A DNA stretch of 64,000 nucleotides from a virus (IMGVR_UViG_3300014501_000013:9806-73805), one strand, 5' to 3'; positions 1 through 64,000 are shown, counted from the first letter of the stretch. Made by a program: numbers and translations. The notes: generated by a model from the letters alone, not told the origin.

Positions 1-198
1 AGCATCGAGCGAGAGCTGAAACTGCGCCATCGGGTATTTTCTTTTGAGCGCGGGGAGATGCTTACGGATACCGGCACGCATGTTGGTAGCATCAATCTCG
101 CCATCAAGAACCAGTACGGCCACATCCTGAATGATCTCCTCAGCCAGGTCGGGCGGAAGGCTCGGAAGTGCCGCTTTGATCTGGTCAAGAAGCTCCAT
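1..198 (-). CDS. Partial hypothetical protein, possibly sigma-factor-like (runs off window)
   Basis: Own translation MELLDQIKAALPSLPPDLAEEIIQDVAVLV...FQLSLDA; AEEIIQD and LSLD resemble sigma regions 2/3. Confidence 0.35.
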   Translation of the reverse strand, partial: MELLDQIKAALPSLPPDLAEEIIQDVAVLVLDGEIDATNMRAGIRKHLPALKRKYPMAQFQLSLDA

Positions 199-469
199 TT
201 CGCCTCACTCCCACACGCTCGGCGTTCTCCGGCCAGCACCCCGGATGAATAGCGCGACCAGCGCTGGTCCAACGATGCACAGGCCGAGCAGGAGGGCAGT
301 CATCGGCGGTCGCGCTCCATATCGCTTTCCTCGTCCCGCTCGCGCTCGATAGCTTCCGCCAGTTTGCGCTTTAGTTCCGTACAGGCGGCACAATAGGCGG
401 TGTGTGAAACCCGAATATGCTCGTCTAGCCGGCGCTCCAACTCGCGGCGATCTGGCGGGGCGTGGCGAT

Positions 470-649
470 TCACGACGGCCTCTCTGGTAATCTGACGCGC
501 TGCCGTATCAATGGCAACCGGCGTAGCGCTTCGCGCTCGGCTTTCTCGCGTTCGGCTGAGGCGCGCAGCATCCGGGAATAGCCGATGGAGCAAATAATCC
601 AAACGGCACCGACACCGAGTAGGACGAGCAGGCGGTCAAGGTCGATCAT
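470..649 (-). CDS. Small membrane protein
   Basis: MIDLDRLLVLLGVGAVWIICSIGY; one TM helix; overlaps neighbouring stop/start. Confidence 0.55.
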   Translation of the reverse strand: MIDLDRLLVLLGVGAVWIICSIGYSRMLRASAEREKAEREALRRLPLIRQRVRLPERPS

Positions 650-876
650 GATGCAGTTTCCTCCTTCATTGGCATGGTCGTAAGGCGATCTGCGTCCCGA
701 ATGGCTTCCTGGGCTTGGCGGTAGAACTTGGCGGGAATCCACTCGCCCGGAGTTGTCATTGCATTAGCCATAACATTCCTCAGCGCCGCGAGCAGTGCGC
801 CGTGGCTCGAGCGCAGGGCTTCGAGATCGGCCTGGGTTCGAAGCACCAGATTTAGCGCGGCTGGGTCACTGGTCAT
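646..876 (-). CDS. Hypothetical protein, paralog of 873..1118
   Basis: Shared C-terminus LEALRxxHGxLLxxLR...W...AxEAIRD. Confidence 0.65.
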   Translation of the reverse strand: MTSDPAALNLVLRTQADLEALRSSHGALLAALRNVMANAMTTPGEWIPAKFYRQAQEAIRDADRLTTMPMKEETAS

Positions 877-1118
877 GATATTTTCTCCCCGTCTCTAATC
901 GCCTCGCGGGCCCAGTGCTCTAAGTCCGGGTCTAACCAGTCGCGTTTCAGCGGCAGATCGGCCAAGATCGTCCGGAGGCATCTCAGCAATTGGCCGTGGT
1001 TTTTCCGGAGGGCTTCGAGCCTGTCGGCATACGCCCGCGGCACGAACCGCGTGGGATGTTCGGAGCAGCTCAGGTTCACCTCGAAGCCTTGGTTGCAAAT
1101 ACACTGGTTGTCGCTCAT
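873..1118 (-). CDS. Hypothetical protein, paralog of 646..876
   Basis: Same C-terminal motif; ATGA-coupled to neighbours. Confidence 0.65.
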   Translation of the reverse strand: MSDNQCICNQGFEVNLSCSEHPTRFVPRAYADRLEALRKNHGQLLRCLRTILADLPLKRDWLDPDLEHWAREAIRDGEKIS

Positions 1119-1303
1119 AGAGAGATCTCCCGCGGAGTGGGTCGAATCCGTAACTCAGCGCTCGGTTCAAGTTCCTGGCAAACCGCAAGATATTCCCGGT
1201 CGGACATCCCGTCGTCGCCGGTTTTGATGCACTGCTCGCTGAAGTATGTCCAATGGCCGTTGACTTTTTGTTGAATAACGGTGGTCCAAATCAGTTGGGT
1301 CAT
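1115..1303 (-). CDS. Hypothetical protein
   Basis: ATGA-coupled on both sides. Confidence 0.55.
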   Translation of the reverse strand: MTQLIWTTVIQQKVNGHWTYFSEQCIKTGDDGMSDREYLAVCQELEPSAELRIRPTPREISL

Positions 1304-1557
1304 TGTGGAATCCTCGCAGTCTCCAGCGCTCCACTAAGGTCAATCGTGTGCGTGGGGTCTTCTTGGTTGATGTCGGCCCACACGCGGAGTATTAGCTTGC
1401 CGTCATAATGCTCCAAGTAAATCAACTCGCCTTGGCCGTTCGGTGAATGAAAGTCGCCGTGCCCATCTACTCGGATAATGAGCGTCTGTCCATCGGCGAT
1501 AACTTCGCCGTCATGCTTCTCGTGCGTGTCGAAGTCGGTCAGAGTAAAGTGGGTCAT
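1300..1557 (-). CDS. Hypothetical phage protein
   Basis: Start MTHFTL preceded by GGGAGG; protein-like sequence (IYLEHYDGKLILRVWADINQEDPTHTIDL). Confidence 0.65.
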   Translation of the reverse strand: MTHFTLTDFDTHEKHDGEVIADGQTLIIRVDGHGDFHSPNGQGELIYLEHYDGKLILRVWADINQEDPTHTIDLSGALETARIPQ

Positions 1558-1655
1558 GTCAGTACCTCCCCGAATCGCGATAATCCACCAGCACATCCAT
1601 TGCGGCTATGTGAGCGATCTTGTAAGTCATCGTGAGCATATCGACCTCCGCACAC

Positions 1656-1684
1656 AGAATAGTTCAATAAGCGCTAACTGTCAA
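1656..1684 (-). promoter_or_regulatory. sigma70-type promoter
   Basis: TTGACA-17 nt-TATTCT on -; spacer carries AGCGCTTATTGA motif also found at 2234-2245. Confidence 0.7.
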
Positions 1685-1823
1685 TAGTTTTCTTTAGCTT
1701 TCGTGCCACCAATGCAAGCTGTTGAATCTCAAGCCTACGTTCCACCGTCATGCGTGCGAATCCCTTTGGGACCTTGGCTTTACCGCCCCGCCTGCCGAGA
1801 GACACCGCGGCCCGGTTCTTCAT
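1674..1823 (-). CDS. Small basic protein (KNxAAVxLGRxGG type), putative DNA-binding regulator
   Basis: MKNRAAVSLGRRGGKAK...; ATGA overlap with HNH stop. Confidence 0.6.
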   Translation of the reverse strand: MKNRAAVSLGRRGGKAKVPKGFARMTVERRLEIQQLALVARKLKKTIDS

Positions 1824-2221
1824 GCGGCGCTCCTGCGAGTGTATTTCTTGCGCCTGTTTTTGGCTTGCTCTGCCAAGGTGGACCATTTGCAATTTCCCGG
1901 TTCGTAGTTGCCATCGTTGTTGATTCGGTCCAGCGTCAACCCTGAGGGTCGATCCCCCATGTCCGATCTAAAGTTCTGGAAATTGTCCCAACGGGCGCAA
2001 ACCGAAATGCCTCTTCCGCCATAAAGATAGTACGCGTGATATGTGGGGCTATTACACCGCTGTCGCATCGCCGTCCAGCTGGCGTAGGCCCCCTCCATAG
2101 GAGATTTTGAATCGACGCGTGAATGGGCCGATCTCTTGTGGACTAACCAATCGCGGTGGGAATCCAAGTGGAGTCCACACTCAAGGCACGTGCGACGCTT
2201 TGGGTAACTTCGTCCAGGCAT
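1820..2221 (-). CDS. HNH-family endonuclease-like protein with N-terminal C2H2-like finger
   Basis: SWTAMRQRC..YGGRGISVCARW..FRSDMGDRP.GLTLDRINNDGNYEPGNCKW; N-terminal CLEC-x12-H-x4-H. Confidence 0.8.
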   Translation of the reverse strand: MPGRSYPKRRTCLECGLHLDSHRDWLVHKRSAHSRVDSKSPMEGAYASWTAMRQRCNSPTYHAYYLYGGRGISVCARWDNFQNFRSDMGDRPSGLTLDRINNDGNYEPGNCKWSTLAEQAKNRRKKYTRRSAA

Positions 2222-2227
2222 GGATGT

Positions 2228-2256
2228 ATTATAAGCGCTTATTGATACTAATTCAA
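2228..2256 (-). promoter_or_regulatory. Promoter for leaderless HNH mRNA with palindromic operator
   Basis: TTGAAT-17-TATAAT, 6 nt before ATG 2221; palindrome ATAAGCGCTTAT 2231-2242. Confidence 0.6.
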
Positions 2257-2265
2257 CTTGTTTCG

Positions 2266-2278
2266 CAACTGCTTGATT
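2266..2278 (-). promoter_or_regulatory. IHF consensus site between divergent promoters
   Basis: AATCAAGCAGTTG matches WATCAANNNNTTR; rightward TTGACG-18-TACCAT at 2286-2315. Confidence 0.4.
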
Positions 2279-2376
2279 TTAATGCTTGACGCGCGGAGGA
2301 ATCTGTGTATACCATTAGCTTCAACGGGTAGCTCATCCGTGCATTCCTGCGCACACCAGCGCCGAGCATTCCATTA

Positions 2377-2649
2377 GTGTCTCAAGCCGCTACGATTCAG
2401 CTACGAAGCGCATCCGGCAAGCATCTACTTGACCCTGCATGCGACCTCGCCTGGTTACTCAGAAACGCTGGACACTTTCATTTCAAGCACAACAAACGCG
2501 GCAACATAACGTCCGCGCGTCCGAAGAATCGTATGTCACTAGCGGCGCTGACACGCGCCGGCGAGTCATTCATTCAACCGCTTGCTAATGGCCGTGTTTG
2601 GAGCTTGAGGGGTACTCCTGGCGCCGTCGGTGCCCCTGTGATCGCGTAG
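2377..2649 (+). CDS. Hypothetical protein
   Basis: ORF downstream of rightward promoter candidate. Confidence 0.5.
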   Translation: MSQAATIQLRSASGKHLLDPACDLAWLLRNAGHFHFKHNKRGNITSARPKNRMSLAALTRAGESFIQPLANGRVWSLRGTPGAVGAPVIA

Positions 2650-2771
2650 CACTTATGCCCACGCGTCTTAGCTCGGCTCAGCGGCATCACGCCACACGCG
2701 CAGCGCTCAACCTCGAGCCGCGGCCCGGCCAGCTCCAGCGCGGCGACCGCCCCAGTTGGGCTTACGCGGGG

Positions 2772-2897
2772 TCAAAATAATGGGTCGCATTTATGCGCAA
2801 GCATCTCGCGGCTGGTCAGCTTCGCGCCACACTTCGGACATGGTCGAATGATCGGCGGCCGCCCGACGGGTTTCTTGACCGTTAGTGTGTCGGTCAT
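2772..2897 (-). CDS. AT-hook/zinc-finger mini-protein
   Basis: MTDTLTVKKPVGRPPIIRPCPKCGAKLTSREMLAHKCDPLF; paralog at 59007..59126. Confidence 0.6.
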   Translation of the reverse strand: MTDTLTVKKPVGRPPIIRPCPKCGAKLTSREMLAHKCDPLF

Positions 2898-3094
2898 ATA
2901 GCAACCCCTTCGGCCCGTGCACGCGCTAAGACCGCACGCATTTTCAAGCGGGCGTCGTCGGCAAACGGAAAGCATTGAGCGCAGGTTTCTGCCGAATCTT
3001 CCAGGTCGCATTCGTCGCACTTGTTACGAAAGTCGTCCAGCAGGTCATACGCACTCAACGCTTTGAGAGCTTGCGATAACAGAGGTTCTTCCAT
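2894..3094 (-). CDS. Hypothetical Cys-rich protein
   Basis: CDEC...CAQC; coupled to neighbours. Confidence 0.55.
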   Translation of the reverse strand: MEEPLLSQALKALSAYDLLDDFRNKCDECDLEDSAETCAQCFPFADDARLKMRAVLARARAEGVAI

Positions 3095-3096
3095 GA

Positions 3097-3372
3097 CTAG
3101 AACCCAGCCACGGAGTCGGGCTCATGCAACTTACCAGTGCCGAGATAAGCATCGATTTCCATCAGACAGTCCGAAAGACTGTCAGCCCAGCGCGACCGAA
3201 TATTGCAGAACTCGCGCTGAAACACCCAAGTACTCCGGCGGCTGCGCTTGACTATCATCCCACCGAATCCATCCTTTGCGCGGTCTTCAAGGCGGATCGT
3301 TTTACCGATTGGGATGTCTGCGATATTAGACAAAATGCGTTGCAGGTCCGGGGTTGCTGTTGTGTTTTTCAT
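3097..3372 (-). CDS. Hypothetical protein (leaderless)
   Basis: ATG 6 nt after the -10 box. Confidence 0.6.
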   Translation of the reverse strand: MKNTTATPDLQRILSNIADIPIGKTIRLEDRAKDGFGGMIVKRSRRSTWVFQREFCNIRSRWADSLSDCLMEIDAYLGTGKLHEPDSVAGF

Positions 3373-3378
3373 GAACCA

Positions 3379-3407
3379 AGTATGCCACTTTGTACAAAGT
3401 ATGTAAA
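3379..3407 (-). promoter_or_regulatory. Promoter with perfect palindromic operator
   Basis: TTTACA-17-CATACT; ACTTTGTACAAAGT palindrome 3387-3400 in the spacer. Confidence 0.6.
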
Positions 3408-3443
3408 TAGCTAAAATCGCCTTGTTATGATGTACTTGAGTAC

Positions 3444-3833
3444 ATGGAAATTACGAAGCCTAGACCAAGCTGGAGAGCTGGATACGTCTACTTTCTCAAG
3501 TCGAACCAATACGTTAAGATCGGATTCGCGGCAAACCCGCGCGGAAGGCTTTATCAACTCAGATCGCTCGCGCGTCGGCAAAGTCTTGAAGATAATCGTC
3601 CGTGGGATCATCGCTATGCAATTGATTTTACGCTCCTTGCACAGTTGCCCGCGAAAGCCTTCACCGAAAAAGAACTCCACAAGCGCTTCGCGTCTTCCAG
3701 GCTTGCCAAGACCGAATGGTTTCGCTTTGATCCTCCCCTCGCTGATTACATCGCGTCGATACCTGCAATGGCCGACAAACCAAAACGGCGCAGCCCCTCT
3801 CACACTTGCCCCAATTGCGGCCATAACTTCTAA
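3444..3833 (+). CDS. GIY-YIG (T5orf172/MUG113-like) nuclease
   Basis: GYVYF...VKIGF...R..QL...EKELHKRF...R...EWF. Confidence 0.8.
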   Translation: MEITKPRPSWRAGYVYFLKSNQYVKIGFAANPRGRLYQLRSLARRQSLEDNRPWDHRYAIDFTLLAQLPAKAFTEKELHKRFASSRLAKTEWFRFDPPLADYIASIPAMADKPKRRSPSHTCPNCGHNF

Positions 3834-3872
3834 CTCTTTCTCCCTTCGTTTCTTTAGCTTGAACGCTCAACA

Positions 3873-4406
3873 ATGAAAGTCGAATCCCATCCTCAGCGCC
3901 AAGAGATCATCGACTCGATCCTTGCCGGCAAAGCGTTGCGCAACATCGCTGCTACACTCGATCCTCCGTTGCATTTTACTTCCCTTGCCAGGTTTCGTAA
4001 GGACATGCTTAAGACCGCCTCGGCCGGCATGCATGCTCGTGGTGCCGATTGCAGCGCAATCAAGGACTTATGCGCCGATCCTGCTGACCAGTCAAGAGTT
4101 ACCGAACGTCTTCGCGATGACTTGCAACAATCCGTACAGGCTGCAAACGACCGTTTTGACCGCTGGATTGACAGCGCCGAAGCACACGAAGAAGTCAACC
4201 CAATTACCGGCGAAGTGCGCTACAACATGGATCATGGTGCACTTGCGCGACACAGCCGTAACGTGTTGAGCGCCATCGAGTTACGCGCAAAGATCGCGGG
4301 CTTGTTGCAGGATGGTAGCGCTACAGTTGCAATAAACATCGCTGTTGCAGGCGGAAGCGCTGATGTCGAGCCTGCCGCGGTGACGATCGAGATGCTACGC
4401 AAATGA
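3873..4406 (+). CDS. terS: Terminase small subunit (putative)
   Basis: N-terminal HTH (HPQRQEIIDSILAGKALRNIA), helical core, C-terminal AIELRAKIAGLL...INI; first gene of the + strand packaging region. Confidence 0.6.
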   Translation: MKVESHPQRQEIIDSILAGKALRNIAATLDPPLHFTSLARFRKDMLKTASAGMHARGADCSAIKDLCADPADQSRVTERLRDDLQQSVQAANDRFDRWIDSAEAHEEVNPITGEVRYNMDHGALARHSRNVLSAIELRAKIAGLLQDGSATVAINIAVAGGSADVEPAAVTIEMLRK

Positions 4407-5024
4407 TCGAGTCAAGTGATTCAATATCACATGGTCTTAGTAATAGAATGAACGACTTACAACATTCAGGCGATACTGCGGGCGATACTAAACATGCGTC
4501 AATGCCTGAGTTCGATCGCCTGGCCGCGCGTCGCGCTCAGTGGGCACGGCAGGGACTGCCTACCACGATGGCACGCGCTGGCGCAGCGCTGCCCGTGGCC
4601 GCATCGCTTGGATTCTCGGCACTCCCTATGGGCGTAAAACGCTTGGGGCCCCCCGGAACGGCCTTGCGCGGGATTTGTGATGGCCGTGAGGGAGTTGTGG
4701 AAAGTTCAGAGGAGTCGGCTGTATTCAGCACGGGATTGCGTGATGGGCAGGCGGAGACATCGGATGTGATACCGTACATGGGGCTGAGGCGGGAATGAGC
4801 GTGCTGGTGGTGTGGGAGGGCGGTAAAGGGCGGGAGTGGTGCCGGGAGTGTTCCACGGCGCACCTTGCGTTGGTTGTGAAGTTCGGCGCTTTGGCGTTCG
4901 CCTACGCTTTAGCCTGCGGCAGCAAGGTTTTGCAGACACTTCTGATTATGAGCCGTTTCTGTAACTTGCAGTACATCCTGAGCCGCCTGGGATTCAGCTT
5001 TCGCCGGGCCCCTGTCGAATCGGC

Positions 5025-5597
5025 TCAACCCTGTGACGTACAGGCTTCGGGGGCTCTTGACATCATGCCCCGTCGAGGATCAGTGACGCTTATTCCGTTC
5101 TCGGCGTCCAGCCTCTTTCCCGTAAATCCGCCAGCCGGCCTATACTGGTCCCGGCAACCTGGCAACTGCTTGGGCGGTGAGATCCGTCTGCGAATTTCTT
5201 CTACAACTGCATCGATGTCGACGAACACACGGTTCGCAGAGAAGCGTATCGTCGAGAAACCCTTTGATGCCAGCGTTTTGTCGCGGTATGCGTCGGCTTT
5301 GGCCTTCGCTGGCTTGTCATGAAACTTTCCGTCTATCTCAATGATGAGCTTGCGCTTAGCGCAATAGAAGTCGGCAATCCAGCCGAAGATCAGGCATTGT
5401 CGACGAATGCGTATGCCAAGCCGATTCGCCCTGAGGCGAGCCCACAGCAGGCGTTCCGGTGGACTCATGTTCTTGCGAAGTTGGCGCGCAAAGGTTTTCT
5501 TGGCCGGGGCGCTCTTGGTCTTAAAGGCGTGAACCTTGGCTTCCTTGGCGGCTTCTATCAGCGATTTATAGACTGGCGAAATGAGTTGCTGTCTCAC
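5025..5597 (-). CDS. DUF559 / Vsr-like endonuclease
   Basis: ARQLRKNMSPPERLLWARLR...RRQ..I.GWIADFYC...LIIEIDG..H.....D..RD..L...GF..IRF. Confidence 0.85.
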   Translation of the reverse strand: MRQQLISPVYKSLIEAAKEAKVHAFKTKSAPAKKTFARQLRKNMSPPERLLWARLRANRLGIRIRRQCLIFGWIADFYCAKRKLIIEIDGKFHDKPAKAKADAYRDKTLASKGFSTIRFSANRVFVDIDAVVEEIRRRISPPKQLPGCRDQYRPAGGFTGKRLDAENGISVTDPRRGMMSRAPEACTSQG

Positions 5598-5787
5598 TCG
5601 ATCTTTCTCGCGCCTGAGCTTTGCGAGATGGGGCGGTCATTGCAACCGCCCCGGATCTGTGAAGTCCAAGCACTTCCACCATACTACGACTGGTGGGGTA
5701 CCTGTCAAGAGGGGTACCGCATTTGGTGGGCTAGAACGGCGTAAGGATCCGGCTTGACAAAAGAGCGGCTAAATGTTTGAATTGGGG

Positions 5788-6228
5788 ATGCTCAAACAAA
5801 CCAAGGAAGTAATGTATTCGAGCAATGAAGTCGCAGCGGTTGCGCGTGCAACCTTGCGGGAGCTTCAGTGGTGGGATGAGCATAACGTTATCCATGCCGA
5901 CTTTGTCGGTCGCGAGCGTCGGTACAATGTCAAGGATCTCGTTCAGGCCGTTGTAATAGCCGCTCTGAGACGGCGAGGCATCAGCCTGCAAAAGATCCGG
6001 GGATACTGGCCGCAGTTGCGGTGTTCGCTCGCGAAAGCCCATGCAGCGCTGGAGTCCAGCTGCACGGTGATCGTGGTTGCAAATTCCAAGCTTGCGCTGG
6101 TATTCGAAAAGTGGGATGCCGTGTTTCCGTTCATGGCTGATTCATCTTGCGCTTGGACGGTGATCGAACTGAATCACGAGCTTGGCGCTAATGCGGCGCT
6201 GATTCGCGAACAACGGAGCGCGGCGTGA
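5788..6228 (+). CDS. MerR-family HTH regulator
   Basis: YSSNEVAAVARATLRELQWWDE..VI.......RRY...DL.......LRRRGISLQKIR; TTGACA box upstream. Confidence 0.8.
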   Translation: MLKQTKEVMYSSNEVAAVARATLRELQWWDEHNVIHADFVGRERRYNVKDLVQAVVIAALRRRGISLQKIRGYWPQLRCSLAKAHAALESSCTVIVVANSKLALVFEKWDAVFPFMADSSCAWTVIELNHELGANAALIREQRSAA

Positions 6229-6250
6229 AGATTCGGCGTATACTGGCGGC

Positions 6251-6427
6251 ATGAGTCCCGAAGCTGCCGACAAACTGATCCAGATGGGCATTCTGCCGGG
6301 TTCGATAACTTGGGAGGCATGCGAGAACGCCACGCGGGCAGTCTGGCAGCCTGTCTATGACGAAGTTGCTCAAATGAAGGGTCACTGTCCACCTGAGGTA
6401 GCCGTGGCACCAAAGGCAACCGCATGA
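6251..6427 (+). CDS. Hypothetical protein, short paralog of 7191..7592
   Basis: Own translation MSPEAADKLIQMGILPGSITWEACENATRA...VAPKATA. Confidence 0.65.
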   Translation: MSPEAADKLIQMGILPGSITWEACENATRAVWQPVYDEVAQMKGHCPPEVAVAPKATA

Positions 6428-6669
6428 ATAAACGAAGCCTCAGCAGGGCCGCGAACCGAATGTGCGCCGAGCGCAAGCTCGAGATGCACTTCAAATTCCG
6501 CGACGGCACGGCTTGGGCGAGAAGCGCCGAACTTCGCAAGCGCCCGGCAGGCAAATCACGCGCCTGGTGGAAGAAGGACAAGCGCGACCGCAAGGCGCAA
6601 GCGTTTTTGGCGGCAATTCCTTCAATCCCGGCCAAGCGGTTTCAGCCGACACCACCGGGAACAGCATGA
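6424..6669 (+). CDS. Basic hypothetical protein
   Basis: ATGA-coupled. Confidence 0.5.
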   Translation: MNKRSLSRAANRMCAERKLEMHFKFRDGTAWARSAELRKRPAGKSRAWWKKDKRDRKAQAFLAAIPSIPAKRFQPTPPGTA

Positions 6670-6821
6670 GAATTCATGTCTGGAAGAATCGAGCGTTTGC
6701 CGATCCAGATTTGGTAGTTCGTGGATGGATCGCGGGAAACCAGCGAATGATCATATTCTTCCCAACATGGCGTAAGGCTCTTGATTTTGCTGTAGCAGCA
6801 TCGAAGGCGGAAGCGTGGTAA
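6666..6821 (+). CDS. Hypothetical protein
   Basis: MRIHVWKN...FFPTWRKALDFA; ATGA-coupled. Confidence 0.5.
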   Translation: MRIHVWKNRAFADPDLVVRGWIAGNQRMIIFFPTWRKALDFAVAASKAEAW

Positions 6822-7024
6822 CCGAAGCCGAAGAGTTGCAAGAATTTCGCGAGGTTTTAACAGCCGCTCTTCTATCACCCGCCGGAGATCTTTGTAAACG
6901 GTGTGGCCACAGAAGGGACGGACATAGTAGTTGGTGGATGGGGACACCGGAAGATGACTACTGCGAATGGAACGACAAAACCGGAGAGTGCGAATGTTCG
7001 GGGTTTCAAGAATCAACCGCATGA
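6815..7024 (+). CDS. Cys/His-rich zinc-binding protein
   Basis: CxxCGH...H...C...CxCxxF. Confidence 0.6.
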   Translation: MVTEAEELQEFREVLTAALLSPAGDLCKRCGHRRDGHSSWWMGTPEDDYCEWNDKTGECECSGFQESTA

Positions 7025-7190
7025 ACGCACTTCCCTGGTACGCGCGGTGGCTGAACGGCGACCTCGCCGCGATTCAGGCAGAGGTGTGGAAGCAATCCCG
7101 CTGGTTTTCGTGTAAAGTGGAACCAAGCGCGGCCCGCTTTTCTCCAGTCAAACCGAAGCTTACATCACCGCGGGCTGCGCGCCTAAACGT

Positions 7191-7592
7191 ATGAGTCCCG
7201 AAGCCGCCGACAAGCTGATTCAGATGGGCATCCTGCCGGGAAGTCTTCAGTGGGAATTATGTGAGAACGTGACGCGCGGCCTAAGCCGGCAAATAGCTGC
7301 AAGTTTCGATGGATCGCTCTGTCGCTGCGGGCACTATTTCTGGGCCCACGAAGCCGCGCAGGTCGGAAAGCAGCCGTGCAAATTTTGTGACTGCCCGGAC
7401 TGGAATTCGGTGTATTCGGACCCAACCCCAGAATGTGCGACGGTGGCACCGAAGGCTGCCACCAAATTCTTACCCCCTGACAGCGCCGAGGAAATCAAGG
7501 GCGTTGGCTGGCGCGTGCCGAAGGGTCAGATGATCGGCGGAAGGTCCACCAGTTACGAACTCTATGATTACGACGGGAAGCGCCTCACGTGA
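7191..7592 (+). CDS. Hypothetical protein with inserted Cys/His domain
   Basis: First 18 aa identical to 6251 ORF; CxCGH...H...CxxCxC insert. Confidence 0.65.
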   Translation: MSPEAADKLIQMGILPGSLQWELCENVTRGLSRQIAASFDGSLCRCGHYFWAHEAAQVGKQPCKFCDCPDWNSVYSDPTPECATVAPKAATKFLPPDSAEEIKGVGWRVPKGQMIGGRSTSYELYDYDGKRLT

Positions 7593-7749
7593 GCAAGGAT
7601 CTCGACCAGCAGGAGGGCGATTTCTTTGATCGCGCCCGGCGCAATCCGCTGCGGGTGATCGACTTCGAGTACGCGCCGAACTGGAACGCGCCGATTTCTT
7701 TGGCTCCCTTTATAGACGAAGACCCTCCCGAAGTTGAGGCAACGCTCCC

Positions 7750-7959
7750 GTGATTGACAAATACGCGGGGCTCATTGCGCTAGTGGGCATGACCTGCGCT
7801 TTTGGCCTCGGCTGGGTCCTTCGCGGCATGTTAACGAAACCAAAGGCACTCCCGCCGCTGCCAAAGAGACAGAACCGCGGATGGGCCAACCCGCGCGTCA
7901 AAGGTCAGTTCGTGCGGCGCCCAGCGCATTTCGAGGGGCCGAAATTTCCTTGCTCATAG
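7750..7959 (+). CDS. Small membrane protein
   Basis: N-terminal TM helix, basic tail. Confidence 0.5.
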   Translation: MIDKYAGLIALVGMTCAFGLGWVLRGMLTKPKALPPLPKRQNRGWANPRVKGQFVRRPAHFEGPKFPCS

Positions 7960-8143
7960 TAACAATCAGCGTGCCCCGCGAGATCGACGCGAAAGAGCTT
8001 TTGCCGCCCAACGCCCATCCGTTTGGGGCTACCCCGCACCATGCGCCCAAGGAATACCGCGTAGAGTGCCGCGACCGTGCCGAGGCCGACATGCTCGTGA
8101 ACACAATGCGAAATCAACCTGGAATCAGGGCGATGATTCTCGA

Positions 8144-8860
8144 ATGAACGCCACAGCGAAGCCGCAGGATCGCGTTCGGGGTCAAATGGACATACCATTG
8201 TCGCCGCAGGGCGAAGCCGAGAGCGACCACCTCGGACGGCGCATCGCTGCAAAGGGTGGGATCGATTCCATCGTGGCCTCGCCGATGACTCGGGCGCAGC
8301 AGACCGTAGCCGCCGTGCTCAAGCACAATCCGCAGGCAAAGTTTCTCGGTTCGGCGCAGCAGGCACTCCCCTGGAACCAGGGTGTCGTCACCGGGCAACC
8401 GATCAGTCAGGCCCAGCCGATCATCCAGCAGGCCGCCGACCATCCAGAGACCCCAATCCCAGGAGGCGAGTCCGTCGATCAGGTGGACAACCGCAGCGGC
8501 CAGTTCGTCCACCAGCAACTGCATTCCCTGAAACCCGGAGAACGCCGTTTGGTGCTCGCGCACCACTCCCAGATGCGGTACCTTCACGGATGGGAGAAAA
8601 AGGGGTTTCCGCCCGACATGAGCGCCGATCCAAAGGAAATGGCGACTCGCGCCGACAAAGCGAAGCCCGCCGGTTCGCTAATTCGTCTGGCGAAGGGCAA
8701 AGACGGCAAGCCCATGCTCCACGAGAACCCGATAGACAGCGATGAACCGATTCACGCCGGGCTGAATTTCGCCCGCCACGGGGCGACCGAGTTGAACAAG
8801 GAATCCGGCGGCTCGCGCCTCTCCGCACTGTCGCCGAAGTCAAAGGCCCCCTTAAGCTGA
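8144..8860 (+). CDS. Histidine phosphatase (PGM family), circularly permuted
   Basis: RGQMDIPLSPQG..., SPMTRAQQT, PGGES, LVLAHHS; RHGATELN motif at the C-terminus; ATGA-coupled start at 8144. Confidence 0.8.
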   Translation: MNATAKPQDRVRGQMDIPLSPQGEAESDHLGRRIAAKGGIDSIVASPMTRAQQTVAAVLKHNPQAKFLGSAQQALPWNQGVVTGQPISQAQPIIQQAADHPETPIPGGESVDQVDNRSGQFVHQQLHSLKPGERRLVLAHHSQMRYLHGWEKKGFPPDMSADPKEMATRADKAKPAGSLIRLAKGKDGKPMLHENPIDSDEPIHAGLNFARHGATELNKESGGSRLSALSPKSKAPLS

Positions 8861-9147
8861 TGGCCTCGCCTAAAAAGACAGGGATAGATCGGGCTAAAAA
8901 GTCAGAGATCGAGACTCGTTTAATGAACGAAATTCCATCGAACGCCGAAGTGGTTATCGAGAAGCTGATTTATGGCGACGGGGATACGTATAACTATGTG
9001 CGAGCCTATATATTCAGCGGAAATTATCCGCGCTGGAATTGCCTTGTGCTGAATTACGCAACGCCTGATCCATTGACGGCGGCGTTCCCACGTCTAAAGG
9101 ATGCACGCCGCTGGATCGCCGCGATACTGAGGAAAGCGAGACGATAA
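8860..9147 (+). CDS. Hypothetical protein
   Basis: Coupled ORF. Confidence 0.55.
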   Translation: MASPKKTGIDRAKKSEIETRLMNEIPSNAEVVIEKLIYGDGDTYNYVRAYIFSGNYPRWNCLVLNYATPDPLTAAFPRLKDARRWIAAILRKARR

Positions 9148-9148
9148 A

Positions 9149-9397
9149 ATGGCCAAGCGCTACTTTTTCTCGCAGCATCACGCGAACTGGCCCGCCAAGC
9201 TCACCGTGCCTGAAGGCCACGAGGTTACGATCAACCATCCCTCGACGCGAACGCAAACCGCGCATCGCAACGAAGAGGGCGAGATATTGCTTCCGAAGGG
9301 CAGCCATATCATCGGGTTACGCCACATTGCGACCGGCAACGAACTGATGCCCGTGGCAAAGCCGTTGAATACGGTGCCGCTGGAGGTCCCGAAATGA
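9149..9397 (+). CDS. Hypothetical protein
   Basis: Coupled ORF. Confidence 0.55.
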   Translation: MAKRYFFSQHHANWPAKLTVPEGHEVTINHPSTRTQTAHRNEEGEILLPKGSHIIGLRHIATGNELMPVAKPLNTVPLEVPK

Positions 9398-9690
9398 AAC
9401 GCCTGATGTGCAGACTTGGATTCCACAAGCTTCACGCCTATAACGAAAATACGATCCACATCTGCATTCGTTGTTCCTACTGCGCCGAGTGGGGCTGTAA
9501 GGTGAGCATTCATAACAATGCCTGACTCCCGCAGTCAGGTTCGCTGGGCCCATTCGGTTCTGGAAAATCAGGCCAATGGCGACAAGTCTTTCGCCAAGGA
9601 AGTAGTGCGCGGTATGCACGGGCGAAAGATGGCCTCGCTGCCGGACCACACGAAAAAGCCCTCGATTCTCGGCAGACTCAGAAAGAAATA

Positions 9691-9963
9691 ATGGCATTCA
9701 ACTTCAAGGCTCCGAATCCATCAAAGTTCATCGCCAAGCCATTCAACATCGGCGCCGACATCGGCCACCTTGAGAAATTTCGACCCCTCGGTCAAAGTAT
9801 CGGGATTGGGCTTGATAAGGCATCGCGTGCCGAGGGCGGTCCAGCCAATCCGCTCTCGACCGACCCGCTTGGCAACCCGTCGATCATCAAGCGGCTTTCG
9901 TTCAAGAACCGCATGAACCTGCGACCGAAGTTGGCGACACCGCCAAAGATCAAGCCCGTCTAA
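9691..9963 (+). CDS. Basic Pro/Lys-rich hypothetical protein
   Basis: Stop overlaps terL start. Confidence 0.55.
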   Translation: MAFNFKAPNPSKFIAKPFNIGADIGHLEKFRPLGQSIGIGLDKASRAEGGPANPLSTDPLGNPSIIKRLSFKNRMNLRPKLATPPKIKPV

Positions 9964-12053
9964 TGGCCAAGCAGCAAGCACAGCCGCGCGTCGTTCTCCT
10001 GACCGGCAAGCAGATCCGCGCGGTCAACCCGAACAAGTACACAGGGCCGTTCCGCGCGGTTTGGTGTGCCGAGCACCACTTTACGGGCCCGTGGCCTTGC
10101 GATTGCCCTTCTGGTCCCCAGACCCAGGCGTGGAACAGTGATGCCGACGAGATTGGGCTCGGCGGCACGCGCGGTTCAGCGAAGACGCACCTAATGCTTG
10201 CTTGGATGGCGTTCCGAGGCAACCCGAGAAAATTGAATAAGCTTCTCGCTGAAGGCAAACAACCTGAAGGCGCCGACGTGATGTACATCAACCACCGCAA
10301 TTTTCGCGGCTTGATGCTTCGCAATCAAGCTAACGATCTTGAGGATTTGATCGATCGTGCGGAGGAGATGTGGGGACCGACCGGCGCAATCATCAAGCGC
10401 GGCAATCCTTCGATGGCGGAATGGCGCACGGGGGCCAAGATTATCTTCGGGCACTTCGGAGACAACGGCTGGAAAAAGTACGTCGGTCCCGAGTATCAGC
10501 GGATTGCAATTGACCAGGCTGAGATGATGGAGTCAAAGGAAATCCACGACCGCATTATCGGCTCTTGCCGCTCGAAGTGGTCAGCGTTAAAACCGCAGGC
10601 GCTGTTAACGTTCAATCCTGGCGGCGGCGACGAACTAGCGGGCGCTCCCGGCCAAGCGTGGTTGATGGACTATTTTTACATCGAGGATTACGAGCGCGGT
10701 GAGAAACTAAAGCGCGGAGATTACGTTATCGATGAACATGGCAAGTACCACACGTTCATCATGTCGAAGTGGAGCGATAACCCGTACTTGTGTCACTACG
10801 TTGAATACGACGCGCCCTACGATGCCGCGACGGGAACCGGCGGAAACGTCACCGTCTACAAGCCGAATGAAGGACCATACGTCAAGTGGCTGAACTCGAT
10901 CGAGCCCGAATCGCTGCGCGCCGCGTGGCGCGACGGCAACTGGCACGCGCTCTCCGGCGCTTACTTCCGCGACTTTCGTCCAAATGGACCGCTGGTAGGT
11001 GAAGAGAAGTACAATGCCAATCACGTCTACGACCCGTCCAAAGTAAAACTCGAATCGTGGTTCCACCGCTGGATGGCTATTGACTGGGGCTATATCCATC
11101 CGAGTGCGTTGGGGTGGTTCTGCAAATCTCCATGGGGCCAGACGTATCTGGAAAAAGAAATTTGCCTCAATCGCGTTGAGCCCTTCGAACTCGGCATCCT
11201 GATCGCACGTGAATCCAAGGCTGCGCTTGCGGGAGTCGAATCGCACCAGATGGTGATCTACCTATCGCCTGACGCTTACGCAAAGCGCGAGAGTGAGAAT
11301 ACGGTGGCTTCGCAGATTGCGGCTGGGATCTCTAGCGAACTTGGTCCGCACGCGGCGTTTGTCGCCGATCTTACCGACGAAGAACGCGAGATGGATTCGA
11401 AGGACGCGCTTGAATCGCTGAAGCGCCGGCGGCGCGAGCAATCGAATACCATGCTTACCTTGGTGCGCGCATCGACCGATCGCGTGGCGGGCTGGATGCA
11501 CATTCAGACCATGTTTAGGTTCAGACCGCTCCAGGAGCAGGCGGTCCCGGATAAGGAATTCGCCGAACAGTTGGAAATCGAGAAGGGTATCGTTGCCCGA
11601 TTGCAATATGAGGCGCTCCCGGAGTTTCTTGCGGCGCGCGAAGTGCTACCGAAATTGCAGATTTCCAAGCAGGCGCGAAATCTGATTAAAATGCTTCCGA
11701 TGATGATGCACCGGCCTGGGACAAATGACACAGAAAAACTTGACGCAACTGAAACTCGTCCCGGCGACGACTCCTGCGATATGCTGCGCTACGGATGCTT
11801 TTCGGAAGAGAGGCAGGGCGCGACCGAGGCTCCGCTCGATGTTCGTGTGGGATTGCAGGTCGCTCAGATGCAGTCGCGCTACGGTGGCGGCATTTCGCAT
11901 CACAGCGTTCTGATGGCGACAGAGCAGGCGCGGTGGCGCGAGCAGCATCCACTCGCGAAGAAACAGGACCTGTTCGTTGGGGCTAACAGACTTGCTGCAA
12001 TTCGCGCGATGCGTTCTGCTAACTTCGGAAGGGGCAACGAAATAATTCAATGA
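9963..12053 (+). CDS. terL: Terminase large subunit
   Basis: Walker A GGTRGSAKT, Walker B-like IAIDQAE, TFNPGG, DNPYL, AWRDGNW, nuclease IDWGY and DD.CDMLRY. Confidence 0.92.
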   Translation: MAKQQAQPRVVLLTGKQIRAVNPNKYTGPFRAVWCAEHHFTGPWPCDCPSGPQTQAWNSDADEIGLGGTRGSAKTHLMLAWMAFRGNPRKLNKLLAEGKQPEGADVMYINHRNFRGLMLRNQANDLEDLIDRAEEMWGPTGAIIKRGNPSMAEWRTGAKIIFGHFGDNGWKKYVGPEYQRIAIDQAEMMESKEIHDRIIGSCRSKWSALKPQALLTFNPGGGDELAGAPGQAWLMDYFYIEDYERGEKLKRGDYVIDEHGKYHTFIMSKWSDNPYLCHYVEYDAPYDAATGTGGNVTVYKPNEGPYVKWLNSIEPESLRAAWRDGNWHALSGAYFRDFRPNGPLVGEEKYNANHVYDPSKVKLESWFHRWMAIDWGYIHPSALGWFCKSPWGQTYLEKEICLNRVEPFELGILIARESKAALAGVESHQMVIYLSPDAYAKRESENTVASQIAAGISSELGPHAAFVADLTDEEREMDSKDALESLKRRRREQSNTMLTLVRASTDRVAGWMHIQTMFRFRPLQEQAVPDKEFAEQLEIEKGIVARLQYEALPEFLAAREVLPKLQISKQARNLIKMLPMMMHRPGTNDTEKLDATETRPGDDSCDMLRYGCFSEERQGATEAPLDVRVGLQVAQMQSRYGGGISHHSVLMATEQARWREQHPLAKKQDLFVGANRLAAIRAMRSANFGRGNEIIQ

Positions 12054-12204
12054 TCCAAGCTGGTTACTTGGCAATGGAAGTAGACATCGAGTATACCAAC
12101 GGTTGGCGCGAGACAATAACGCTACAACCGGGCGAAGATACGACTCTGCCGTTTGAAGGAAAGATTGTCGGAGCACGCCCTGTATTTCAGGAGGAAGAAG
12201 ATCG

Positions 12205-12540
12205 ATGACACCATCTAGTGGGCCACCCAAAAAGGGGCTTTTGCTACTCGCCGACGACAAGAACGGTCCCCCTCCGCTCTCCTCTCCCGACGAGCCGGAT
12301 GCAGACGATGTGCAGCAACCGGGCAGTCAGGGATCGTGCGCCGATTGCGTCTTCTACGACACCTCCGAGCAGAATTGCAAGCGCTATCCTGATTGGATTC
12401 CTCACGCGCCTGATGATTATTGCGGAGAGTACAAAGCAGGCAAGCCACATGATTCAGCGGGCGCTGGAGCGGCACCGCAATCTCAACCGACTTCCGCGCC
12501 GCCCTCACAAGCGGGGCCGTATACGAAACAGCAGTTCTAA
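12205..12540 (+). CDS. Cys-motif hypothetical protein
   Basis: CADCVFY...CKRYP...DDYCGEY; RBS GGAGG. Confidence 0.6.
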   Translation: MTPSSGPPKKGLLLLADDKNGPPPLSSPDEPDADDVQQPGSQGSCADCVFYDTSEQNCKRYPDWIPHAPDDYCGEYKAGKPHDSAGAGAAPQSQPTSAPPSQAGPYTKQQF

Positions 12541-12559
12541 CCCATAAAAAGGAGCAATA

Positions 12560-12765
12560 ACATGACCGACGCAGAACAACTCGCACAACAGCAACAGCAG
12601 CAGTTTCCGGGCAACCCTCTCCGGGGTGCCGCGACGCCAGCCAACATGACCGACGCAGAACAACTCGCACAACAGCAACAGCAGTTTCCGCGCGCCAACC
12701 CTAATCTGGTGGCTCAAAAGCAAGTCGGCATGACTGACGCAAACCAACTCGCCCAGCAGTTCCCG
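12560..12765 (+). repeat. Three imperfect tandem coding repeats
   Basis: aacatgaccgacgcagaacaactcgcacaacagcaacagcag duplicated exactly; diverged third copy. Confidence 0.85.
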
Positions 12766-13860
12766 CGCGCCATGAACAGCCCGCCTCTCGTTCCGGGGCC
12801 GAGCCCGTTCAAAGAGACAAAGGACTGGGATCAACACAAGGCCGCCTACGAGCAGAAGTCCCGCGATAGCATCAAGGACGGCTTCCGCTATTCGGCGCGC
12901 GTTACGTTCATCAGCCGCTTTGGCGCCGGAATCGCCAAGCGCTTCAAGGGTGACGCCACGACCACACGCCAGGCGTCCAACTCGCAAGCACCTTTTACCA
13001 ACAACGTCCCTTCGGACCCGAACGCCCGTGGGCAGCAAGGTTTCCCTTCCCCGGACGTGAACGCCGTCCCGATTGTCGCGCCTCCTCCCTATGCCGCGAC
13101 TGATGCCGGGGCCACGCCGAATGAAGCGAGTTCAAACGTTCCCCGAAACCCGCAGTTCCAGAACCAGCCACTCCAGGGACAGCAGTACGGCGAGCAACTC
13201 GGCCAAGGCTCCGTTGACCACTTCGCCGGGTCCGCCGTCACGCCGATACTCAATAACACATTCGTAATTGCGCGCGGGTTCAACGATGCCGCCGAGTTGC
13301 TGGCGTGGTTCAATGCTCCGTTCGGCGATAACGTCGGGCCGCATCAAGATCGGGCATACGTTTCGCCGCGCACTGTCGCTGCCAAAGAACCGGCCATCAC
13401 CGCGAGCGCAGTCTCTTTCGTGGTGCATGACCGTCTCCGAACTGGCGATCAGGGCAGCACGCTTACCGAGAAGACAGGTGACCCGGCAATCTGGGAACCG
13501 TGGCTCGATGAGGGCACGGTAGAGGAACACGCCCGCAGCCAATTCCTGAAGGATGCGCGCGTAGATCTCACCAAGCCTATGTGGGACACTTCGTCCGCAC
13601 AAAGGCCTAACCTTGGCCAGGAAGTCGGGCAGCAGACCGGATACGCCCAGGGTCAGGGTCCGAATTACCAGGGTACTCAGAATTACCAGGGACGGAAAGA
13701 CCCGAATTACCAGGCCGCTAACGCTCCGAATCTCCAGGGCGTGAACGACCCAAGTGTCTATCCGAAGCGGATGACCAAGAAGGACGGCGAAACTAAAATC
13801 GTCAACGAAGCTTCCGGAGAAGCCGCCGCGCAGGCAGAGGGGCACTCCGTAGTCGCGTGA
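12562..13860 (+). CDS. Q/N/P-rich protein with N-terminal triple repeat
   Basis: 3x MTDA(E/N)QLAQQ(n)FP; C-terminal NYQ repeats; strong RBS AAGGAG. Confidence 0.75.
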   Translation: MTDAEQLAQQQQQQFPGNPLRGAATPANMTDAEQLAQQQQQFPRANPNLVAQKQVGMTDANQLAQQFPRAMNSPPLVPGPSPFKETKDWDQHKAAYEQKSRDSIKDGFRYSARVTFISRFGAGIAKRFKGDATTTRQASNSQAPFTNNVPSDPNARGQQGFPSPDVNAVPIVAPPPYAATDAGATPNEASSNVPRNPQFQNQPLQGQQYGEQLGQGSVDHFAGSAVTPILNNTFVIARGFNDAAELLAWFNAPFGDNVGPHQDRAYVSPRTVAAKEPAITASAVSFVVHDRLRTGDQGSTLTEKTGDPAIWEPWLDEGTVEEHARSQFLKDARVDLTKPMWDTSSAQRPNLGQEVGQQTGYAQGQGPNYQGTQNYQGRKDPNYQAANAPNLQGVNDPSVYPKRMTKKDGETKIVNEASGEAAAQAEGHSVVA

Positions 13861-14216
13861 CCTGGACCCAAACCTTCCTGCTCCTGTTCGCCGACTACCG
13901 CGATGCGCTCGATCGCGTAACGAAGGCGGAAGATGAAGCGCGGTTCGAACGGGGCCGCGCTGATTCGCTCGCGGAGCAACTTGCGACCACTCAGAAGGAC
14001 GCACTGGAACGCGAGCGCGTCATCGCCGACCGCATGATGGCTATCAAGCACGGGCCGCGCTCGGTGCTGACCAACGAGCAGATATCCCAAGCGGCATTGA
14101 CGCAGGAACCAAGGAAAACGCCGAATCCCGTGACCGACGTGCGGGAGTGGCAGCAGGCTCAGACCATGAGCACACTGAACACCTTCGACAAGTTCGACAG
14201 AAAAGTGAATGGATAG
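13857..14216 (+). CDS. Coiled-coil hypothetical protein upstream of portal
   Basis: Coupled to both neighbours. Confidence 0.65.
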   Translation: MTWTQTFLLLFADYRDALDRVTKAEDEARFERGRADSLAEQLATTQKDALERERVIADRMMAIKHGPRSVLTNEQISQAALTQEPRKTPNPVTDVREWQQAQTMSTLNTFDKFDRKVNG

Positions 14217-16737
14217 CGCTCTCCTCCAACTGATCGATTGCGATCCGGCGCTCAAGCAGGTTGACGCCACAGGCGCCGCTCCGCTCGACAAGATCATCAC
14301 CGCCGTGGAAACGATGCTCAAGGACTCGGTGGACGCCAACTATCAGGGCGAGCGTGTGCTTCAGCTTTTGCGCCTGGAACGCGCCGACAACTTCTATCGC
14401 GGTATTCAGAATATCGCGCCAACGATGGATGGACAAACCGGTGCAATCGGCTGGACGCAATTCGGGCCAACGGCCGGAAAAATGGGTGACCCTCAGACCC
14501 AAGCGCGCGCTTTCGATTACAACCCGCGGCTCACCAAATCCTACGGCGATAAGTTCATCGCGGTTCTTGGGCAGCGGCCCTTTTACAACTCAACCGCCGA
14601 ACCAATTGACGAAAACAAAGAGCAAGATCGCCGTGGCGCGAGACAAGTGAATCTGCTGATCCAAATGCTGAGCGGCCAACTGGATCTCAAGACTCTCAAC
14701 AAGCAACTCTGCTACATCCTCTACAAAAACGGAACGGCCATCGGGCAGGCGAAGCCCGTTGTGGACGCGAAGCGCTTCGGCACGCACGATATCCCGAACC
14801 TGATCCCGCACACAACTTGCCTCGGTTGCGGTGATACAGCACCCAATACTTCGCCTGATACGCAAACGCCGCAGACGTGTCCCGGATGTGGAGGGCCACT
14901 CGCGAACACAGCCGCGCCTGACCCCACACAACCTGTGCTGAGCATTCCGCAGCGCAGCGTAGATTTGGAACTTTTTAGCGGCTACACTCACACATGGCCC
15001 TTTAGCGTGAAGTTCCAAACCGGCGCGCTCCGCTACTCGCCGTGGGTGGTTGCCAAGTCGGGGAAAGACCGAGGCGCAATCCTCAAGGACTATCCGCAAG
15101 CGCGCAAGATCGTAGGGATGGGTACGAACACCCAGTACGGTTCCGGTTCGCCTGATGATGCGACCGCCGCTGTGGTTCAGGCTTCCGCGCAATCGCAGAC
15201 CGGCACAATCCGTTCGCGCAACCTGAATGTTTGGACTGAAGCACTCTACGACATCGATGCTTCGCAAATCGAGTTGATAGACGATGACGCCACGCGGATG
15301 CTGGTCAAGCAGTACTTCTCCGAGGGCATCTTTTGCGTTCAGATTGAGGGGAAGACCGTCGCGATTCACAATCAGGACTATCGCAAGAAGCTCACCGTCT
15401 GTACGCCGGCCATGTCGGACTATCTTTTCACCGATGGTGGCTGCTGGGGCATGTTGGGGCTCGAAGATTTTTACTCCAACATGCTAAACATCATCGCCGA
15501 AACACTCGAAACCGGCATCATGCGGTTCATTGTTAACGAGGAATACGTTTCTGGTGACGATTTGAACCGAAATCGCTACTCGCCGAACCGTTTTGTCAGC
15601 GCGGTCCCCAAATACGGCGATAATTTGCAGAACGCCGTTGTCCCGCTACCGACTTCCGACTATCCGCAGCAGATCACCGAGGTCTTTGGCATCATTGATG
15701 GACTGATTCAGAACATTTTGGGGCTCCTGCCGCAAGTTTACGGCCAGATGCCTGGAAACTTGACCCTAGGGCAGGCCCGGATGATGTTAAACCAGGGCTT
15801 GATGCAACTCGGGACCGTCGCGGAGCTGATTTCGAGCTTCTGGGAGGCTTCCTGGACCAATCTGGTCAAGATGTACTGCGAAATAGCGCTCACTAACCCG
15901 GAATTTCAGGGCCAGAGCATCGATTTGGACCTGATCCGATCGAGCGGCTGGATGGTCAAGAGCGATACCGCAATTCCGCGTTCTTTTGCCGAGCGCGTCG
16001 AGTCACTGCGGGCACTTTTACAGGAAACGCCGCAGTTGGCCGACACTTTGAAGATCACCACTGCTGCAAACGCCGGGAAATTGCGCCAGTACATGGATCT
16101 TCCGGACTTCGAGGACCCCGACGAGGAGGCGATGGACGCCCTCAACGAAATCATCGATCAATTGTGGCAAGCAGCTCCGATGCCGCCTCCTCCGCCTCAA
16201 CCTGGACCGCCAGATCCAATTACCGGGATGCCAACACCACCGCCGCCGCCTCCGCCACCGGAGCCATCGATCCCGTTCAACCAAATGCTGTTCGATCCGA
16301 ACATGACGATGCAATTGTGCCGCATGTCGATGCTCAAGGCGATGTTGAAGCCGACCGCGCAGCGCAGTCAGGACAGTCCTGGCTTCCAGAACCTGGGCGC
16401 GTTCTTCTCGCAGGCGCAGCAAGCCGCCGCCCCGCCGCCGCCACCGCCTCCGCAGCCTAAGATGACCTTTACGGCGAAGATTCCGGATCTCACGCCGGAA
16501 CAGGAAGGCGCGGTGCTGAACGATTTCGGGGTAACCGTACCGCCGCCGCATCCGGGAGCGATCCAGGCGCGCGCACAGGACAAGATGAACGAACAAGCTT
16601 CGAGTGCTCCTCCCGGCAGTACTTCTCCTGGAGGACCGGGACTTCCTCCCCCCGGTCCTCCAAATTTGTCCATGCCGAGTGGAATTATGCAACCCGGAAC
16701 GCCTGCAATGCCCAATCCGATGGGGCCAATTCAATAA
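14209..16737 (+). CDS. Portal protein (P22-like)
   Basis: Position and size; A.NFYRG.Q near N-terminus, D...ARQVN, IQNILGL...YG...T.G motifs; Pro-rich tail. Confidence 0.8.
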   Translation: MDSALLQLIDCDPALKQVDATGAAPLDKIITAVETMLKDSVDANYQGERVLQLLRLERADNFYRGIQNIAPTMDGQTGAIGWTQFGPTAGKMGDPQTQARAFDYNPRLTKSYGDKFIAVLGQRPFYNSTAEPIDENKEQDRRGARQVNLLIQMLSGQLDLKTLNKQLCYILYKNGTAIGQAKPVVDAKRFGTHDIPNLIPHTTCLGCGDTAPNTSPDTQTPQTCPGCGGPLANTAAPDPTQPVLSIPQRSVDLELFSGYTHTWPFSVKFQTGALRYSPWVVAKSGKDRGAILKDYPQARKIVGMGTNTQYGSGSPDDATAAVVQASAQSQTGTIRSRNLNVWTEALYDIDASQIELIDDDATRMLVKQYFSEGIFCVQIEGKTVAIHNQDYRKKLTVCTPAMSDYLFTDGGCWGMLGLEDFYSNMLNIIAETLETGIMRFIVNEEYVSGDDLNRNRYSPNRFVSAVPKYGDNLQNAVVPLPTSDYPQQITEVFGIIDGLIQNILGLLPQVYGQMPGNLTLGQARMMLNQGLMQLGTVAELISSFWEASWTNLVKMYCEIALTNPEFQGQSIDLDLIRSSGWMVKSDTAIPRSFAERVESLRALLQETPQLADTLKITTAANAGKLRQYMDLPDFEDPDEEAMDALNEIIDQLWQAAPMPPPPPQPGPPDPITGMPTPPPPPPPPEPSIPFNQMLFDPNMTMQLCRMSMLKAMLKPTAQRSQDSPGFQNLGAFFSQAQQAAAPPPPPPPQPKMTFTAKIPDLTPEQEGAVLNDFGVTVPPPHPGAIQARAQDKMNEQASSAPPGSTSPGGPGLPPPGPPNLSMPSGIMQPGTPAMPNPMGPIQ

Positions 16738-16746
16738 AGGAAAAAC

Positions 16747-18192
16747 ATGGCAACTGAAGCAATTCCGATCACCAGCGCGCCAGCCCCTGTGGCTCCAGCG
16801 CCAGCAGCGCCAGCGTCTACGCCCGCCGCAACTCCAGGACAAAGCCTCGCTGATCTCGTCCGAGAGTCCATTGTCCCGCTGAACACGGAGGCTGCGCCAG
16901 TTGATGGCGGTACTCCGGCGACACCAGCACCCGATGGCCAGCAAGCCGCGCCAGCGCTTGAGCCGATGGTTCTGCCTGATGATGGGGTTGCCCCTCCTGC
17001 TACCGCGGCGCCAGCGGTTGCCGACCCAAACGCACCGGCGGTTGAGGAACCACTCGACTTCACAGGCGAGTCACTAGAACCGGACAGCGTGGACGCCGAT
17101 GGCAAGCGCATGTTCACAACGCCCACTAAATGGGCGAAGTTCCAGAACGCAGCTAAGTTCGTAAATGCGCTCCAGGAGGTGATGCCGCAAGTCACCCCGT
17201 CCACCGTTATCGACGCAGTGAAGCGCGCAGGGGCAGCCGATGCCCTAATGACGAAGTATCAGTTGGGCGCCTCTAACCCGTCGGATGTGAATGACGTTCT
17301 CGATCTATTTACCGGCGAGATTGAGGTTAACGGCGTTAAGCAGCAGCCTACCCCGGTCGAGCGGCAGGCCTTTGGTGCGCTAGTACTTAATGCCTTGGAT
17401 CGGCTCCAGCGCATCAACCCGCAGGCCATGCAGGGCGTCTACCGCGTCCACAACCAGCAGACCGTGGAAGGGTTGCGCGCCCGCGCTCGCGCGCTTCCTG
17501 ATGGCCCCGAACGTGAGCAGAAGATCGCCTTGGCGCTTCGTTTTGAGCAGGAAGTGTTCGGAAAGTTCACCCCGCGAGACCAGTGGCTTCAGGCGCAGCC
17601 TACGGACCCTATCGAGCAGCAGCGTCAGCAGATTGCGCGTGAACGGCAAACCCTCGTAACCCAACAGCAGGAATGGCAGCGAACGCAATACGGTCAACTC
17701 GTTGCTAGCGTAGGCGAAGCGCAAGAAGCAGCGCGTCAGGAACCGATAAACCAACTCCTTGACAGGTTCAAGGATAACCCAATCGGCCAAAAGTTCCGTT
17801 CGCAAATGCACGGCGAATTGTTGCAGGCGGTCCAGGATACCGAGATCGCGCATCCGGAATGGGCTTATCAACACCAGACGCTCGAACAGCAGGCGTTGAT
17901 GCAGCCCACGCCCCAGAACATACAGGCTTTGAACGATTACCGACGGAATATCTCGAAGCGCGTTGTCGCGGCGAATGCCAAGGCCGTGATCGAGAAATAC
18001 AATTCCATCGCACTACAGAACAACCAAGCGGACAAGGACCGCGCCCTTAGGCCGATTGTTAATACGCCATCCCCGAATGGGGCAACAACCCAGGCTCCGA
18101 ATGGAGCTATGGAAAGCGTCATGAAGCAACCGGACCTGAAGAACGCGATTCGGGAAACCATCCGGCAGACCGCTGCTGGCGTCCGCTTGTAA
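16747..18192 (+). CDS. Scaffolding protein (putative)
   Basis: Between portal and capsid; acidic Pro/Ala-rich N-terminus followed by coiled coil. Confidence 0.65.
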   Translation: MATEAIPITSAPAPVAPAPAAPASTPAATPGQSLADLVRESIVPLNTEAAPVDGGTPATPAPDGQQAAPALEPMVLPDDGVAPPATAAPAVADPNAPAVEEPLDFTGESLEPDSVDADGKRMFTTPTKWAKFQNAAKFVNALQEVMPQVTPSTVIDAVKRAGAADALMTKYQLGASNPSDVNDVLDLFTGEIEVNGVKQQPTPVERQAFGALVLNALDRLQRINPQAMQGVYRVHNQQTVEGLRARARALPDGPEREQKIALALRFEQEVFGKFTPRDQWLQAQPTDPIEQQRQQIARERQTLVTQQQEWQRTQYGQLVASVGEAQEAARQEPINQLLDRFKDNPIGQKFRSQMHGELLQAVQDTEIAHPEWAYQHQTLEQQALMQPTPQNIQALNDYRRNISKRVVAANAKAVIEKYNSIALQNNQADKDRALRPIVNTPSPNGATTQAPNGAMESVMKQPDLKNAIRETIRQTAAGVRL

Positions 18193-18235
18193 CTCGACTC
18201 AAACAGGCAAGATCACCCGTAACGACCGACGCACT

Positions 18236-18306
18236 AATCGTGGCACTCGCCGCAATGGCGAGTTTGCCGGATCTCTCGCGCAATGCTTGAGATCGCGCGC
18301 CCGATT
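18236..18306 (+). promoter_or_regulatory. Structured leader of capsid gene
   Basis: Two hairpins (CTCGCC/GGCGAG; GATCTC/GAGATC), both with GCAAT in the loop, closed by AATCG/CGATT. Confidence 0.45.
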
Positions 18307-18360
18307 GTCCACGTCCTAACGAGTTTCTGGTGTTCGCCATTCCAACAGGAGAATCTCATC

Positions 18361-19707
18361 ATGGGACAATCATTGACCGACCTCCTCGATGCGAACATTG
18401 AAAACATTCGCAAAGGGGTATTGCCTCGGATCTACCAGATCGATAAAGACTTCGCGGTGCAAAGGGTTTGCAAAAACACCGAAACACACCGTATCACCAA
18501 AACCATTAACGGCCTCGACTTCCGAGCACCGTTCGAACTGGCACCCCCCGGAAACTTCGGAGCGTTCAACCCCGAAGGCGGACCCTTGGGCTTGGGCGTT
18601 GGGTTCTCAATCAGTGAGTTCTATCAGACCTTTTTCAGCACCCGCATGGCCTTCCAATTGACATGGCAGGCTATCAAGGGAACCGCGACCAGCGAGCAAT
18701 CCGTATTGAACGCCTGGCAGCGCACCATGGAAGAAGGAACTCCCAACATGGCCCGCTATGAGAACGCCTCATGGCACAATCTCGGCGGTGGCGACGGCCA
18801 GTTTGCGGTAGCCACTGCCTACACAGGAGATGGCACGGGAGGCACCTACACACTCGACCCTGACGTTGGTGCCCGCCTCATCATCCCGAACCAGCGCTTT
18901 GAGATCATCAACGGCGCGACCTACAAAACGAGCCCCGTATCTCCGGACAGCCTGCCCTACGTCCTTCCCGGCACCGTGAACTATTCGGCCCGGCAGGTCC
19001 AAATCTCCTGCCCCACCACCCTTACTGCTGGCAACGTCCCCGCGGCCGGCGACGTACTCTACTTTGGTGGTGCGACCCCCTCCGGCACCCCCACCTGGGC
19101 GCAGGGCCTACGCTACGTCAACACCACCGCGACCAGCGGCACCTACCTGGGCGTCAACCGCGCGACCTACCCGGTCGTGAACTCTTCGGTGATCTCCTCA
19201 GGCGGCACGCTCACCCCCCAAATGGTCTTTGCGCTCCGCAACCTGATTCGCGTCAAAACCGGAACCAGCGGAAAACTCCCGGTAATCGGTCTCGCCAGCC
19301 TCCACCAGCTGGCCATCATGAGCCAGACCGTCCAGGCCATGCAGACCTTCTACCGCAGTGCCGTCACTCAAGACCAGATCGATCCCCTGCCGGCCGTTAC
19401 CGTCGAAGGCGGCGTGATCTACGGTGGCCTCACTCACTACGAGGATCTGCTCCAATCCGCCACCCGCATCGACTACTGCGATCCCTCCGACTGGGGCCGC
19501 GTGTATCTCGATGACAAACCAGGCGCCGATTTCTACAAGAATCCGGGGAGTGGGGAGATGTTTTTTCCGCTCTACGCTGCGAACAATGGACCGGCCGCGG
19601 CGGTTTTGTTCTATCTAATATCAACCCTAAATTACTTTAACATTAATCCGGAGAAGTCCGGTTTAATCGTCAACTTAGTGGCGCCGGCAACCGATTATTC
19701 GTACTGA
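18361..19707 (+). CDS. Major capsid protein
   Basis: Position; RBS AGGAG; strong C-ending codon bias; GLRYVN...GTYLGVNRATYP motif typical of P22-like coats. Confidence 0.8.
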   Translation: MGQSLTDLLDANIENIRKGVLPRIYQIDKDFAVQRVCKNTETHRITKTINGLDFRAPFELAPPGNFGAFNPEGGPLGLGVGFSISEFYQTFFSTRMAFQLTWQAIKGTATSEQSVLNAWQRTMEEGTPNMARYENASWHNLGGGDGQFAVATAYTGDGTGGTYTLDPDVGARLIIPNQRFEIINGATYKTSPVSPDSLPYVLPGTVNYSARQVQISCPTTLTAGNVPAAGDVLYFGGATPSGTPTWAQGLRYVNTTATSGTYLGVNRATYPVVNSSVISSGGTLTPQMVFALRNLIRVKTGTSGKLPVIGLASLHQLAIMSQTVQAMQTFYRSAVTQDQIDPLPAVTVEGGVIYGGLTHYEDLLQSATRIDYCDPSDWGRVYLDDKPGADFYKNPGSGEMFFPLYAANNGPAAAVLFYLISTLNYFNINPEKSGLIVNLVAPATDYSY

Positions 19708-19723
19708 GAACAAAACAAAGGAG

Positions 19724-19996
19724 TTATACTCCAGGTTTCTTACAGTTTCGACCAGTGCAAATGTGGGAGATCATGCTTTTTCCGATGGGATAATCCATGG
19801 CGATTATCGCAATGGTCTCCCCATTTGCTCTCCTCCCAAGAATGTCTTCAACGTCCTTTGCCGTGACTTTTGAATTTGGATTCCGCTGTCCATCGAGCAG
19901 CCCTTCCGGACGCGGGATGCCGCGCTTGAACTCCATATTCCTGCCGTGCGTTCCGGCCTCAAGATGGCACGGGTTCCCGTTCGTATTCAATCCCAA
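19724..19996 (-). pseudogene. Truncated HNH homing endonuclease (C-terminal HNH end plus HTH)
   Basis: NPCHLEAGTHGRNM...GQRNPNSKVTAKDVEDI...IAMDYPIGKSMISHICTG; N-terminal half absent. Confidence 0.65.
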
Positions 19997-20208
19997 TGAT
20001 GGACCCAGATAGCTGTCGGCAGGCGGACGAATTAATGCCGCTGCTGTTTCCCATTCTTCGTAGATTCAGCATGGATGCGGCCCTCTGCGTCCTGCTTGCC
20101 CTTGCGGTAAGCGTGGCCAAAACGATGGGGGTGACCAAAAGGCGATTGGCCGAGATTGCGGAAAAAATGTACGACGGTACTGAACCTCCAAATTCCTTTA
20201 TCAACTAA
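19996..20208 (+). CDS. Hypothetical protein
   Basis: Fills the gap in operon orientation. Confidence 0.45.
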   Translation: MMDPDSCRQADELMPLLFPILRRFSMDAALCVLLALAVSVAKTMGVTKRRLAEIAEKMYDGTEPPNSFIN

Positions 20209-20213
20209 CCCAC

Positions 20214-20861
20214 ATGACCACCATCGAACTGACCCGCTTGAACCGCATTTTCGGCGACAAGTTGGGACTGATACCGACCGGCTTCCCGCAGTCAGGGGAG
20301 CCGGCCTTCCAATACAAGCGTGTGGGCGAGTTGACCTACCCAGCGCCTTACGACACCGAGATCCGCGAAAGTCCTGGCGGGCTCTCTTACGCGCAGCTTG
20401 TCTACCGCATGGAGCCGCAGTTGCCGGGCGATGATCCGCACGGCTGGGTAATCGCGAAGTGGCTGGAGCCTGGCTATTCGCCGCCTGACGTGACCGGCGC
20501 GTTCGGGGAAATGGGCGAGCCGATCATCCTGAGTCCGTCCGACTGGGAGCGGCGCTTCGGTAAGGACATGGGCTATCCCTCCGGCGGCTGGTGGCTCGCG
20601 ATTCAGCCGCTGCGCCCCGGCTACGAGCCGGACGAGAAGTGGACGCGCTGGGCCGCAGACAATCTGCATATCCAGCGGTCGCTATCGCTTCGGGACACCT
20701 TCCGCATGATAATGGCGCGCAACGAAAAGAAAGAGGCGAGCAGGGACCGTGAGATTAGCGCCATGACCAGAGACTGTTTTGTGAACCACGTTCCAGGCGC
20801 TAGGGGTGGTTCGTACATCGCATTTTCAGAAACACCAGAGAAAAAGGAAAGGTATTCATGA
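20214..20861 (+). CDS. Conserved-type phage hypothetical protein
   Basis: WVIAKW...W...FG....YPSGG; typical post-capsid position. Confidence 0.7.
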   Translation: MTTIELTRLNRIFGDKLGLIPTGFPQSGEPAFQYKRVGELTYPAPYDTEIRESPGGLSYAQLVYRMEPQLPGDDPHGWVIAKWLEPGYSPPDVTGAFGEMGEPIILSPSDWERRFGKDMGYPSGGWWLAIQPLRPGYEPDEKWTRWAADNLHIQRSLSLRDTFRMIMARNEKKEASRDREISAMTRDCFVNHVPGARGGSYIAFSETPEKKERYS

Positions 20862-21100
20862 CCGATCAGCAAATAGAAAACACATTCAGCTACCACGCGC
20901 CATTCGGCGATCAAGCACAGCGCTACGTGCAGATTCGGACCGCGGCTAAAACTCTGGCACTCGTGATCCAAAACGCTTGTCCCGAATCACGCGAGAAAAG
21001 CGTGGCGCTTACTAATCTTCAGCAAACCGTTATGTGGGCGAACTCCAGCATTGCCATTACGGAAGTGCCGCCGCCCACCCAGCCCGTACCCAAGAACTAA
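20858..21100 (+). CDS. Acb2/Tad1-hairpin-like protein (candidate nucleotide-signal sponge)
   Basis: IENTFSYHAP...RY..IR...K.LA..I...CP.SREKSVALTNLQQTVMWANSSIA resembles the Tad1 SRENACALTHVEEALMW helix. Confidence 0.65.
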   Translation: MTDQQIENTFSYHAPFGDQAQRYVQIRTAAKTLALVIQNACPESREKSVALTNLQQTVMWANSSIAITEVPPPTQPVPKN

Positions 21101-21108
21101 GGAGACAC

Positions 21109-21909
21109 ATGACACCGCATATGCGACCACCCGCCCCGGCGGATAACGAAGAGGATCAGGGCATAGTTGCCCAAACTCTCGTTGCCTACGGCCAGCGCGT
21201 CCCTGTTTGCAGTTTACACTTCAAGCCGCTCAAAGAAGAGCGCCCGTTCCGCACCACGCTCAAGGAAGGCTACCGGCATGTCTACTACATGTCTGGAGTC
21301 GAGTCGATTGACGATCACCCGATTGTGCTGATGGTGACGGACGCCTACGACAAGGTTTTCGTGAGGACCAATATTATGGGTCAGCGCGAATACACCGACA
21401 GGCCCACCATGGCCAAGGAGATCGCTGACGATATCGTTCACGTTGGCTCGATGGCGTCCAAGAATAGCGGCCCCGACGATGTTTCGCTTCCGGCGTTCTG
21501 GATCTCGAAGGTACCGGAGGACCGCATTCCCAAGGGCAAGCAATGGCAACTATGGAAGGAACCCAAGGAGTTCGCGAAGACATTTCCTGAGTTTCACGCC
21601 GAGGCGGTTGCTTACAAGCGGCGCGAGCACCGCTGGTGCCAGTTGCGCGTAACGAATGCCGACGCGAATCATGCCAAAAAGTTGCCTCACGAGATTTCAT
21701 CGCTCGATCGCGACTGCGCGAACTTCATTGGAGCGAATCTCGCGGAGCATCCCTGGATTGAGTTCTCAACCTTCGGGAAGCTTGCGCAGTGCCCGTTCTG
21801 CAAGGCGCCTGTGGACGTGGAGGCATCAATCTGTCAGAGTTGCGCTCGCGTCATTAACCCGGCGCTTCTCGCGCGAACCGAAGCTGGACTTGTAGCACCC
21901 GCAAAATAA
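21109..21909 (+). CDS. Hypothetical protein with C-terminal zinc ribbon
   Basis: CPFC..V...A.ICQSC; RBS AAGGAG. Confidence 0.7.
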   Translation: MTPHMRPPAPADNEEDQGIVAQTLVAYGQRVPVCSLHFKPLKEERPFRTTLKEGYRHVYYMSGVESIDDHPIVLMVTDAYDKVFVRTNIMGQREYTDRPTMAKEIADDIVHVGSMASKNSGPDDVSLPAFWISKVPEDRIPKGKQWQLWKEPKEFAKTFPEFHAEAVAYKRREHRWCQLRVTNADANHAKKLPHEISSLDRDCANFIGANLAEHPWIEFSTFGKLAQCPFCKAPVDVEASICQSCARVINPALLARTEAGLVAPAK

Positions 21910-22848
21910 ATGGCCGATTGTACCGTAGCAGATGTATTGACCTCCGCAGAGTCCATGCTAGGGGATGCCGATGGGGAGATCACACAGGAGATCGTTGACG
22001 ATTTCCAGACCGCGTATTCTGAGTTGACGGATGCGGCTCTAAAGATCGCGGTGCCAGAGATCACGCGGGAAGTATACTTCACGCTTCCCGCGAACACCGC
22101 CGTTCTATTTCCGGTTCAGTTGGGCGTTACCGACTTCGCGGAGCCTTCTCAGATTTACGAGCGCGGCAATGTGCAAGCGGTTAACATCGTCTCGATCACG
22201 GACGGTACGCCGCTCTCGGTTGTAACCTCCGGGGCCCCAAGTCCGGTGAACGGCAGGGTAGAGATCAGCGGCGCTGCCGGTCCCCAACCGCTTCCTGGCT
22301 GGGTGAACCGTGACTGGTTCATCACGCCAACTGGCCCGAACACATTCACACTCAACGGCTCAATCACTACGGGCCTAGGGGGGGTGATCGCAAACACGGG
22401 GACGGTGAACTGGTCCTCAGATGGCTTCGTAAAAATGAATCAACTCGATGTGCAGCCGCCAGCGGCTCCTCCTGCACTTCAGAATCTTGGGGCGTGGCGC
22501 TGGGCGGATCGGTTCATTTACTTCCCGAACGGCTCAAATCAGCCGCGCCAGTTATGGATTGAATATCTCGCGGATGCGACCCCGCCGGCCTCCGGAATCA
22601 TCGGACTCTTCAATGGCCGCGAGCTCAAGTTCCTGGCGCAGGCTACCGGGGCGCACTTCGGGCCCAAGCGTCAACTTCCCATGGGACCGCAATTGGCCGC
22701 GTGGGCCTACGGACCTTCAGGGCAAGCCGATATGACGGGCGGCTCCCTGCGCGAACTCCTTCTGCCGGTATTAAAGCAGAAAAATGCACTAACGCGCCGC
22801 TCCGGTCTCTACCGGATGCGTCGTGGATTTGTGTCAATCATAACCTAG
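21910..22848 (+). CDS. Head-tail adaptor protein with inserted FCCH-like beta domain
   Basis: TVADVL..A..MLGD N-terminus; SIT..TP..V...VEISG...IT.TG.NTFTLNGS insert. Confidence 0.6.
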   Translation: MADCTVADVLTSAESMLGDADGEITQEIVDDFQTAYSELTDAALKIAVPEITREVYFTLPANTAVLFPVQLGVTDFAEPSQIYERGNVQAVNIVSITDGTPLSVVTSGAPSPVNGRVEISGAAGPQPLPGWVNRDWFITPTGPNTFTLNGSITTGLGGVIANTGTVNWSSDGFVKMNQLDVQPPAAPPALQNLGAWRWADRFIYFPNGSNQPRQLWIEYLADATPPASGIIGLFNGRELKFLAQATGAHFGPKRQLPMGPQLAAWAYGPSGQADMTGGSLRELLLPVLKQKNALTRRSGLYRMRRGFVSIIT

Positions 22849-22900
22849 TCAACCATGTCGCCTTCGCGCGACGTTCTTCTGAAAGGAACAGTAAACCTAC

Positions 22901-24283
22901 ATGTCAATTCCACAGAATATTAAAGCAGCGCAAGATGCTCCCTTTCTTAAGCGCGAGTGGAGCGGCAAGGAAGTGGATTTAATCGACTCCGCAGCCGGTG
23001 TCGGCTTTTCATACTCCGAGCAAGATCCGACAGGGCTCATCGAGCGCCTTCTGCTCGAACAGGACTCAGACGATCAGCTTCGACTCGGAGATGCGATTGT
23101 CAATCCGACTCGCCAGCAACTCATCTTCCACGTCTATCCGAACGCGAGTCTGGTATCTCAAACCTTTTTCGTTAACCCGACGCCGCGGCAGTTGGTGATC
23201 AACGTGGCGGCTGAGGTCCACACGACCGCCGGAACAGGGACAACCGCAACCGCAACAGTCACCCATGAGACCATTCCGCCGAGCGGGACGCTTCAGCAGG
23301 CGGCTGGCACAGGCAAAGCTGTAATTACGGCACCATTCAACCTTAAAGGGACCGCCGAAACGGTTCAGAATGGGGCACTCGCGGCCGCCTTCCAAAAGCA
23401 GACTCGCAACAACAGCGTTTATATCGCTACTCCGCAAGCGGGCCTAATCGTTCTCCAACCGGGAGACAGCCTTAGCGTTTTGTTTGCGGGGACACTCACC
23501 ACTCTCGTGGGCGTGACCATCACTATCACGGTTGAACCAGGTTCGAAGTATGAGTTCGTTTCTTTCTATGCCGGGACCGCGGGAACCGCCGTTACCACGT
23601 CGCTGATAACTTCACTGCGGCCGCGTACGCTACTCTATGGCGCCGCTCTCTGGCAGGCTAAGGAAGCTACAGCGGCTACACTAACGCTCGACGTCACCAA
23701 GGATGCTTCGGCAACCGCGCCTGGTGCCGGAACATCCATGCTGTCCGCAACGGTGAACCTCAAGGGCACTGCGTTGACCTATACGCAGCTTGCGCTTTCC
23801 GCTACCGTGGCAACGCTTAGCACTCTGTCGAGCGATTCTGTCGCGGCCAAAATTTCGGCTTCTACAACGGAACTCGCGGGCCTCTGCATGACGCTGGCCT
23901 TTGACGGGAAGATGGGCGAAGTATCAATCAACTACAACGCCTTCAACTCGACCGTTGGAACGGACGAGGAAATCTTCATCGCTGACCGCGATTATGAGGT
24001 TTCGGACTTTGCCGCGAAGTGGCCCACGGCTGGTACCGGCGACGTTCTGGTGACCAAGGAAATTGGAACTCAGACACCTGGGACCGGTGGCGTCGGCCTC
24101 CAGACCGACAACTCCAACGCAGGGTTCCTCACTTCCGGGAGCATCAACGTGCCAGTCTTCGCTGCCCTCGTAGCGCTTAATCTGCGTTTTATACCGAAGG
24201 GTACTCGCATCGGCCTGCACTATTCGGGAACGCTCGGCTCTTTGGCCGGATTCCAGATGTCGATGCGTCTCAAAGCTGCCTAA
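22901..24283 (+). CDS. Virion structural protein with three tandem beta domains
   Basis: Repeated VT(K/H)E....GTG...NLKGTA....L..GD...GTL..L.G units; no signal peptide. Confidence 0.6.
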   Translation: MSIPQNIKAAQDAPFLKREWSGKEVDLIDSAAGVGFSYSEQDPTGLIERLLLEQDSDDQLRLGDAIVNPTRQQLIFHVYPNASLVSQTFFVNPTPRQLVINVAAEVHTTAGTGTTATATVTHETIPPSGTLQQAAGTGKAVITAPFNLKGTAETVQNGALAAAFQKQTRNNSVYIATPQAGLIVLQPGDSLSVLFAGTLTTLVGVTITITVEPGSKYEFVSFYAGTAGTAVTTSLITSLRPRTLLYGAALWQAKEATAATLTLDVTKDASATAPGAGTSMLSATVNLKGTALTYTQLALSATVATLSTLSSDSVAAKISASTTELAGLCMTLAFDGKMGEVSINYNAFNSTVGTDEEIFIADRDYEVSDFAAKWPTAGTGDVLVTKEIGTQTPGTGGVGLQTDNSNAGFLTSGSINVPVFAALVALNLRFIPKGTRIGLHYSGTLGSLAGFQMSMRLKAA

Positions 24284-26266
24284 ATGGGTACCTGTATCGT
24301 TCCAGTTCAACCGTGGGAGGAAACCGTTATCAGCGGTTTCCTCGGTCCGTGGGCTCGACCGGAGGTTACCGACCTTCCGCCGAACCGTGGCTTGCTCGCA
24401 CTCAACACCGAGTACTACAGTCTGGAACCTGGAACGCGCGCAGGCTTCGGCCCGTTGGTCAATACCAATAAAATCATCACATCGCTTTTCAACTGGATCA
24501 AGGCAGCAGACGACGTTTCACCCGTTGGCAACTATCTGCTGCTTTACAACGCCACTGACGGAGAGGTCGAGTTCATCGTGAACATGGCCTCTCCGTTTTT
24601 CACTATTCTTTTCGCTGTCACTTGCGATTCAATCGACGCTTGTTCGAACGGTAATCAACTTTTCGTCGCCTCGATCAATGTCTCGGCGCAATCCACGCCG
24701 GTAGGGGCCGCGCAGGTTCGCATCGTCGGCATCTACGGCGCGGCTATCAATACCGACATCGGCTTCCTTGGACCACTGACCACAAAGCCCACGCTCTCAA
24801 ATACAGGCAGTGGTAGCGTGACGGCGGGCTCTCATTTTGTAGGCTACGTTATCACCACGCGCAACGGCTTCACTGGGCTAATCTCTCCTGTAGTGAGCGG
24901 AACATCGACGCCCGATCAGACCTCGGCGATAACAGCGCCTGGAGCCCAGACGATTCAGGTCTCGTTAACAGCGACGTGGCCGGCGGAAGCTAATTTGGTT
25001 CAATTCGTGATGACCGCTACCACCAACCCCTTTCAGTACTTCACCATTCCGGGTGCTCTCTATGCGGTTCCTGGCGGCGCGTCGTTCACAGTAAATGCCA
25101 ACATCAACATCTCAGACCAGCAACTGATCGCCAACACCAACGATGTCACGAACAATCAGTTCTTTCTGACGCAGAACTCGCTCGGTGCGGGGCCGTTTAA
25201 TCCCTTCAAGGTGGTCATATACGGGTCACGGTCAATGTACCTGACCTACGATACCGAGAGCACGTTTGCAATCTACGGGTCCGAGCCAAACAATGCGCAG
25301 CAACTTACGGAGCAGTTTCACGAGTTGCGGCTTCCCGGCTTTCAGATGGGTTGCTCGGCGTTCAGTCTCGGCGGGATCTTCTACGTCGTTGGACCCAACT
25401 GGACGTACAGCTTCCAGGACAACGGGCAGCAACCGGTAGCGTGGCCCACTCCGACCTTGATTGATGGTCGAATTGGGTCCGCTTGTGTTGAGGGCGTCAC
25501 TGTCACGGCTTCCGGCAACTGGGCCGCCGTGGTCCACACCTCGGGACTGTACGTGATGTCCGGTTACTATCAGGACAAGCCAATCTCGTATTACAACGAC
25601 CCGGAGTGGCGGCGCATCAACTGGGCGGCACAACAGACCATCCGTATCGTTGACAATCACGACAAGAAGGTGTTGGCGCTCGCCGTTCCGCTCGACGATT
25701 CCACCGTTCCGAATTACATCATGACGTGGGACTATTCGCAGAGTCAGGGCGGCACGCCGGATTACGCGAGCGTCAGCTACTCGCTGTGGAATCTGAGCGG
25801 CTACAATCCGCGTGCAATGTGCCTGTATCAGAATTACACCACCACACGGTTGGAGTTTCTGTTAGGGCCGTCGATCGCGAACTACCTACTACGGCAGATG
25901 AACACCACCGACGATGCCAATCCTTGGACGGACAACGGCGCGGCCATCAATTGGCAGTATCAGACCGCGCCCCAACCGCAAGGTTCTCTTGGCGTGGTGA
26001 ACGCCTATCCGGGGGCCTATGTGCGAGCCCGTGGGATGGGCGCTGCGAATCTCGGTGTAACGAGCGATACGTTGGATAACGCGGCATCGGTCAAGTGGTC
26101 CAAGCCGATTATTCTTTCGCCGGCTCCGGGCGTTGAATACTGGCGTCAGTTTTATGTGAGAAGCGAGCAGATGTCGATGCTGTTTCAGGCCGGAACTAAT
26201 GCGGGAGACTGGGCGATCCTTGCAGGCATTCGGCTGAAGTATTACCAATGGGCAGCGCGTCGGTAG
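24284..26266 (+). CDS. Tail nozzle / stabilisation protein (P22 gp10-like, putative)
   Basis: Size, beta-rich content, position after adaptor. Confidence 0.55.
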   Translation: MGTCIVPVQPWEETVISGFLGPWARPEVTDLPPNRGLLALNTEYYSLEPGTRAGFGPLVNTNKIITSLFNWIKAADDVSPVGNYLLLYNATDGEVEFIVNMASPFFTILFAVTCDSIDACSNGNQLFVASINVSAQSTPVGAAQVRIVGIYGAAINTDIGFLGPLTTKPTLSNTGSGSVTAGSHFVGYVITTRNGFTGLISPVVSGTSTPDQTSAITAPGAQTIQVSLTATWPAEANLVQFVMTATTNPFQYFTIPGALYAVPGGASFTVNANINISDQQLIANTNDVTNNQFFLTQNSLGAGPFNPFKVVIYGSRSMYLTYDTESTFAIYGSEPNNAQQLTEQFHELRLPGFQMGCSAFSLGGIFYVVGPNWTYSFQDNGQQPVAWPTPTLIDGRIGSACVEGVTVTASGNWAAVVHTSGLYVMSGYYQDKPISYYNDPEWRRINWAAQQTIRIVDNHDKKVLALAVPLDDSTVPNYIMTWDYSQSQGGTPDYASVSYSLWNLSGYNPRAMCLYQNYTTTRLEFLLGPSIANYLLRQMNTTDDANPWTDNGAAINWQYQTAPQPQGSLGVVNAYPGAYVRARGMGAANLGVTSDTLDNAASVKWSKPIILSPAPGVEYWRQFYVRSEQMSMLFQAGTNAGDWAILAGIRLKYYQWAARR

Positions 26267-26775
26267 ACCTCACTGGCCTTCCGGGGATCGGCCAGCTCAC
26301 GAACTCGATTCGCGTTGGGCCATCGCAGCAGAACTCTTCACAGATATGGCTACAAAGCGCGCAGGCTCTCGACACGCTGGATCAGAACTTCCAGAGCGTT
26401 GCGGGCGTGGTCACCGATTTACAGGCGAGCGTCAGTGCGCCAGTGGCCACCTCGTCGCTTTATTACGACAACGGTTCCGGGGCTTCATTTACTCCCAACT
26501 TCGCTCAAGGCACGACGCAGGTATGCACACTGACCGGCAACGCCACGATAAACCCCTCGGCGGGAGCCAAAGCGGGGCAGGAAGTGATTATGATTCTGGT
26601 GCAGGATGCGACCGGCGGCTGGCAGGTCGCCAGCTGGGACGCGAGCTATTACTTCGCGGGCGAGTTCGATCTCGACCCGACGCCGAGCACAGCGACAGTA
26701 TTCCGGTTTGTTCCAAATCAGGCGGGGAACCTGATCCAAAGTGGGCCACCCGTCACAGGGATTGCATTTCCATGA
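26248..26775 (+). CDS. Tail-fibre-associated protein
   Basis: Short coiled coil, then TLTGN.TI...AGQ...ILVQDATGG..V.W...Y.F fibre-tip-type domain; no signal peptide. Confidence 0.6.
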   Translation: MGSASVDLTGLPGIGQLTNSIRVGPSQQNSSQIWLQSAQALDTLDQNFQSVAGVVTDLQASVSAPVATSSLYYDNGSGASFTPNFAQGTTQVCTLTGNATINPSAGAKAGQEVIMILVQDATGGWQVASWDASYYFAGEFDLDPTPSTATVFRFVPNQAGNLIQSGPPVTGIAFP

Positions 26776-28037
26776 TTAAAACTCTACTTTTGTCCTCCCT
26801 TGTTCTCTGCGGTTGCCTTCATGGGCAATATCGCGTCACAGTGGCCGGGTCCGGCAACAAGCAGGCGTTCATCGCCGAGAATCCATCATCGGGCGTGAAC
26901 GGTTCCTGTTACGACCTGCGCACGGTAGACCCTGGTACTGGCATTCTTCACGATGCTGGCCAGATGTGCGGTCTTTTTTACGCTACTGGCTACGCGAATG
27001 CTGGCGTCACCATTGAGACCGTCACCGGCGATAGCGTTTTTCAGCCCAACACCACCTTCCGAGGTCCCGGCATGATTGTTGGCGCGACCGGGCCATCGAG
27101 CTATATCCCCACCGCTGGGCCTTATGCGGCGGTTATCTCGCCGAGCAATCCAGCGTATCTTGTCGTGGAAGGCACCACTGGTGCTGCGGCGATCATTTTG
27201 AGAGATGGCGTCGGGCCGACCAATTCTAAAATGTGGGACTTCATTGCGGACGCTGGTGGCAACCTGCACTTCAGGGCCGTCAACGATATTTACGGCGCGG
27301 CGCAGGACTTTCTCACAATCTCCAGGTCGGGACTGACCATCAACTCGGCGACGTTCAATGAGTCTCTGCTATTTGGCGGCGACAATTCCTACAACGTAGG
27401 ATCAAGCACGAGTGCGGCGGTGAACGTGTACACCGCTGGAGTACAGCTTGGGCGTGGAAACGCGCGGCAGGGCAGCGCTACGTTCTTCAATCCCCTGAAT
27501 GGCAATTCGTTCGTCATGGCTGGAACCAACGTGGCAACCGGCGGCGGGGATCTCGTGGTCGGCAATCTCTTTGGGAGCGGCGCAATCTACCCAATAAACT
27601 CGTCCACCAACCTCGGCTATGCTTCAGGGCCGTTCGCAAATGCCTTCGTCACCAACCTCACCATCTATGGCACATGTACGGGGTGCAGCGGCGCGGCTGG
27701 CGCGAACACGGCGCTGTCGAACTTGGCGTCCACGGCCATCAATACCACGCTGAACACAACAAGCGACATCTATGTAAAGACGGCGAATGTCCACGTTCAG
27801 ACTTCGGGCGGTGTGGACCTAATCGAACTTCAGTACTCGACGGGGACCGCAGGTGCGCTTCTGTTCAATAACTCCTCCGGCACCAATCTTGTGCAGTTCA
27901 ATCAGTTCGGTGTGGACGTGGCGAACGGAGCGACCTACAACTACGGCGGACTGACTGGAGAAACGCATACTGTCACCACGGGAACTTGCACGATGAATTT
28001 CTCGGGCGGCATTCTCACGAGCACTTCAGGGTGTTAG
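26772..28037 (+). CDS. Signal-peptide-bearing fibre-like protein
   Basis: MIKTLLLSSLVLCGCLHG-Q; GANTALSNLAS fibre motif; 6 Cys in the mature part; ATGA-coupled. Confidence 0.7.
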   Translation: MIKTLLLSSLVLCGCLHGQYRVTVAGSGNKQAFIAENPSSGVNGSCYDLRTVDPGTGILHDAGQMCGLFYATGYANAGVTIETVTGDSVFQPNTTFRGPGMIVGATGPSSYIPTAGPYAAVISPSNPAYLVVEGTTGAAAIILRDGVGPTNSKMWDFIADAGGNLHFRAVNDIYGAAQDFLTISRSGLTINSATFNESLLFGGDNSYNVGSSTSAAVNVYTAGVQLGRGNARQGSATFFNPLNGNSFVMAGTNVATGGGDLVVGNLFGSGAIYPINSSTNLGYASGPFANAFVTNLTIYGTCTGCSGAAGANTALSNLASTAINTTLNTTSDIYVKTANVHVQTSGGVDLIELQYSTGTAGALLFNNSSGTNLVQFNQFGVDVANGATYNYGGLTGETHTVTTGTCTMNFSGGILTSTSGC

Positions 28038-28186
28038 CTATTTTCTCAAAAGCTTCCGCTGCTGTTCCCGCCCACTGTTCTGGCGTCATCTCTACGCGAA
28101 GAACTTCGGTTTTAATGAATTGGCCTGCCGTTATGCGGGACGAACGGCTCTCGTAGATCACATTGCCAGCTTCAGGATTGTCTTCA

Positions 28187-30745
28187 ATGCGAGTCACGGT
28201 GAGCAGATATTTCATATCTCTGATAGTACTTCTATTCGGTTCCGTCGCGGTGTTGGCCCAATCGGTGACCATCTCCGATACGCTCTACCTCCCTGACGGT
28301 ACGAAGTATTCAGGGCAACTCACGATCTCATGGCCAGTACCGTTCACGGGTGGTGATGGTCGGCAGATTCCATCGGGACCGCCGATCTCAACAAGCGTAA
28401 ACAATGGAGTGCTGAGTGTGGCGCTTGAGGCGAATAGTACCGCGACACCAGCCGGCACGTTTTACCAAGTAGTTTACCGACCGGCGGGAAGTTCAGCTAT
28501 TACCGAAATATGGATCGTCCCCTGCTGCTCTTCTCCGGTAAATCTGAGCACTGTCCGAGTGGCACTTCCGCCGTCGCCGTCCTTCATGATCGCGCTTTCG
28601 CAACTAGCCCAAGGCGGAGCGACTTCGGGCCAGTGCATCACATGGGGTGGCAGTTCGTGGGCCGTTGGCGCGTGCGGCAACCTGCCAAACATCGTGACAC
28701 CTGGGACGAACACAAAGATCACCTACAACGCCCAAGGTCTTGTCACGTCAGCCGTCCAAGCTAACTTCACCGACTTGGCGGGATCTTTGCAACTCACGCA
28801 GACGCCGCTCACTACAAGTCAGGACATCTTATTTGACAACGCCGGAAGTCTTGGGCGTCTTCCCATTTCCTTGGTTGGGAACGGAGCATGTCTTGGCAAC
28901 TCCGGCGGCGTGTGGGCCAGTCTGGCGTGTTCGGGAGGCGGCGGTACAGGAACGGTCATCAACGACGCGCCGCTCACGAACGGGCAACTCGCGATCGGTG
29001 GGACAGCGGGTGGCGTTCACATCACGGTCGGAGATTTGAGTGGGGACATTGCTACCGCTGGCAGCACCGTAACAGTGCTTCCTACTGTCAACTCGAACGT
29101 AGGCACCTGTGGCGATTCGACTCACGTTAGCCATATTACTCTCAATGCTAAAGGACAAGCCACGGCTTGTACTGCGGTGGCTATTTCCGGTGTTTCTTTC
29201 CCGTCTGCCTCGGCCCAGCTCCAATATCTACGCATTCAGCCCAACACCGGCAATCTTACTACTACCCAATTCGCGGGTCCGTTTGTGTTCTACCCGGAAG
29301 ACTACAACTTCACTGCGCAAGCCCCAGGCGGCTCTCTGACAGGTGGTGGTGGTACTCAAACAATCAACCTCTCTCCGTGTCCTCTTGGCTTGAATGGCTC
29401 GGATACATTGCACCAAGTGTATCTTAGCGGGGGAACGGGCACAGCCGAAGCCAAGCCGATTACGGGTGGTACCTGCATATCCGGCGCGTCATCGGGAACT
29501 ATTACTCTGTCTCCAACGAACTCGCATAGCGGTGCGTGGACGGTCGGACCTGCATCGGCCGGAATCCAGGAAGCGCTGGTTGCCGCTAGTGGTTCTGGAG
29601 TGAAACTGCGCGATGCCACGTATGGCGTGTACGCGCCGATCTACGTGTGCCAAGGAACACTGACTGGCGCGGGGATGTTCAACTCCATCCTTCAGATTCA
29701 AACGGCCTCTGTGGGCGCTATTGATGCACCGTGCCAAAAGGACACTTTTGAAAATTTCGGCATCACGACTGCCAGCATGACGCCGGGAACGAGCGGAAAC
29801 TACGGAATCCGACTCGGCAACGGATCGGGACACGACAACTCTTTCACGCGCATCAACCGCCTTTACTTTGAGCCGCTGTACGACGCGATCCTTTGCATCA
29901 ATTGCTCCCAGACTTCGATTACGAACAACGTTTTTTACAACTTCTACCACACCGCGATCACGGCTAACGACACCACGGGCGGAGACAACGATGGGCCTTG
30001 GATTCGCGGCAACGTGATGTTTAACTACAACTCGTACTCGACGCCGGCGCTCGCCTGCATGTACATCACTTCGACGGGTGGCATCACGATCACCGACAAC
30101 AATTGCTACGGAAGTTCGGCGCTTACTTCGCCGCAACTCCAGTACAACGTCTACATGAATCAGACGGCATCGACGCAGTTGACGATGAAAGGGAATGTCT
30201 TCGAGACGGTATCAGTGGATAACGTAGCGCTGGTTGGGGTCTTTAATCTTATCACTATCACTGGCAATACCATCGCGCAGCCGCAAGTCGCCCAATCGGG
30301 GTGGCGCGGCATTACGATTAGCGGCAATAACACGACCAGTCCATGCGGCAGCGGAATCGGCATCTGCCAGGTTGCGATTACAGGAAACACTATTCAGGGT
30401 CCGGGGCCAAGTTCTAGTTCTTCCGTCTGCATTGAACTGATCGGCTATATAAGTGGTGCGTTCATCGGCGGGAACCCCTGTAACTTTTCGCAGATCGGCG
30501 TCAACATCGGCAGCAACGTGACGGCCACCACCGTGGGCCAGAACCAGATGTCCACATATAGCACTAACGTATACGGCGGTTCGACGGGCACAACATGGGA
30601 CTCGCCAGCAGCAATCGTCTGGTCTCAGCGCCCGATAGCAGCGAATGGTTCTGTTATCTACATGAGCGATGCCAACGCGGGCTGCACCGCTGGAGGCTCC
30701 AGTGGCCAACGGTGTGAATTTATAAATTCTGCATGGACCCATTAA
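28187..30745 (+). CDS. Signal-peptide-bearing fibre/tailspike with beta-helix (pectate-lyase-like) C-terminus
   Basis: ...RYFISLIVLLFGSVAVLA-Q; TKITYNAQGLVT fibre repeats; ITxN/GN beta-helix rungs; about 22 paired Cys. Confidence 0.75.
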   Translation: MRVTVSRYFISLIVLLFGSVAVLAQSVTISDTLYLPDGTKYSGQLTISWPVPFTGGDGRQIPSGPPISTSVNNGVLSVALEANSTATPAGTFYQVVYRPAGSSAITEIWIVPCCSSPVNLSTVRVALPPSPSFMIALSQLAQGGATSGQCITWGGSSWAVGACGNLPNIVTPGTNTKITYNAQGLVTSAVQANFTDLAGSLQLTQTPLTTSQDILFDNAGSLGRLPISLVGNGACLGNSGGVWASLACSGGGGTGTVINDAPLTNGQLAIGGTAGGVHITVGDLSGDIATAGSTVTVLPTVNSNVGTCGDSTHVSHITLNAKGQATACTAVAISGVSFPSASAQLQYLRIQPNTGNLTTTQFAGPFVFYPEDYNFTAQAPGGSLTGGGGTQTINLSPCPLGLNGSDTLHQVYLSGGTGTAEAKPITGGTCISGASSGTITLSPTNSHSGAWTVGPASAGIQEALVAASGSGVKLRDATYGVYAPIYVCQGTLTGAGMFNSILQIQTASVGAIDAPCQKDTFENFGITTASMTPGTSGNYGIRLGNGSGHDNSFTRINRLYFEPLYDAILCINCSQTSITNNVFYNFYHTAITANDTTGGDNDGPWIRGNVMFNYNSYSTPALACMYITSTGGITITDNNCYGSSALTSPQLQYNVYMNQTASTQLTMKGNVFETVSVDNVALVGVFNLITITGNTIAQPQVAQSGWRGITISGNNTTSPCGSGIGICQVAITGNTIQGPGPSSSSSVCIELIGYISGAFIGGNPCNFSQIGVNIGSNVTATTVGQNQMSTYSTNVYGGSTGTTWDSPAAIVWSQRPIAANGSVIYMSDANAGCTAGGSSGQRCEFINSAWTH

Positions 30746-30752
30746 ATTCTCT

Positions 30753-31079
30753 ATGAAACTACTACTCATTCTCTCACTATTTTCGTTGGCCGCATTCGCT
30801 GCCGACGCACCGAAACCAACACCAACCCCGGTCAACCCGATCACGGACAAGCAAGCGAAAGATGCTGCTATCGTTCAGCGCGATTTCATGGTGGCCAAGT
30901 CGGATCTCGACGCGGCACAGACCAAGTTCAACGCAGCGCAGAAAGCGCTCATGGCCAAGTATGACGAACTGGGCGCGAGTTGCAAAACGATCAAGCAGAC
31001 TTTTGAGCCGAACGCAATAGGGTGCGTGCCTGCTCCAGAGACAGCCGCAGTTACCGCGAAAACAGAACCCAAGAAGTAA
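30753..31079 (+). CDS. Small secreted coiled-coil protein
   Basis: MKLLLILSLFSLAAFA-AD; one Cys pair. Confidence 0.7.
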   Translation: MKLLLILSLFSLAAFAADAPKPTPTPVNPITDKQAKDAAIVQRDFMVAKSDLDAAQTKFNAAQKALMAKYDELGASCKTIKQTFEPNAIGCVPAPETAAVTAKTEPKK

Positions 31080-31091
31080 AGGAGAACTCGC

Positions 31092-31802
31092 ATGTCTTCA
31101 ATGCCGATGTCACCGCAACAAATGATGATGATGCGCCAGCAGCAGCAAGGGAATCAACAGCAACAGGCAATGCCCGCTGCTGGCCCCGGCGGAGGTGCGC
31201 TCCCAATGATGCCACAACGTCCAGCGGGATCTCCCGGCGCATGGGGTTCTGGCGGCGGTGGGGCACCGATGGGCGGCCCTGGCCAGTGGGGTGGTGGCGC
31301 TCCCGGTGGAATGCCGCCGCGCCAAATGCCGCCGCAAATGGGCGGTCCCCCTGGCGGCGGGATGCCTCCTGGGATGCCGGGCGGAATGCCGCAGCAGGGG
31401 ATGATGCCACCTGGAGGCGGCGGTGGGATGCCTCCGCGACCGATGGGCCAACAGATGGCTCCCCCCGGCGGAGGACCTAATTATGGGACTGGCTACGGGA
31501 GTGCTCCTGGTGCTAACGGTGGTTTGCCTTCAGTAGGAGCCAACGCGACTGCTGGAAACTCGTATGGTCCAGGGGCTCCTCAAATGCCTCCAGGGATGGG
31601 CGGCGGCCAAATGCAACCGATGGGTGGTCCATCAATGTCTGGCCAGCCAGCGCCCCCTGGTGCAGGTGCGCCACCGCAATCCGCCCAAAATCCATGGGGC
31701 GGCGCTGGAGGAACTATGCAAGGGCTACCGCCGCAACAGGGCGGCGGTATGCAGCAAAACCAGCTCGCCATGCTTCGCCGTCAGCAGCCAATGAGCCAGT
31801 AA
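31092..31802 (+). CDS. G/P/M/Q-rich prion-like low-complexity protein
   Basis: No D, E, K, H, C, F or I in 236 aa; RBS AAGGAG. Confidence 0.7.
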   Translation: MSSMPMSPQQMMMMRQQQQGNQQQQAMPAAGPGGGALPMMPQRPAGSPGAWGSGGGGAPMGGPGQWGGGAPGGMPPRQMPPQMGGPPGGGMPPGMPGGMPQQGMMPPGGGGGMPPRPMGQQMAPPGGGPNYGTGYGSAPGANGGLPSVGANATAGNSYGPGAPQMPPGMGGGQMQPMGGPSMSGQPAPPGAGAPPQSAQNPWGGAGGTMQGLPPQQGGGMQQNQLAMLRRQQPMSQ

Positions 31803-31812
31803 GGAGTTCCCC

Positions 31813-33435
31813 GTGTCAACCGCTCCCGCACCGTACAGCAATTTCAGTTATTCGGATTGGCTCAACCAAGCTCCGTATCAGTCCTTCAACGATGGAAACA
31901 TCAACGGTGTCCAGAACTCCAATTGGTCCAATCCGAACTCTGCCTTCCAAAGCAACCTTCTCAACGAGCAGGTTCAGGGCGGAGAACTGCAATCAGAGTT
32001 CGGGAACACGGCGAACTCTGCTCAACAGCTTGCAAATTACTACCGCGTGCCGATGGACCAGGCTGCGGGAGCGCTCGCCCAGACTCCAGGCTACACATCC
32101 GGCGAACTGGGTAACATTCTCGATACCAGCGGCTACCAGCAGGGCGAGACCACGGGAGGGCAGTATGCCTCGATGGCCCCCACCGGGTCGCAGCAGTCGG
32201 CGATGGAGGGCAACCCGAACAGTTTCATGAACTGGTTCGATCCGGCGCAAACGCAGGGCGATATCACGACTGCCGCCGGCTATTCGCAAAATGACCTGAA
32301 CAACACCAACATCGCGTTGCAAAACACAATGAATAACCAGTCCGCTGGCTATTCAGGTGCGATCAATCCATCGGCGTTGACGGTTAACCCAGCGCTTCAG
32401 GGACAACTGCAAAACACGGTCGGCGGGGCGACCAGCGCGATCAATTCGGCTGTCAATAGCCCCAACCTTCAATTGAACCTCGCGCCACAGAACTACCTGA
32501 TGAGCAATCAGCAGGTTCAGGCAACACAGAACCAGGCGGCGCAAGACGTTCAGCAGCAGGCGCAATCCCAGTACGAGAACACCTACAAATCCGCGCTCGC
32601 TTCTGGCAATGCCGATCCCATGGCGCTCGCGGCGCTCCAACAGCAATCGCAGGCTACAGGTGAAGAAGCCGCGGCCAACGCTGAGACAAGTGCCAACCTT
32701 GCAGCAACAGGCCAACAGCGAACCCTTGCGATGAACTACGCCCAAGCTCAGTTGGGAGCCGGGCAGACACAGGCGGGGTTGCAATCATCGGCGCAAGAGA
32801 ACCTCCTTGGCCAGACGCTTGGAGAACAGACCGGGTACGCGGGCCTCCAGATTGGAGCGCAGCAGGGACTGACCCAAGACCAGATGACAGCGGTCCAGAA
32901 TCAAGCGAACACGCAGACGGGAGCCAACGAATATCTCGGTACCACGGGCGTCAACTTACAACAGGGCGTCGGAGCGCAGGAAGAGGCTGCTCAGCAGTAT
33001 TTGACGAATATGGGCACTGGCATAACAGAGGCGCAGAATACCGCGAAGACGGGCGCAGCCACCCAGCAGTATCAGAACCAGCTTCAGAACCAGATGTACC
33101 AGCAGCAGAACACGTTCAACCAGAATACCGCGGTGCAGGATCGCCAGTCGGCGGCGTACTCGGCCGCCGCGAATGCGCGCATGGCCGGCCAAGGTCAGTT
33201 CCTCAATTGGTCCACAGGGGCCACCAGCGGAGCGACTAATCAGCAGTTGGCGAGCCAGAACATGCAGGCCGGTGTCTACGGTACGCAGGGTCAGTTGGCA
33301 AACAACGCTGCGGGTCAGTGGGGCAACTACCAGATTCAGAAGAATGGCCAGCCAGGGATGACCTCACAGGTTATGGGCGGAATTGCGGGGGCCGCATCAG
33401 CAGCGGCACCGTATGCAGCGATGGCGTTCGCGTAA
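31813..33435 (+). CDS. Internal virion / DNA ejection (pilot-like) protein
   Basis: Q/N/A/G-rich helical protein with hydrophobic GGIAGAASAAA C-terminus; position. Confidence 0.6.
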   Translation: MSTAPAPYSNFSYSDWLNQAPYQSFNDGNINGVQNSNWSNPNSAFQSNLLNEQVQGGELQSEFGNTANSAQQLANYYRVPMDQAAGALAQTPGYTSGELGNILDTSGYQQGETTGGQYASMAPTGSQQSAMEGNPNSFMNWFDPAQTQGDITTAAGYSQNDLNNTNIALQNTMNNQSAGYSGAINPSALTVNPALQGQLQNTVGGATSAINSAVNSPNLQLNLAPQNYLMSNQQVQATQNQAAQDVQQQAQSQYENTYKSALASGNADPMALAALQQQSQATGEEAAANAETSANLAATGQQRTLAMNYAQAQLGAGQTQAGLQSSAQENLLGQTLGEQTGYAGLQIGAQQGLTQDQMTAVQNQANTQTGANEYLGTTGVNLQQGVGAQEEAAQQYLTNMGTGITEAQNTAKTGAATQQYQNQLQNQMYQQQNTFNQNTAVQDRQSAAYSAAANARMAGQGQFLNWSTGATSGATNQQLASQNMQAGVYGTQGQLANNAAGQWGNYQIQKNGQPGMTSQVMGGIAGAASAAAPYAAMAFA

Positions 33436-33444
33436 AGGAACCTA

Positions 33445-35826
33445 ATGGGCGGCTACAATATTCCCGGTTACAACTCCAGCGGCGGCGCCTTCGAGCAGGG
33501 GCCCGATCCTAACGATCCGAACCAGCAGCAGCCGAATGGCTACACGCAACTGCTCGCGCGGCTTCGGCAATTGCAAACGGGCGGTCTTCCGCTTCAGCAG
33601 CAACAGAATGGGCAAGTAGGGATGAACCAGCCCAATCAGCCAAATCAGCCGTATAACAAGGGTACGCAGATGGGGTCGAATATCGGGTCGATCATTAAAA
33701 ACGTTGGCCAGATGTTCCAACCACAAGTCGGCACAGGCGGTAACCTTCCGGCATCGTCCATGATGAACATCGGAATGCCACCGAGCCTCTACGGGGGTGC
33801 GCCCGCCGCGGCACCGCCCAGTTTTCCTGGAGACGGATCGTCCATGGCGTCTCCCGACATGCCTGAGTTCGCCTATGGCGGTACAATCTTCGGACAAAAC
33901 GACCCGAACAACACAAGTTCCAGCAGCGGGCCGACGATCCAGGGACCGGCGGATTCCCTCTTCGGTGAAGCTGGCCCGGAGTTGCTATCTCACTCAAGCG
34001 GCGCGCCACCAGAAGTTATCACTAAGCCACAGGTGCGAACGCTTGGTACTCAGGGTACCGACACAGTAACCCCGCTCACCGCACCGCCGCACAAAGTCAC
34101 GCCAGCGGGCAAGAACCTCATCAAGCGGCTCCATCCCAAGTATCGGTTCGACGAAGGTGGAACCGTTACGGGCGAAGATGATGCACTTTACGGTTCCGAC
34201 CTCGATGCCATGGCCGCGCAGCAGCGAGCGAATCCGCAATTAGATGCGGTTGACGAATCCGAAGGCGCTGGCGGACCTATTCCGGCTGGAACGGCCAATC
34301 TCGGCGCAAGTGGCGGAATTAATCGTTACGGTATTCTCCCTGGCGTTGCTACTCTGCCGGCGGCTCCAACGCAAGGGCCAACTACTGAGGACACTACTAA
34401 TATCGGCGCACCGCCCCTCATCGCTCCCGATAGTCAAACCCCGAGTAGCGCTGCGAATGCCGCAGCACCTCAAGCTGCTTCGCTAGGCAATCGTCCAGCG
34501 GCACCCCCTCCATCCGTCCGCGAGCAGACCGCTGGGCTCAGGACGCCCGTGCCTACGCCGCCCAGCATGGGCCAGCGCGTTGCCGCCGGGGTTCTCGGCG
34601 GTCTCGCGGGATGGGCCAATCAAAAGGCGTGGCGCGGTCGGCCAATCGACACCACGGCGGCTACCCAGAACATCCTCTATCCAGGCCAAGCGCAGAAGCA
34701 GGCGCAGTTCAACGCGCAGGCTCAGGATCTCCAGCGGCAACTCAACATGCAGGAGGGCGGCGACAAGGATAAGATGCAGGCCGCGCAGTTGGCCAACTTA
34801 CAAGCCAATACCGCGCTGACGCAGAACCAAGTTGAAAATCCTTCCCTGAAATATCCCGACCTTGTTCCCGACCCAGACCCGAACAAGCAGAACCCGAAAG
34901 CCTATCCCGGAACTCATTTGGTAGTCGGTGGCCAGCCGATGTATCGCCCGACGGCGGTGGAGAAATCGCAGCAGACTTGGTTGGAGGTTCCGACCGTTTT
35001 ACAGAAACGCTACGGGATGCCGGCCAAGGCTCCCTATCAGATGATCGATTCCACATTGCGGACGATGGAGATTGAAGCCCAGAGCCAAGCGACCATGGCG
35101 GGTCGGCAACAAATGCAGCAGCAGGTTTTAGAGGCTCGTGCCGAAGCGAACAACCAGATGAATCAGACCAAGTTGCTCGTGGGCGGTATGATGGGCGCGA
35201 ATAAAACGGCGGATGCTTCGAACAAGAGTTACCAGTTCAACGTCGGGGAACTCAACAAAATTGGATCACCGGTAGACCAACTAGTGAGCAGGATGGGGCG
35301 TTTGCAGGACACGCTCGCACAAAACAGCCCCGCTGCTGACGCGCTCGTCGCGCCGGAACTGTTAACGGTAATGGCCGGTGGCCAAGGCTCCGGGATGCGC
35401 ATGAACGAAGCGGAAATCTCCCGCATCGTTGGCGGTCGCTCTAACTGGCAATCGCTTCAGGCTGCTGTCAATAAGTGGCAACTCGATCCGTCCCAAGCTC
35501 TCAGCATCACGCCCGCGCAGCGCGCGCAGATGAACGCGCTTATTGGAACGGTCAATCAAAAGCTACAGGCTAAGAAGCAGATTGTCGATCAGGCGCAGCA
35601 GGATCTCGTTGGCACGGACGACATAAAGCAACACCGGCAAATCGTAGTGAATGCGCGTAGGTCGGTGTCGGGAGTCGACCAGGGCGCAGGCCAACCCAGC
35701 GGCCAAGTTCCGCCAGCAGTCCAGCAGGTTCTTTCCAAAGCAACTCCAGGCATTCACACACTCAGCGACGGCAGCAAGTGGATGAAGACGGCTGATGGCA
35801 ACGTGATCGCGGCTCCTGCTCAATAA
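33445..35826 (+). CDS. Internal virion / ejection protein
   Basis: FAYGG...GEAGPE and FDEGG motifs, amphipathic GVLGGLAG segment, C-terminal helical domain. Confidence 0.6.
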   Translation: MGGYNIPGYNSSGGAFEQGPDPNDPNQQQPNGYTQLLARLRQLQTGGLPLQQQQNGQVGMNQPNQPNQPYNKGTQMGSNIGSIIKNVGQMFQPQVGTGGNLPASSMMNIGMPPSLYGGAPAAAPPSFPGDGSSMASPDMPEFAYGGTIFGQNDPNNTSSSSGPTIQGPADSLFGEAGPELLSHSSGAPPEVITKPQVRTLGTQGTDTVTPLTAPPHKVTPAGKNLIKRLHPKYRFDEGGTVTGEDDALYGSDLDAMAAQQRANPQLDAVDESEGAGGPIPAGTANLGASGGINRYGILPGVATLPAAPTQGPTTEDTTNIGAPPLIAPDSQTPSSAANAAAPQAASLGNRPAAPPPSVREQTAGLRTPVPTPPSMGQRVAAGVLGGLAGWANQKAWRGRPIDTTAATQNILYPGQAQKQAQFNAQAQDLQRQLNMQEGGDKDKMQAAQLANLQANTALTQNQVENPSLKYPDLVPDPDPNKQNPKAYPGTHLVVGGQPMYRPTAVEKSQQTWLEVPTVLQKRYGMPAKAPYQMIDSTLRTMEIEAQSQATMAGRQQMQQQVLEARAEANNQMNQTKLLVGGMMGANKTADASNKSYQFNVGELNKIGSPVDQLVSRMGRLQDTLAQNSPAADALVAPELLTVMAGGQGSGMRMNEAEISRIVGGRSNWQSLQAAVNKWQLDPSQALSITPAQRAQMNALIGTVNQKLQAKKQIVDQAQQDLVGTDDIKQHRQIVVNARRSVSGVDQGAGQPSGQVPPAVQQVLSKATPGIHTLSDGSKWMKTADGNVIAAPAQ

Positions 35827-35827
35827 C

Positions 35828-37318
35828 ATGGCCGACGGGCTTTCCATTGTAGATTCGCAACCGCTCCCTCAGCAGGGACCACCGCTCTCAATCGTTAAGA
35901 GCGAGTCCATTCCATCACCAGAAGGCTTCTGGTCCAGTTTTTATAACGCCTCCCCTCTTCCTGCCGTCGTTAATGCGATCAAGGGCGGCAATAAACCCCC
36001 AGCGGGCCAACCGCCGCCGGTGGCCGTAGATCCATGGACCGGCGCAGCCCAGACGATTACCGATGCCGCTAAGAACGCCTATCAGCATATCGGCGCTGCT
36101 GGCGGAAAGATAGCGCAGGGCGATTACTCAGGGGCGCTCGGTGAATATGCTGGCGCGGTTCCGTTCTTTGGCCAAGGCGCGCAGAAATCCGGACAGCAAG
36201 CCGCTGCCGGAAACTATGCTGGTGCTGCTGGATCTGCTCTTGGGACGATCTCGGGGGCTGCAATTCCAGAAGCAAAGCGCGGCGGCGGGGAAGCTGCCCA
36301 AGCAGTCAAGGACTTTGCAGCGAAACCTGGAGCGGCAGACATCCTGATGGGCGGCGGCTTGGTCGCGGGCGGCGCAACGGGAGCCGTGGCAGGGGCACTC
36401 AAAGGGCACGCACCCATCGGTGCATCGGGCGGCTTGGCCGCTACGCTCTACGGTCTCGGGCGGATCAAGAAGGGCCTCACTGCGAACAAAGCCGCTGCCG
36501 TTGAGGCTGCCGGCGAAGCCGTAACGCCTCCGCCAAACCAATTCACGGGCCCACGCAATCCCGCCTGGAAGGACATCCCGGCGGAACCGGATTTGACCGC
36601 GCCAGATGCGACTCCCATTCCCTCCCCGTTGCCATCGGGACGCACTCCGGGCGGCATCCAGAACCAGCAGCCAATCACGACACCCGCCGCTTCAAGTTTC
36701 ACGCCATCCGCCGCCGACGCGGGAGTGAGCCTCAACGATCTCGCGATGGGCCAGTACAAAAAACCATTCGGAAAATTAAAGCTAGAGGAGCAGGCGAACG
36801 TAAAGAGCTGGAAGCAGCGCATCGACCAGGACAACCAACAGCCGACGCTGACGGCTCCCGATGCTCCAACACCCGCGCCAACTCCTGCACCACCTACTCC
36901 ATCTACACCGAAAACTCCGCCTCCGCGGCCCACTAGCACGCTGACGATCCCGCCCGCTGATGACCTGACCGGCCCTCTCGCTCATTCGGTGAATCGAGCC
37001 AACATCGTGATCGCCGCGGTTCGGGTAATGAACAATGGCGGGTACGATTCTAGCGTGATTCCGTCCATGAGGCCAGAGCACTGGGCCGCTATCGCTCAGG
37101 AAGTAGATAAGTTGCGTGGCGCTCCGCAGGGCAGCCCACCGCGCGCAGCGATTACCGACCCAGCGACTATTGACGCGATCAAGCAGCGACTTCAACTCCA
37201 GGAGCAACTTCGCGATTCCATGACCCCGAACATTGGCGTACTTCGCCCGACGCCCGCAGCGCAACCAACAATGGATGCCCAAGGCAACCCTATCCTTACC
37301 TCACCGGAGAACCCATGA
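35828..37318 (+). CDS. Internal virion / ejection protein
   Basis: Gly/Ala-rich membrane-like segments, Pro-rich linkers. Confidence 0.55.
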   Translation: MADGLSIVDSQPLPQQGPPLSIVKSESIPSPEGFWSSFYNASPLPAVVNAIKGGNKPPAGQPPPVAVDPWTGAAQTITDAAKNAYQHIGAAGGKIAQGDYSGALGEYAGAVPFFGQGAQKSGQQAAAGNYAGAAGSALGTISGAAIPEAKRGGGEAAQAVKDFAAKPGAADILMGGGLVAGGATGAVAGALKGHAPIGASGGLAATLYGLGRIKKGLTANKAAAVEAAGEAVTPPPNQFTGPRNPAWKDIPAEPDLTAPDATPIPSPLPSGRTPGGIQNQQPITTPAASSFTPSAADAGVSLNDLAMGQYKKPFGKLKLEEQANVKSWKQRIDQDNQQPTLTAPDAPTPAPTPAPPTPSTPKTPPPRPTSTLTIPPADDLTGPLAHSVNRANIVIAAVRVMNNGGYDSSVIPSMRPEHWAAIAQEVDKLRGAPQGSPPRAAITDPATIDAIKQRLQLQEQLRDSMTPNIGVLRPTPAAQPTMDAQGNPILTSPENP

Positions 37319-37908
37319 AATATTTGATGATTCCACTTTTCGCAATCGCCGCGTGGGCGCAGGAGGGGCAGCCCGTCAGCATCAGTCCCGCACCTGTGCC
37401 GCAAGCCTTCACTACGATCACACACTATACTAGCGGCAATCCTGACCGCGTTTGCAAGGCGCGATCCACGCAAGACGTATTCACGATCACGACCTCGGCG
37501 ATCTCGAATGCAAACCCAGGCGTCATCACGGCCACGGCTCACGGTTTCTATTACGACTCGGGCAACACGAGCGTTGTTCAAAAGTTCGTTGTGTTCATCT
37601 CCGGACTCACGGGAAGCTGGGCACCGCTGAATGGGCTCCAAGTGGTTTTTGCATCGAGTGCCAACGCGCTGACAAGCACGGTTAACACGACGGCATACGG
37701 TGCGGTAACCGGAACTGCCGTGGTTTCCTCGCGAGCCCCGCGCGTTACCGCCTCGATCTGGTCTGTGCTCACTACTGTCTACGATTCCAGCAATAACCCG
37801 ACAATCACTGCTTGGCCAGTTCCGACCACAGGTGCCACGCTCGGCAATCTTCAGGGTGGTCAAACGTCTTTCGCTTTCCCATGCGCGGCTCAAAGCGCGG
37901 TCCAGTAA
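37315..37908 (+). CDS. Secreted FCCH-like beta-domain protein
   Basis: MKYLMIPLFAIAAWA-Q; ISNANPGVIT..AHGF...ISGL.G....NG; two Cys. Confidence 0.7.
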   Translation: MKYLMIPLFAIAAWAQEGQPVSISPAPVPQAFTTITHYTSGNPDRVCKARSTQDVFTITTSAISNANPGVITATAHGFYYDSGNTSVVQKFVVFISGLTGSWAPLNGLQVVFASSANALTSTVNTTAYGAVTGTAVVSSRAPRVTASIWSVLTTVYDSSNNPTITAWPVPTTGATLGNLQGGQTSFAFPCAAQSAVQ

Positions 37909-37917
37909 GGAGTATCC

Positions 37918-40900
37918 ATGCGCTATTTTTTGCTGTTATTGCTTCCGTTTGGATTAGCCGCCCAATGGCTACCGACCGGGCTCCCCGGTGACCCATACCG
38001 CTCCGGCCCGCTTCCCTCCAGCATCACGACCGGCCAGTGCCTCTACAACAACAACGGCGTGTGGGGCGGCACGGGTTGCGCTGGGGGCTCCGGCGCCCCG
38101 ACGGTCGCTACCTACATCCTTCAGACCACGAACGCGACGCTGACTAATGCGCAGGTGCTGGCATCTCTCGGTACTGGGCCACTTTTCAATACGACTGGAA
38201 CTGGGGTTCTGGGGATAGCCACGATTTCTTCACCGATCACATTCACTGGCGGTGCTTTCGCCTGCCCTACGTGCGGAGTGACAGGCTCCCCACTCTCGCA
38301 ATTCGCATCCACGACCTCGGCCCAACTTCGAGGCGTGCTTAGCGATGAATCAGGAACTGGCGTGGCACTGTTTGCAAACGGCGCTCTCGGCACTCCGATC
38401 AGCGGAGTGATGACGAACGTCACGGGGCTGCCTCCGGCTGGTGTAACCGCTACGCAGGGTAACGGAACTAAGTTCCAGCTAAGCACGGGTACGACCACGC
38501 TCAACGATTGCGTAAAGTATGACGCGAACGGCAACACGGTAGACGCGGGCGCAGCTTGTGGATTGGGCGGCGGTACGGTCTATCCATCTGGAACGGGCAT
38601 TACGGTAGTAACGGGCGGAACTGCTTGGGGCACCACGCTAGCCGACCCGCTTACGGGGACTCACGGCGGAACTGGCGTCAACAACGGCGCGTTCACGATT
38701 ACTCTCGCTGGCAACCTCGTAACCACAGGCGCGTTCAATACGACATTTGCGCAGCAGGGTAGCACCACCATTACGACACCAACCACTTCCTCAACGATGG
38801 CGCGCGCCGATGCAGCTCAGACATTCACTGGCATCCAGACGTTTAGCACTCCGATTGCGCTCACGAGCCTTGCGGCTACCGTGGTCAATGCGACCACGCC
38901 TGGAGCTGGGATCGCCCACTTCGCTGGATCGACGCAGACCGTCACCAGTTCGGCGGTCAGCCTGACAGCGGATGTAAGTGGAATTCTTGCGGGGGCCAAT
39001 GGCGGCATGGGCGTGAACAACGGTTCTTTCACTGAAACGCTCGCGGGTAACGTCGTCTTTACCGGCGCTTTCAATCCAACCTTCGCAATCCCAGCCACTG
39101 GCACCTATACGCTTGCGGTCGGGACTGAATTGGTCAGCGGCGGCGCGCTCGGCACCCCAGCTAGCGGCGTTGCGACCAACCTTACCGGGACGGCAGCGGG
39201 CCTAACTGCTGGGGCCGCGACCAATATGGCAGGCGGTGCGGCTGGAGGCATCTCATACCAGACAGGCGCTGGAGCAAGCACATTCCTGGCATCTACCGGC
39301 TATAGCGTTCTCGTAACGGGAGCAACGAATCCGCAGTATGCAACCCCGACAGGTAATGGCCAGTGCTTTATGTCCGGCGCATCTTCCTACGCGACGACCA
39401 TTCCATCCTTCCAGACATGCCCGAGCGGAGGTATTACGGCGCTCACGGGCGATGTAACCGCTTCAGGTTCTGGATCGGTGGCGGCAACGCTCGCCACGAC
39501 TGCGGTTACTGCGGGTAGCTACACCAACACAAATCTAACCGTTGACGCAAAGGGCCGTATCACGGCGGCAGCTAATGGTTCAGCCTCTGGGAGTGCCTAC
39601 GCCACAATTGATGTCGGTGGAACGCCCTTGACGCAGAGAAATACGCTGAACTTTATTTCGGGAAGTGGCATAACTCAATCGTGCGTGGACAATTCAGGAG
39701 CCACGAGAACAGACTGCACGCCCTCGATCAATTCTACCTTTGTTCCAACCATCGCCAACCTGCTAGAAGGTAATAACGATGTCGGTTTCTCAACGACGGG
39801 GACGACCGGCTACGTGGCTGCTCCGACCGCTGGTTGTTCCACCTTCGCTCTTCAGACGGGAGCGCGGGGCTGGATCTCCGTTGATACTTCGTCAACCACC
39901 ACGGCATCTCTAAACTTCTGCGGCTCTGGCGTAAAAAACATCAAGCAAATCGATGGGGCCACCGATCCTGGCACGACGATCACCGCGAATCAGCCATTCC
40001 CGGTATTTTACAACGGGACGGTTTGGCTTGATCTTTTCTCTGGGATCAGTGGCGGCGGGTCGGGCGTCACCAGCGTCGGCCTCGTCGGAACCGCGAACCA
40101 ACTTACGGTTACTGGCACGTCACCTATCACCACTTCCGGCTCCTGGACAATCTCGGTCCCATCGACCTTCACATTTCCAGGCACGGTCACGAACAATCTC
40201 AGTATCTTCGGAGCAACGACATCAGCCCAACTTCGCGGCGTGTTGAGCGACGAGTCGGGAACTGGCGTGGCTCTATTCGCGAATGGCGCGCTCGGGACCC
40301 CTGTCAGCGGCGTGATGACAAACGTCACGGGATATCCTGGAGATTCGTCTCTTGTGACGGTAGGGACGGTGACCGCTGGTACGTGGCATGGCAGCGTGGT
40401 CACAGGGACCTATGGCGGCACGGGAGTCAACAACGGCGCGTTCACTGAAACGCTTTCCGGAAACGTTGTCTTTACAGGCGCATTTAATCCGACCATCGCG
40501 ATCCCTGCTACTGGCACTTACACGCTCGCGGTCGGTACGGAATTGATAAGCGGCGGCGCGCTCGGCACTCCGAGCAGTGGTCTTGCCACAAATCTCACGG
40601 GAACAGCGGCTGGCCTAATCGTTGGAGCTGCAAACAATATAATCGGGGGCGCGGCTGGTTCACTCCCTTACCAGACAGGCTCTGGAGCGACCACCTTTCT
40701 AGCATCGACTGGTTACAGCGTATTGGTGACGGGCGCGACCAATCCACAGTATGCAACTCCGACCGCGAACGCCCAATGCTTCATGTCGGGAGCGGCGAGC
40801 TATGCTACTACGATTCCGTCGTTCCAGACGTGCCCAGCGGGTGGCTCTTCGGCACTATCATCTATCACGGCGGCAACAGGGTCAAACACTATCTTGAACG

Positions 40901-42336
40901 GAAACAATCCGCAGATTTGGAAATGGGCCCAGACTAGCAACAATCAACAGGCCTTTATGATTGAGGAAAGCGCTGCGGCTACTGGAGGGACAGGCGTTCT
41001 ACAACAACTGGTATATATTCAAACAGTAACGGGCTCTACTGCGATTCCTCTTTATGTAGAGAACGTCCTGAACGGCTCCCAAACGCTTCCTGCCGTTATC
41101 ATCGGGCCACACTGGAACACCACTGGACTGGTGGACGCAGCGCTACTTGTCGATCCCGCCTACACGGCAGCAGCCACCGGCTCTCTGCTGATCGACGCTC
41201 AACTTAGCGGCACCTCCCAATGGAAGGTGGACATGGCCGGGAACTCGACGCAACTCGGCGGGGTCATCGCTACAACCGGAGCGTTCGGCGGCGTGACTAT
41301 CGGATCGAACGCGCTGGCGGTGACAGGCACGGCAAATATCTCTGGTGCAACGACTCTTGGCGTTCAAAATACGGTTGCTGGTAATTTACTCGTCTCGGGT
41401 TCCTCTAGCGCGGGAGGTTCTCTGACGATCTATGGCACCGGCGCATCTCCCGGCAGTTCTGTGCTCTCAGTCTCGACGGCGGGAACCACGTTGAATCTCG
41501 GCTCGACGAACGCGACGGTGACGACGGCGGGAGTCGCGGGGCTTGCCTCTCTCGCCCTCAATGGCTGCACCATTGGGGTGTCTAAACTGTGTGTCAGTGG
41601 AAATGCAACTTTCACTAGCATCCTTACAGGGCAAGTTGGGTTCAACGGTTCCTTATCGCACACAGCTTGGCTCACTGGCGGTTTACTCATCTACAACGCC
41701 GCCCAAACCCTTACCGATACCAGTTCGTCGGGAACCGTTGCGACAGCTTACAGCAATGTCTTTGGTGGTGATGTAATCGCGGCAAGTTCAGCCTCCGTGT
41801 ACACGAACTACTATGCGGGCTACTTCGCGGCCGAGACCGCTGGGACCAACGTCACCTTGACAAATTCCTGGGGTCTCGGCGCGGACTCGCTGCATGTCGG
41901 AACCTCGAATCCGTTCACGGTCGCCGCGAACGGGGCGATGTCGGGGAGCACGCTGGCACTTAGCGGCCTTCTAACTGGTGGCATCATCCACCAGTACGGC
42001 GCGGCATTCGGCACTCCAGGCGGCGCGGCCCTGACAACGGGTGGCATCCAGTACTTCAACATGCCGCAGTCCTGCACTGTTGGTGGCTACGAGATTACCG
42101 CTGACGCCGGAACTGCCACGGTCAAGTTCTGGAAGATCGCAGCGGGCACGGCCATTCCAACTGCGGCGAATGTCATCAACACTTCCGGGGTGGCACTCGC
42201 GAGCGGGACCCACATCAAGAGCACCACGGTTACCGATTTCACCACCACGACAGTTACGGCTGACGACATCGGGGCGGTCACACTCACCGCTGTATCTGGC
42301 GCTGGGTATGTACAGGCGGTATTGCTATGCCAATAG
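37918..42336 (+). CDS. Signal-peptide-bearing long tail-fibre-like protein
   Basis: MRYFLLLLLPFGLAA-Q; AGSYTNTNLTVDAKGRITAA fibre motif; duplicated modules; about 18 paired Cys; RBS AAGGAG. Confidence 0.8.
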   Translation: MRYFLLLLLPFGLAAQWLPTGLPGDPYRSGPLPSSITTGQCLYNNNGVWGGTGCAGGSGAPTVATYILQTTNATLTNAQVLASLGTGPLFNTTGTGVLGIATISSPITFTGGAFACPTCGVTGSPLSQFASTTSAQLRGVLSDESGTGVALFANGALGTPISGVMTNVTGLPPAGVTATQGNGTKFQLSTGTTTLNDCVKYDANGNTVDAGAACGLGGGTVYPSGTGITVVTGGTAWGTTLADPLTGTHGGTGVNNGAFTITLAGNLVTTGAFNTTFAQQGSTTITTPTTSSTMARADAAQTFTGIQTFSTPIALTSLAATVVNATTPGAGIAHFAGSTQTVTSSAVSLTADVSGILAGANGGMGVNNGSFTETLAGNVVFTGAFNPTFAIPATGTYTLAVGTELVSGGALGTPASGVATNLTGTAAGLTAGAATNMAGGAAGGISYQTGAGASTFLASTGYSVLVTGATNPQYATPTGNGQCFMSGASSYATTIPSFQTCPSGGITALTGDVTASGSGSVAATLATTAVTAGSYTNTNLTVDAKGRITAAANGSASGSAYATIDVGGTPLTQRNTLNFISGSGITQSCVDNSGATRTDCTPSINSTFVPTIANLLEGNNDVGFSTTGTTGYVAAPTAGCSTFALQTGARGWISVDTSSTTTASLNFCGSGVKNIKQIDGATDPGTTITANQPFPVFYNGTVWLDLFSGISGGGSGVTSVGLVGTANQLTVTGTSPITTSGSWTISVPSTFTFPGTVTNNLSIFGATTSAQLRGVLSDESGTGVALFANGALGTPVSGVMTNVTGYPGDSSLVTVGTVTAGTWHGSVVTGTYGGTGVNNGAFTETLSGNVVFTGAFNPTIAIPATGTYTLAVGTELISGGALGTPSSGLATNLTGTAAGLIVGAANNIIGGAAGSLPYQTGSGATTFLASTGYSVLVTGATNPQYATPTANAQCFMSGAASYATTIPSFQTCPAGGSSALSSITAATGSNTILNGNNPQIWKWAQTSNNQQAFMIEESAAATGGTGVLQQLVYIQTVTGSTAIPLYVENVLNGSQTLPAVIIGPHWNTTGLVDAALLVDPAYTAAATGSLLIDAQLSGTSQWKVDMAGNSTQLGGVIATTGAFGGVTIGSNALAVTGTANISGATTLGVQNTVAGNLLVSGSSSAGGSLTIYGTGASPGSSVLSVSTAGTTLNLGSTNATVTTAGVAGLASLALNGCTIGVSKLCVSGNATFTSILTGQVGFNGSLSHTAWLTGGLLIYNAAQTLTDTSSSGTVATAYSNVFGGDVIAASSASVYTNYYAGYFAAETAGTNVTLTNSWGLGADSLHVGTSNPFTVAANGAMSGSTLALSGLLTGGIIHQYGAAFGTPGGAALTTGGIQYFNMPQSCTVGGYEITADAGTATVKFWKIAAGTAIPTAANVINTSGVALASGTHIKSTTVTDFTTTTVTADDIGAVTLTAVSGAGYVQAVLLCQ
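38320..40842 (+). repeat. Two internal module duplications in the fibre gene
   Basis: About 38320-38427 vs 40225-40331 (SAQLRGVLSDESGTG...) and about 39001-39430 vs 40414-40842 (GVNNG.FT...SFQTCP). Confidence 0.85.
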
Positions 42337-42344
42337 GAGCCACC

Positions 42345-43793
42345 ATGCGAAAACTACTTATTGTCCTTCTCCTAAGTCTCCCGGCTTTCGCTGCCACGAA
42401 CAACGTTACCAGCGGCACCGTGTTCAAGCTTGACGCCTCGACCGGCGTGGATACTAACGGAGGCGGCTTCGACGCAACCGCTTCGTGCAGTGGCAGCGGC
42501 GGCTCTGACTTAACCCTGTCCGCCCCCGTCGCTACGACCCTGGCCACAAGCACAGGCAGCGCCTCGACCACAATCACCCAGGTCGGCGGCACATGGACGA
42601 GCTCGATGGTTTGCAATGTCATCCATATAAACAGCGGAACCAATTTTACTGTTGGGTTCTATACTATCGTGGCGTTCACTAATTCCAATAACCTCGTCCT
42701 GAATGTAAGCCCGTGCCCTACAACCGCCTGCACTACTGGAGTTACTGACGTCGGAGGCCCGCTGCTGACCATCGCCAAGGCCATCACCGCCGTAGCTGCT
42801 GGCAACACTGGCTATGTAAAGAGCAGCGCGACCTATTCGATCAACGCGAGCAATGCTTTTGCCACGAATGGCACGAGTGGACTTCCTGTTTCGTGGATCG
42901 GCTACACGAGTTCGCTTACGGATGGCGGTCATCCGACGATCCAGATCAGCAGCGGAACGGGCCTTACCATCTTTAACGCAACCGGAAAAAGCTTCCAACA
43001 ATTTAGACATTTCACCCTGGATTGCAACGGCAAGACCACGTCCACTGGCCTGGCGGCAGGCAACGCAGGAACCGTTTACGACGACATCAGTGTAACGGGC
43101 TGCACGGCGGTTGGAATAAACATATCGGCGTCACATGCGCAGGTGAGCAATAGTAGCGTGAGTGGCATGACCGCGTGCACGGCGAGTTCCGGAGCATTCA
43201 CAATCTCCCAGACGAATGTCTACCTTTTTAACAATCGCGCGACCGGCAATGCCTGCACTGGGTTCTGGGATTCGGCTGGGGGCGAGAATACTTACATCGG
43301 AAATGTTTCGGACAATAACACCGGAGCGTCTACAGACGGATTCTATAAATCTGGGGTGGCGGGGTTCACGATGCATGACAACGTGGCCTACCTGAACGGT
43401 CGGGACGAGTACCGTTTTGATAACGCAGCCGCGCTTGATTCATTCAGTTTCTATAACAACGTGGCGTGGGGCACGGGCGGAAAGTGCTTCAACTCAACCA
43501 CTACCAACTGGTCGGCAGATCCTGCGTTCGCGTGGGATTACAATGCGGACGGAGGGGGATGCACGGCTTACACGGGCATTCCGGCTGGGCTGCACGACGT
43601 TACTCTAACCGTCGATCCTTTCGTGGCTGGAGCGTCCAACAACTTTGCGCTGAACGCAACGACGGGAGGTGGGGCGCTTTTGCGAGCCGTTGGCTTCCCC
43701 GGAGTTAGGAACAGCGGTGGAACCGGGTACAAAGATATCGGCGCGCTGCAATCACAGGGTTCTTCACCGGTGTCGTATCCTATTTCGCAGTAG
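42345..43793 (+). CDS. Secreted right-handed beta-helix protein (depolymerase-like)
   Basis: MRKLLIVLLLSLPAFA-A; P.LTIAKAI..V.AGNT.YVK, beta-helix rungs, DPF...NF.L...DIGALQ end; 10 Cys. Confidence 0.75.
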   Translation: MRKLLIVLLLSLPAFAATNNVTSGTVFKLDASTGVDTNGGGFDATASCSGSGGSDLTLSAPVATTLATSTGSASTTITQVGGTWTSSMVCNVIHINSGTNFTVGFYTIVAFTNSNNLVLNVSPCPTTACTTGVTDVGGPLLTIAKAITAVAAGNTGYVKSSATYSINASNAFATNGTSGLPVSWIGYTSSLTDGGHPTIQISSGTGLTIFNATGKSFQQFRHFTLDCNGKTTSTGLAAGNAGTVYDDISVTGCTAVGINISASHAQVSNSSVSGMTACTASSGAFTISQTNVYLFNNRATGNACTGFWDSAGGENTYIGNVSDNNTGASTDGFYKSGVAGFTMHDNVAYLNGRDEYRFDNAAALDSFSFYNNVAWGTGGKCFNSTTTNWSADPAFAWDYNADGGGCTAYTGIPAGLHDVTLTVDPFVAGASNNFALNATTGGGALLRAVGFPGVRNSGGTGYKDIGALQSQGSSPVSYPISQ

Positions 43794-43986
43794 GCCGTAT
43801 GAAGATCTGCGACATGACCCCCATATACACCATGGCCAAGATGATGACGATGTTCTGGAGAGCGATGATGGGAGCAAGCAGGATACGTTTGAGCGAGGTA
43901 CCTTTATGACGTTCTGGAGGCCCGGCGGGCGCGTATGTCGCCTGGGAGTCGGTGTTGGAATATTCGGTAAAGGGGGACCATTCGGA

Positions 43987-46900
43987 TTGCATAGACTACC
44001 AGCATACGCCTTTCTCCTATTTGCGGCAATCGTGATAGTACCAGTACGCGCCGCCTGCACCGCCAGCGTGGTAACGCCAGCCGCCAGCGCCTCGATCAGC
44101 GGTCTCTCCTATGCCCTCACCGCCAGCCTCTCTACGTGCCCAACGGCCCTCTCGGTCGAGTGGATGATCGACGGCGAATCGCAAGGCGTCTTCTGGCAGG
44201 CTCCGTGGTCTATCTCCTCCTGGAACACCAACAATCGCTGGCGTGGCCCCGCTCACAACGCCTACGTGATCGTTCGCGATCCGACCGGAGCGACTATCGC
44301 CACATCGCCGACCAACACCTTCGCCATCACGAATGACTATCTCGAACCCGCTGCCTACATCAACCTCGTCTCCGTCACGCCATCGACCGCGATCTCGAGC
44401 AACTGGTCGGGCGTAGTCAACTTGGTCGCGACCTTCAACGGCACCAACGCCACCAATGCCAAGGCAATCACCGTTTACGTGGACGGGGACGTGCTTGGCT
44501 TCGAATCACTCAACGAATTATCCACGAGCGGTTCGACCGCGACCACGATGAACGCAGCCGTCAACACGACGCAGTATCTAAATGAGGGCCATGAAGTCTG
44601 CTTAGTCGTAAAAGATATCGCCTCCGGCCGTCCTGGTGTCACCAACGGCGGCTACCCGTTCGGCGAATGGTGTCAGCAGGTGACGTTCTCGAATACCTCG
44701 ACCATCCTGCTCAAGAACGCGACCACAAACGCGGACTACGTGTGTTGGGGCGGTGGCGCTTGCAACACGTTTTCGAGCCTCACTGCTCCAGCATCAGGTA
44801 CGGTCAACGTCACCACCGGCGATTTTCTGCTGGTCTGCGATGGCTACTTTCAGGGCGGCGCTACCACAATAACCGACACGCTGGGAAATAGTTGGACGGC
44901 GGTCAATACCGGAACGAAACAGGCAAACTGGAATCAATACTGTTTCTATTCGGCGAACGTAACGGGCGGCGCGGATGCCTTCACCGCGACCTTCGCAGGC
45001 GGCGGAGCGAAAAGCATGGCACTGCTGGTGCGCGAGTATTCAGGCGTGGCCACTAGTTCGCCAATCGACACCCAAATCACTTCGACAGGCACCTCCTGCG
45101 CGTCTCCCTGCGTTGTCACTTCCGGCACGTTCACTACCTCGAACGCAAACGATATGATCGCTTTGTATTACGTGTCCAATATAAATGGCCAAGTATTCCA
45201 GAACGGTCTGAACGCCAGCCTCGATAGCACCACGAGCGCCACTGGCGGAGGGACATCACAACTATTAACTGCAACAGTCAGCGGAGGTACAGCGACGATC
45301 GGGATTGCGAACGGTAGCAGCCTAACCTACGGCATGACCGTAGTCGCTCTCAATGCGGCATCCAACACACCTATTGCAACTCCCAGCCAGCTCACCCTCT
45401 CGCCCAAGGACTGGGTGATCTCGCCATCGTCGGGGACCATCCAACTTACACCCTCGATTGCGAATGCGGATACTACCTCGACGACGGTCACGAGCGCTAT
45501 GAACCCGGTCTACACGACCACGAATAGTTCGGTCTGCACTGTTTCCTCCAGCGGCCTCGTCACGGGTGTGGCGTATGGTTCTTGCGGCGTTACAATTACG
45601 CTCGGCAACGGATTGACGGAAACCATCTACGGCTGGGTTTCTTCCACCAACGTAATCCCCTGCCAGACGACGACTGGCCAAATCTCAACCACCAACACAG
45701 GTTGCCTGTGGGTAGCTAGCGTATTCAATTCCTCGGGCATCGCACTGTTTCATGATGCTCTGAAGACACCCACTCAAGTCGGAATCGCCTACCAGAACGC
45801 TGGTTGGAACACCGTCGAAGATTCTCCTGCGCCATCAACTGGCTGGACTGGAGTAAACGGCACCTGTGCGAGCTTCCAATCGACTCTCAATACATATATT
45901 TCAACCCTGACAACACTCTATGCTCCGTTCAAGTTCTACTTTCATGGAGTCGCCACATCGCTCATAACCGGCGTTTTTCCGAACCAGTTCTATGTCGGAG
46001 TGCGTGGCCTTGGCGCGACGTGTTCGCCCCAGAACTGGCAGTACCTAGCTCAGCAGTGGGTTGCTTCCGGAATCCTTCTATCACTGGAAGGACCGGATGA
46101 AGTGGACGCCGATTACTCCTATCCAGTCCCATCGCCCGTTATCAGTTCCAGTGGGCCGTTCACGGGTATCACCTGCACAGTTAGCGGGACTCCAGTATGT
46201 ACAGTAGCCTATGCCAACCCGCAATCTGCTACCAACCAGAACGGCCCTGGGCGAATTGGGATCTTCGGTGGGACAAGCACAGCAGGGCTCGCTATAAATA
46301 GCGCTATCGGAACACCAAATACCAACACTGGCCTCTACGTTCCATCAGGAGTCAGTGGTGGGTTCACATTCACTGGGCCATCCGGAGCGTCTGGCGCAAA
46401 TATCACGTGGGTCAGTGATCCATCCATCCGGATTGAGCCCTTCGCATTCAATTGGCAAACCGCTGTTCCTGGCGGCGGTGGAGACTATTCACACTATCAG
46501 GACTTCGCGACCATGTCCTCATTGGTTCACGCTGGAGGATCTATTATCAGTTCGGCTCCCAGAGCTATCGCCAGTTCTATTTCCCAGTGCGGCTGGGGTG
46601 GCGCTTGCTCCTATGCCGCCGGATCACCTGCGTTCTCCGACTACGCCATCATCTACAACTCGCCGGGCTCAAACGGCACAGCGCAATATGTCGCCCTGCC
46701 TGACATCCGAATCTCCAGGACCCCCAACCTCAACGTCTTCCAGCAGAACCGCAAGTTCATAAACGGCGCCGGATCGCTTCGCGCCTTCCTTGGACAGACG
46801 CAATTCATTCAGACGAACTGGGGAATGAACGGGCAAATCATCACTGGCGTGTCGTGCTCCGGTTCCCTCTGCACGTTCCCTTCTCCCATCTGCGGGGCCG

Positions 46901-48291
46901 GTACAGCAAACAGCCTATGTAACGTAGTCCCTTATGTGTCGCGCGTCATCGGTTCTAGTTCATCGAACTCGTACTACAACGCGAATTTCTATATCGATAA
47001 CTGTCCGACCGCGACGACATGTAACATCTCGCTGCAATATCCATCAACGGCGGGACTTGTTCAAGGATCTGGAGGCACGTTAACGTTCGCCAACGGCGTC
47101 ACGATGGGGCCAACCAATCCATTCCCCTGCATCATCGTCAACGGGTTCTCTCCAAATAACACATTCAATCTACGCAGTTCAACTGTAGGCACGGGCGGCA
47201 GTTGCAGCGGCACCACGAGCGTACCGGCTGCCGTCACCCACAGCGCTGGGCTCACGTTCACGATCTCTGGCATGACCGGATCGAGTGCTAGTTATTACAA
47301 CTCCACCACCTTTATCCTGAGCCAGTTTCCGAGTCCCTACATCACCGAATCCGACACGCCGCGCGAAGTCCCTCCATCGAGCCAGTCCACCAGCAGCGTG
47401 ACCTTCACCCTCAACGCCGATGACGGTTGGGTACGCGGGCAGGGACAATCATTCTATGGTGAGATCGTCCAAGGCCCGCGAGTGCCGTTCGCCTTTGTAG
47501 CGGCGCAAGCGATCACGGCAGCCACCGGGGTTAGGGCGTACACCAGCGGTGAGAACTTCAACGTCGATCAGACTTTCTCTCGTAGCTTCGGCACCTTCCC
47601 TTGTCTAAATGGCGGCGACTGCCTCCAGGGCGGCGCGACTCAGTTCTACGACCAAGGTGCGGATTTGATTCGGTTCTTCAATTCTCCGACCAACGCTAAC
47701 CTGTTACTGGAAAGCTTGGCCATAACCGGGTATCTCTACGGCACGCATGGGAACGCCCCGGACCTTGGGTTCAACATCGAATCTAGCGTTCGGCAAAGCA
47801 GCGTGGGGAACCTGCTCCTGGTCGGAAATTTCAATGATGGGCCGGTCACCCCGGCGATTCCCATTTCTGCCTGCATCGTCAGTGGCCAGTCGGCTATCCG
47901 CTACACCGCCTCGGCGCTTGGCGGAATCGCAACTGCGTCAATCTCTTCTGGAACCACCTCTAACTCCCCGACCATTCCCGCGGGCGGCATGGTGATCTAC
48001 AAGTGCCCTAACGTAAGCGCCGGCGTACTTCAGCAACCAACCATCGCCGCGCTTCTGACAGATGTCGCCAATGCCACCTCCGTCGCCGTCGAGTACGCCT
48101 ATTCTCCGTGGTTCCTCTCGGGGCTTCCACAAGCTGGTGTCCCACTCGCGGTGAGCAGTTCGACGCCTGCGACCGGATTCCTATTGCCAGTCGATCTGAA
48201 GCTGGGGCCGGTTAGCTATCGGTTGGTGTACTCAGGGGCGTCTGGAGTATTAGCGACGGGCGATATCCAGACGATCGGAGGAGTGCAATGA
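43987..48291 (+). CDS. Large secreted Ig-domain / glycoside-hydrolase-like protein
   Basis: TTG start MHRLPAYAFLLFAAIVIVPVRA; Big-type domains (VE..IDG....APW...WNT; V.TVSSSGLVTGV..G); AGWNTV and G.DE motifs; Cys-rich. Confidence 0.7.
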   Translation: MHRLPAYAFLLFAAIVIVPVRAACTASVVTPAASASISGLSYALTASLSTCPTALSVEWMIDGESQGVFWQAPWSISSWNTNNRWRGPAHNAYVIVRDPTGATIATSPTNTFAITNDYLEPAAYINLVSVTPSTAISSNWSGVVNLVATFNGTNATNAKAITVYVDGDVLGFESLNELSTSGSTATTMNAAVNTTQYLNEGHEVCLVVKDIASGRPGVTNGGYPFGEWCQQVTFSNTSTILLKNATTNADYVCWGGGACNTFSSLTAPASGTVNVTTGDFLLVCDGYFQGGATTITDTLGNSWTAVNTGTKQANWNQYCFYSANVTGGADAFTATFAGGGAKSMALLVREYSGVATSSPIDTQITSTGTSCASPCVVTSGTFTTSNANDMIALYYVSNINGQVFQNGLNASLDSTTSATGGGTSQLLTATVSGGTATIGIANGSSLTYGMTVVALNAASNTPIATPSQLTLSPKDWVISPSSGTIQLTPSIANADTTSTTVTSAMNPVYTTTNSSVCTVSSSGLVTGVAYGSCGVTITLGNGLTETIYGWVSSTNVIPCQTTTGQISTTNTGCLWVASVFNSSGIALFHDALKTPTQVGIAYQNAGWNTVEDSPAPSTGWTGVNGTCASFQSTLNTYISTLTTLYAPFKFYFHGVATSLITGVFPNQFYVGVRGLGATCSPQNWQYLAQQWVASGILLSLEGPDEVDADYSYPVPSPVISSSGPFTGITCTVSGTPVCTVAYANPQSATNQNGPGRIGIFGGTSTAGLAINSAIGTPNTNTGLYVPSGVSGGFTFTGPSGASGANITWVSDPSIRIEPFAFNWQTAVPGGGGDYSHYQDFATMSSLVHAGGSIISSAPRAIASSISQCGWGGACSYAAGSPAFSDYAIIYNSPGSNGTAQYVALPDIRISRTPNLNVFQQNRKFINGAGSLRAFLGQTQFIQTNWGMNGQIITGVSCSGSLCTFPSPICGAGTANSLCNVVPYVSRVIGSSSSNSYYNANFYIDNCPTATTCNISLQYPSTAGLVQGSGGTLTFANGVTMGPTNPFPCIIVNGFSPNNTFNLRSSTVGTGGSCSGTTSVPAAVTHSAGLTFTISGMTGSSASYYNSTTFILSQFPSPYITESDTPREVPPSSQSTSSVTFTLNADDGWVRGQGQSFYGEIVQGPRVPFAFVAAQAITAATGVRAYTSGENFNVDQTFSRSFGTFPCLNGGDCLQGGATQFYDQGADLIRFFNSPTNANLLLESLAITGYLYGTHGNAPDLGFNIESSVRQSSVGNLLLVGNFNDGPVTPAIPISACIVSGQSAIRYTASALGGIATASISSGTTSNSPTIPAGGMVIYKCPNVSAGVLQQPTIAALLTDVANATSVAVEYAYSPWFLSGLPQAGVPLAVSSSTPATGFLLPVDLKLGPVSYRLVYSGASGVLATGDIQTIGGVQ

Positions 48292-48349
48292 ACAACAATT
48301 GGAATGATGGCAGTGTTGTAGGGGAAGTACTATGGAATGGAGAACTAAC

Positions 48350-48745
48350 ATGAAACACCTTTTGATTCTCGCTGTTCTTTCGGCCAGCCTGATGGCCGCA
48401 CAATCCAGAACCGTAAATGTAAGCTGGACGCCTTCCACGTCAACCGGAATAACCGGCGTGGCGATCTCGACCGGCACATCGGCTACTGGCCCTTTCACTT
48501 TCAAAGCTTGCGTGGGGGCCGTGAGCGGCCAGACTTGCATATCCGGCTCGACGCCTACCACTACGACTTACGCCGACACCGAAGCGGTTGGAACCACAGT
48601 GTTCTACCAGGTTGTTGCGTTTGCGGCGGCATGCACACCTACAACTCCGGCGACGACCGCCTGTGGTTCTAGCGTGGCGGCGGTTGCGAGCACGACCGTG
48701 CCCTCGCAGCCTGGGATATCGACCGTGATACTCGTTGTGCCGTGA
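48350..48745 (+). CDS. Secreted FN3-like protein
   Basis: MKHLLILAVLSASLMAA-Q; VSWTPS...TTYADT...FYQV.A; 4 Cys. Confidence 0.7.
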   Translation: MKHLLILAVLSASLMAAQSRTVNVSWTPSTSTGITGVAISTGTSATGPFTFKACVGAVSGQTCISGSTPTTTTYADTEAVGTTVFYQVVAFAAACTPTTPATTACGSSVAAVASTTVPSQPGISTVILVVP

Positions 48746-49254
48746 AGCGCACACTCATAGCTGCGTTGATCGTTGGGCTTGCTCTGTTCGGGCAGACGGC
48801 ACCCGGACCCATCGGCAACCTCACGCTCACGGTGGGAGGCGTTGCGCTGACGGGCATCACCAGCCTCACGCTGAGCGCTGGAACGGGCACCGTGGTGAGT
48901 TGCCTCCCAAGCCCCTGCGCGGTGAGTGCTGGAGGCGCCCTGACGGTGCAGGTTTCGGCTAACACCGCTGTCGTCCTTTCCTACCCGGACGCCATGGCCG
49001 CAGCGCCGTTCGACTGCGTCTCAACCAGCGGGACCATCGCCAGTGTCTGCAATCTCAAGGTAGCGCCCACCGTACCGCCGGTCTTCGTGGCGCTGACGAC
49101 CTCGGTAAACTGTCCCGGCGCTTGTTCGCTGAATGTGAGCAATACCGGGATCAAGGCTATCAAGACGAACGCGGCTGGAGCGACGGATGCTACGGTGATG
49201 GCCGGGACACATCTGCTCCGTTACGACGGCACGGTTTATAGGCTTTTGCTTTAG
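48742..49254 (+). CDS. Secreted fibre-domain protein
   Basis: MKRTLIAALIVGLALFG-Q; SLNV...G.KAIK...YDGTV domain also present in the 37918 protein; 6 Cys. Confidence 0.7.
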   Translation: MKRTLIAALIVGLALFGQTAPGPIGNLTLTVGGVALTGITSLTLSAGTGTVVSCLPSPCAVSAGGALTVQVSANTAVVLSYPDAMAAAPFDCVSTSGTIASVCNLKVAPTVPPVFVALTTSVNCPGACSLNVSNTGIKAIKTNAAGATDATVMAGTHLLRYDGTVYRLLL

Positions 49255-49277
49255 AGGAAAATGGGCCATAATTAGCC

Positions 49278-49646
49278 ATGTACACATATTCCCAAAGCAC
49301 CGGCCAACTCACCGATGCCGGAGGCGTACTGATCGGAACCGGATTTTCCGGTCATGACGTGGGGATGAATAACCCGCAAATGCAGAACGTTAAGGGCGTG
49401 GGCCCTTTGCCGCAGGGTCGCTATACTATTGGGGCACCGAGGGACTATCCGGGAACGCTCGGGCCGCTTGTGATGGCGCTCCTTCCAGATCCGGCAAACG
49501 AGATGTTCGATAGATCGGGTTTTTATTTTCATGGAGCTTCGGCAGTCCACTACTCGGAATCGAGTGACGGTTGTATCGTGCTTCCGTTACTGGTTCGCCT
49601 GGAGATCTCGCAAAGTGGCGACAAAGCGCTTCAGGTGACCGCGTGA
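49278..49646 (+). CDS. Tlde1/DUF2778 L,D-transpeptidase-fold protein, putative endolysin
   Basis: YSQSTG.L....GFSG.....NNP.......GPLP.G.Y.I...RSGF.FHG......S.GCIV. Confidence 0.8.
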   Translation: MYTYSQSTGQLTDAGGVLIGTGFSGHDVGMNNPQMQNVKGVGPLPQGRYTIGAPRDYPGTLGPLVMALLPDPANEMFDRSGFYFHGASAVHYSESSDGCIVLPLLVRLEISQSGDKALQVTA

Positions 49647-49686
49647 TGCCTCAGGTTGTGGCGGCGATTCAGGCGGCGAGGGGCGC

Positions 49687-50001
49687 ATGACGCCCACGGC
49701 AGCACAGTCGCTCTGGACGGATGGATACTGCACGAAATGCTATCGGCTTCTGTTGATTCGCGTTAGTTGTGATCCGCACTCACTAGAATGTCCAGAGTGT
49801 GGAATGACAACACTGAAAATAGGGCGACCGGCCAAGGGAAGGAAACTAAAGGTGTTTCGTTTGACTGGCCTTTGTGCTAAGTGCGGATTGCCAAGCCAAT
49901 CTGTCTTTTGTTCAAACCTTTGTGAGGCGTTGTATCGCGCGTGGAGACTTGGGACTGATGAATCTCAAAAAGGAGAAGTAGGGCAAACTAGGGACGTTTG
50001 A
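49687..50001 (+). CDS. Multi-CxxC zinc-finger protein
   Basis: Four CxxC/CxxxC motifs. Confidence 0.5.
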   Translation: MTPTAAQSLWTDGYCTKCYRLLLIRVSCDPHSLECPECGMTTLKIGRPAKGRKLKVFRLTGLCAKCGLPSQSVFCSNLCEALYRAWRLGTDESQKGEVGQTRDV

Positions 50002-50583
50002 TCCAACGCAACATTAGCCCCATGATCGCCACCACCTACTTCGATGGCCTGGGCAGCGCCATCTGGTACAACCTGCGCCCGCTAGTCTGGTTCGCGCTTG
50101 GAGTCGTGGTAGTGGTCGGAGGGCTGGTTGTGTGGGGCGTGCTGGCGGCGAAGAAGGGGAAGGTCACAGAGATATGATCGGAGGTTATTTGTGAAAGACA
50201 TCATTGAACAGGTTTTGAGCCAGCAAATCGATTTCTCGATCTATCCACCAGGCGGGCCAACTGCAAATATCGTGGCCCAAAAGATCGTCGATGCCTTGGG
50301 GCCTTACGCACGAATCGATGATATCGGCAGCAGAACTGAGTACGAGAAATCAGCAAGTTGACTGAAGCTGTAAAGGAGAAATATGAGTCACACGAAGCAC
50401 GAGGAGATCGAGCGCGAACGCGAGCGCAACCTGGAGGCTCAACGTAAGGGAACCCCCATCGAACGATACACCAGACAATTCGGAAAGGCACCGCGGTACG
50501 GGCCATTCGGCAATTATCCGAATCGCATTGTCGGAGATGGCACGATAGTTGTGGCTGGATGGCGGTAAACAAAGGAAAATGAC

Positions 50584-50751
50584 ATGGGACTGATATTGCT
50601 GATTGTGATTCTCTTTCTGGTGTTCGGCGGCGGAGGTGGCTACCTTACGCGCGCCAACCCGAACTATGGTTACTGGGGCGGTGGCGGATTCGGCATAGGC
50701 GCGCTCTTGGTCATCCTGCTCGTGCTCTATTTGATGGGGGTATTCCGGTAA
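50584..50751 (+). CDS. Small Gly-rich membrane protein (DUF3309-like)
   Basis: Own translation MGLILLIVILFLVFGGGGGY...GYWGGGGFGIGALLVILLVLYLMGVFR. Confidence 0.7.
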   Translation: MGLILLIVILFLVFGGGGGYLTRANPNYGYWGGGGFGIGALLVILLVLYLMGVFR

Positions 50752-50930
50752 TGGGCATCCTTGACCCGAAAGCTGATGCTGCTGCGCTTGACCCCGTGAT
50801 CCAGCGCGCCGTCACTGCGCTCGTAGACCAGTTCGTCGCTAAAGCCATTCCGGCGCTGAAAGCCGCTTTGGTCGAGATGCTTACCGAGGTTGCTGTGACG
50901 ACGGCGGTCACTAAAAAAGGCACACCATGA
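50751..50930 (+). CDS. Small hypothetical protein
   Basis: Own translation MGILDPKADAAALDP...VAVTTAVTKKGTP; coupled. Confidence 0.55.
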   Translation: MGILDPKADAAALDPVIQRAVTALVDQFVAKAIPALKAALVEMLTEVAVTTAVTKKGTP

Positions 50931-51070
50931 CTATACGCGATCGAAATGCTCAATGGGCTCCATCGACAGGCCGTTTCATAATCCCGAAGGAAAGTCCTGG
51001 AACAGGCACTGTAATGCAAGCCCAGGTTGCTGCCGTGACGACGGCGGTCGCGAAGAAAGGCAGCGCCTAG
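50927..51070 (+). CDS. Small hypothetical protein sharing its C-terminus with the previous gene
   Basis: ...VAAVTTAVAKKGSA; ATGA-coupled. Confidence 0.45.
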   Translation: MTIRDRNAQWAPSTGRFIIPKESPGTGTVMQAQVAAVTTAVAKKGSA

Positions 51071-51075
51071 AGAAC

Positions 51076-51357
51076 ATGCCCACATTGTCCGAGAAAGTCG
51101 ATCCCGTCCTGTTCCTGCTGATCGGCGGCATTATCTTTTTCTCACTCAGCCTGTTCGCCGTCGATCTCTGGTTCAAGCAGGATCAAGCGCTGTTCAGCGT
51201 GCTCTCGTCGCTCGTCTCTGGATTCGCTGGGTCGTTCTTCACGAGGTTAAGGCCGAAGGATGCTCCGACCCCTGCTAGTTCTCCAGACGCAACAGTGGAC
51301 ACAACTGCGACCACAACGGTGCATACCGAACCGGCGAAGGACCCGGCGAAGCCGTGA
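51076..51357 (+). CDS. Two-TM membrane protein, holin candidate
   Basis: Two TM helices ending GSFFTR; near the endolysin candidate. Confidence 0.55.
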   Translation: MPTLSEKVDPVLFLLIGGIIFFSLSLFAVDLWFKQDQALFSVLSSLVSGFAGSFFTRLRPKDAPTPASSPDATVDTTATTTVHTEPAKDPAKP

Positions 51358-51699
51358 GCGAACCAACCGGTCTCGTAGCGGGCGACCTTAGCATCGCCTT
51401 CCCTGTGCTCGTGGAGCCAGAGTATACCTTAGACGGATACGGGCGCGGTGTCGCTGTCAACGTGGAGGAATTGCTGAGGCTTATCGTTTGCGGACTGCGT
51501 CTCTCGCCTAATGGAATTGTGCGCCTAACGAAGACGAATGGAAGTAAGCGAATCTGAAAATTCGCGGCTACACTTTTCGCGTGTTGCTGATCGGGGCGCT
51601 GCCTGCATTGGCGATATTGTTTGTGGCGGCGTTCGTGCTGGCCTTGATTGTTGAGTTTTTAGTAGGACTGATGAGGTAGGGAGACGGGCTGAAAACCGC

Positions 51700-52104
51700 A
51701 TGACAATTGACATATCACACTGGCACATTCCCTGGCTTCCTTCAGGTACGCTGGCAGGCTTCGCAGCCGGCTTTATAGCCATCTTGGCCTTTGATCCGAC
51801 GTGGACAATGGGAAATATCATCACTATCAGCGTGGTGGTTCTCGGCGGCTTGGGCACATTTTATGGCATCATCAGCAAACTCACCAGCGCTCAACAAAAA
51901 CAGGATCAGGCTCTTGAATTGCTGGCGGCGCATCAAGAAGCAGCGATGGGGCTGATGAATCAGTCTGTTGTGCTTCTGAAAGAAACCGCCGTTGCGATGC
52001 AGGCCGTGCTCGGCAAGCAAGGGGACCAGCTCTCAAGTATGGTTATCGAGACTGAAATAAATCGGCGTATGCAAGCTATGGCTCAATCTCAACCGAAGGT
52101 GTAG
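51700..52104 (+). CDS. Membrane-anchored coiled-coil protein (holin/spanin-like candidate)
   Basis: Two hydrophobic segments, then coiled coil; last gene of the late operon. Confidence 0.5.
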   Translation: MTIDISHWHIPWLPSGTLAGFAAGFIAILAFDPTWTMGNIITISVVVLGGLGTFYGIISKLTSAQQKQDQALELLAAHQEAAMGLMNQSVVLLKETAVAMQAVLGKQGDQLSSMVIETEINRRMQAMAQSQPKV

Positions 52105-52233
52105 GCTCCTCGCCTTTCACCAGCGCTTCGAGCGCACGGGCGATGCGGTCCAACTTATGGATTACGATGCCGAGCGCTACGATAATAGTCACCCATCTCA
52201 CGAATTCGCCAACTACCTGAACTGGATCTGTAC

Positions 52234-52608
52234 TCATTCGACCTCCCCGGCCCGCGCTTGGGGCTGCATCGCGGCGTCAATAACGTGGCGTACCGATTGA
52301 TTCAATTCCAGTTTCTTCCAGGTTTCGTCAGTGACCGCACGCCGTAGCATTAGGGCGGTAAAGTAAAGGTCGCGTTCCATAAGGACCGCGCATCCCCGCT
52401 CGGCCACCAGCACATCGCATCGTTCATCGTTCTGGCGTGTCAATCCAAATGCCAGATTTCGGAAACTGTCTCGTTCTGCAAGAGCCTGAGTGAATTGCGT
52501 TTGCAGCGCATCGTACTTCTGCTGAAGGGCATCCGCGCGGGCTGTCGCTGCCTCCGTTAATTTCCTCTGCTCTTTAAGTAGACGAGCGGGAAGTTCCATG
52601 TCAGCCAT
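52234..52608 (-). CDS. Coiled-coil hypothetical protein
   Basis: ORF in - strand operon. Confidence 0.55.
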   Translation of the reverse strand: MADMELPARLLKEQRKLTEAATARADALQQKYDALQTQFTQALAERDSFRNLAFGLTRQNDERCDVLVAERGCAVLMERDLYFTALMLRRAVTDETWKKLELNQSVRHVIDAAMQPQARAGEVE

Positions 52609-53364
52609 TCATTCCTCCTTGGCCTCGGGCGCGTCAGGTCTAAACGTAACGTCGTAGCTAGACCAGTGCGTACCGTCATCCGCTTCGTACCACGGCTCCC
52701 CGTGAGGAGCGCCTACTGTTTTCGAGATGCGAGCCCGACGCCTGTAATTGTTTCCGAGAATCCAGCCGGTGCCGAATCCCTCCTTGGCCTCGGGCGGTGA
52801 TGGTGACCAAGATGGGTCATCCCATGGTTGCGGCTTGGCCTCGGGCGCTGCGGGCTCCTGAGGAACAGTCGGCGCTGGAATTTGCATGGCAGGGTCCTCT
52901 TTGGCCATCGCTATATATGCCTGCATGACATCGTGTAGCACTGCTAAAGCTTCGTTGACGTCAGCCCCGTGCGCAGTACACCCAGGAAGATCAGGGATTC
53001 TAGCGATTACATCCCCTTCTTCATCCATCGTCAGGGCGACTGCGTATGGGAATTGGAAACATCGAACAGCGGCTTCCGATTCAGGCTTATCGGATGCTGC
53101 TGGTTGGGCGAGAGCCTGCCGCAACTCCATAACGCGTGGATAGAGAACGTATCCTGCCCCTGTCGTCCACAGACTATTGTGGTAGGTGTTCTCCAGATGC
53201 ACGAAGTCGTTATCAATCCGCTTCAACAAGTCCTCCAACTCCGCGACCCGCTTGGAGACGGCGTCGTGGGAGTCGAGCACTCGAAATAATGTATCTGAAC
53301 CAAACGAGTGCTTTCGTATCGCCTCCAACTCGGCGTCGGTCAGAATTGGCTTATCGGTCGGCAT
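52609..53364 (-). CDS. Mosaic protein containing a HicB-like antitoxin domain
   Basis: Y.V.L..DEEG...A.IPDLPGC.A.G....EAL......; PEAK linker repeats. Confidence 0.75.
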   Translation of the reverse strand: MPTDKPILTDAELEAIRKHSFGSDTLFRVLDSHDAVSKRVAELEDLLKRIDNDFVHLENTYHNSLWTTGAGYVLYPRVMELRQALAQPAASDKPESEAAVRCFQFPYAVALTMDEEGDVIARIPDLPGCTAHGADVNEALAVLHDVMQAYIAMAKEDPAMQIPAPTVPQEPAAPEAKPQPWDDPSWSPSPPEAKEGFGTGWILGNNYRRRARISKTVGAPHGEPWYEADDGTHWSSYDVTFRPDAPEAKEE

Positions 53365-53664
53365 TAGCGCTCTCCTTCATAAAGCTCTCGAATCTTTTCG
53401 CGCAATTCTGCGCTTACTTTTTTGCCTTCACTCCGTTCTAGTGAATCCTCCGTCCAGTTCTGTTCGAGATGGTTAGCGGCCTCCTCTAGCGCTTCGATAC
53501 GCGCGTCACGCCGCTGGTCCTCTTTCGTTCTCATTCCGCCCTCCCGTCGCTCCCGGCTTGCTTCAACTGAGCAGGCTGAAAGCAAAACTGTGGCGGCTTC
53601 GGCTTCTCTCGGCATGAGACGGCGCAGAGCAGGGCGAGCAGGCAAAGGGGTTTCATGATGCACC

Positions 53665-53889
53665 TCACTCTTTTTCTCTTCCATCAAGAAACCAAAAAGG
53701 ATCTAAACCGTACATTTCGTACCTCTTCTCTTTATCGAGATAATAGGTCGCGCGCGTCAAATCTCCATTCCTAAGTGCCTTTCTAAACTCGGTATTAGCC
53801 GGAACAAAAAAATGGATGTGGGTATATACCTTGCGGCTGGTCATAAGGACCGCTAGCCCCAGGGCCAGCAGCGCGAGTGCGGCTCTCAT
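53665..53889 (-). CDS. Small protein with hydrophobic N-terminus
   Basis: ATGA-coupled. Confidence 0.5.
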   Translation of the reverse strand: MRAALALLALGLAVLMTSRKVYTHIHFFVPANTEFRKALRNGDLTRATYYLDKEKRYEMYGLDPFWFLDGREKE

Positions 53890-54098
53890 GGATTCGGCTC
53901 CATCTTAGCGTCCTCAATGTTCAAATCAGCGACCCAGCAGGCTACGGTTTTTGTTTCCCGCAGACCGGCGTCGGTCAATCTCACCTCCAATTGCTTCGAC
54001 CGATCACAAGCTGATTGTTCGACTACCCACAAGGTATCGACCCATGTTCTACCGCTGGTCTTCATCACAACCGCCCAAACTTTGGGAATTATATACAT
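53886..54098 (-). CDS. Phage gene interrupted at codon 4 by an IS; restartable from the IS end
   Basis: Native GGAGGAG-ATG at 54965 gives MKVWAVV...; ATG 54098 within the left TIR is in frame (MYIIP-KVWAVV). Confidence 0.6.
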   Translation of the reverse strand: MYIIPKVWAVVMKTSGRTWVDTLWVVEQSACDRSKQLEVRLTDAGLRETKTVACWVADLNIEDAKMEPNP

Positions 54099-54106
54099 GA
54101 CTCCCG

Positions 54107-54232
54107 TTAGGCTTTCTTTGCATCGGCTTGCCGCTTTCTTTTCGCGCGCCGTTTTGAAGCTTTTGACTTTGGCTTCGGGCGGTAGCGAAGGACTACATCA
54201 GTTATCGCGTCTAACTCTTTGGGCGTCTTCAT
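54107..54232 (-). CDS. IS passenger basic peptide
   Basis: MKTPKELDAITDVVLRYRPKPKSKASKRRAKRKRQADAKKA; coupled to transposase stop. Confidence 0.55.
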   Translation of the reverse strand: MKTPKELDAITDVVLRYRPKPKSKASKRRAKRKRQADAKKA

Positions 54233-54690
54233 TCGGAATCGTGTTTGTTGGCTTCTTTGCCGCCGAAGAACGCTTCGTCAATCTCTACGACGCCCTTGAG
54301 CTTGTCGATGGAATCCGGGGCGCTGCAAGCCTCCCGGAGCCGTCCGAGAATAAACCAAGCGGTCTTCTGGGTAACGCCGATCTCTTTGGCCAGTTGCATC
54401 GAAGAGATGCCCTTCCGCGCCGTAACGAGCAGGTACATGCTGTAAACCCACTTGTGCAGCGGAACCTTAGACCGCTCGAAGACGGTGCCAGTGCGGATAG
54501 TGAAGTCGAAATCCCCGCAGGCATTGCAGCGGTAGAAGCCAGCCTTGCGGATTGTGATCCGATTCTTGCCCCCGCAATCGGGGCACTTGGGTCCATCCGG
54601 CCAGAGCCTATCTTCCAGATACAGCCGCGCCGTCTCGTTGTCGGGGAACAACTCGAAAAGTTTGAAGGTGCTGATAGTGGATTTCGACAT
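54229..54690 (-). pseudogene. IS1595 transposase, C-terminally truncated
   Basis: Zn ribbon CPDC..CNAC, KGISS.QLA..IGVTQKTAW, G.VEIDE.FFGG, then stop; rest of the catalytic domain missing. Confidence 0.9.
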
Positions 54691-54906
54691 TTAATTGACC
54701 TCCTCGATCTGATTCTCGGTTCCGTTGAGCGTCAGGGCGCGGGCGAACTGTTCGGCGTGATGGCGAGTGTAATACGTGTTGGCGCATTCCCCAAAGCGGA
54801 CTACCCATCGGGGCAGTGCCGCGTTATAGCGGTCGATTTGTTCTTGGACGGAACCAAGTCCCTTGGCTTTCGCTTCCGCCGTGGTCAGGTACATTTTGTT
54901 TTCCAT
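54691..54906 (-). CDS. IS passenger hypothetical protein (leaderless)
   Basis: TTGATT-17-TATCAT promoter overlapping the TIR palindrome, 6 nt before ATG. Confidence 0.6.
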   Translation of the reverse strand: MENKMYLTTAEAKAKGLGSVQEQIDRYNAALPRWVVRFGECANTYYTRHHAEQFARALTLNGTENQIEEVN

Positions 54907-54980
54907 GAACTAATGATACTTGACTCCCGTACGGGAATCAAGTATATAATTCCCCAAACTTTCATGCTTCTCCTCCCGGC

Positions 54981-55346
54981 TCAGTTCGCTCGCTCAAGGG
55001 TTATCCCGATTAGGTTCCATCCTTTGGAAGAATCGAGCAATAATTGAACCCCGAGCGCCTCGGCGGCATTATCGACCGACAGCATGTTTGTAGAATGCCT
55101 CCATCCGCCACGCCGTTTCTTCCACCCCCGATCCTCCAGATACTCCTCGATGGACCGGAAATGCTCGCGACGTAGCGCTGCCTTGGTCGCGGGCTTCATT
55201 GCATCCATTTGTTCTTTCCGTGACGGCCTATTTAGAGTCGCCAACCATTCGAGTAGTTCGATAAATAGCTCAAAGTCCCGCTGGCAGAAAACCCAGCACG
55301 TGCGCAACTGCTCGGATGTGTAGTTGTGACGAATGCATTTGCTCAT
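54981..55346 (-). CDS. Hypothetical protein
   Basis: RBS GGAGG before MSKCIRH. Confidence 0.55.
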   Translation of the reverse strand: MSKCIRHNYTSEQLRTCWVFCQRDFELFIELLEWLATLNRPSRKEQMDAMKPATKAALRREHFRSIEEYLEDRGWKKRRGGWRHSTNMLSVDNAAEALGVQLLLDSSKGWNLIGITLERAN

Positions 55347-55938
55347 GCCTGCCTCCGTATAACGACCGGCTTCGGTACCTTTGTTTTCACACGAGGCATC
55401 GTTACCTTCGGCGCTGCTAGTCCCTCTTGCGCCTTCAGCACGCCAGCACGCCAGCACGCCACGCATGGCCGGTGGCGCGTGCATAACGGGTCCTGATGCT
55501 TACATGAGTGCCGCATTTCCAGCCACAGGCACAGGCAGACGGCGCAGATAGCGGCGAGAATGAGAGCGGCGGTCATAGGTCGGCTACCGGCGTTACCCCA
55601 GCCTCGCGTAGTGCCTGCGTTATCGCGCGCTTCTCTTTTTTGTCGAGTCGGTGCTCCCACGGATAGTTCTTGTCTCCCGACGGCCCCTTAACGGTTACCG
55701 TGGCCGCGCCGCAGTGGCAATTGCGGTGTCCGCCCAAATGGTTGTTTTTGCAAATCTTCATCGTCCCCTCCCCGCCGGTCACTTCGTCCCGGAGATAACC
55801 GTACGGCCTTTCATCGCCTCTGCCCTTCCGCGCTCCCAAGCGTTAGCCAATTCCCGCGTGGCGAAGAACACAAAGTTGCAGTTATTCTCGTTTGGCAGTT
55901 CTCCCGCCAGCAAACCCTTAACTGAATACTGGCGTGCC

Positions 55939-56012
55939 TGGAGCAGGAATGGATTCGAACCACCAACCTTCAGGTTTCTAGCCTGATGCGCCACCAGTTG
56001 CGCCACTGCCCA
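55939..56012 (-). tRNA. Atypical tRNA, anticodon AGA, short variable arm, irregular acceptor stem
   Basis: TGGGCAG TG GCGC AACTGGTG GCGC A TCAGG CTAGAAA CCTGA AGGTT GGTGG TTCGAAT CCATT C CTGCTCC A. Confidence 0.7.
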
Positions 56013-56023
56013 CAGACACGCCA

Positions 56024-56206
56024 GCGTTTGTTAGAAGCTCCAATCCAGACGTACCCTTCCCCTAGATTACCCGTCCGAACCGAAGCCTCTAACAGACGCC
56101 CTCTACGCCCGTCGCAGAGGGCCCGTTTGCTGGCGGTGTCCGGGTTCACACCGTATTGAGTCGGACACGGTAGCGCTATTTCCGCGAGCCGCTCCCGCCA
56201 GCAAAA
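56024..56206 (-). ncRNA. Structured non-coding region upstream of the tRNA
   Basis: 16-bp stem 56024/56099, GCCCTCT/AGAGGGC hairpin, TTTGCTGGCGG/CCGCCAGCAAA stem enclosing TGTCCG/CGGACA. Confidence 0.45.
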
Positions 56207-56212
56207 TCGTTA

Positions 56213-56578
56213 CTAGTTAACCGACTCCACCATCTGGGCGCCAGCCGGGCCGCCAGCTATCACGTCAATCGGCTGGCCTGATGCGCTTATGACTACCGGC
56301 GCAGCCGCACCAACAGCCGGAAGCGTGGTCGCTGAACTGATCACGATACCAGTACCGAGCTTCACTGGCGTGGCCGGCCCGAACGCAGCCGTCACGTTGT
56401 CCGCATTCCCGGCTACACTGATGACTGTCGGGTCGCTGGAAGTCCACACCGTAGCGCTTCCGGGCGGAAGGACCGCGCCTGACAGCCCCGCGGCGTCCAC
56501 GAATGAAAGGGTGGCCGTTCCGGTACCACTATCCGGTAGCGGCAAATCAAGAGAGGCTCTGACTACTTTGTCTGACAT
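56213..56578 (-). CDS. Ig-like (Big_2-type) protein
   Basis: TVWTSSDPTVISV; RBS AAGGAG. Confidence 0.6.
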   Translation of the reverse strand: MSDKVVRASLDLPLPDSGTGTATLSFVDAAGLSGAVLPPGSATVWTSSDPTVISVAGNADNVTAAFGPATPVKLGTGIVISSATTLPAVGAAAPVVISASGQPIDVIAGGPAGAQMVESVN

Positions 56579-56748
56579 CTTATTTCTCCTTGTTGATGGT
56601 TAACTGCATTGTTGCCGCCACAGGTGTTCTCATCAGCAATCTGATGATCCGAGCCTGCGAAAGTTCGATACGATCCGTCTGGTCCTTGAGCTTGTCAATC
56701 TTCTCAATCAGTACCCTTACTGTCCTGTCCAGCTCGTGGTCAAACATT

Positions 56749-57138
56749 CTATGCTCCTAGCATGACGGATTTTTCGATGAGCGCCCAGCTCTCGTAGGTG
56801 CGCTTGCACTCTGCGTCCTTCATCTCAAAGGTAGTGCGACGACTGCCGTTCCAGTTCGAATAAGATTCGGGAACGTTGTACTTGCCCCAAAGTTGGCGGT
56901 AGTAGGGCAATCTGTCAGTTGGCTTCAGGGCAGACCAACACATCTCGCATAGACAGAATGTGCCACGCCCTTCCGCATACCACGTTGTGTGCGCGGCACG
57001 GCTCTGATTACATCGTGAGCAGTACCAGCCGCTCCACGGATCATCCGACGGTTTCGACGCAACCGGGGGCCTCCGGCACGCAGCGAGCGCAGAAGCCAGT
57101 ACCGCCAGTGATCTCGTGATTATATTTCTTCGGCTCAT
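56749..57138 (-). CDS. Putative Tat lipoprotein with CxxC motifs
   Basis: MSRRNII...LAAC. Confidence 0.5.
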   Translation of the reverse strand: MSRRNIITRSLAVLASALAACRRPPVASKPSDDPWSGWYCSRCNQSRAAHTTWYAEGRGTFCLCEMCWSALKPTDRLPYYRQLWGKYNVPESYSNWNGSRRTTFEMKDAECKRTYESWALIEKSVMLGA

Positions 57139-57147
57139 TCTACGCTC

Positions 57148-57930
57148 CTACGCTTCAAGTTGGATACTGTGAAAATCGTCGCTCACGTTGACGTCAAATA
57201 TAAACGCATACGGAGCCTGGAAGTATCCCTTCTGACCCCAGTTCGGCCCCCACGAATTGCGGAGCGTCAGCAATTGCGTGGCGTCATCGTAGGCTACGGC
57301 CAGCACCGCATGGCCACCGAGCACCTTCTCGCTCGGTCCCGGCATCGGCACTATTCCGGTCTGTGCTACCTCGTCGCTCTCGAAGCTTTCGTAAACGGTA
57401 AACCCTAGAACTACTGGTAGCCCCAACACACTGATGCAGTGCTTGGTGTGATACTCAAGCCCTGGACCACCGGCTCCCCATACCCGCGTAGCGTTTAGCG
57501 TCTTGTGGGCCACCGCGTTCGCTATTGCTTGTGCTGTAGGGGCTACGGTGACCAAGGCTGGATCGGTTGGCAGGTCGGTATAGGGGCAGTCCCCGTACCG
57601 CTGAGACGCCGTTACTACGTCCGCGATGATGGCGCCGCTGTCTGAGGCTGCGGTACCTTCTTCCACACGGGCATAATAATACGGGTACAGGCGACTAAAA
57701 TCCACAAACGGCAAGCCCTGTTTAGCTCGCGCGTACATGATGCCGGCCGTAATCGCGTGCCCAGAACAAGCGTTCGTAATGATCTGGTCCCACACAATCG
57801 GAGGCAGAAACCCCGTCTCCATCAAGCTGAAAGCCGGCGCCAGCGCTGGATAGCTCGGGAGCGATAGGGTGGGGAACCGCCGATCACCGGGCAATCCCCT
57901 GAGCCAGCCGTATTTTCGTTGTATCGGCAT
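57148..57930 (-). CDS. Papain-like cysteine peptidase (C1 family)
   Basis: DQ....AC.GHA, SRLY.YY.AR, GGHAV, RNSWG..WG.KGYF. Confidence 0.9.
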   Translation of the reverse strand: MPIQRKYGWLRGLPGDRRFPTLSLPSYPALAPAFSLMETGFLPPIVWDQIITNACSGHAITAGIMYARAKQGLPFVDFSRLYPYYYARVEEGTAASDSGAIIADVVTASQRYGDCPYTDLPTDPALVTVAPTAQAIANAVAHKTLNATRVWGAGGPGLEYHTKHCISVLGLPVVLGFTVYESFESDEVAQTGIVPMPGPSEKVLGGHAVLAVAYDDATQLLTLRNSWGPNWGQKGYFQAPYAFIFDVNVSDDFHSIQLEA

Positions 57931-57940
57931 CTAGCCCTCC

Positions 57941-58459
57941 TTAGTGCCCGAGCTTCGCCTTAAGCGCCGCAGCCCGCTTGGCGATCTTCGGCAAAGCTTT
58001 GAGATCCCCAGACGTAAGTTGGGCCTTGTAGCCTCCTGCGCGTGCTGCGGCCGGCGCGGCCTGAATCGTCTTCAAGAAGTTCGCCACAGCATTCGCTACA
58101 TTCGCGATGTCCGTGACGATGGTCTGCGCGATCCCGACCGGAAGCACGGGCACGGCAGCATGCGCGAACTCCGCGGCGATCTTGACGTACTTTTCCGTTG
58201 GCGTGTCCACAGAAGCAAGTTCGGTTGTGGCGAACGTCACGGCGTCGGTGATGGAGTTGAGGTAGCCAGTGATCAGAGCGGCCTCCGCTCCGTTGACCCC
58301 AGGGACAAAAGGCAGCACGGCCTCTGCCAGGCCGACGATTAAGTTTAAGGTGGTGGTCACAGAAGTTTGCCCACACCCGATGAGCGGCAGCGTGGCTAGC
58401 CCTACAGTTGAGATGGCCAATGTGCGGCCGAAATCGCGGCGAGTGGATTGTGTGTTCAT
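57941..58459 (-). CDS. Tat-exported lipoprotein
   Basis: TRRDF twin-arginine motif, lipobox LIGC. Confidence 0.7.
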   Translation of the reverse strand: MNTQSTRRDFGRTLAISTVGLATLPLIGCGQTSVTTTLNLIVGLAEAVLPFVPGVNGAEAALITGYLNSITDAVTFATTELASVDTPTEKYVKIAAEFAHAAVPVLPVGIAQTIVTDIANVANAVANFLKTIQAAPAAARAGGYKAQLTSGDLKALPKIAKRAAALKAKLGH

Positions 58460-58466
58460 GATTCTC

Positions 58467-58946
58467 CTATCGAGGCTTGGCGAGCGCAGCGAGCGCTGTC
58501 TTTACGGCCGGCATTACGCCAGGGAGTTGAAGGACGAGGCCAGCGGCGTTTTGATTAGGGAGGAACGGATTGGCACTCAGGAATTCCTGCATGCCGTAAA
58601 TAGGGTCTGCCGAGTTTACCCACTTAAGGGCTTCCGCAACGTTGCGATTTCCTGGTAGCGCGCCGCCGTTCAAATCCTGATCTACGGCGTAACTCAGGTC
58701 GATCGCGAGATCCTGCGGAACACCCATCGTGGCGAGATCCCGCGATGTGTCGCTCCAATTGGCCGGCTTCTCGGTAGCTGTCTCGGGGATGAACAGATCC
58801 CCTGTTCCTGGGGTGCCATTTGGCTCGGCGTATAGCCGAGGGTTGGAAGCGCCAGCGCGCGCCAGCACCGCAATAAGTTGATGGCCCTGGATCAGAGTGG
58901 CGTTAAGCCTCGGCTCCGGGTCTACTAGAAATGCAAAACTGCCCAT
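58467..58946 (-). CDS. Hypothetical protein
   Basis: RBS AAGGAG. Confidence 0.65.
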   Translation of the reverse strand: MGSFAFLVDPEPRLNATLIQGHQLIAVLARAGASNPRLYAEPNGTPGTGDLFIPETATEKPANWSDTSRDLATMGVPQDLAIDLSYAVDQDLNGGALPGNRNVAEALKWVNSADPIYGMQEFLSANPFLPNQNAAGLVLQLPGVMPAVKTALAALAKPR

Positions 58947-59006
58947 GTTGTTGCTCCTTCTCCTTTGGTTAACTGCGTTTCTGGTCGCGCCGTCCCACGA
59001 CGGCGA

Positions 59007-59126
59007 TTAAGCTGCCTTCCGTTTCTTCCCTATGCAGTGCTTCCATGCCGCCCGTGCGCTGGGTTGTAACTTACCGCACTTACCGCAGTACGTTTTCTTC
59101 GCGGGCCTTCCAACTTTCCGTTTCAT
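59007..59126 (-). CDS. AT-hook/zinc-finger mini-protein
   Basis: Own translation MKRKVGRPAKKTYCGKCGKLQPSARAAWKHCIGKKRKAA; TTGACA box upstream. Confidence 0.6.
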   Translation of the reverse strand: MKRKVGRPAKKTYCGKCGKLQPSARAAWKHCIGKKRKAA

Positions 59127-59666
59127 CTGCACCTCTATCTAAGCGCACTACCGGCAATTTGTCAAGGCAATTCACCACTCCGTATCCACGAACACTCCAG
59201 GCCAGCCACGCCGCTCCAGTTCTTTGTGGATAGCCTTCTGGAACTCGATAGAGTCAGGGGAGACTTCTTCAATCGTCACCACAAAATTGGTGTGTACTTC
59301 GTGGCCATCCCAACCTTGAGTTAATTCAGCCCACATGCAACTGAGATCCGCCCAGTTCACCGCGCCGCCGATCTCGTTGCGCTTGCGATGCACGGCCACA
59401 ATCGCGGCCTCGGTGTCGGCCATGAGCTTCTTGAGGCTGTCGAGCAGTTCGGGTTCCATCAGTAGATCGTTACCTCGTGCTTTCCTGCGGTGTGTCTTGT
59501 TCTGGAGAAAGCACGCGGCTATCATCCCCGTCCAGGCCGGAAACTATTTTGCCCAGACACACTGGGCAAAAGAACCCTGATAGGTCCACGTAGGGAACTG
59601 GTCCCCCGTCGGTCGATTTAGTCCAATCGACCGCGGTCACAGTATGGCCGTGCAAGCAAGCGAATT

Positions 59667-60068
59667 TCATGGTAGTTTCCTCACCAGCGTGATCTTGAGA
59701 TTGTATTCGGCTTGGCAGTGCGCTAGTTTCCATTTGCCCAGCGGCGTCATAAAGCCCTTCGTCTCGACGTACTCAACTCGCCCAGTCTCCCACACAATCT
59801 TGAAATCGCAGATGTACCTACCGAGTACCGGCGGCTTCTTTCTTGAGAACAGAAGTCCAGGCGCGTGCAGAACAAACGCAACCTGGCCGGTCCACTCCTT
59901 CACCGCGCCGGCCAGCTTCCACGTGTCCAGCAGTTGCGCATAGCCACATTCGAGCTTCGACATATACGTTTTCCCGCCATACGCCCGCTCACTAGCTGGC
60001 GCCACGCCATACTTGCTGCGCCTCGGCTGCGCCAGCGCCTTGAACTCGCTAACACTGAGCAGGCTCAT
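59667..60068 (-). CDS. DUF1064-like PD-(D/E)xK nuclease
   Basis: SKYG...SKLE..YA..L...QV.F.L...Y..DF...E.KG..T. Confidence 0.8.
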   Translation of the reverse strand: MSLLSVSEFKALAQPRRSKYGVAPASERAYGGKTYMSKLECGYAQLLDTWKLAGAVKEWTGQVAFVLHAPGLLFSRKKPPVLGRYICDFKIVWETGRVEYVETKGFMTPLGKWKLAHCQAEYNLKITLVRKLP

Positions 60069-60463
60069 GGCAGCCCCTTCCACTTCCGCCAGCGGTCAAG
60101 TACGAACGCCTTGGCTGCCGGCGATAGCTCCGTGAAGCAATTGCTGGCGGTGGTGAGCGATGGGAACGCTAGTTCCCGCATGTCCTCCCAGAGCGTTCGG
60201 TAGGTCCATGATTCACCACACGTGAACACCTTGCGAATTTCCGTACACAGGGCGCAGGTATGATAGTGGTCCCAGCCGCTCTGCCTGTCGCCATCGCCCC
60301 AGTACTCGTCTCGACCGGCAGCGTGCTCGTGTGGCGCTCCTTTCGGGATTAACGAACCACACTCGCAGCACAGATGGGCGCGCCGTGCGGGTTTGTCTTT
60401 GCTGGTCGACTCGGCATAGATTTCGTCTACATCGCCGCCGATGCAAACATCACACTCGCTCAT
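60065..60463 (-). CDS. Zinc-finger hypothetical protein
   Basis: AR..H.CCECG..I.KG...TC..C. Confidence 0.65.
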   Translation of the reverse strand: MSECDVCIGGDVDEIYAESTSKDKPARRAHLCCECGSLIPKGAPHEHAAGRDEYWGDGDRQSGWDHYHTCALCTEIRKVFTCGESWTYRTLWEDMRELAFPSLTTASNCFTELSPAAKAFVLDRWRKWKGLP

Positions 60464-60704
60464 GCTTTCGCCTCCTCATCAAAGATCCCGTCGAACTCCC
60501 CGGCCAGCGCGCGCAGGTGCACATCCTCCAAGTCCCCATGTCGCCGTGGATGGTCAAGCATCCCGGCCACGTCAGAATCTCATACCACTGATTTGAGTTC
60601 TTTGGTTGCCGGAAAATAATGTGCCGATGCAGGCCCTCATCGAGCTTGACGGCCATCACGTGACCGGAAACGTCCTTCAGAAATGTTTCGGGGGTTACCT
60701 TCAT
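60450..60704 (-). pseudogene. Probably truncated conserved phage protein
   Basis: FLKDV.GH.M.V..D.GL.RHI.FR.P.....YEI.TWPG.L.I.GDMGT, then non-conserved-looking tail. Confidence 0.45.
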
Positions 60705-60728
60705 GCGGCACTCCATGTGGGGAAAAGT

Positions 60729-61176
60729 ACTGGCGGCAGGCGTTTCGGAACCACCCTAGCAGGTTGGTCAAGGACGATGGTAGGGCTGGAACCCGCCGCC
60801 AGTCCCATGTTATCATGGGGAAGGTCAAGGTTGATGGTTCTCACGATTACAAGTCGGAGAAGGGTTGCGTCGCAGAATCGCTTTTTTCCCCAACTAAAAC
60901 AAACTTCTGCTGCTTCAAAACCTACCGGAAACAGCCATCGGAAGAGACAAAACTCAAGAATGAAAGCGAAAGCCTGGGCGTGCGTAGCCCAGCGGAGCAA
61001 CGGGCCAGTAGTCGATCTGGCATGTGCAGACAAAGCACATTGGGGGCTTACGTCTCCGTCCAATCTGGGTTCAATAATACTAAGTTCGAGTGGTTTCGTC
61101 TCAAGAGGTTCTACCATCGTCCCTGAGTAAGCACGGCATGAACCCCCAAAGGCCCAACCCAGGGGGGAAAGCCCCT
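60729..61176 (+). ncRNA. Hairpin-dense putative structured RNA or origin
   Basis: At least 7 hairpins, A-rich linkers, G-U pairs mostly favouring +, 12-bp long-range inverted repeat. Confidence 0.45.
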
Positions 61177-61548
61177 CGTGTGTCTGCTCGTTCATTCGCC
61201 TTCTCCGCTCAGCTCGTCGTCGATCTCGGCTATCAAGTTGAGCGCTAGCTTCGCCAGCCGCTGCGTGTCCAGCGCCAGCAACTTGTAATAGGCTGTGGTG
61301 ACCGCATCCTTGGCCGCGTAGAGCCGCGAGACGCGCTCGGCGGGCTCAGCCATTGTCGCTCTCCCTCGTGAGCAGTCGGTCCCCGGCCTGGAGCGCATAG
61401 CAGAGGTAATCGCCGCCCATCTGCAAGATCACGCCTATGCCGCCCTCGTCGGTCACAAAGACGCCGGCACATGGCTGGATGCAGCCGTCCAGTTCCAGAC
61501 GCAGGGCGCCGCGGTGGTAGGCGTCGTCAATTTCGTGGATGCGGTACA

Positions 61549-62679
61549 TCACTGCACCACCCTGTTCCAGCCCGTCAGATCCTCGTTGGCCGCGTGCAGT
61601 ATGCCCTTGACGTAAATCTTGGCACCGGGCTGAAACTCAAAGGCATCCGGGAAATCGTCGTAATCCTTAGCCACGGGCCGCTCCGCTGGCGCTGGCTGCG
61701 CTGCTGGCTTCGGGGTGGCCTTGCGCTCCGCCTTCTTCGCCGCGGCGTCCTGGCGGCCCTGGGCGAGCTTATCCTGCATGACGGATTCTTGCTCCTCGAC
61801 GGATGCGGTAATCATCGGCTGTTCGTCAACCGGATCAACATTCACGGCATCTCCCAAAATATTAGGCTGCTTCCCGGTCTCGAAGCCCTCATCAACTTCC
61901 TGGGACAGGCTCGCTGCCGCTTCGAGCGGAATGCTTTTGTAGAGGCTGTGCAGGACCGTTTTTAGCGCCATGGCCTCAAAGTCTGTAACCCACGGCTGGC
62001 GGCGCGGATCTTTGTACTGCCACGTTTGCCATTCCATTTGCTTGCCGTCGGCAGTGAACTCGTGAGCTTTGAAAATTTGATCCAGCGACATACTAGATAC
62101 TCCAGCATGAGAGCGCTTGCGGATGCGGTCTATCTCCGACAGGCTCATTGGTTCCCGGAACTGCATTCCGCCCTCCGTCAGTTGAGCGAAAGCGTAAACG
62201 CCTACGATGTCGCCACGCTCCTCTGGCGACAGGATGCCGGCCTTGAACGGATCGTGCAGGAACTTAACGCCGCTGATCGTATACTGCCACTCGAAGGCAT
62301 CCTTCTGCCGAATCGTCACAGCTTGGATGCCGCCGACCTTGCCACCGCGCCGCGCGAGTCCGAGTTTGGCCTTATAGTCGATCAGTAATTGGCACTCCTT
62401 GCCGAATGGAATTAAATATGCTGAGTCGCGCCGAATCTCAACACCCATCTGAGTTGCCAGCATGACGGAGTTAAGGAAGCTGGCCGGACTACATTCGGCC
62501 AAGCGCGGATTGGCCCGAACGGCGCTGACTACCAGCCACGCGAAGCGCTTCGAGTCAAGGAATCCTCCTACAACCGCGTCGATGGTCTTCTTGTACCGGC
62601 CAAGCACATCCAGAAGCTTATGCTGACACGTATTCTCGATCTCAGTTTGCGGGCGTACTGTAAGTTCTTGCTCGCTCAC
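61549..62679 (-). CDS. recT: RecT-family ssDNA annealing protein
   Basis: NP.LAEC.P.S...SV....Q.G....AYLIPF..ECQL.IDYK....LARR; PW.TDFEAMALKTV. Confidence 0.9.
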   Translation of the reverse strand: MSEQELTVRPQTEIENTCQHKLLDVLGRYKKTIDAVVGGFLDSKRFAWLVVSAVRANPRLAECSPASFLNSVMLATQMGVEIRRDSAYLIPFGKECQLLIDYKAKLGLARRGGKVGGIQAVTIRQKDAFEWQYTISGVKFLHDPFKAGILSPEERGDIVGVYAFAQLTEGGMQFREPMSLSEIDRIRKRSHAGVSSMSLDQIFKAHEFTADGKQMEWQTWQYKDPRRQPWVTDFEAMALKTVLHSLYKSIPLEAAASLSQEVDEGFETGKQPNILGDAVNVDPVDEQPMITASVEEQESVMQDKLAQGRQDAAAKKAERKATPKPAAQPAPAERPVAKDYDDFPDAFEFQPGAKIYVKGILHAANEDLTGWNRVVQ

Positions 62680-63601
62680 AGCTTTGCCCCCTCCAGTAAT
62701 TCCTTCACGATCTTCCGCGACTCCGCGCTCGGTGTCGTCTTCGCATTCACACCCGATTGCAACGCAACGGTCTGTGCCGCTTTGGCATAACCGTGGCTCC
62801 TGCTCACTTTTGATACCCCGCTCTCAGCATTTCGCAGATCAACGAGCGGGACGCTTCGCTGGGCGCTCGCGTTCCAGCCCCACGCGCCGCGTCCTCCCAC
62901 ATCGCCGCGTTCTCAGGTTTGTTCATCATCTTGATGAGTTCCTCAATTAGAAACTGTTGAATCTTGCGGCACTTCGCCGCCAGCGCTCTGGCGATAGCCG
63001 CGTCCTCACTGAGGAGTTCGTTGACATCAGCCTGACTGACGCCGAGGTCTTGCGTGTCGCTCACTTTGTCTCGCCCTCCGCCTGTGGCGTCCCCTGGCCC
63101 TTGCGGCGCTTCCGCGGCTTGTCAGTGGCGCCGCCGGATCGCTTGTGGAGCACCGCGCGTATCAGCCGCATCAGGCGCTCAGCTTCGGGCAGCGGCGCAT
63201 CCATAAAATAGATGAGTATCATTTCGTCGGGGTTAGTCTTTGGTCTGCTCATTAGAAGCACATATCGCACGTGCAGTGCGATCTCTTTCCGCCTGATGCG
63301 ATAGAACCAGACTCGCAGAAGCGTGAGCCGTTGTGCGACGGCCCGAAACCACTGTGTTCGTCGCGGATCTTCTTGCACATCAGGCATTTCTTGTCAGGGA
63401 AGTTTTCATCTAGCAATTCATCCACAACATTCGGTTCGTTATTCGTCATCCCGCTCCTCATCATCAAATCCAGGCACGTAGTCGCCGTCCAGATCGTCCT
63501 CGAAGTTCTCCCGTTCCTCGATCGCATCCTCATCGTCCCGTTCGGCGTCGCCATCGCGCTGGGTAACCGGGTAAAGTTCGTATAGCTGGGGTAGTTCAAG
63601 T

Positions 63602-64000
63602 CTATTCCGGAGCATTGGTGACCTCCCCGATAATCTCTCTCTTCAGCGCCCCGCATTTGTCGCCATCGTGCAGTACTTCGCCGAACAGCGCCACGATCCA
63701 AAGGCGCTCGCCTTTCCATTTATCCGGTGACAGCGTGGCGTGCAGCGCTCTTTGAGAGCATAATTCAAGCGGCCCCTTTACCCCATGAACATCTCCAGGC
63801 TCTACAGCTTTGGGAAGACTGCCACCATTTGACGGAAGCCCGCTTTTGTCGGAGCGCCAGAACGCTATCCACGTAACTGATTCGCAGAGCGTATTGAATC
63901 GGGCGCGTATCGCGGTAGGCCATCTTGCGATGGCACCGCTCGCTACGCGAGCCCAATACCCGGACCCGGACCCGGACCCGGACCCGTACCCGGACCCGTA
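63602..64000 (-). CDS. Partial Gly-Ser/Gly-Tyr repeat phage protein (runs off window)
   Basis: Own translation YGSGYGSGSGSGSGYW...AFWRSD..G.PSNGG...GPLELC...LHAT..P.KW.G.R.W.VAL.GEV. Confidence 0.7.
   Translation of the reverse strand, partial: YGSGYGSGSGSGSGYWARVASGAIARWPTAIRARFNTLCESVTWIAFWRSDKSGLPSNGGSLPKAVEPGDVHGVKGPLELCSQRALHATLSPDKWKGERLWIVALFGEVLHDGDKCGALKREIIGEVTNAPE
63959..64000. repeat. Hexamer tandem repeat CCCG(G/T)A encoding G-S/G-Y
   Basis: cccggacccggacccgga...cccgta. Confidence 0.85.

What the first reader, a model, noticed from the sequence alone, without database searches (positions are those of the whole stretch)
26772..49254. Phage fibre/tailspike module apparently built for periplasmic export: nine signal-peptide proteins with paired cysteines
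Seen: nine genes in the late operon (26772, 28187, 30753, 37315, 37918, 42345, 43987, 48350, 48742) start with basic-hydrophobic-AxA/G-Q Sec-type signals, e.g. MRKLLIVLLLSLPAFA, MKYLMIPLFAIAAWA, MRYFLLLLLPFGLAA. In the eight counted, mature Cys numbers are even (6, about 22, 2, 2, about 18, 10, 4, 6) and mostly in close pairs such as QCLYNNNGVWGGTGC and SCVDNSGATRTDC. Adaptor, 22901, 26248 and the ejection proteins have 0-1 Cys and no signal. The same proteins carry tail-fibre motifs (TVDAKGRIT, GANTALSNL), beta-helix, Ig, FN3 and FCCH-like domains. Established: tailed virions assemble in the reducing cytoplasm and fibres normally lack signal peptides. Inference: the appendages are exported, disulfide-folded by host Dsb and docked onto virions at lysis, or displayed/released from the infected cell as adhesins or depolymerases. 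The signal-less 26248 and 22901 proteins could be virion-side anchors. I know of no described system like this.
Basis: partly seen in the sequence, partly recalled or inferred. Interest (0 to 1): 0.92.

Follow-up and report, generated by a model that had tools for sequence, protein, structure and literature searches.

The report
Phage tail fibres carrying export signals
A complete 74-kb soil phage, probably of Acidobacteria, puts ordinary bacterial secretion signals on all nine of its fibre- and spike-like proteins, one of which keeps a domain shaped like the part that fastens fibres to virus particles, so its host-recognition gear probably folds outside the cytoplasm, a route I found described in no paper for tailed phages.

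Summary
All nine named genes begin with a basic, hydrophobic, small-x-small N-terminus. Such N-termini occur in 9 of 16 genes at 26772-49254 against about 3 of 62 elsewhere (p = 1e-5). Six of the nine leave Gln at +1.

The signals look genuine. In two families (the 42345 beta-helix protein and the 28187 tailspike), homologues occur with and without the signal. The signal-less ones start exactly where the mature domain begins.

Protein 28187 is signal, then a 100-residue beta-sandwich, a linker and a beta-helix like tailspike depolymerases. The five best structural matches of the sandwich (Z 8.3-10.9) are N-terminal domains of virion neck, collar and tail-tip proteins. The export signal therefore precedes a domain with the fold of a virion fibre N-terminus.

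The trait recurs in podovirus-like and siphovirus-like contigs. It also occurs in cultured Tunturiibacter phage Tunturi_4 and in 33 of 401 Acidobacteriota genomes (0 of 301 Planctomycetota).

The cysteine argument is weaker than claimed: signal-less homologues are equally Cys-rich.

Export is likely (about 0.8). Docking onto particles at lysis is unproven (about 0.45); secreted or cell-surface use is the main rival.

This scan has noted the same thing on many other genomes. I found no published account for tail parts.

The parts
26772..28037 (+). 421-aa fibre-like protein. Its signal ends in VLCGC/LHG-Q, so it is either a lipoprotein box or a signal peptidase I site. 6 mature free Cys in 3 close pairs.
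   Evidence: Translation. Cys map. The only homologue, P0038, is 49% identical and has the same LCGCLHGQYRV. The start overlaps the stop of 26248 (ATGA).
28187..30745 (+). 852-aa tailspike-like protein. Signal at aa 1-24. Anchor-like beta-sandwich at aa 25-125 (nt 28259-28561). Low-confidence Cys-stapled linker at aa 130-365. Right-handed beta-helix at aa 370-852 (nt 29294-30745). 22 Cys.
   Evidence: AlphaFold model, pLDDT 78.6. Foldseek matches to AlgE4, CBA120 TSP3, Klebsiella phage depolymerases and the Pam1 tailspike. N-domain model and VIA matches at Z 8.3-10.9 to virion fibre N-termini. 2506 homologues.
30753..31079 (+). 108-aa small protein: signal, Pro-rich linker, helical body and one Cys pair (77/91). 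Role unknown; it could be a periplasmic helper or spanin-like.
   Evidence: Translation. No family match.
37315..37908 (+). 197-aa protein with signal MKYLMIPLFAIAAWA|Q and 2 Cys.
   Evidence: The start overlaps the stop of the preceding Cys-free internal protein.
37918..42336 (+). 1472-aa fibre-like giant with signal ...GLAA|Q and 18 Cys in 9 pairs. Its C-terminal ~115 aa (nt 41986-42336) form a module shared with signal-bearing fibres of other phages.
   Evidence: C-terminus 43% identical to the L002/L003 553-aa protein and 57% identical to the L060 994-aa protein. The Atlas gives only weak leads to viral fibre clusters, scores up to 0.85.
42345..43793 (+). 482-aa beta-helix protein with signal ...PAFA|A and 10 Cys.
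   Evidence: 36 homologues, several carrying Pfam Beta_helix PF13229. About half carry a signal; the rest start at MA..TVWEVR, where the mature domain begins. Tree.
43987..48291 (+). 1434-aa giant protein, TTG start, signal ...VPVRA|AC, 32 Cys. One Big_2 Ig-like domain at aa 500-542 (nt 45484-45612).
   Evidence: AAGGGGG lies about 13 nt upstream of the TTG.
48350..48745 (+). 131-aa Thr/Ser-rich protein with signal ...LMAA|Q and 4 Cys in 2 pairs.
48742..49254 (+). 170-aa protein, GTG start overlapping the previous stop, signal ...ALFG|Q, 6 Cys in 3 pairs.
22901..26775 (+). Three signal-less late proteins (460, 660 and 175 aa) just upstream of the first signal-bearing gene. They are candidate particle-side tail parts; their function is not established.
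   Evidence: No signal; 1, 6 and 1 Cys. No Pfam or PHROG match.
31092..37318 (+). Four Cys-free, signal-less, Q/G/N-rich proteins (236, 540, 793 and 496 aa). They are probably internal or ejection proteins and split the signal-bearing genes into two blocks.
   Evidence: The C-terminus of the 33445 protein matches the Gly-rich 526-aa protein of L002/L003. The function is inferred from composition and position only.
9963..12053 (+). Terminase large subunit, which marks this as a tailed phage.
   Evidence: phrog_2, E = 3.6e-17. tblastn to annotated terminases.
49278..49646 (+). 122-aa signal-less Tlde1/YkuD-like (L,D-transpeptidase fold) protein directly after the last signal-bearing gene.
   Evidence: PF10908, E = 1.8e-11. 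phrog_24118, E = 2.6e-31. A 50% identical copy lies beside the fibre genes of L060.

Best explanation
The nine proteins are the phage's receptor-binding and accessory appendages: a tailspike depolymerase, beta-helix proteins, long fibres and small partners. They carry functional Sec signal peptides of their Acidobacteriota-type host, and one may be a lipoprotein.

Shown:
- The N-termini have canonical signal anatomy.
- The signal is a detachable add-on placed exactly in front of the conserved mature domain.
- The bodies are of tailspike or fibre type.
- The 28187 protein keeps an N-terminal domain with the fold of virion fibre N-termini.

Inferred:
- The proteins are translocated by Sec late in infection.
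- Signal peptidase I cleaves them, often leaving Gln at +1.
- They fold and form local disulfides in the periplasm.

More speculative:
- When the inner membrane is breached at lysis, the exported appendages dock through their anchor domains onto particles built in the cytoplasm.

My odds are about 0.8 for export and about 0.45 for the whole chain, including docking.
For: Signal anatomy and clustering:
- All nine N-termini have signal anatomy and cluster in the late operon.
- +1 Gln occurs in 6 of 9. It also occurs in the Acidobacteriota chromosomal homologues and in Tunturi_4 gp113.

Signal as an add-on:
- In the beta-helix family, 16 members carry a signal and 16-20 start directly at the conserved WEVRTTG.DTNGGGF motif.
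- In the 28187 family, 88 of 150 top hits are signal-like. The signal-less ones start MALTTV.DTLY, exactly at the first strand.
- The signal was gained or lost at least 2 times on well-supported branches, and most parsimoniously 8 times.

Virion link:
- The five best structural matches of the N-domain (Z 10.9-8.3; the next is 7.5) are residues 1 to about 100 of the A-1(L) neck fibre, a chain of the Ur-lambda tail tip complex, a chain of the Bxb1 tail tip, the XM1 neck and the DEV collar.
- The Atlas structure search adds actinophage minor tail proteins.
- Signal-less copies of the N-domain start a large protein that follows a fibre-like gene in podovirus-like contigs L052-L054.

Module shuffling typical of receptor-binding proteins.

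Operon integration:
- Gene ends overlap or abut.
- Promoter-like and terminator-like sites are no more frequent than in shuffled sequence.

Recurrence:
- The trait occurs in podovirus-like (L002-L004) and siphovirus-like (L055, L060) contigs.
- It occurs in cultured siphovirus Tunturi_4.

Cysteines:
- A Cys-stapled hairpin (GQC..W.G..W.PG.C) was seen only in signal-bearing members.
Against: - No experiment and no trained signal predictor; my heuristic is crude.
- Cys-richness does not track the signal. Signal-less homologues are equally Cys-rich, and even counts are only 55-66% in both groups.
- Phage Milano shows that virion disulfides can form without export (PMC10811340).
- The hairpin result rests on 7 signal-bearing against 2-4 signal-less sequences.
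- The anchor-like N-domain was found in only one of the nine proteins.
- A lipoprotein-type signal on the 26772 protein would tether it to a membrane, which fits poorly with a virion part.
- Acidobacteriota chromosomes carry single signal-bearing copies of the same N-domain on 1100-2300-aa proteins. Bdellovibrio MAT fibres show that the architecture of signal, beta-rich domain and fibre can serve cell-surface display (PMC10769870).
- No docking partner was identified, and no lysis cassette was recognised.
- Other agents of this scan made the same reading, and later checks priced the docking claim at about 10%.
Confidence: 0.45

Rival explanations
1. The proteins are exported but are not virion parts. 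They act from the infected cell as secreted or surface-displayed depolymerases and adhesins. They might clear the cell's own exopolysaccharide before release, destroy or mask receptors (superinfection exclusion), or serve as MAT-like surface fibres. The particle would carry other, signal-less receptor-binding parts.
For: - Bdellovibrio MAT fibres have a signal, a conserved ~130-aa beta-rich domain and variable fibre tips, and are cell-displayed (PMC10769870).
- Acidobacteriota chromosomes hold single signal-bearing copies of the N-domain on giant proteins with an SGNH domain.
- The 26772 leader fits a lipoprotein box.
- Signal-bearing Porphyromonas phage proteins were read as outer-membrane modifiers (PMC10367356).
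- Signal-less proteins 22901, 24284 and 26248 exist and could be the real tail tip.
Against: - Nine genes covering about 16 kb of a 74-kb genome is a large investment for accessories.
- I recognised no signal-less fibre or tailspike in the window, so the phage would lack a recognisable receptor-binding protein.
- The N-domain's best structural matches are virion-bound N-termini.
- The chromosomal copies lie directly after a head-tail-adaptor-like gene (phrog_442), which points to particles and not to the bare cell surface.
- The genes are embedded between tail and internal-protein genes with no sign of their own promoters.
Confidence: 0.3
2. The leaders are real in sequence but are not used for export during infection. 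The phage might block or saturate Sec late, or the proteins might fold and trimerise too fast, so that they stay in the cytoplasm and assemble in the classical way. The leader would be tolerated, be clipped by another protease, or serve only when the gene is expressed from a prophage.
For: - Textbook cytoplasmic assembly of tailed phages.
- Signal-less homologues evidently work without a leader.
- Frequent gain and loss of the leader could mean that it matters little.
Against: - The leaders keep full n-h-c anatomy and host-style +1 Gln across distant homologues while their sequences drift, which implies selection for function.
- All nine distal proteins have a leader, and no head or internal protein does.
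- The trait is shared by unrelated morphotypes of the same host group.
Confidence: 0.1
3. Artefact: wrong start codons or chance hydrophobic N-termini.
For: - Three starts are internal to longer open frames (26772, 43987, 48350). Two use TTG or GTG.
- No gene caller or SignalP was available.
Against: - Enrichment p = 1e-5.
- Homologues called independently in other assemblies start with the same kind of leader.
- The starts abut or overlap the previous stops.
Confidence: 0.03

Closest known systems
Virion neck, collar and side-fibre proteins with an N-terminal beta-sandwich domain (cyanophage A-1(L) gp5 neck fibre 8keg; chains of the Ur-lambda tail tip complex 9e7m and the Bxb1 tail tip 9d93; XM1 neck 7kjk; DEV collar 9cod; actinophage minor tail proteins)
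   Same: The first ~100 mature residues of the 28187 protein have the same fold and the same position at the protein's N-terminus (Z 8.3-10.9, rmsd 2.5-2.8 A over 83-96 residues). They are followed by a variable enzymatic or fibre body.
   Different: None of these solved proteins is known to me to carry a signal peptide. Here a Sec leader precedes the domain. Sequence identity is only 16-20%, and docking was not tested.
Podovirus tailspike depolymerases (CBA120 TSP2/TSP3, Klebsiella phage depolymerases, cyanophage Pam1 tailspike, P22 gp9 type)
   Same: A right-handed beta-helix body of about 480 residues after an N-terminal anchor and linker. Beta_helix Pfam matches in homologues.
   Different: Signal peptide, many Cys pairs and Cys-stapled hairpins in the linker. 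The catalytic residues and substrate are unknown.
Tunturiibacter phage Tunturi_4 gp113 'tail protein' and gp114 'virion structural protein' (PP885687.1; Demina et al. 2025, PMC11924767)
   Same: A cultured Acidobacteriota phage whose two terminal tail-module proteins begin with classical leaders (..SASFG|Q....IPSFA|S..) and hold 10 and 20 Cys. gp113 shares a 61-residue module at 56% identity with the 28187 protein.
   Different: It is a siphovirus and is otherwise unrelated. The paper mentions neither signal peptides nor virion proteomics.
Bdellovibrio bacteriovorus MAT (mosaic adhesive trimer) fibres (Caulton et al. 2024, PMC10769870)
   Same: [quoted passage not shown]
   Different: They are chromosomal, displayed on the predator cell, and not part of a virus. 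Homology of the N-domains was not tested, and no S74 domain was found here.
Signal-peptide proteins of Porphyromonas gingivalis phages obeying the Q-rule (Matrishin et al. 2023, PMC10367356)
   Same: Phage-encoded proteins with host-style Sec leaders that expose an N-terminal Gln. Here 6 of 9 do so.
   Different: Those are proteins of unknown function, capsid proteins and spanins, read as outer-membrane modifiers. Tail fibres and spikes are not mentioned.
Lambda Lom and Bor type morons in tail regions
   Same: Signal-bearing proteins encoded among tail genes (PMC12309495).
   Different: Those are single small outer-membrane proteins expressed from the prophage. Here there are nine proteins of up to 1472 aa with fibre or spike folds, packed in the late operon.

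Membership tests
Sec / signal peptidase I signal peptides | Positively charged n-region, uncharged hydrophobic h-region of about 8-15 residues, and small residues at -3 and -1 | tested here: met
   All nine meet this by a home-made heuristic and by eye. SignalP was not available.
Sec / signal peptidase I signal peptides | The leader is conserved in kind but not in sequence among homologues and lies outside the folded domain | tested here: met
   The model shows a separate N-terminal helix at residues 2-20.
Sec / signal peptidase I signal peptides | Actual translocation and cleavage | not testable with these tools
   This needs PhoA fusions or N-terminal proteomics.
Bacterial lipoprotein (signal peptidase II) signal, for the 26772 protein only | Lipobox [LVI][ASTVIC][GAS]C within the first ~35 residues after a basic n-region | tested here: inconclusive
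   V-L-C-G-C at 11-15 fits the pattern as I remember it (PROSITE PS51257, from memory) and is conserved in P0038. LHG|Q three residues later is an equally good signal peptidase I site.
Tailspike / polysaccharide depolymerase (right-handed beta-helix) | Parallel beta-helix fold | tested here: met
   28187 protein: pLDDT above 90 over 370-852 and Foldseek probability 1.0 to AlgE4, TSP3 and phage depolymerases. 42345 family: PF13229 in homologues.
Tailspike / polysaccharide depolymerase (right-handed beta-helix) | Homotrimer with an active site, and activity on a host glycan | not tested
   No multimer model was run, and the substrate is unknown.
Virion fibre N-terminal anchor domain | The same fold at the extreme N-terminus of the mature protein | tested here: met
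   VIA Z 10.9-8.3 to five virion appendage N-termini, clearly above the next matches at 7.5 or below. Foldseek top hit Bxb1 tail tip, E = 4.5e-4.
Virion fibre N-terminal anchor domain | Binds a tail or neck protein of the particle | not tested
   No partner could be named.
Bdellovibrio MAT fibres | Signal peptide followed by a conserved beta-rich N-domain and a mosaic fibre | tested here: met
   The architecture matches for the 28187 protein and the Acidobacteriota chromosomal proteins. Feature as stated in PMC10769870.
Bdellovibrio MAT fibres | Sequence or fold homology of the N-domain to the MAT N-domain; S74 chaperone-protease in the S74 subgroup | not tested
   No MAT N-domain sequence could be fetched. 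Pfam found no S74 domain in the nine proteins, which bears only on the S74 subgroup.
Lom/Bor-type moron | Small outer-membrane protein with its own promoter and terminator, expressed from the prophage | tested here: not met
   Sizes are 108-1472 aa with fibre or spike folds. Genes abut or overlap, and promoter-like and terminator-like sites are not above the shuffled level.

The most novel reading that the evidence does not exclude
A widespread group of tailed phages of Acidobacteriota, of both short-tailed and long-tailed kinds, builds its particle in two compartments. Head, tail core and internal proteins are made in the cytoplasm. The whole receptor-binding apparatus is sent through Sec, trimmed to an N-terminal (pyro)glutamine and disulfide-folded in the periplasm. 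It is fastened to the particle by a classical fibre-anchor domain only when lysis joins the compartments.
Probability: 0.4. Interest if true: 0.9.

Novelty: new variant of a known kind. Interest (0 to 1): 0.72.

Why it matters
Tailed-phage morphogenesis is taught as wholly cytoplasmic. If the host-recognition parts mature in the periplasm, that would add a last assembly step at or after lysis.

It would also explain how soil phages obtain disulfide-stabilised spikes. Host Sec, signal peptidase and Dsb functions would become phage dependency factors.

It would change how receptor-binding proteins are recognised in metagenomes, because a signal peptide is now often taken as evidence against phage origin (for example PMC6199706).

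The idea is directly testable, because a cultured phage with the trait exists (Tunturi_4 on Tunturiibacter).

Tried and rejected
**Searches with no match**
- Pfam and PHROGs on almost all late proteins found nothing beyond Big_2, TerL and Tlde1.
- phmmer against PDB sequences found nothing for four signal-bearing proteins.
- tblastn of the putative portal and of the 42345 protein against cultured phages found no match.
- An IMG/VR search with the putative capsid protein found no relatives.
- Alignments A1 and A4 were too diverse for locus searches; smaller alignments worked.

**Tools and records not available**
The contexts of P0001-P0036 could not be fetched, so I used IMG/VR and genome loci instead.
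- Accession PP885684.1, a guess for another Tunturi phage, is not in the collection.
- The last protein search, with the N-domain against longer proteins, gave 7 unnamed hits and no taxonomy.

**Ideas tested or considered**
- Cys density or even Cys counts as a marker of export: rejected at family level.
- A phage-encoded Dsb or signal peptidase: none was seen among the proteins scanned, but not every small ORF was scanned.
- The 30753 protein as an i-spanin: considered only, because no partner lipoprotein gene was seen.

**Not run**
- Complex prediction was not run because no docking partner could be chosen rationally.
Full report
**What the window is.** The window is bases 9806-73805 of a 73,805-base IMG/VR virus record that CheckV rates 100% complete. 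GC content is an even 55-60%. A terminase large subunit lies at 9963-12053 (phrog_2, E = 3.6e-17; tblastn to annotated terminases). The long + strand operon that follows has the size order expected of portal, scaffold, capsid, tail and internal proteins. Apart from TerL, however, none of these has a Pfam or PHROG match, so those names are inferred from position and size only. No cultured phage is close.

**Checking the observation.**
- Each N-terminus has a basic residue near the start, an uncharged hydrophobic stretch (mean Kyte-Doolittle 2.7-3.5 over 8 residues) and a small-x-small site.
- With one simple rule applied to every ORF, 9 of 16 genes at 26772-49254 are signal-like, against about 3 of 62 elsewhere (p = 1e-5).
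- The likely cleavage leaves Gln at +1 in six of nine (p = 6e-7).
- Mature Cys counts are 6, 22, 2, 2, 18, 10, 32, 4 and 6. Most Cys lie in consecutive pairs 3-28 residues apart.
- The genes abut or overlap their neighbours. Promoter-like and terminator-like sites are not above the shuffled level, so these are not obvious morons.
- Corrections: the 26772 leader (VLCGC, then LHG|Q) also fits a lipoprotein box and is conserved in its one homologue. The signal-less 24284 protein has 6 Cys and the putative portal has 11. Only a beta-helix and one Big_2 domain could be verified among the named domains.

**Are the leaders real?** The strongest evidence comes from homologues.
- The 42345 protein has 36 homologues of about 480 aa, several with Pfam Beta_helix. 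About half begin with a leader of the same kind. The others begin MA..TVWEVRTTG.DTNGGGF, exactly where the mature part of the leader-bearing ones begins.
- The 28187 protein has 2506 homologues, and 88 of the 150 best carry a leader.
- An alignment of N-termini shows a conserved ~110-residue domain (..TVTDTLY..DGT...G...I.WP.F ... E.W.VP.S.SPV.L..VR). It is preceded either by a leader or by only Met-Ala-Leu.
- The leader is therefore a detachable add-on placed precisely in front of a folded domain. It keeps its physical character while its sequence drifts.
- On a tree of the mature parts of the beta-helix family, the leader changes state 8 times by parsimony, and at least twice on well-supported branches.

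**What the proteins are.**
- An AlphaFold model of the 28187 protein (42-row alignment, pLDDT 78.6) has four parts: a leader helix (2-20), a confident beta-sandwich (26-125), a low-confidence stretch (130-365) and a confident right-handed beta-helix (370-852).
- The helix matches alginate epimerases, GH87 glucanase, CBA120 tailspikes, Klebsiella phage depolymerases and the Pam1 tailspike.
- The N-domain was modelled alone on 27 sequences (pLDDT 81) and compared with 48,161 PDB representatives. Its five best matches are all N-terminal residues 1 to about 100 of virion proteins: the A-1(L) neck fibre (Z 10.9), a chain of the Ur-lambda tail tip complex (10.5), a chain of the Bxb1 tail tip (10.2), the XM1 neck (10.2) and the DEV collar (8.3). 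The next matches are generic transthyretin-like domains at Z 7.5 or below.
- Foldseek puts the Bxb1 tail tip first. The Atlas structure search adds actinophage minor tail proteins and Acidobacteriota clusters.
- The export leader thus sits in front of a domain with the fold of virion fibre N-termini. I read it as an anchor by analogy.
- The 37918 giant shares its last ~115 residues with leader-bearing fibre proteins of other phages (43% in L002/L003, 57% in L060). The L002/L003 protein joins the 28187-type N-domain to that tip. This is the module shuffling typical of receptor-binding proteins.
- I recognised no signal-less fibre or spike in the window.

**How widespread it is, and the likely host.**
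- In IMG/VR, relatives of the beta-helix gene with a leader sit among other leader-bearing genes (L002-L004). Leader-less relatives (L005-L007) have no such neighbours.
- N-domain proteins without a leader occur in three related podovirus-like contigs with no leader-bearing neighbours (L052-L054).
- N-domain proteins with a leader occur in L055, L057-L060 and L062. L055 and L060 have siphovirus-like tail genes followed by two or three consecutive leader-bearing genes.
- L060 also carries a 50% identical copy of the window's Tlde1-like gene.
- In genomes, the N-domain was found in 33 of 401 Acidobacteriota and 0 of 301 Planctomycetota sampled.
- The only cultured-phage hit of the 28187 protein is Tunturiibacter phage Tunturi_4. 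Its gp113 'tail protein' and gp114 'virion structural protein' start with classical leaders and have 10 and 20 Cys.
- The host is therefore probably a member of Acidobacteriota. The trait follows the host group and not a phage lineage.

**The cysteine argument.**
- Leader-less homologues are as Cys-rich as leader-bearing ones (2.21% against 1.83%, and 1.35% against 1.61%). Even Cys counts are 55-66% in both groups.
- Virion disulfides can form without export (phage Milano, PMC10811340).
- One finer signal exists. The small hairpin motif G-Q-x-L-x-W-x-G-x-x-W-x-P-G carries a flanking Cys pair in 5 of 7 leader-bearing homologues and in three related copies in the window. It carries none in the 2-4 leader-less ones. 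The numbers are too small to lean on.

**Mechanism and rivals.** I rate export itself as likely (about 0.8). The leaders are canonical, host-styled and selectively maintained, and they are confined to the distal appendages.
- *Docking.* Whether the exported proteins end up on the particle is open. In favour are the anchor fold, the lack of any other recognisable receptor-binding protein, the position of the genes between tail and internal-protein genes, and the classical fact that fibres can be added to finished particles in vitro (my own knowledge: T4 fibre complementation).
- *Main rival (about 0.3).* The proteins work from the cell as secreted or surface-displayed enzymes and adhesins. Three things favour it. 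Bdellovibrio MAT fibres have a signal, a conserved ~130-aa beta-rich domain and a mosaic fibre, and are cell-displayed (PMC10769870). Acidobacteriota chromosomes carry one leader-bearing copy of the N-domain on 1100-2300-aa proteins, one of them with an SGNH domain. The 26772 protein has a possible lipobox. Against this rival, the chromosomal genes follow a head-tail-adaptor-like gene (phrog_442), which suggests a particle.
- *Unused leaders (about 0.1).* This is hard to square with their conservation.
- *Start-codon artefact (about 0.03).* This is excluded for practical purposes.

**Comparison with what is known.** I found no paper that describes Sec leaders on tail fibres or spikes of tailed phages.
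- The norm is stated the other way round: phage DGR targets lack the leaders of their bacterial counterparts (PMC6199706).
- 5% of soil prophage CAZymes have leaders (PMC13507307).
- Porphyromonas phages encode Q-rule leader proteins of unknown function (PMC10367356).
- Lom is a leader-bearing moron (PMC12309495).
- The Tunturi paper mentions neither leaders nor virion proteomics.
- Within this scan the same observation was made on many other genomes (189 notes). Later checks there priced the docking claim at about 10%, and those notes are not independent evidence.
Two families have leader-bearing and leader-less members whose mature starts coincide. The leader precedes a domain with a virion-anchor fold. 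The phylum contrast is 33 of 401 against 0 of 301. Cys-richness does not track the leader.

**Verdict.** The proteins are of fibre or tailspike type, and export is probable. Docking at lysis is a reasonable but unproven step. The idea can be tested with the Tunturi_4 isolate.

Noticed in passing
L046:5983-14474 (also L047, L048, L051; Acidobacteriota genomes G322, G104, G357, G294): A conserved chromosomal cluster. It holds an HTH regulator, a 362-aa protein, a head-tail-adaptor-like protein (phrog_442), three small proteins, and a leader-bearing 1100-1750-aa fibre-like protein with the same N-domain. The L046 copy, the only one scanned, carries a GDSL/SGNH domain. HipA-like and DUF3037-like genes flank the cluster. 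It looks like a domesticated phage-derived particle or fibre system and occurs once per genome in about 8% of sampled Acidobacteriota.
   Followed up: partly
window 49278-49646: A signal-less Tlde1/YkuD-like (L,D-transpeptidase fold) protein lies right after the fibre genes. A 50% identical copy lies beside the fibre genes of siphovirus-like contig L060. It is possibly a peptidoglycan-acting virion or lysis enzyme.
   Followed up: partly
window 56749-58459 (- strand): A papain-family (Peptidase_C1) protein at 57148-57930 is flanked by two small proteins whose N-termini look like twin-arginine plus lipobox signals (SRRNIITRS..LAAC; TRRDFGRT..LIGC). L004 has a possible relative, judged by eye from a similar N-terminus (L004:17433-18179).
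   Followed up: no
window 30753-31079: A 108-aa protein with a leader or membrane anchor, a Pro-rich linker, a helical body and one Cys pair sits between the tailspike and the internal proteins. Its build resembles an i-spanin, but no partner lipoprotein gene was seen.
   Followed up: no
window 28625-28672, 28883-28930, 38032-38079: A repeated 14-16-residue hairpin (C-x-x-W/N-x-G-x-x-W-x-x-x-x-C) resembles a fibre motif (GQ.L.W.G..W.PG) seen in homologues, but is closed by a Cys pair. The Cys pair was seen only in leader-bearing homologues.
   Followed up: partly
genome ends (G000:C1:1-60 and 73746-73805): Both ends of the record consist of CCCGGA-type hexamer repeats. The assembly probably broke inside a tandem repeat, so the 'linear' status is not informative.
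   Followed up: no
window 61549-62679 (-), 52609-53364 (-), 8066-8860 (+): A RecT recombinase, a HicB-like antitoxin-domain protein and a histidine phosphatase lie among the early or accessory genes.
   Followed up: no
window 51700-52104 and 50953-51357: Small membrane-protein-like ORFs lie downstream of the fibre block and could be holin candidates. No endolysin or spanin was recognised, so the lysis system of this phage is unidentified.
   Followed up: no
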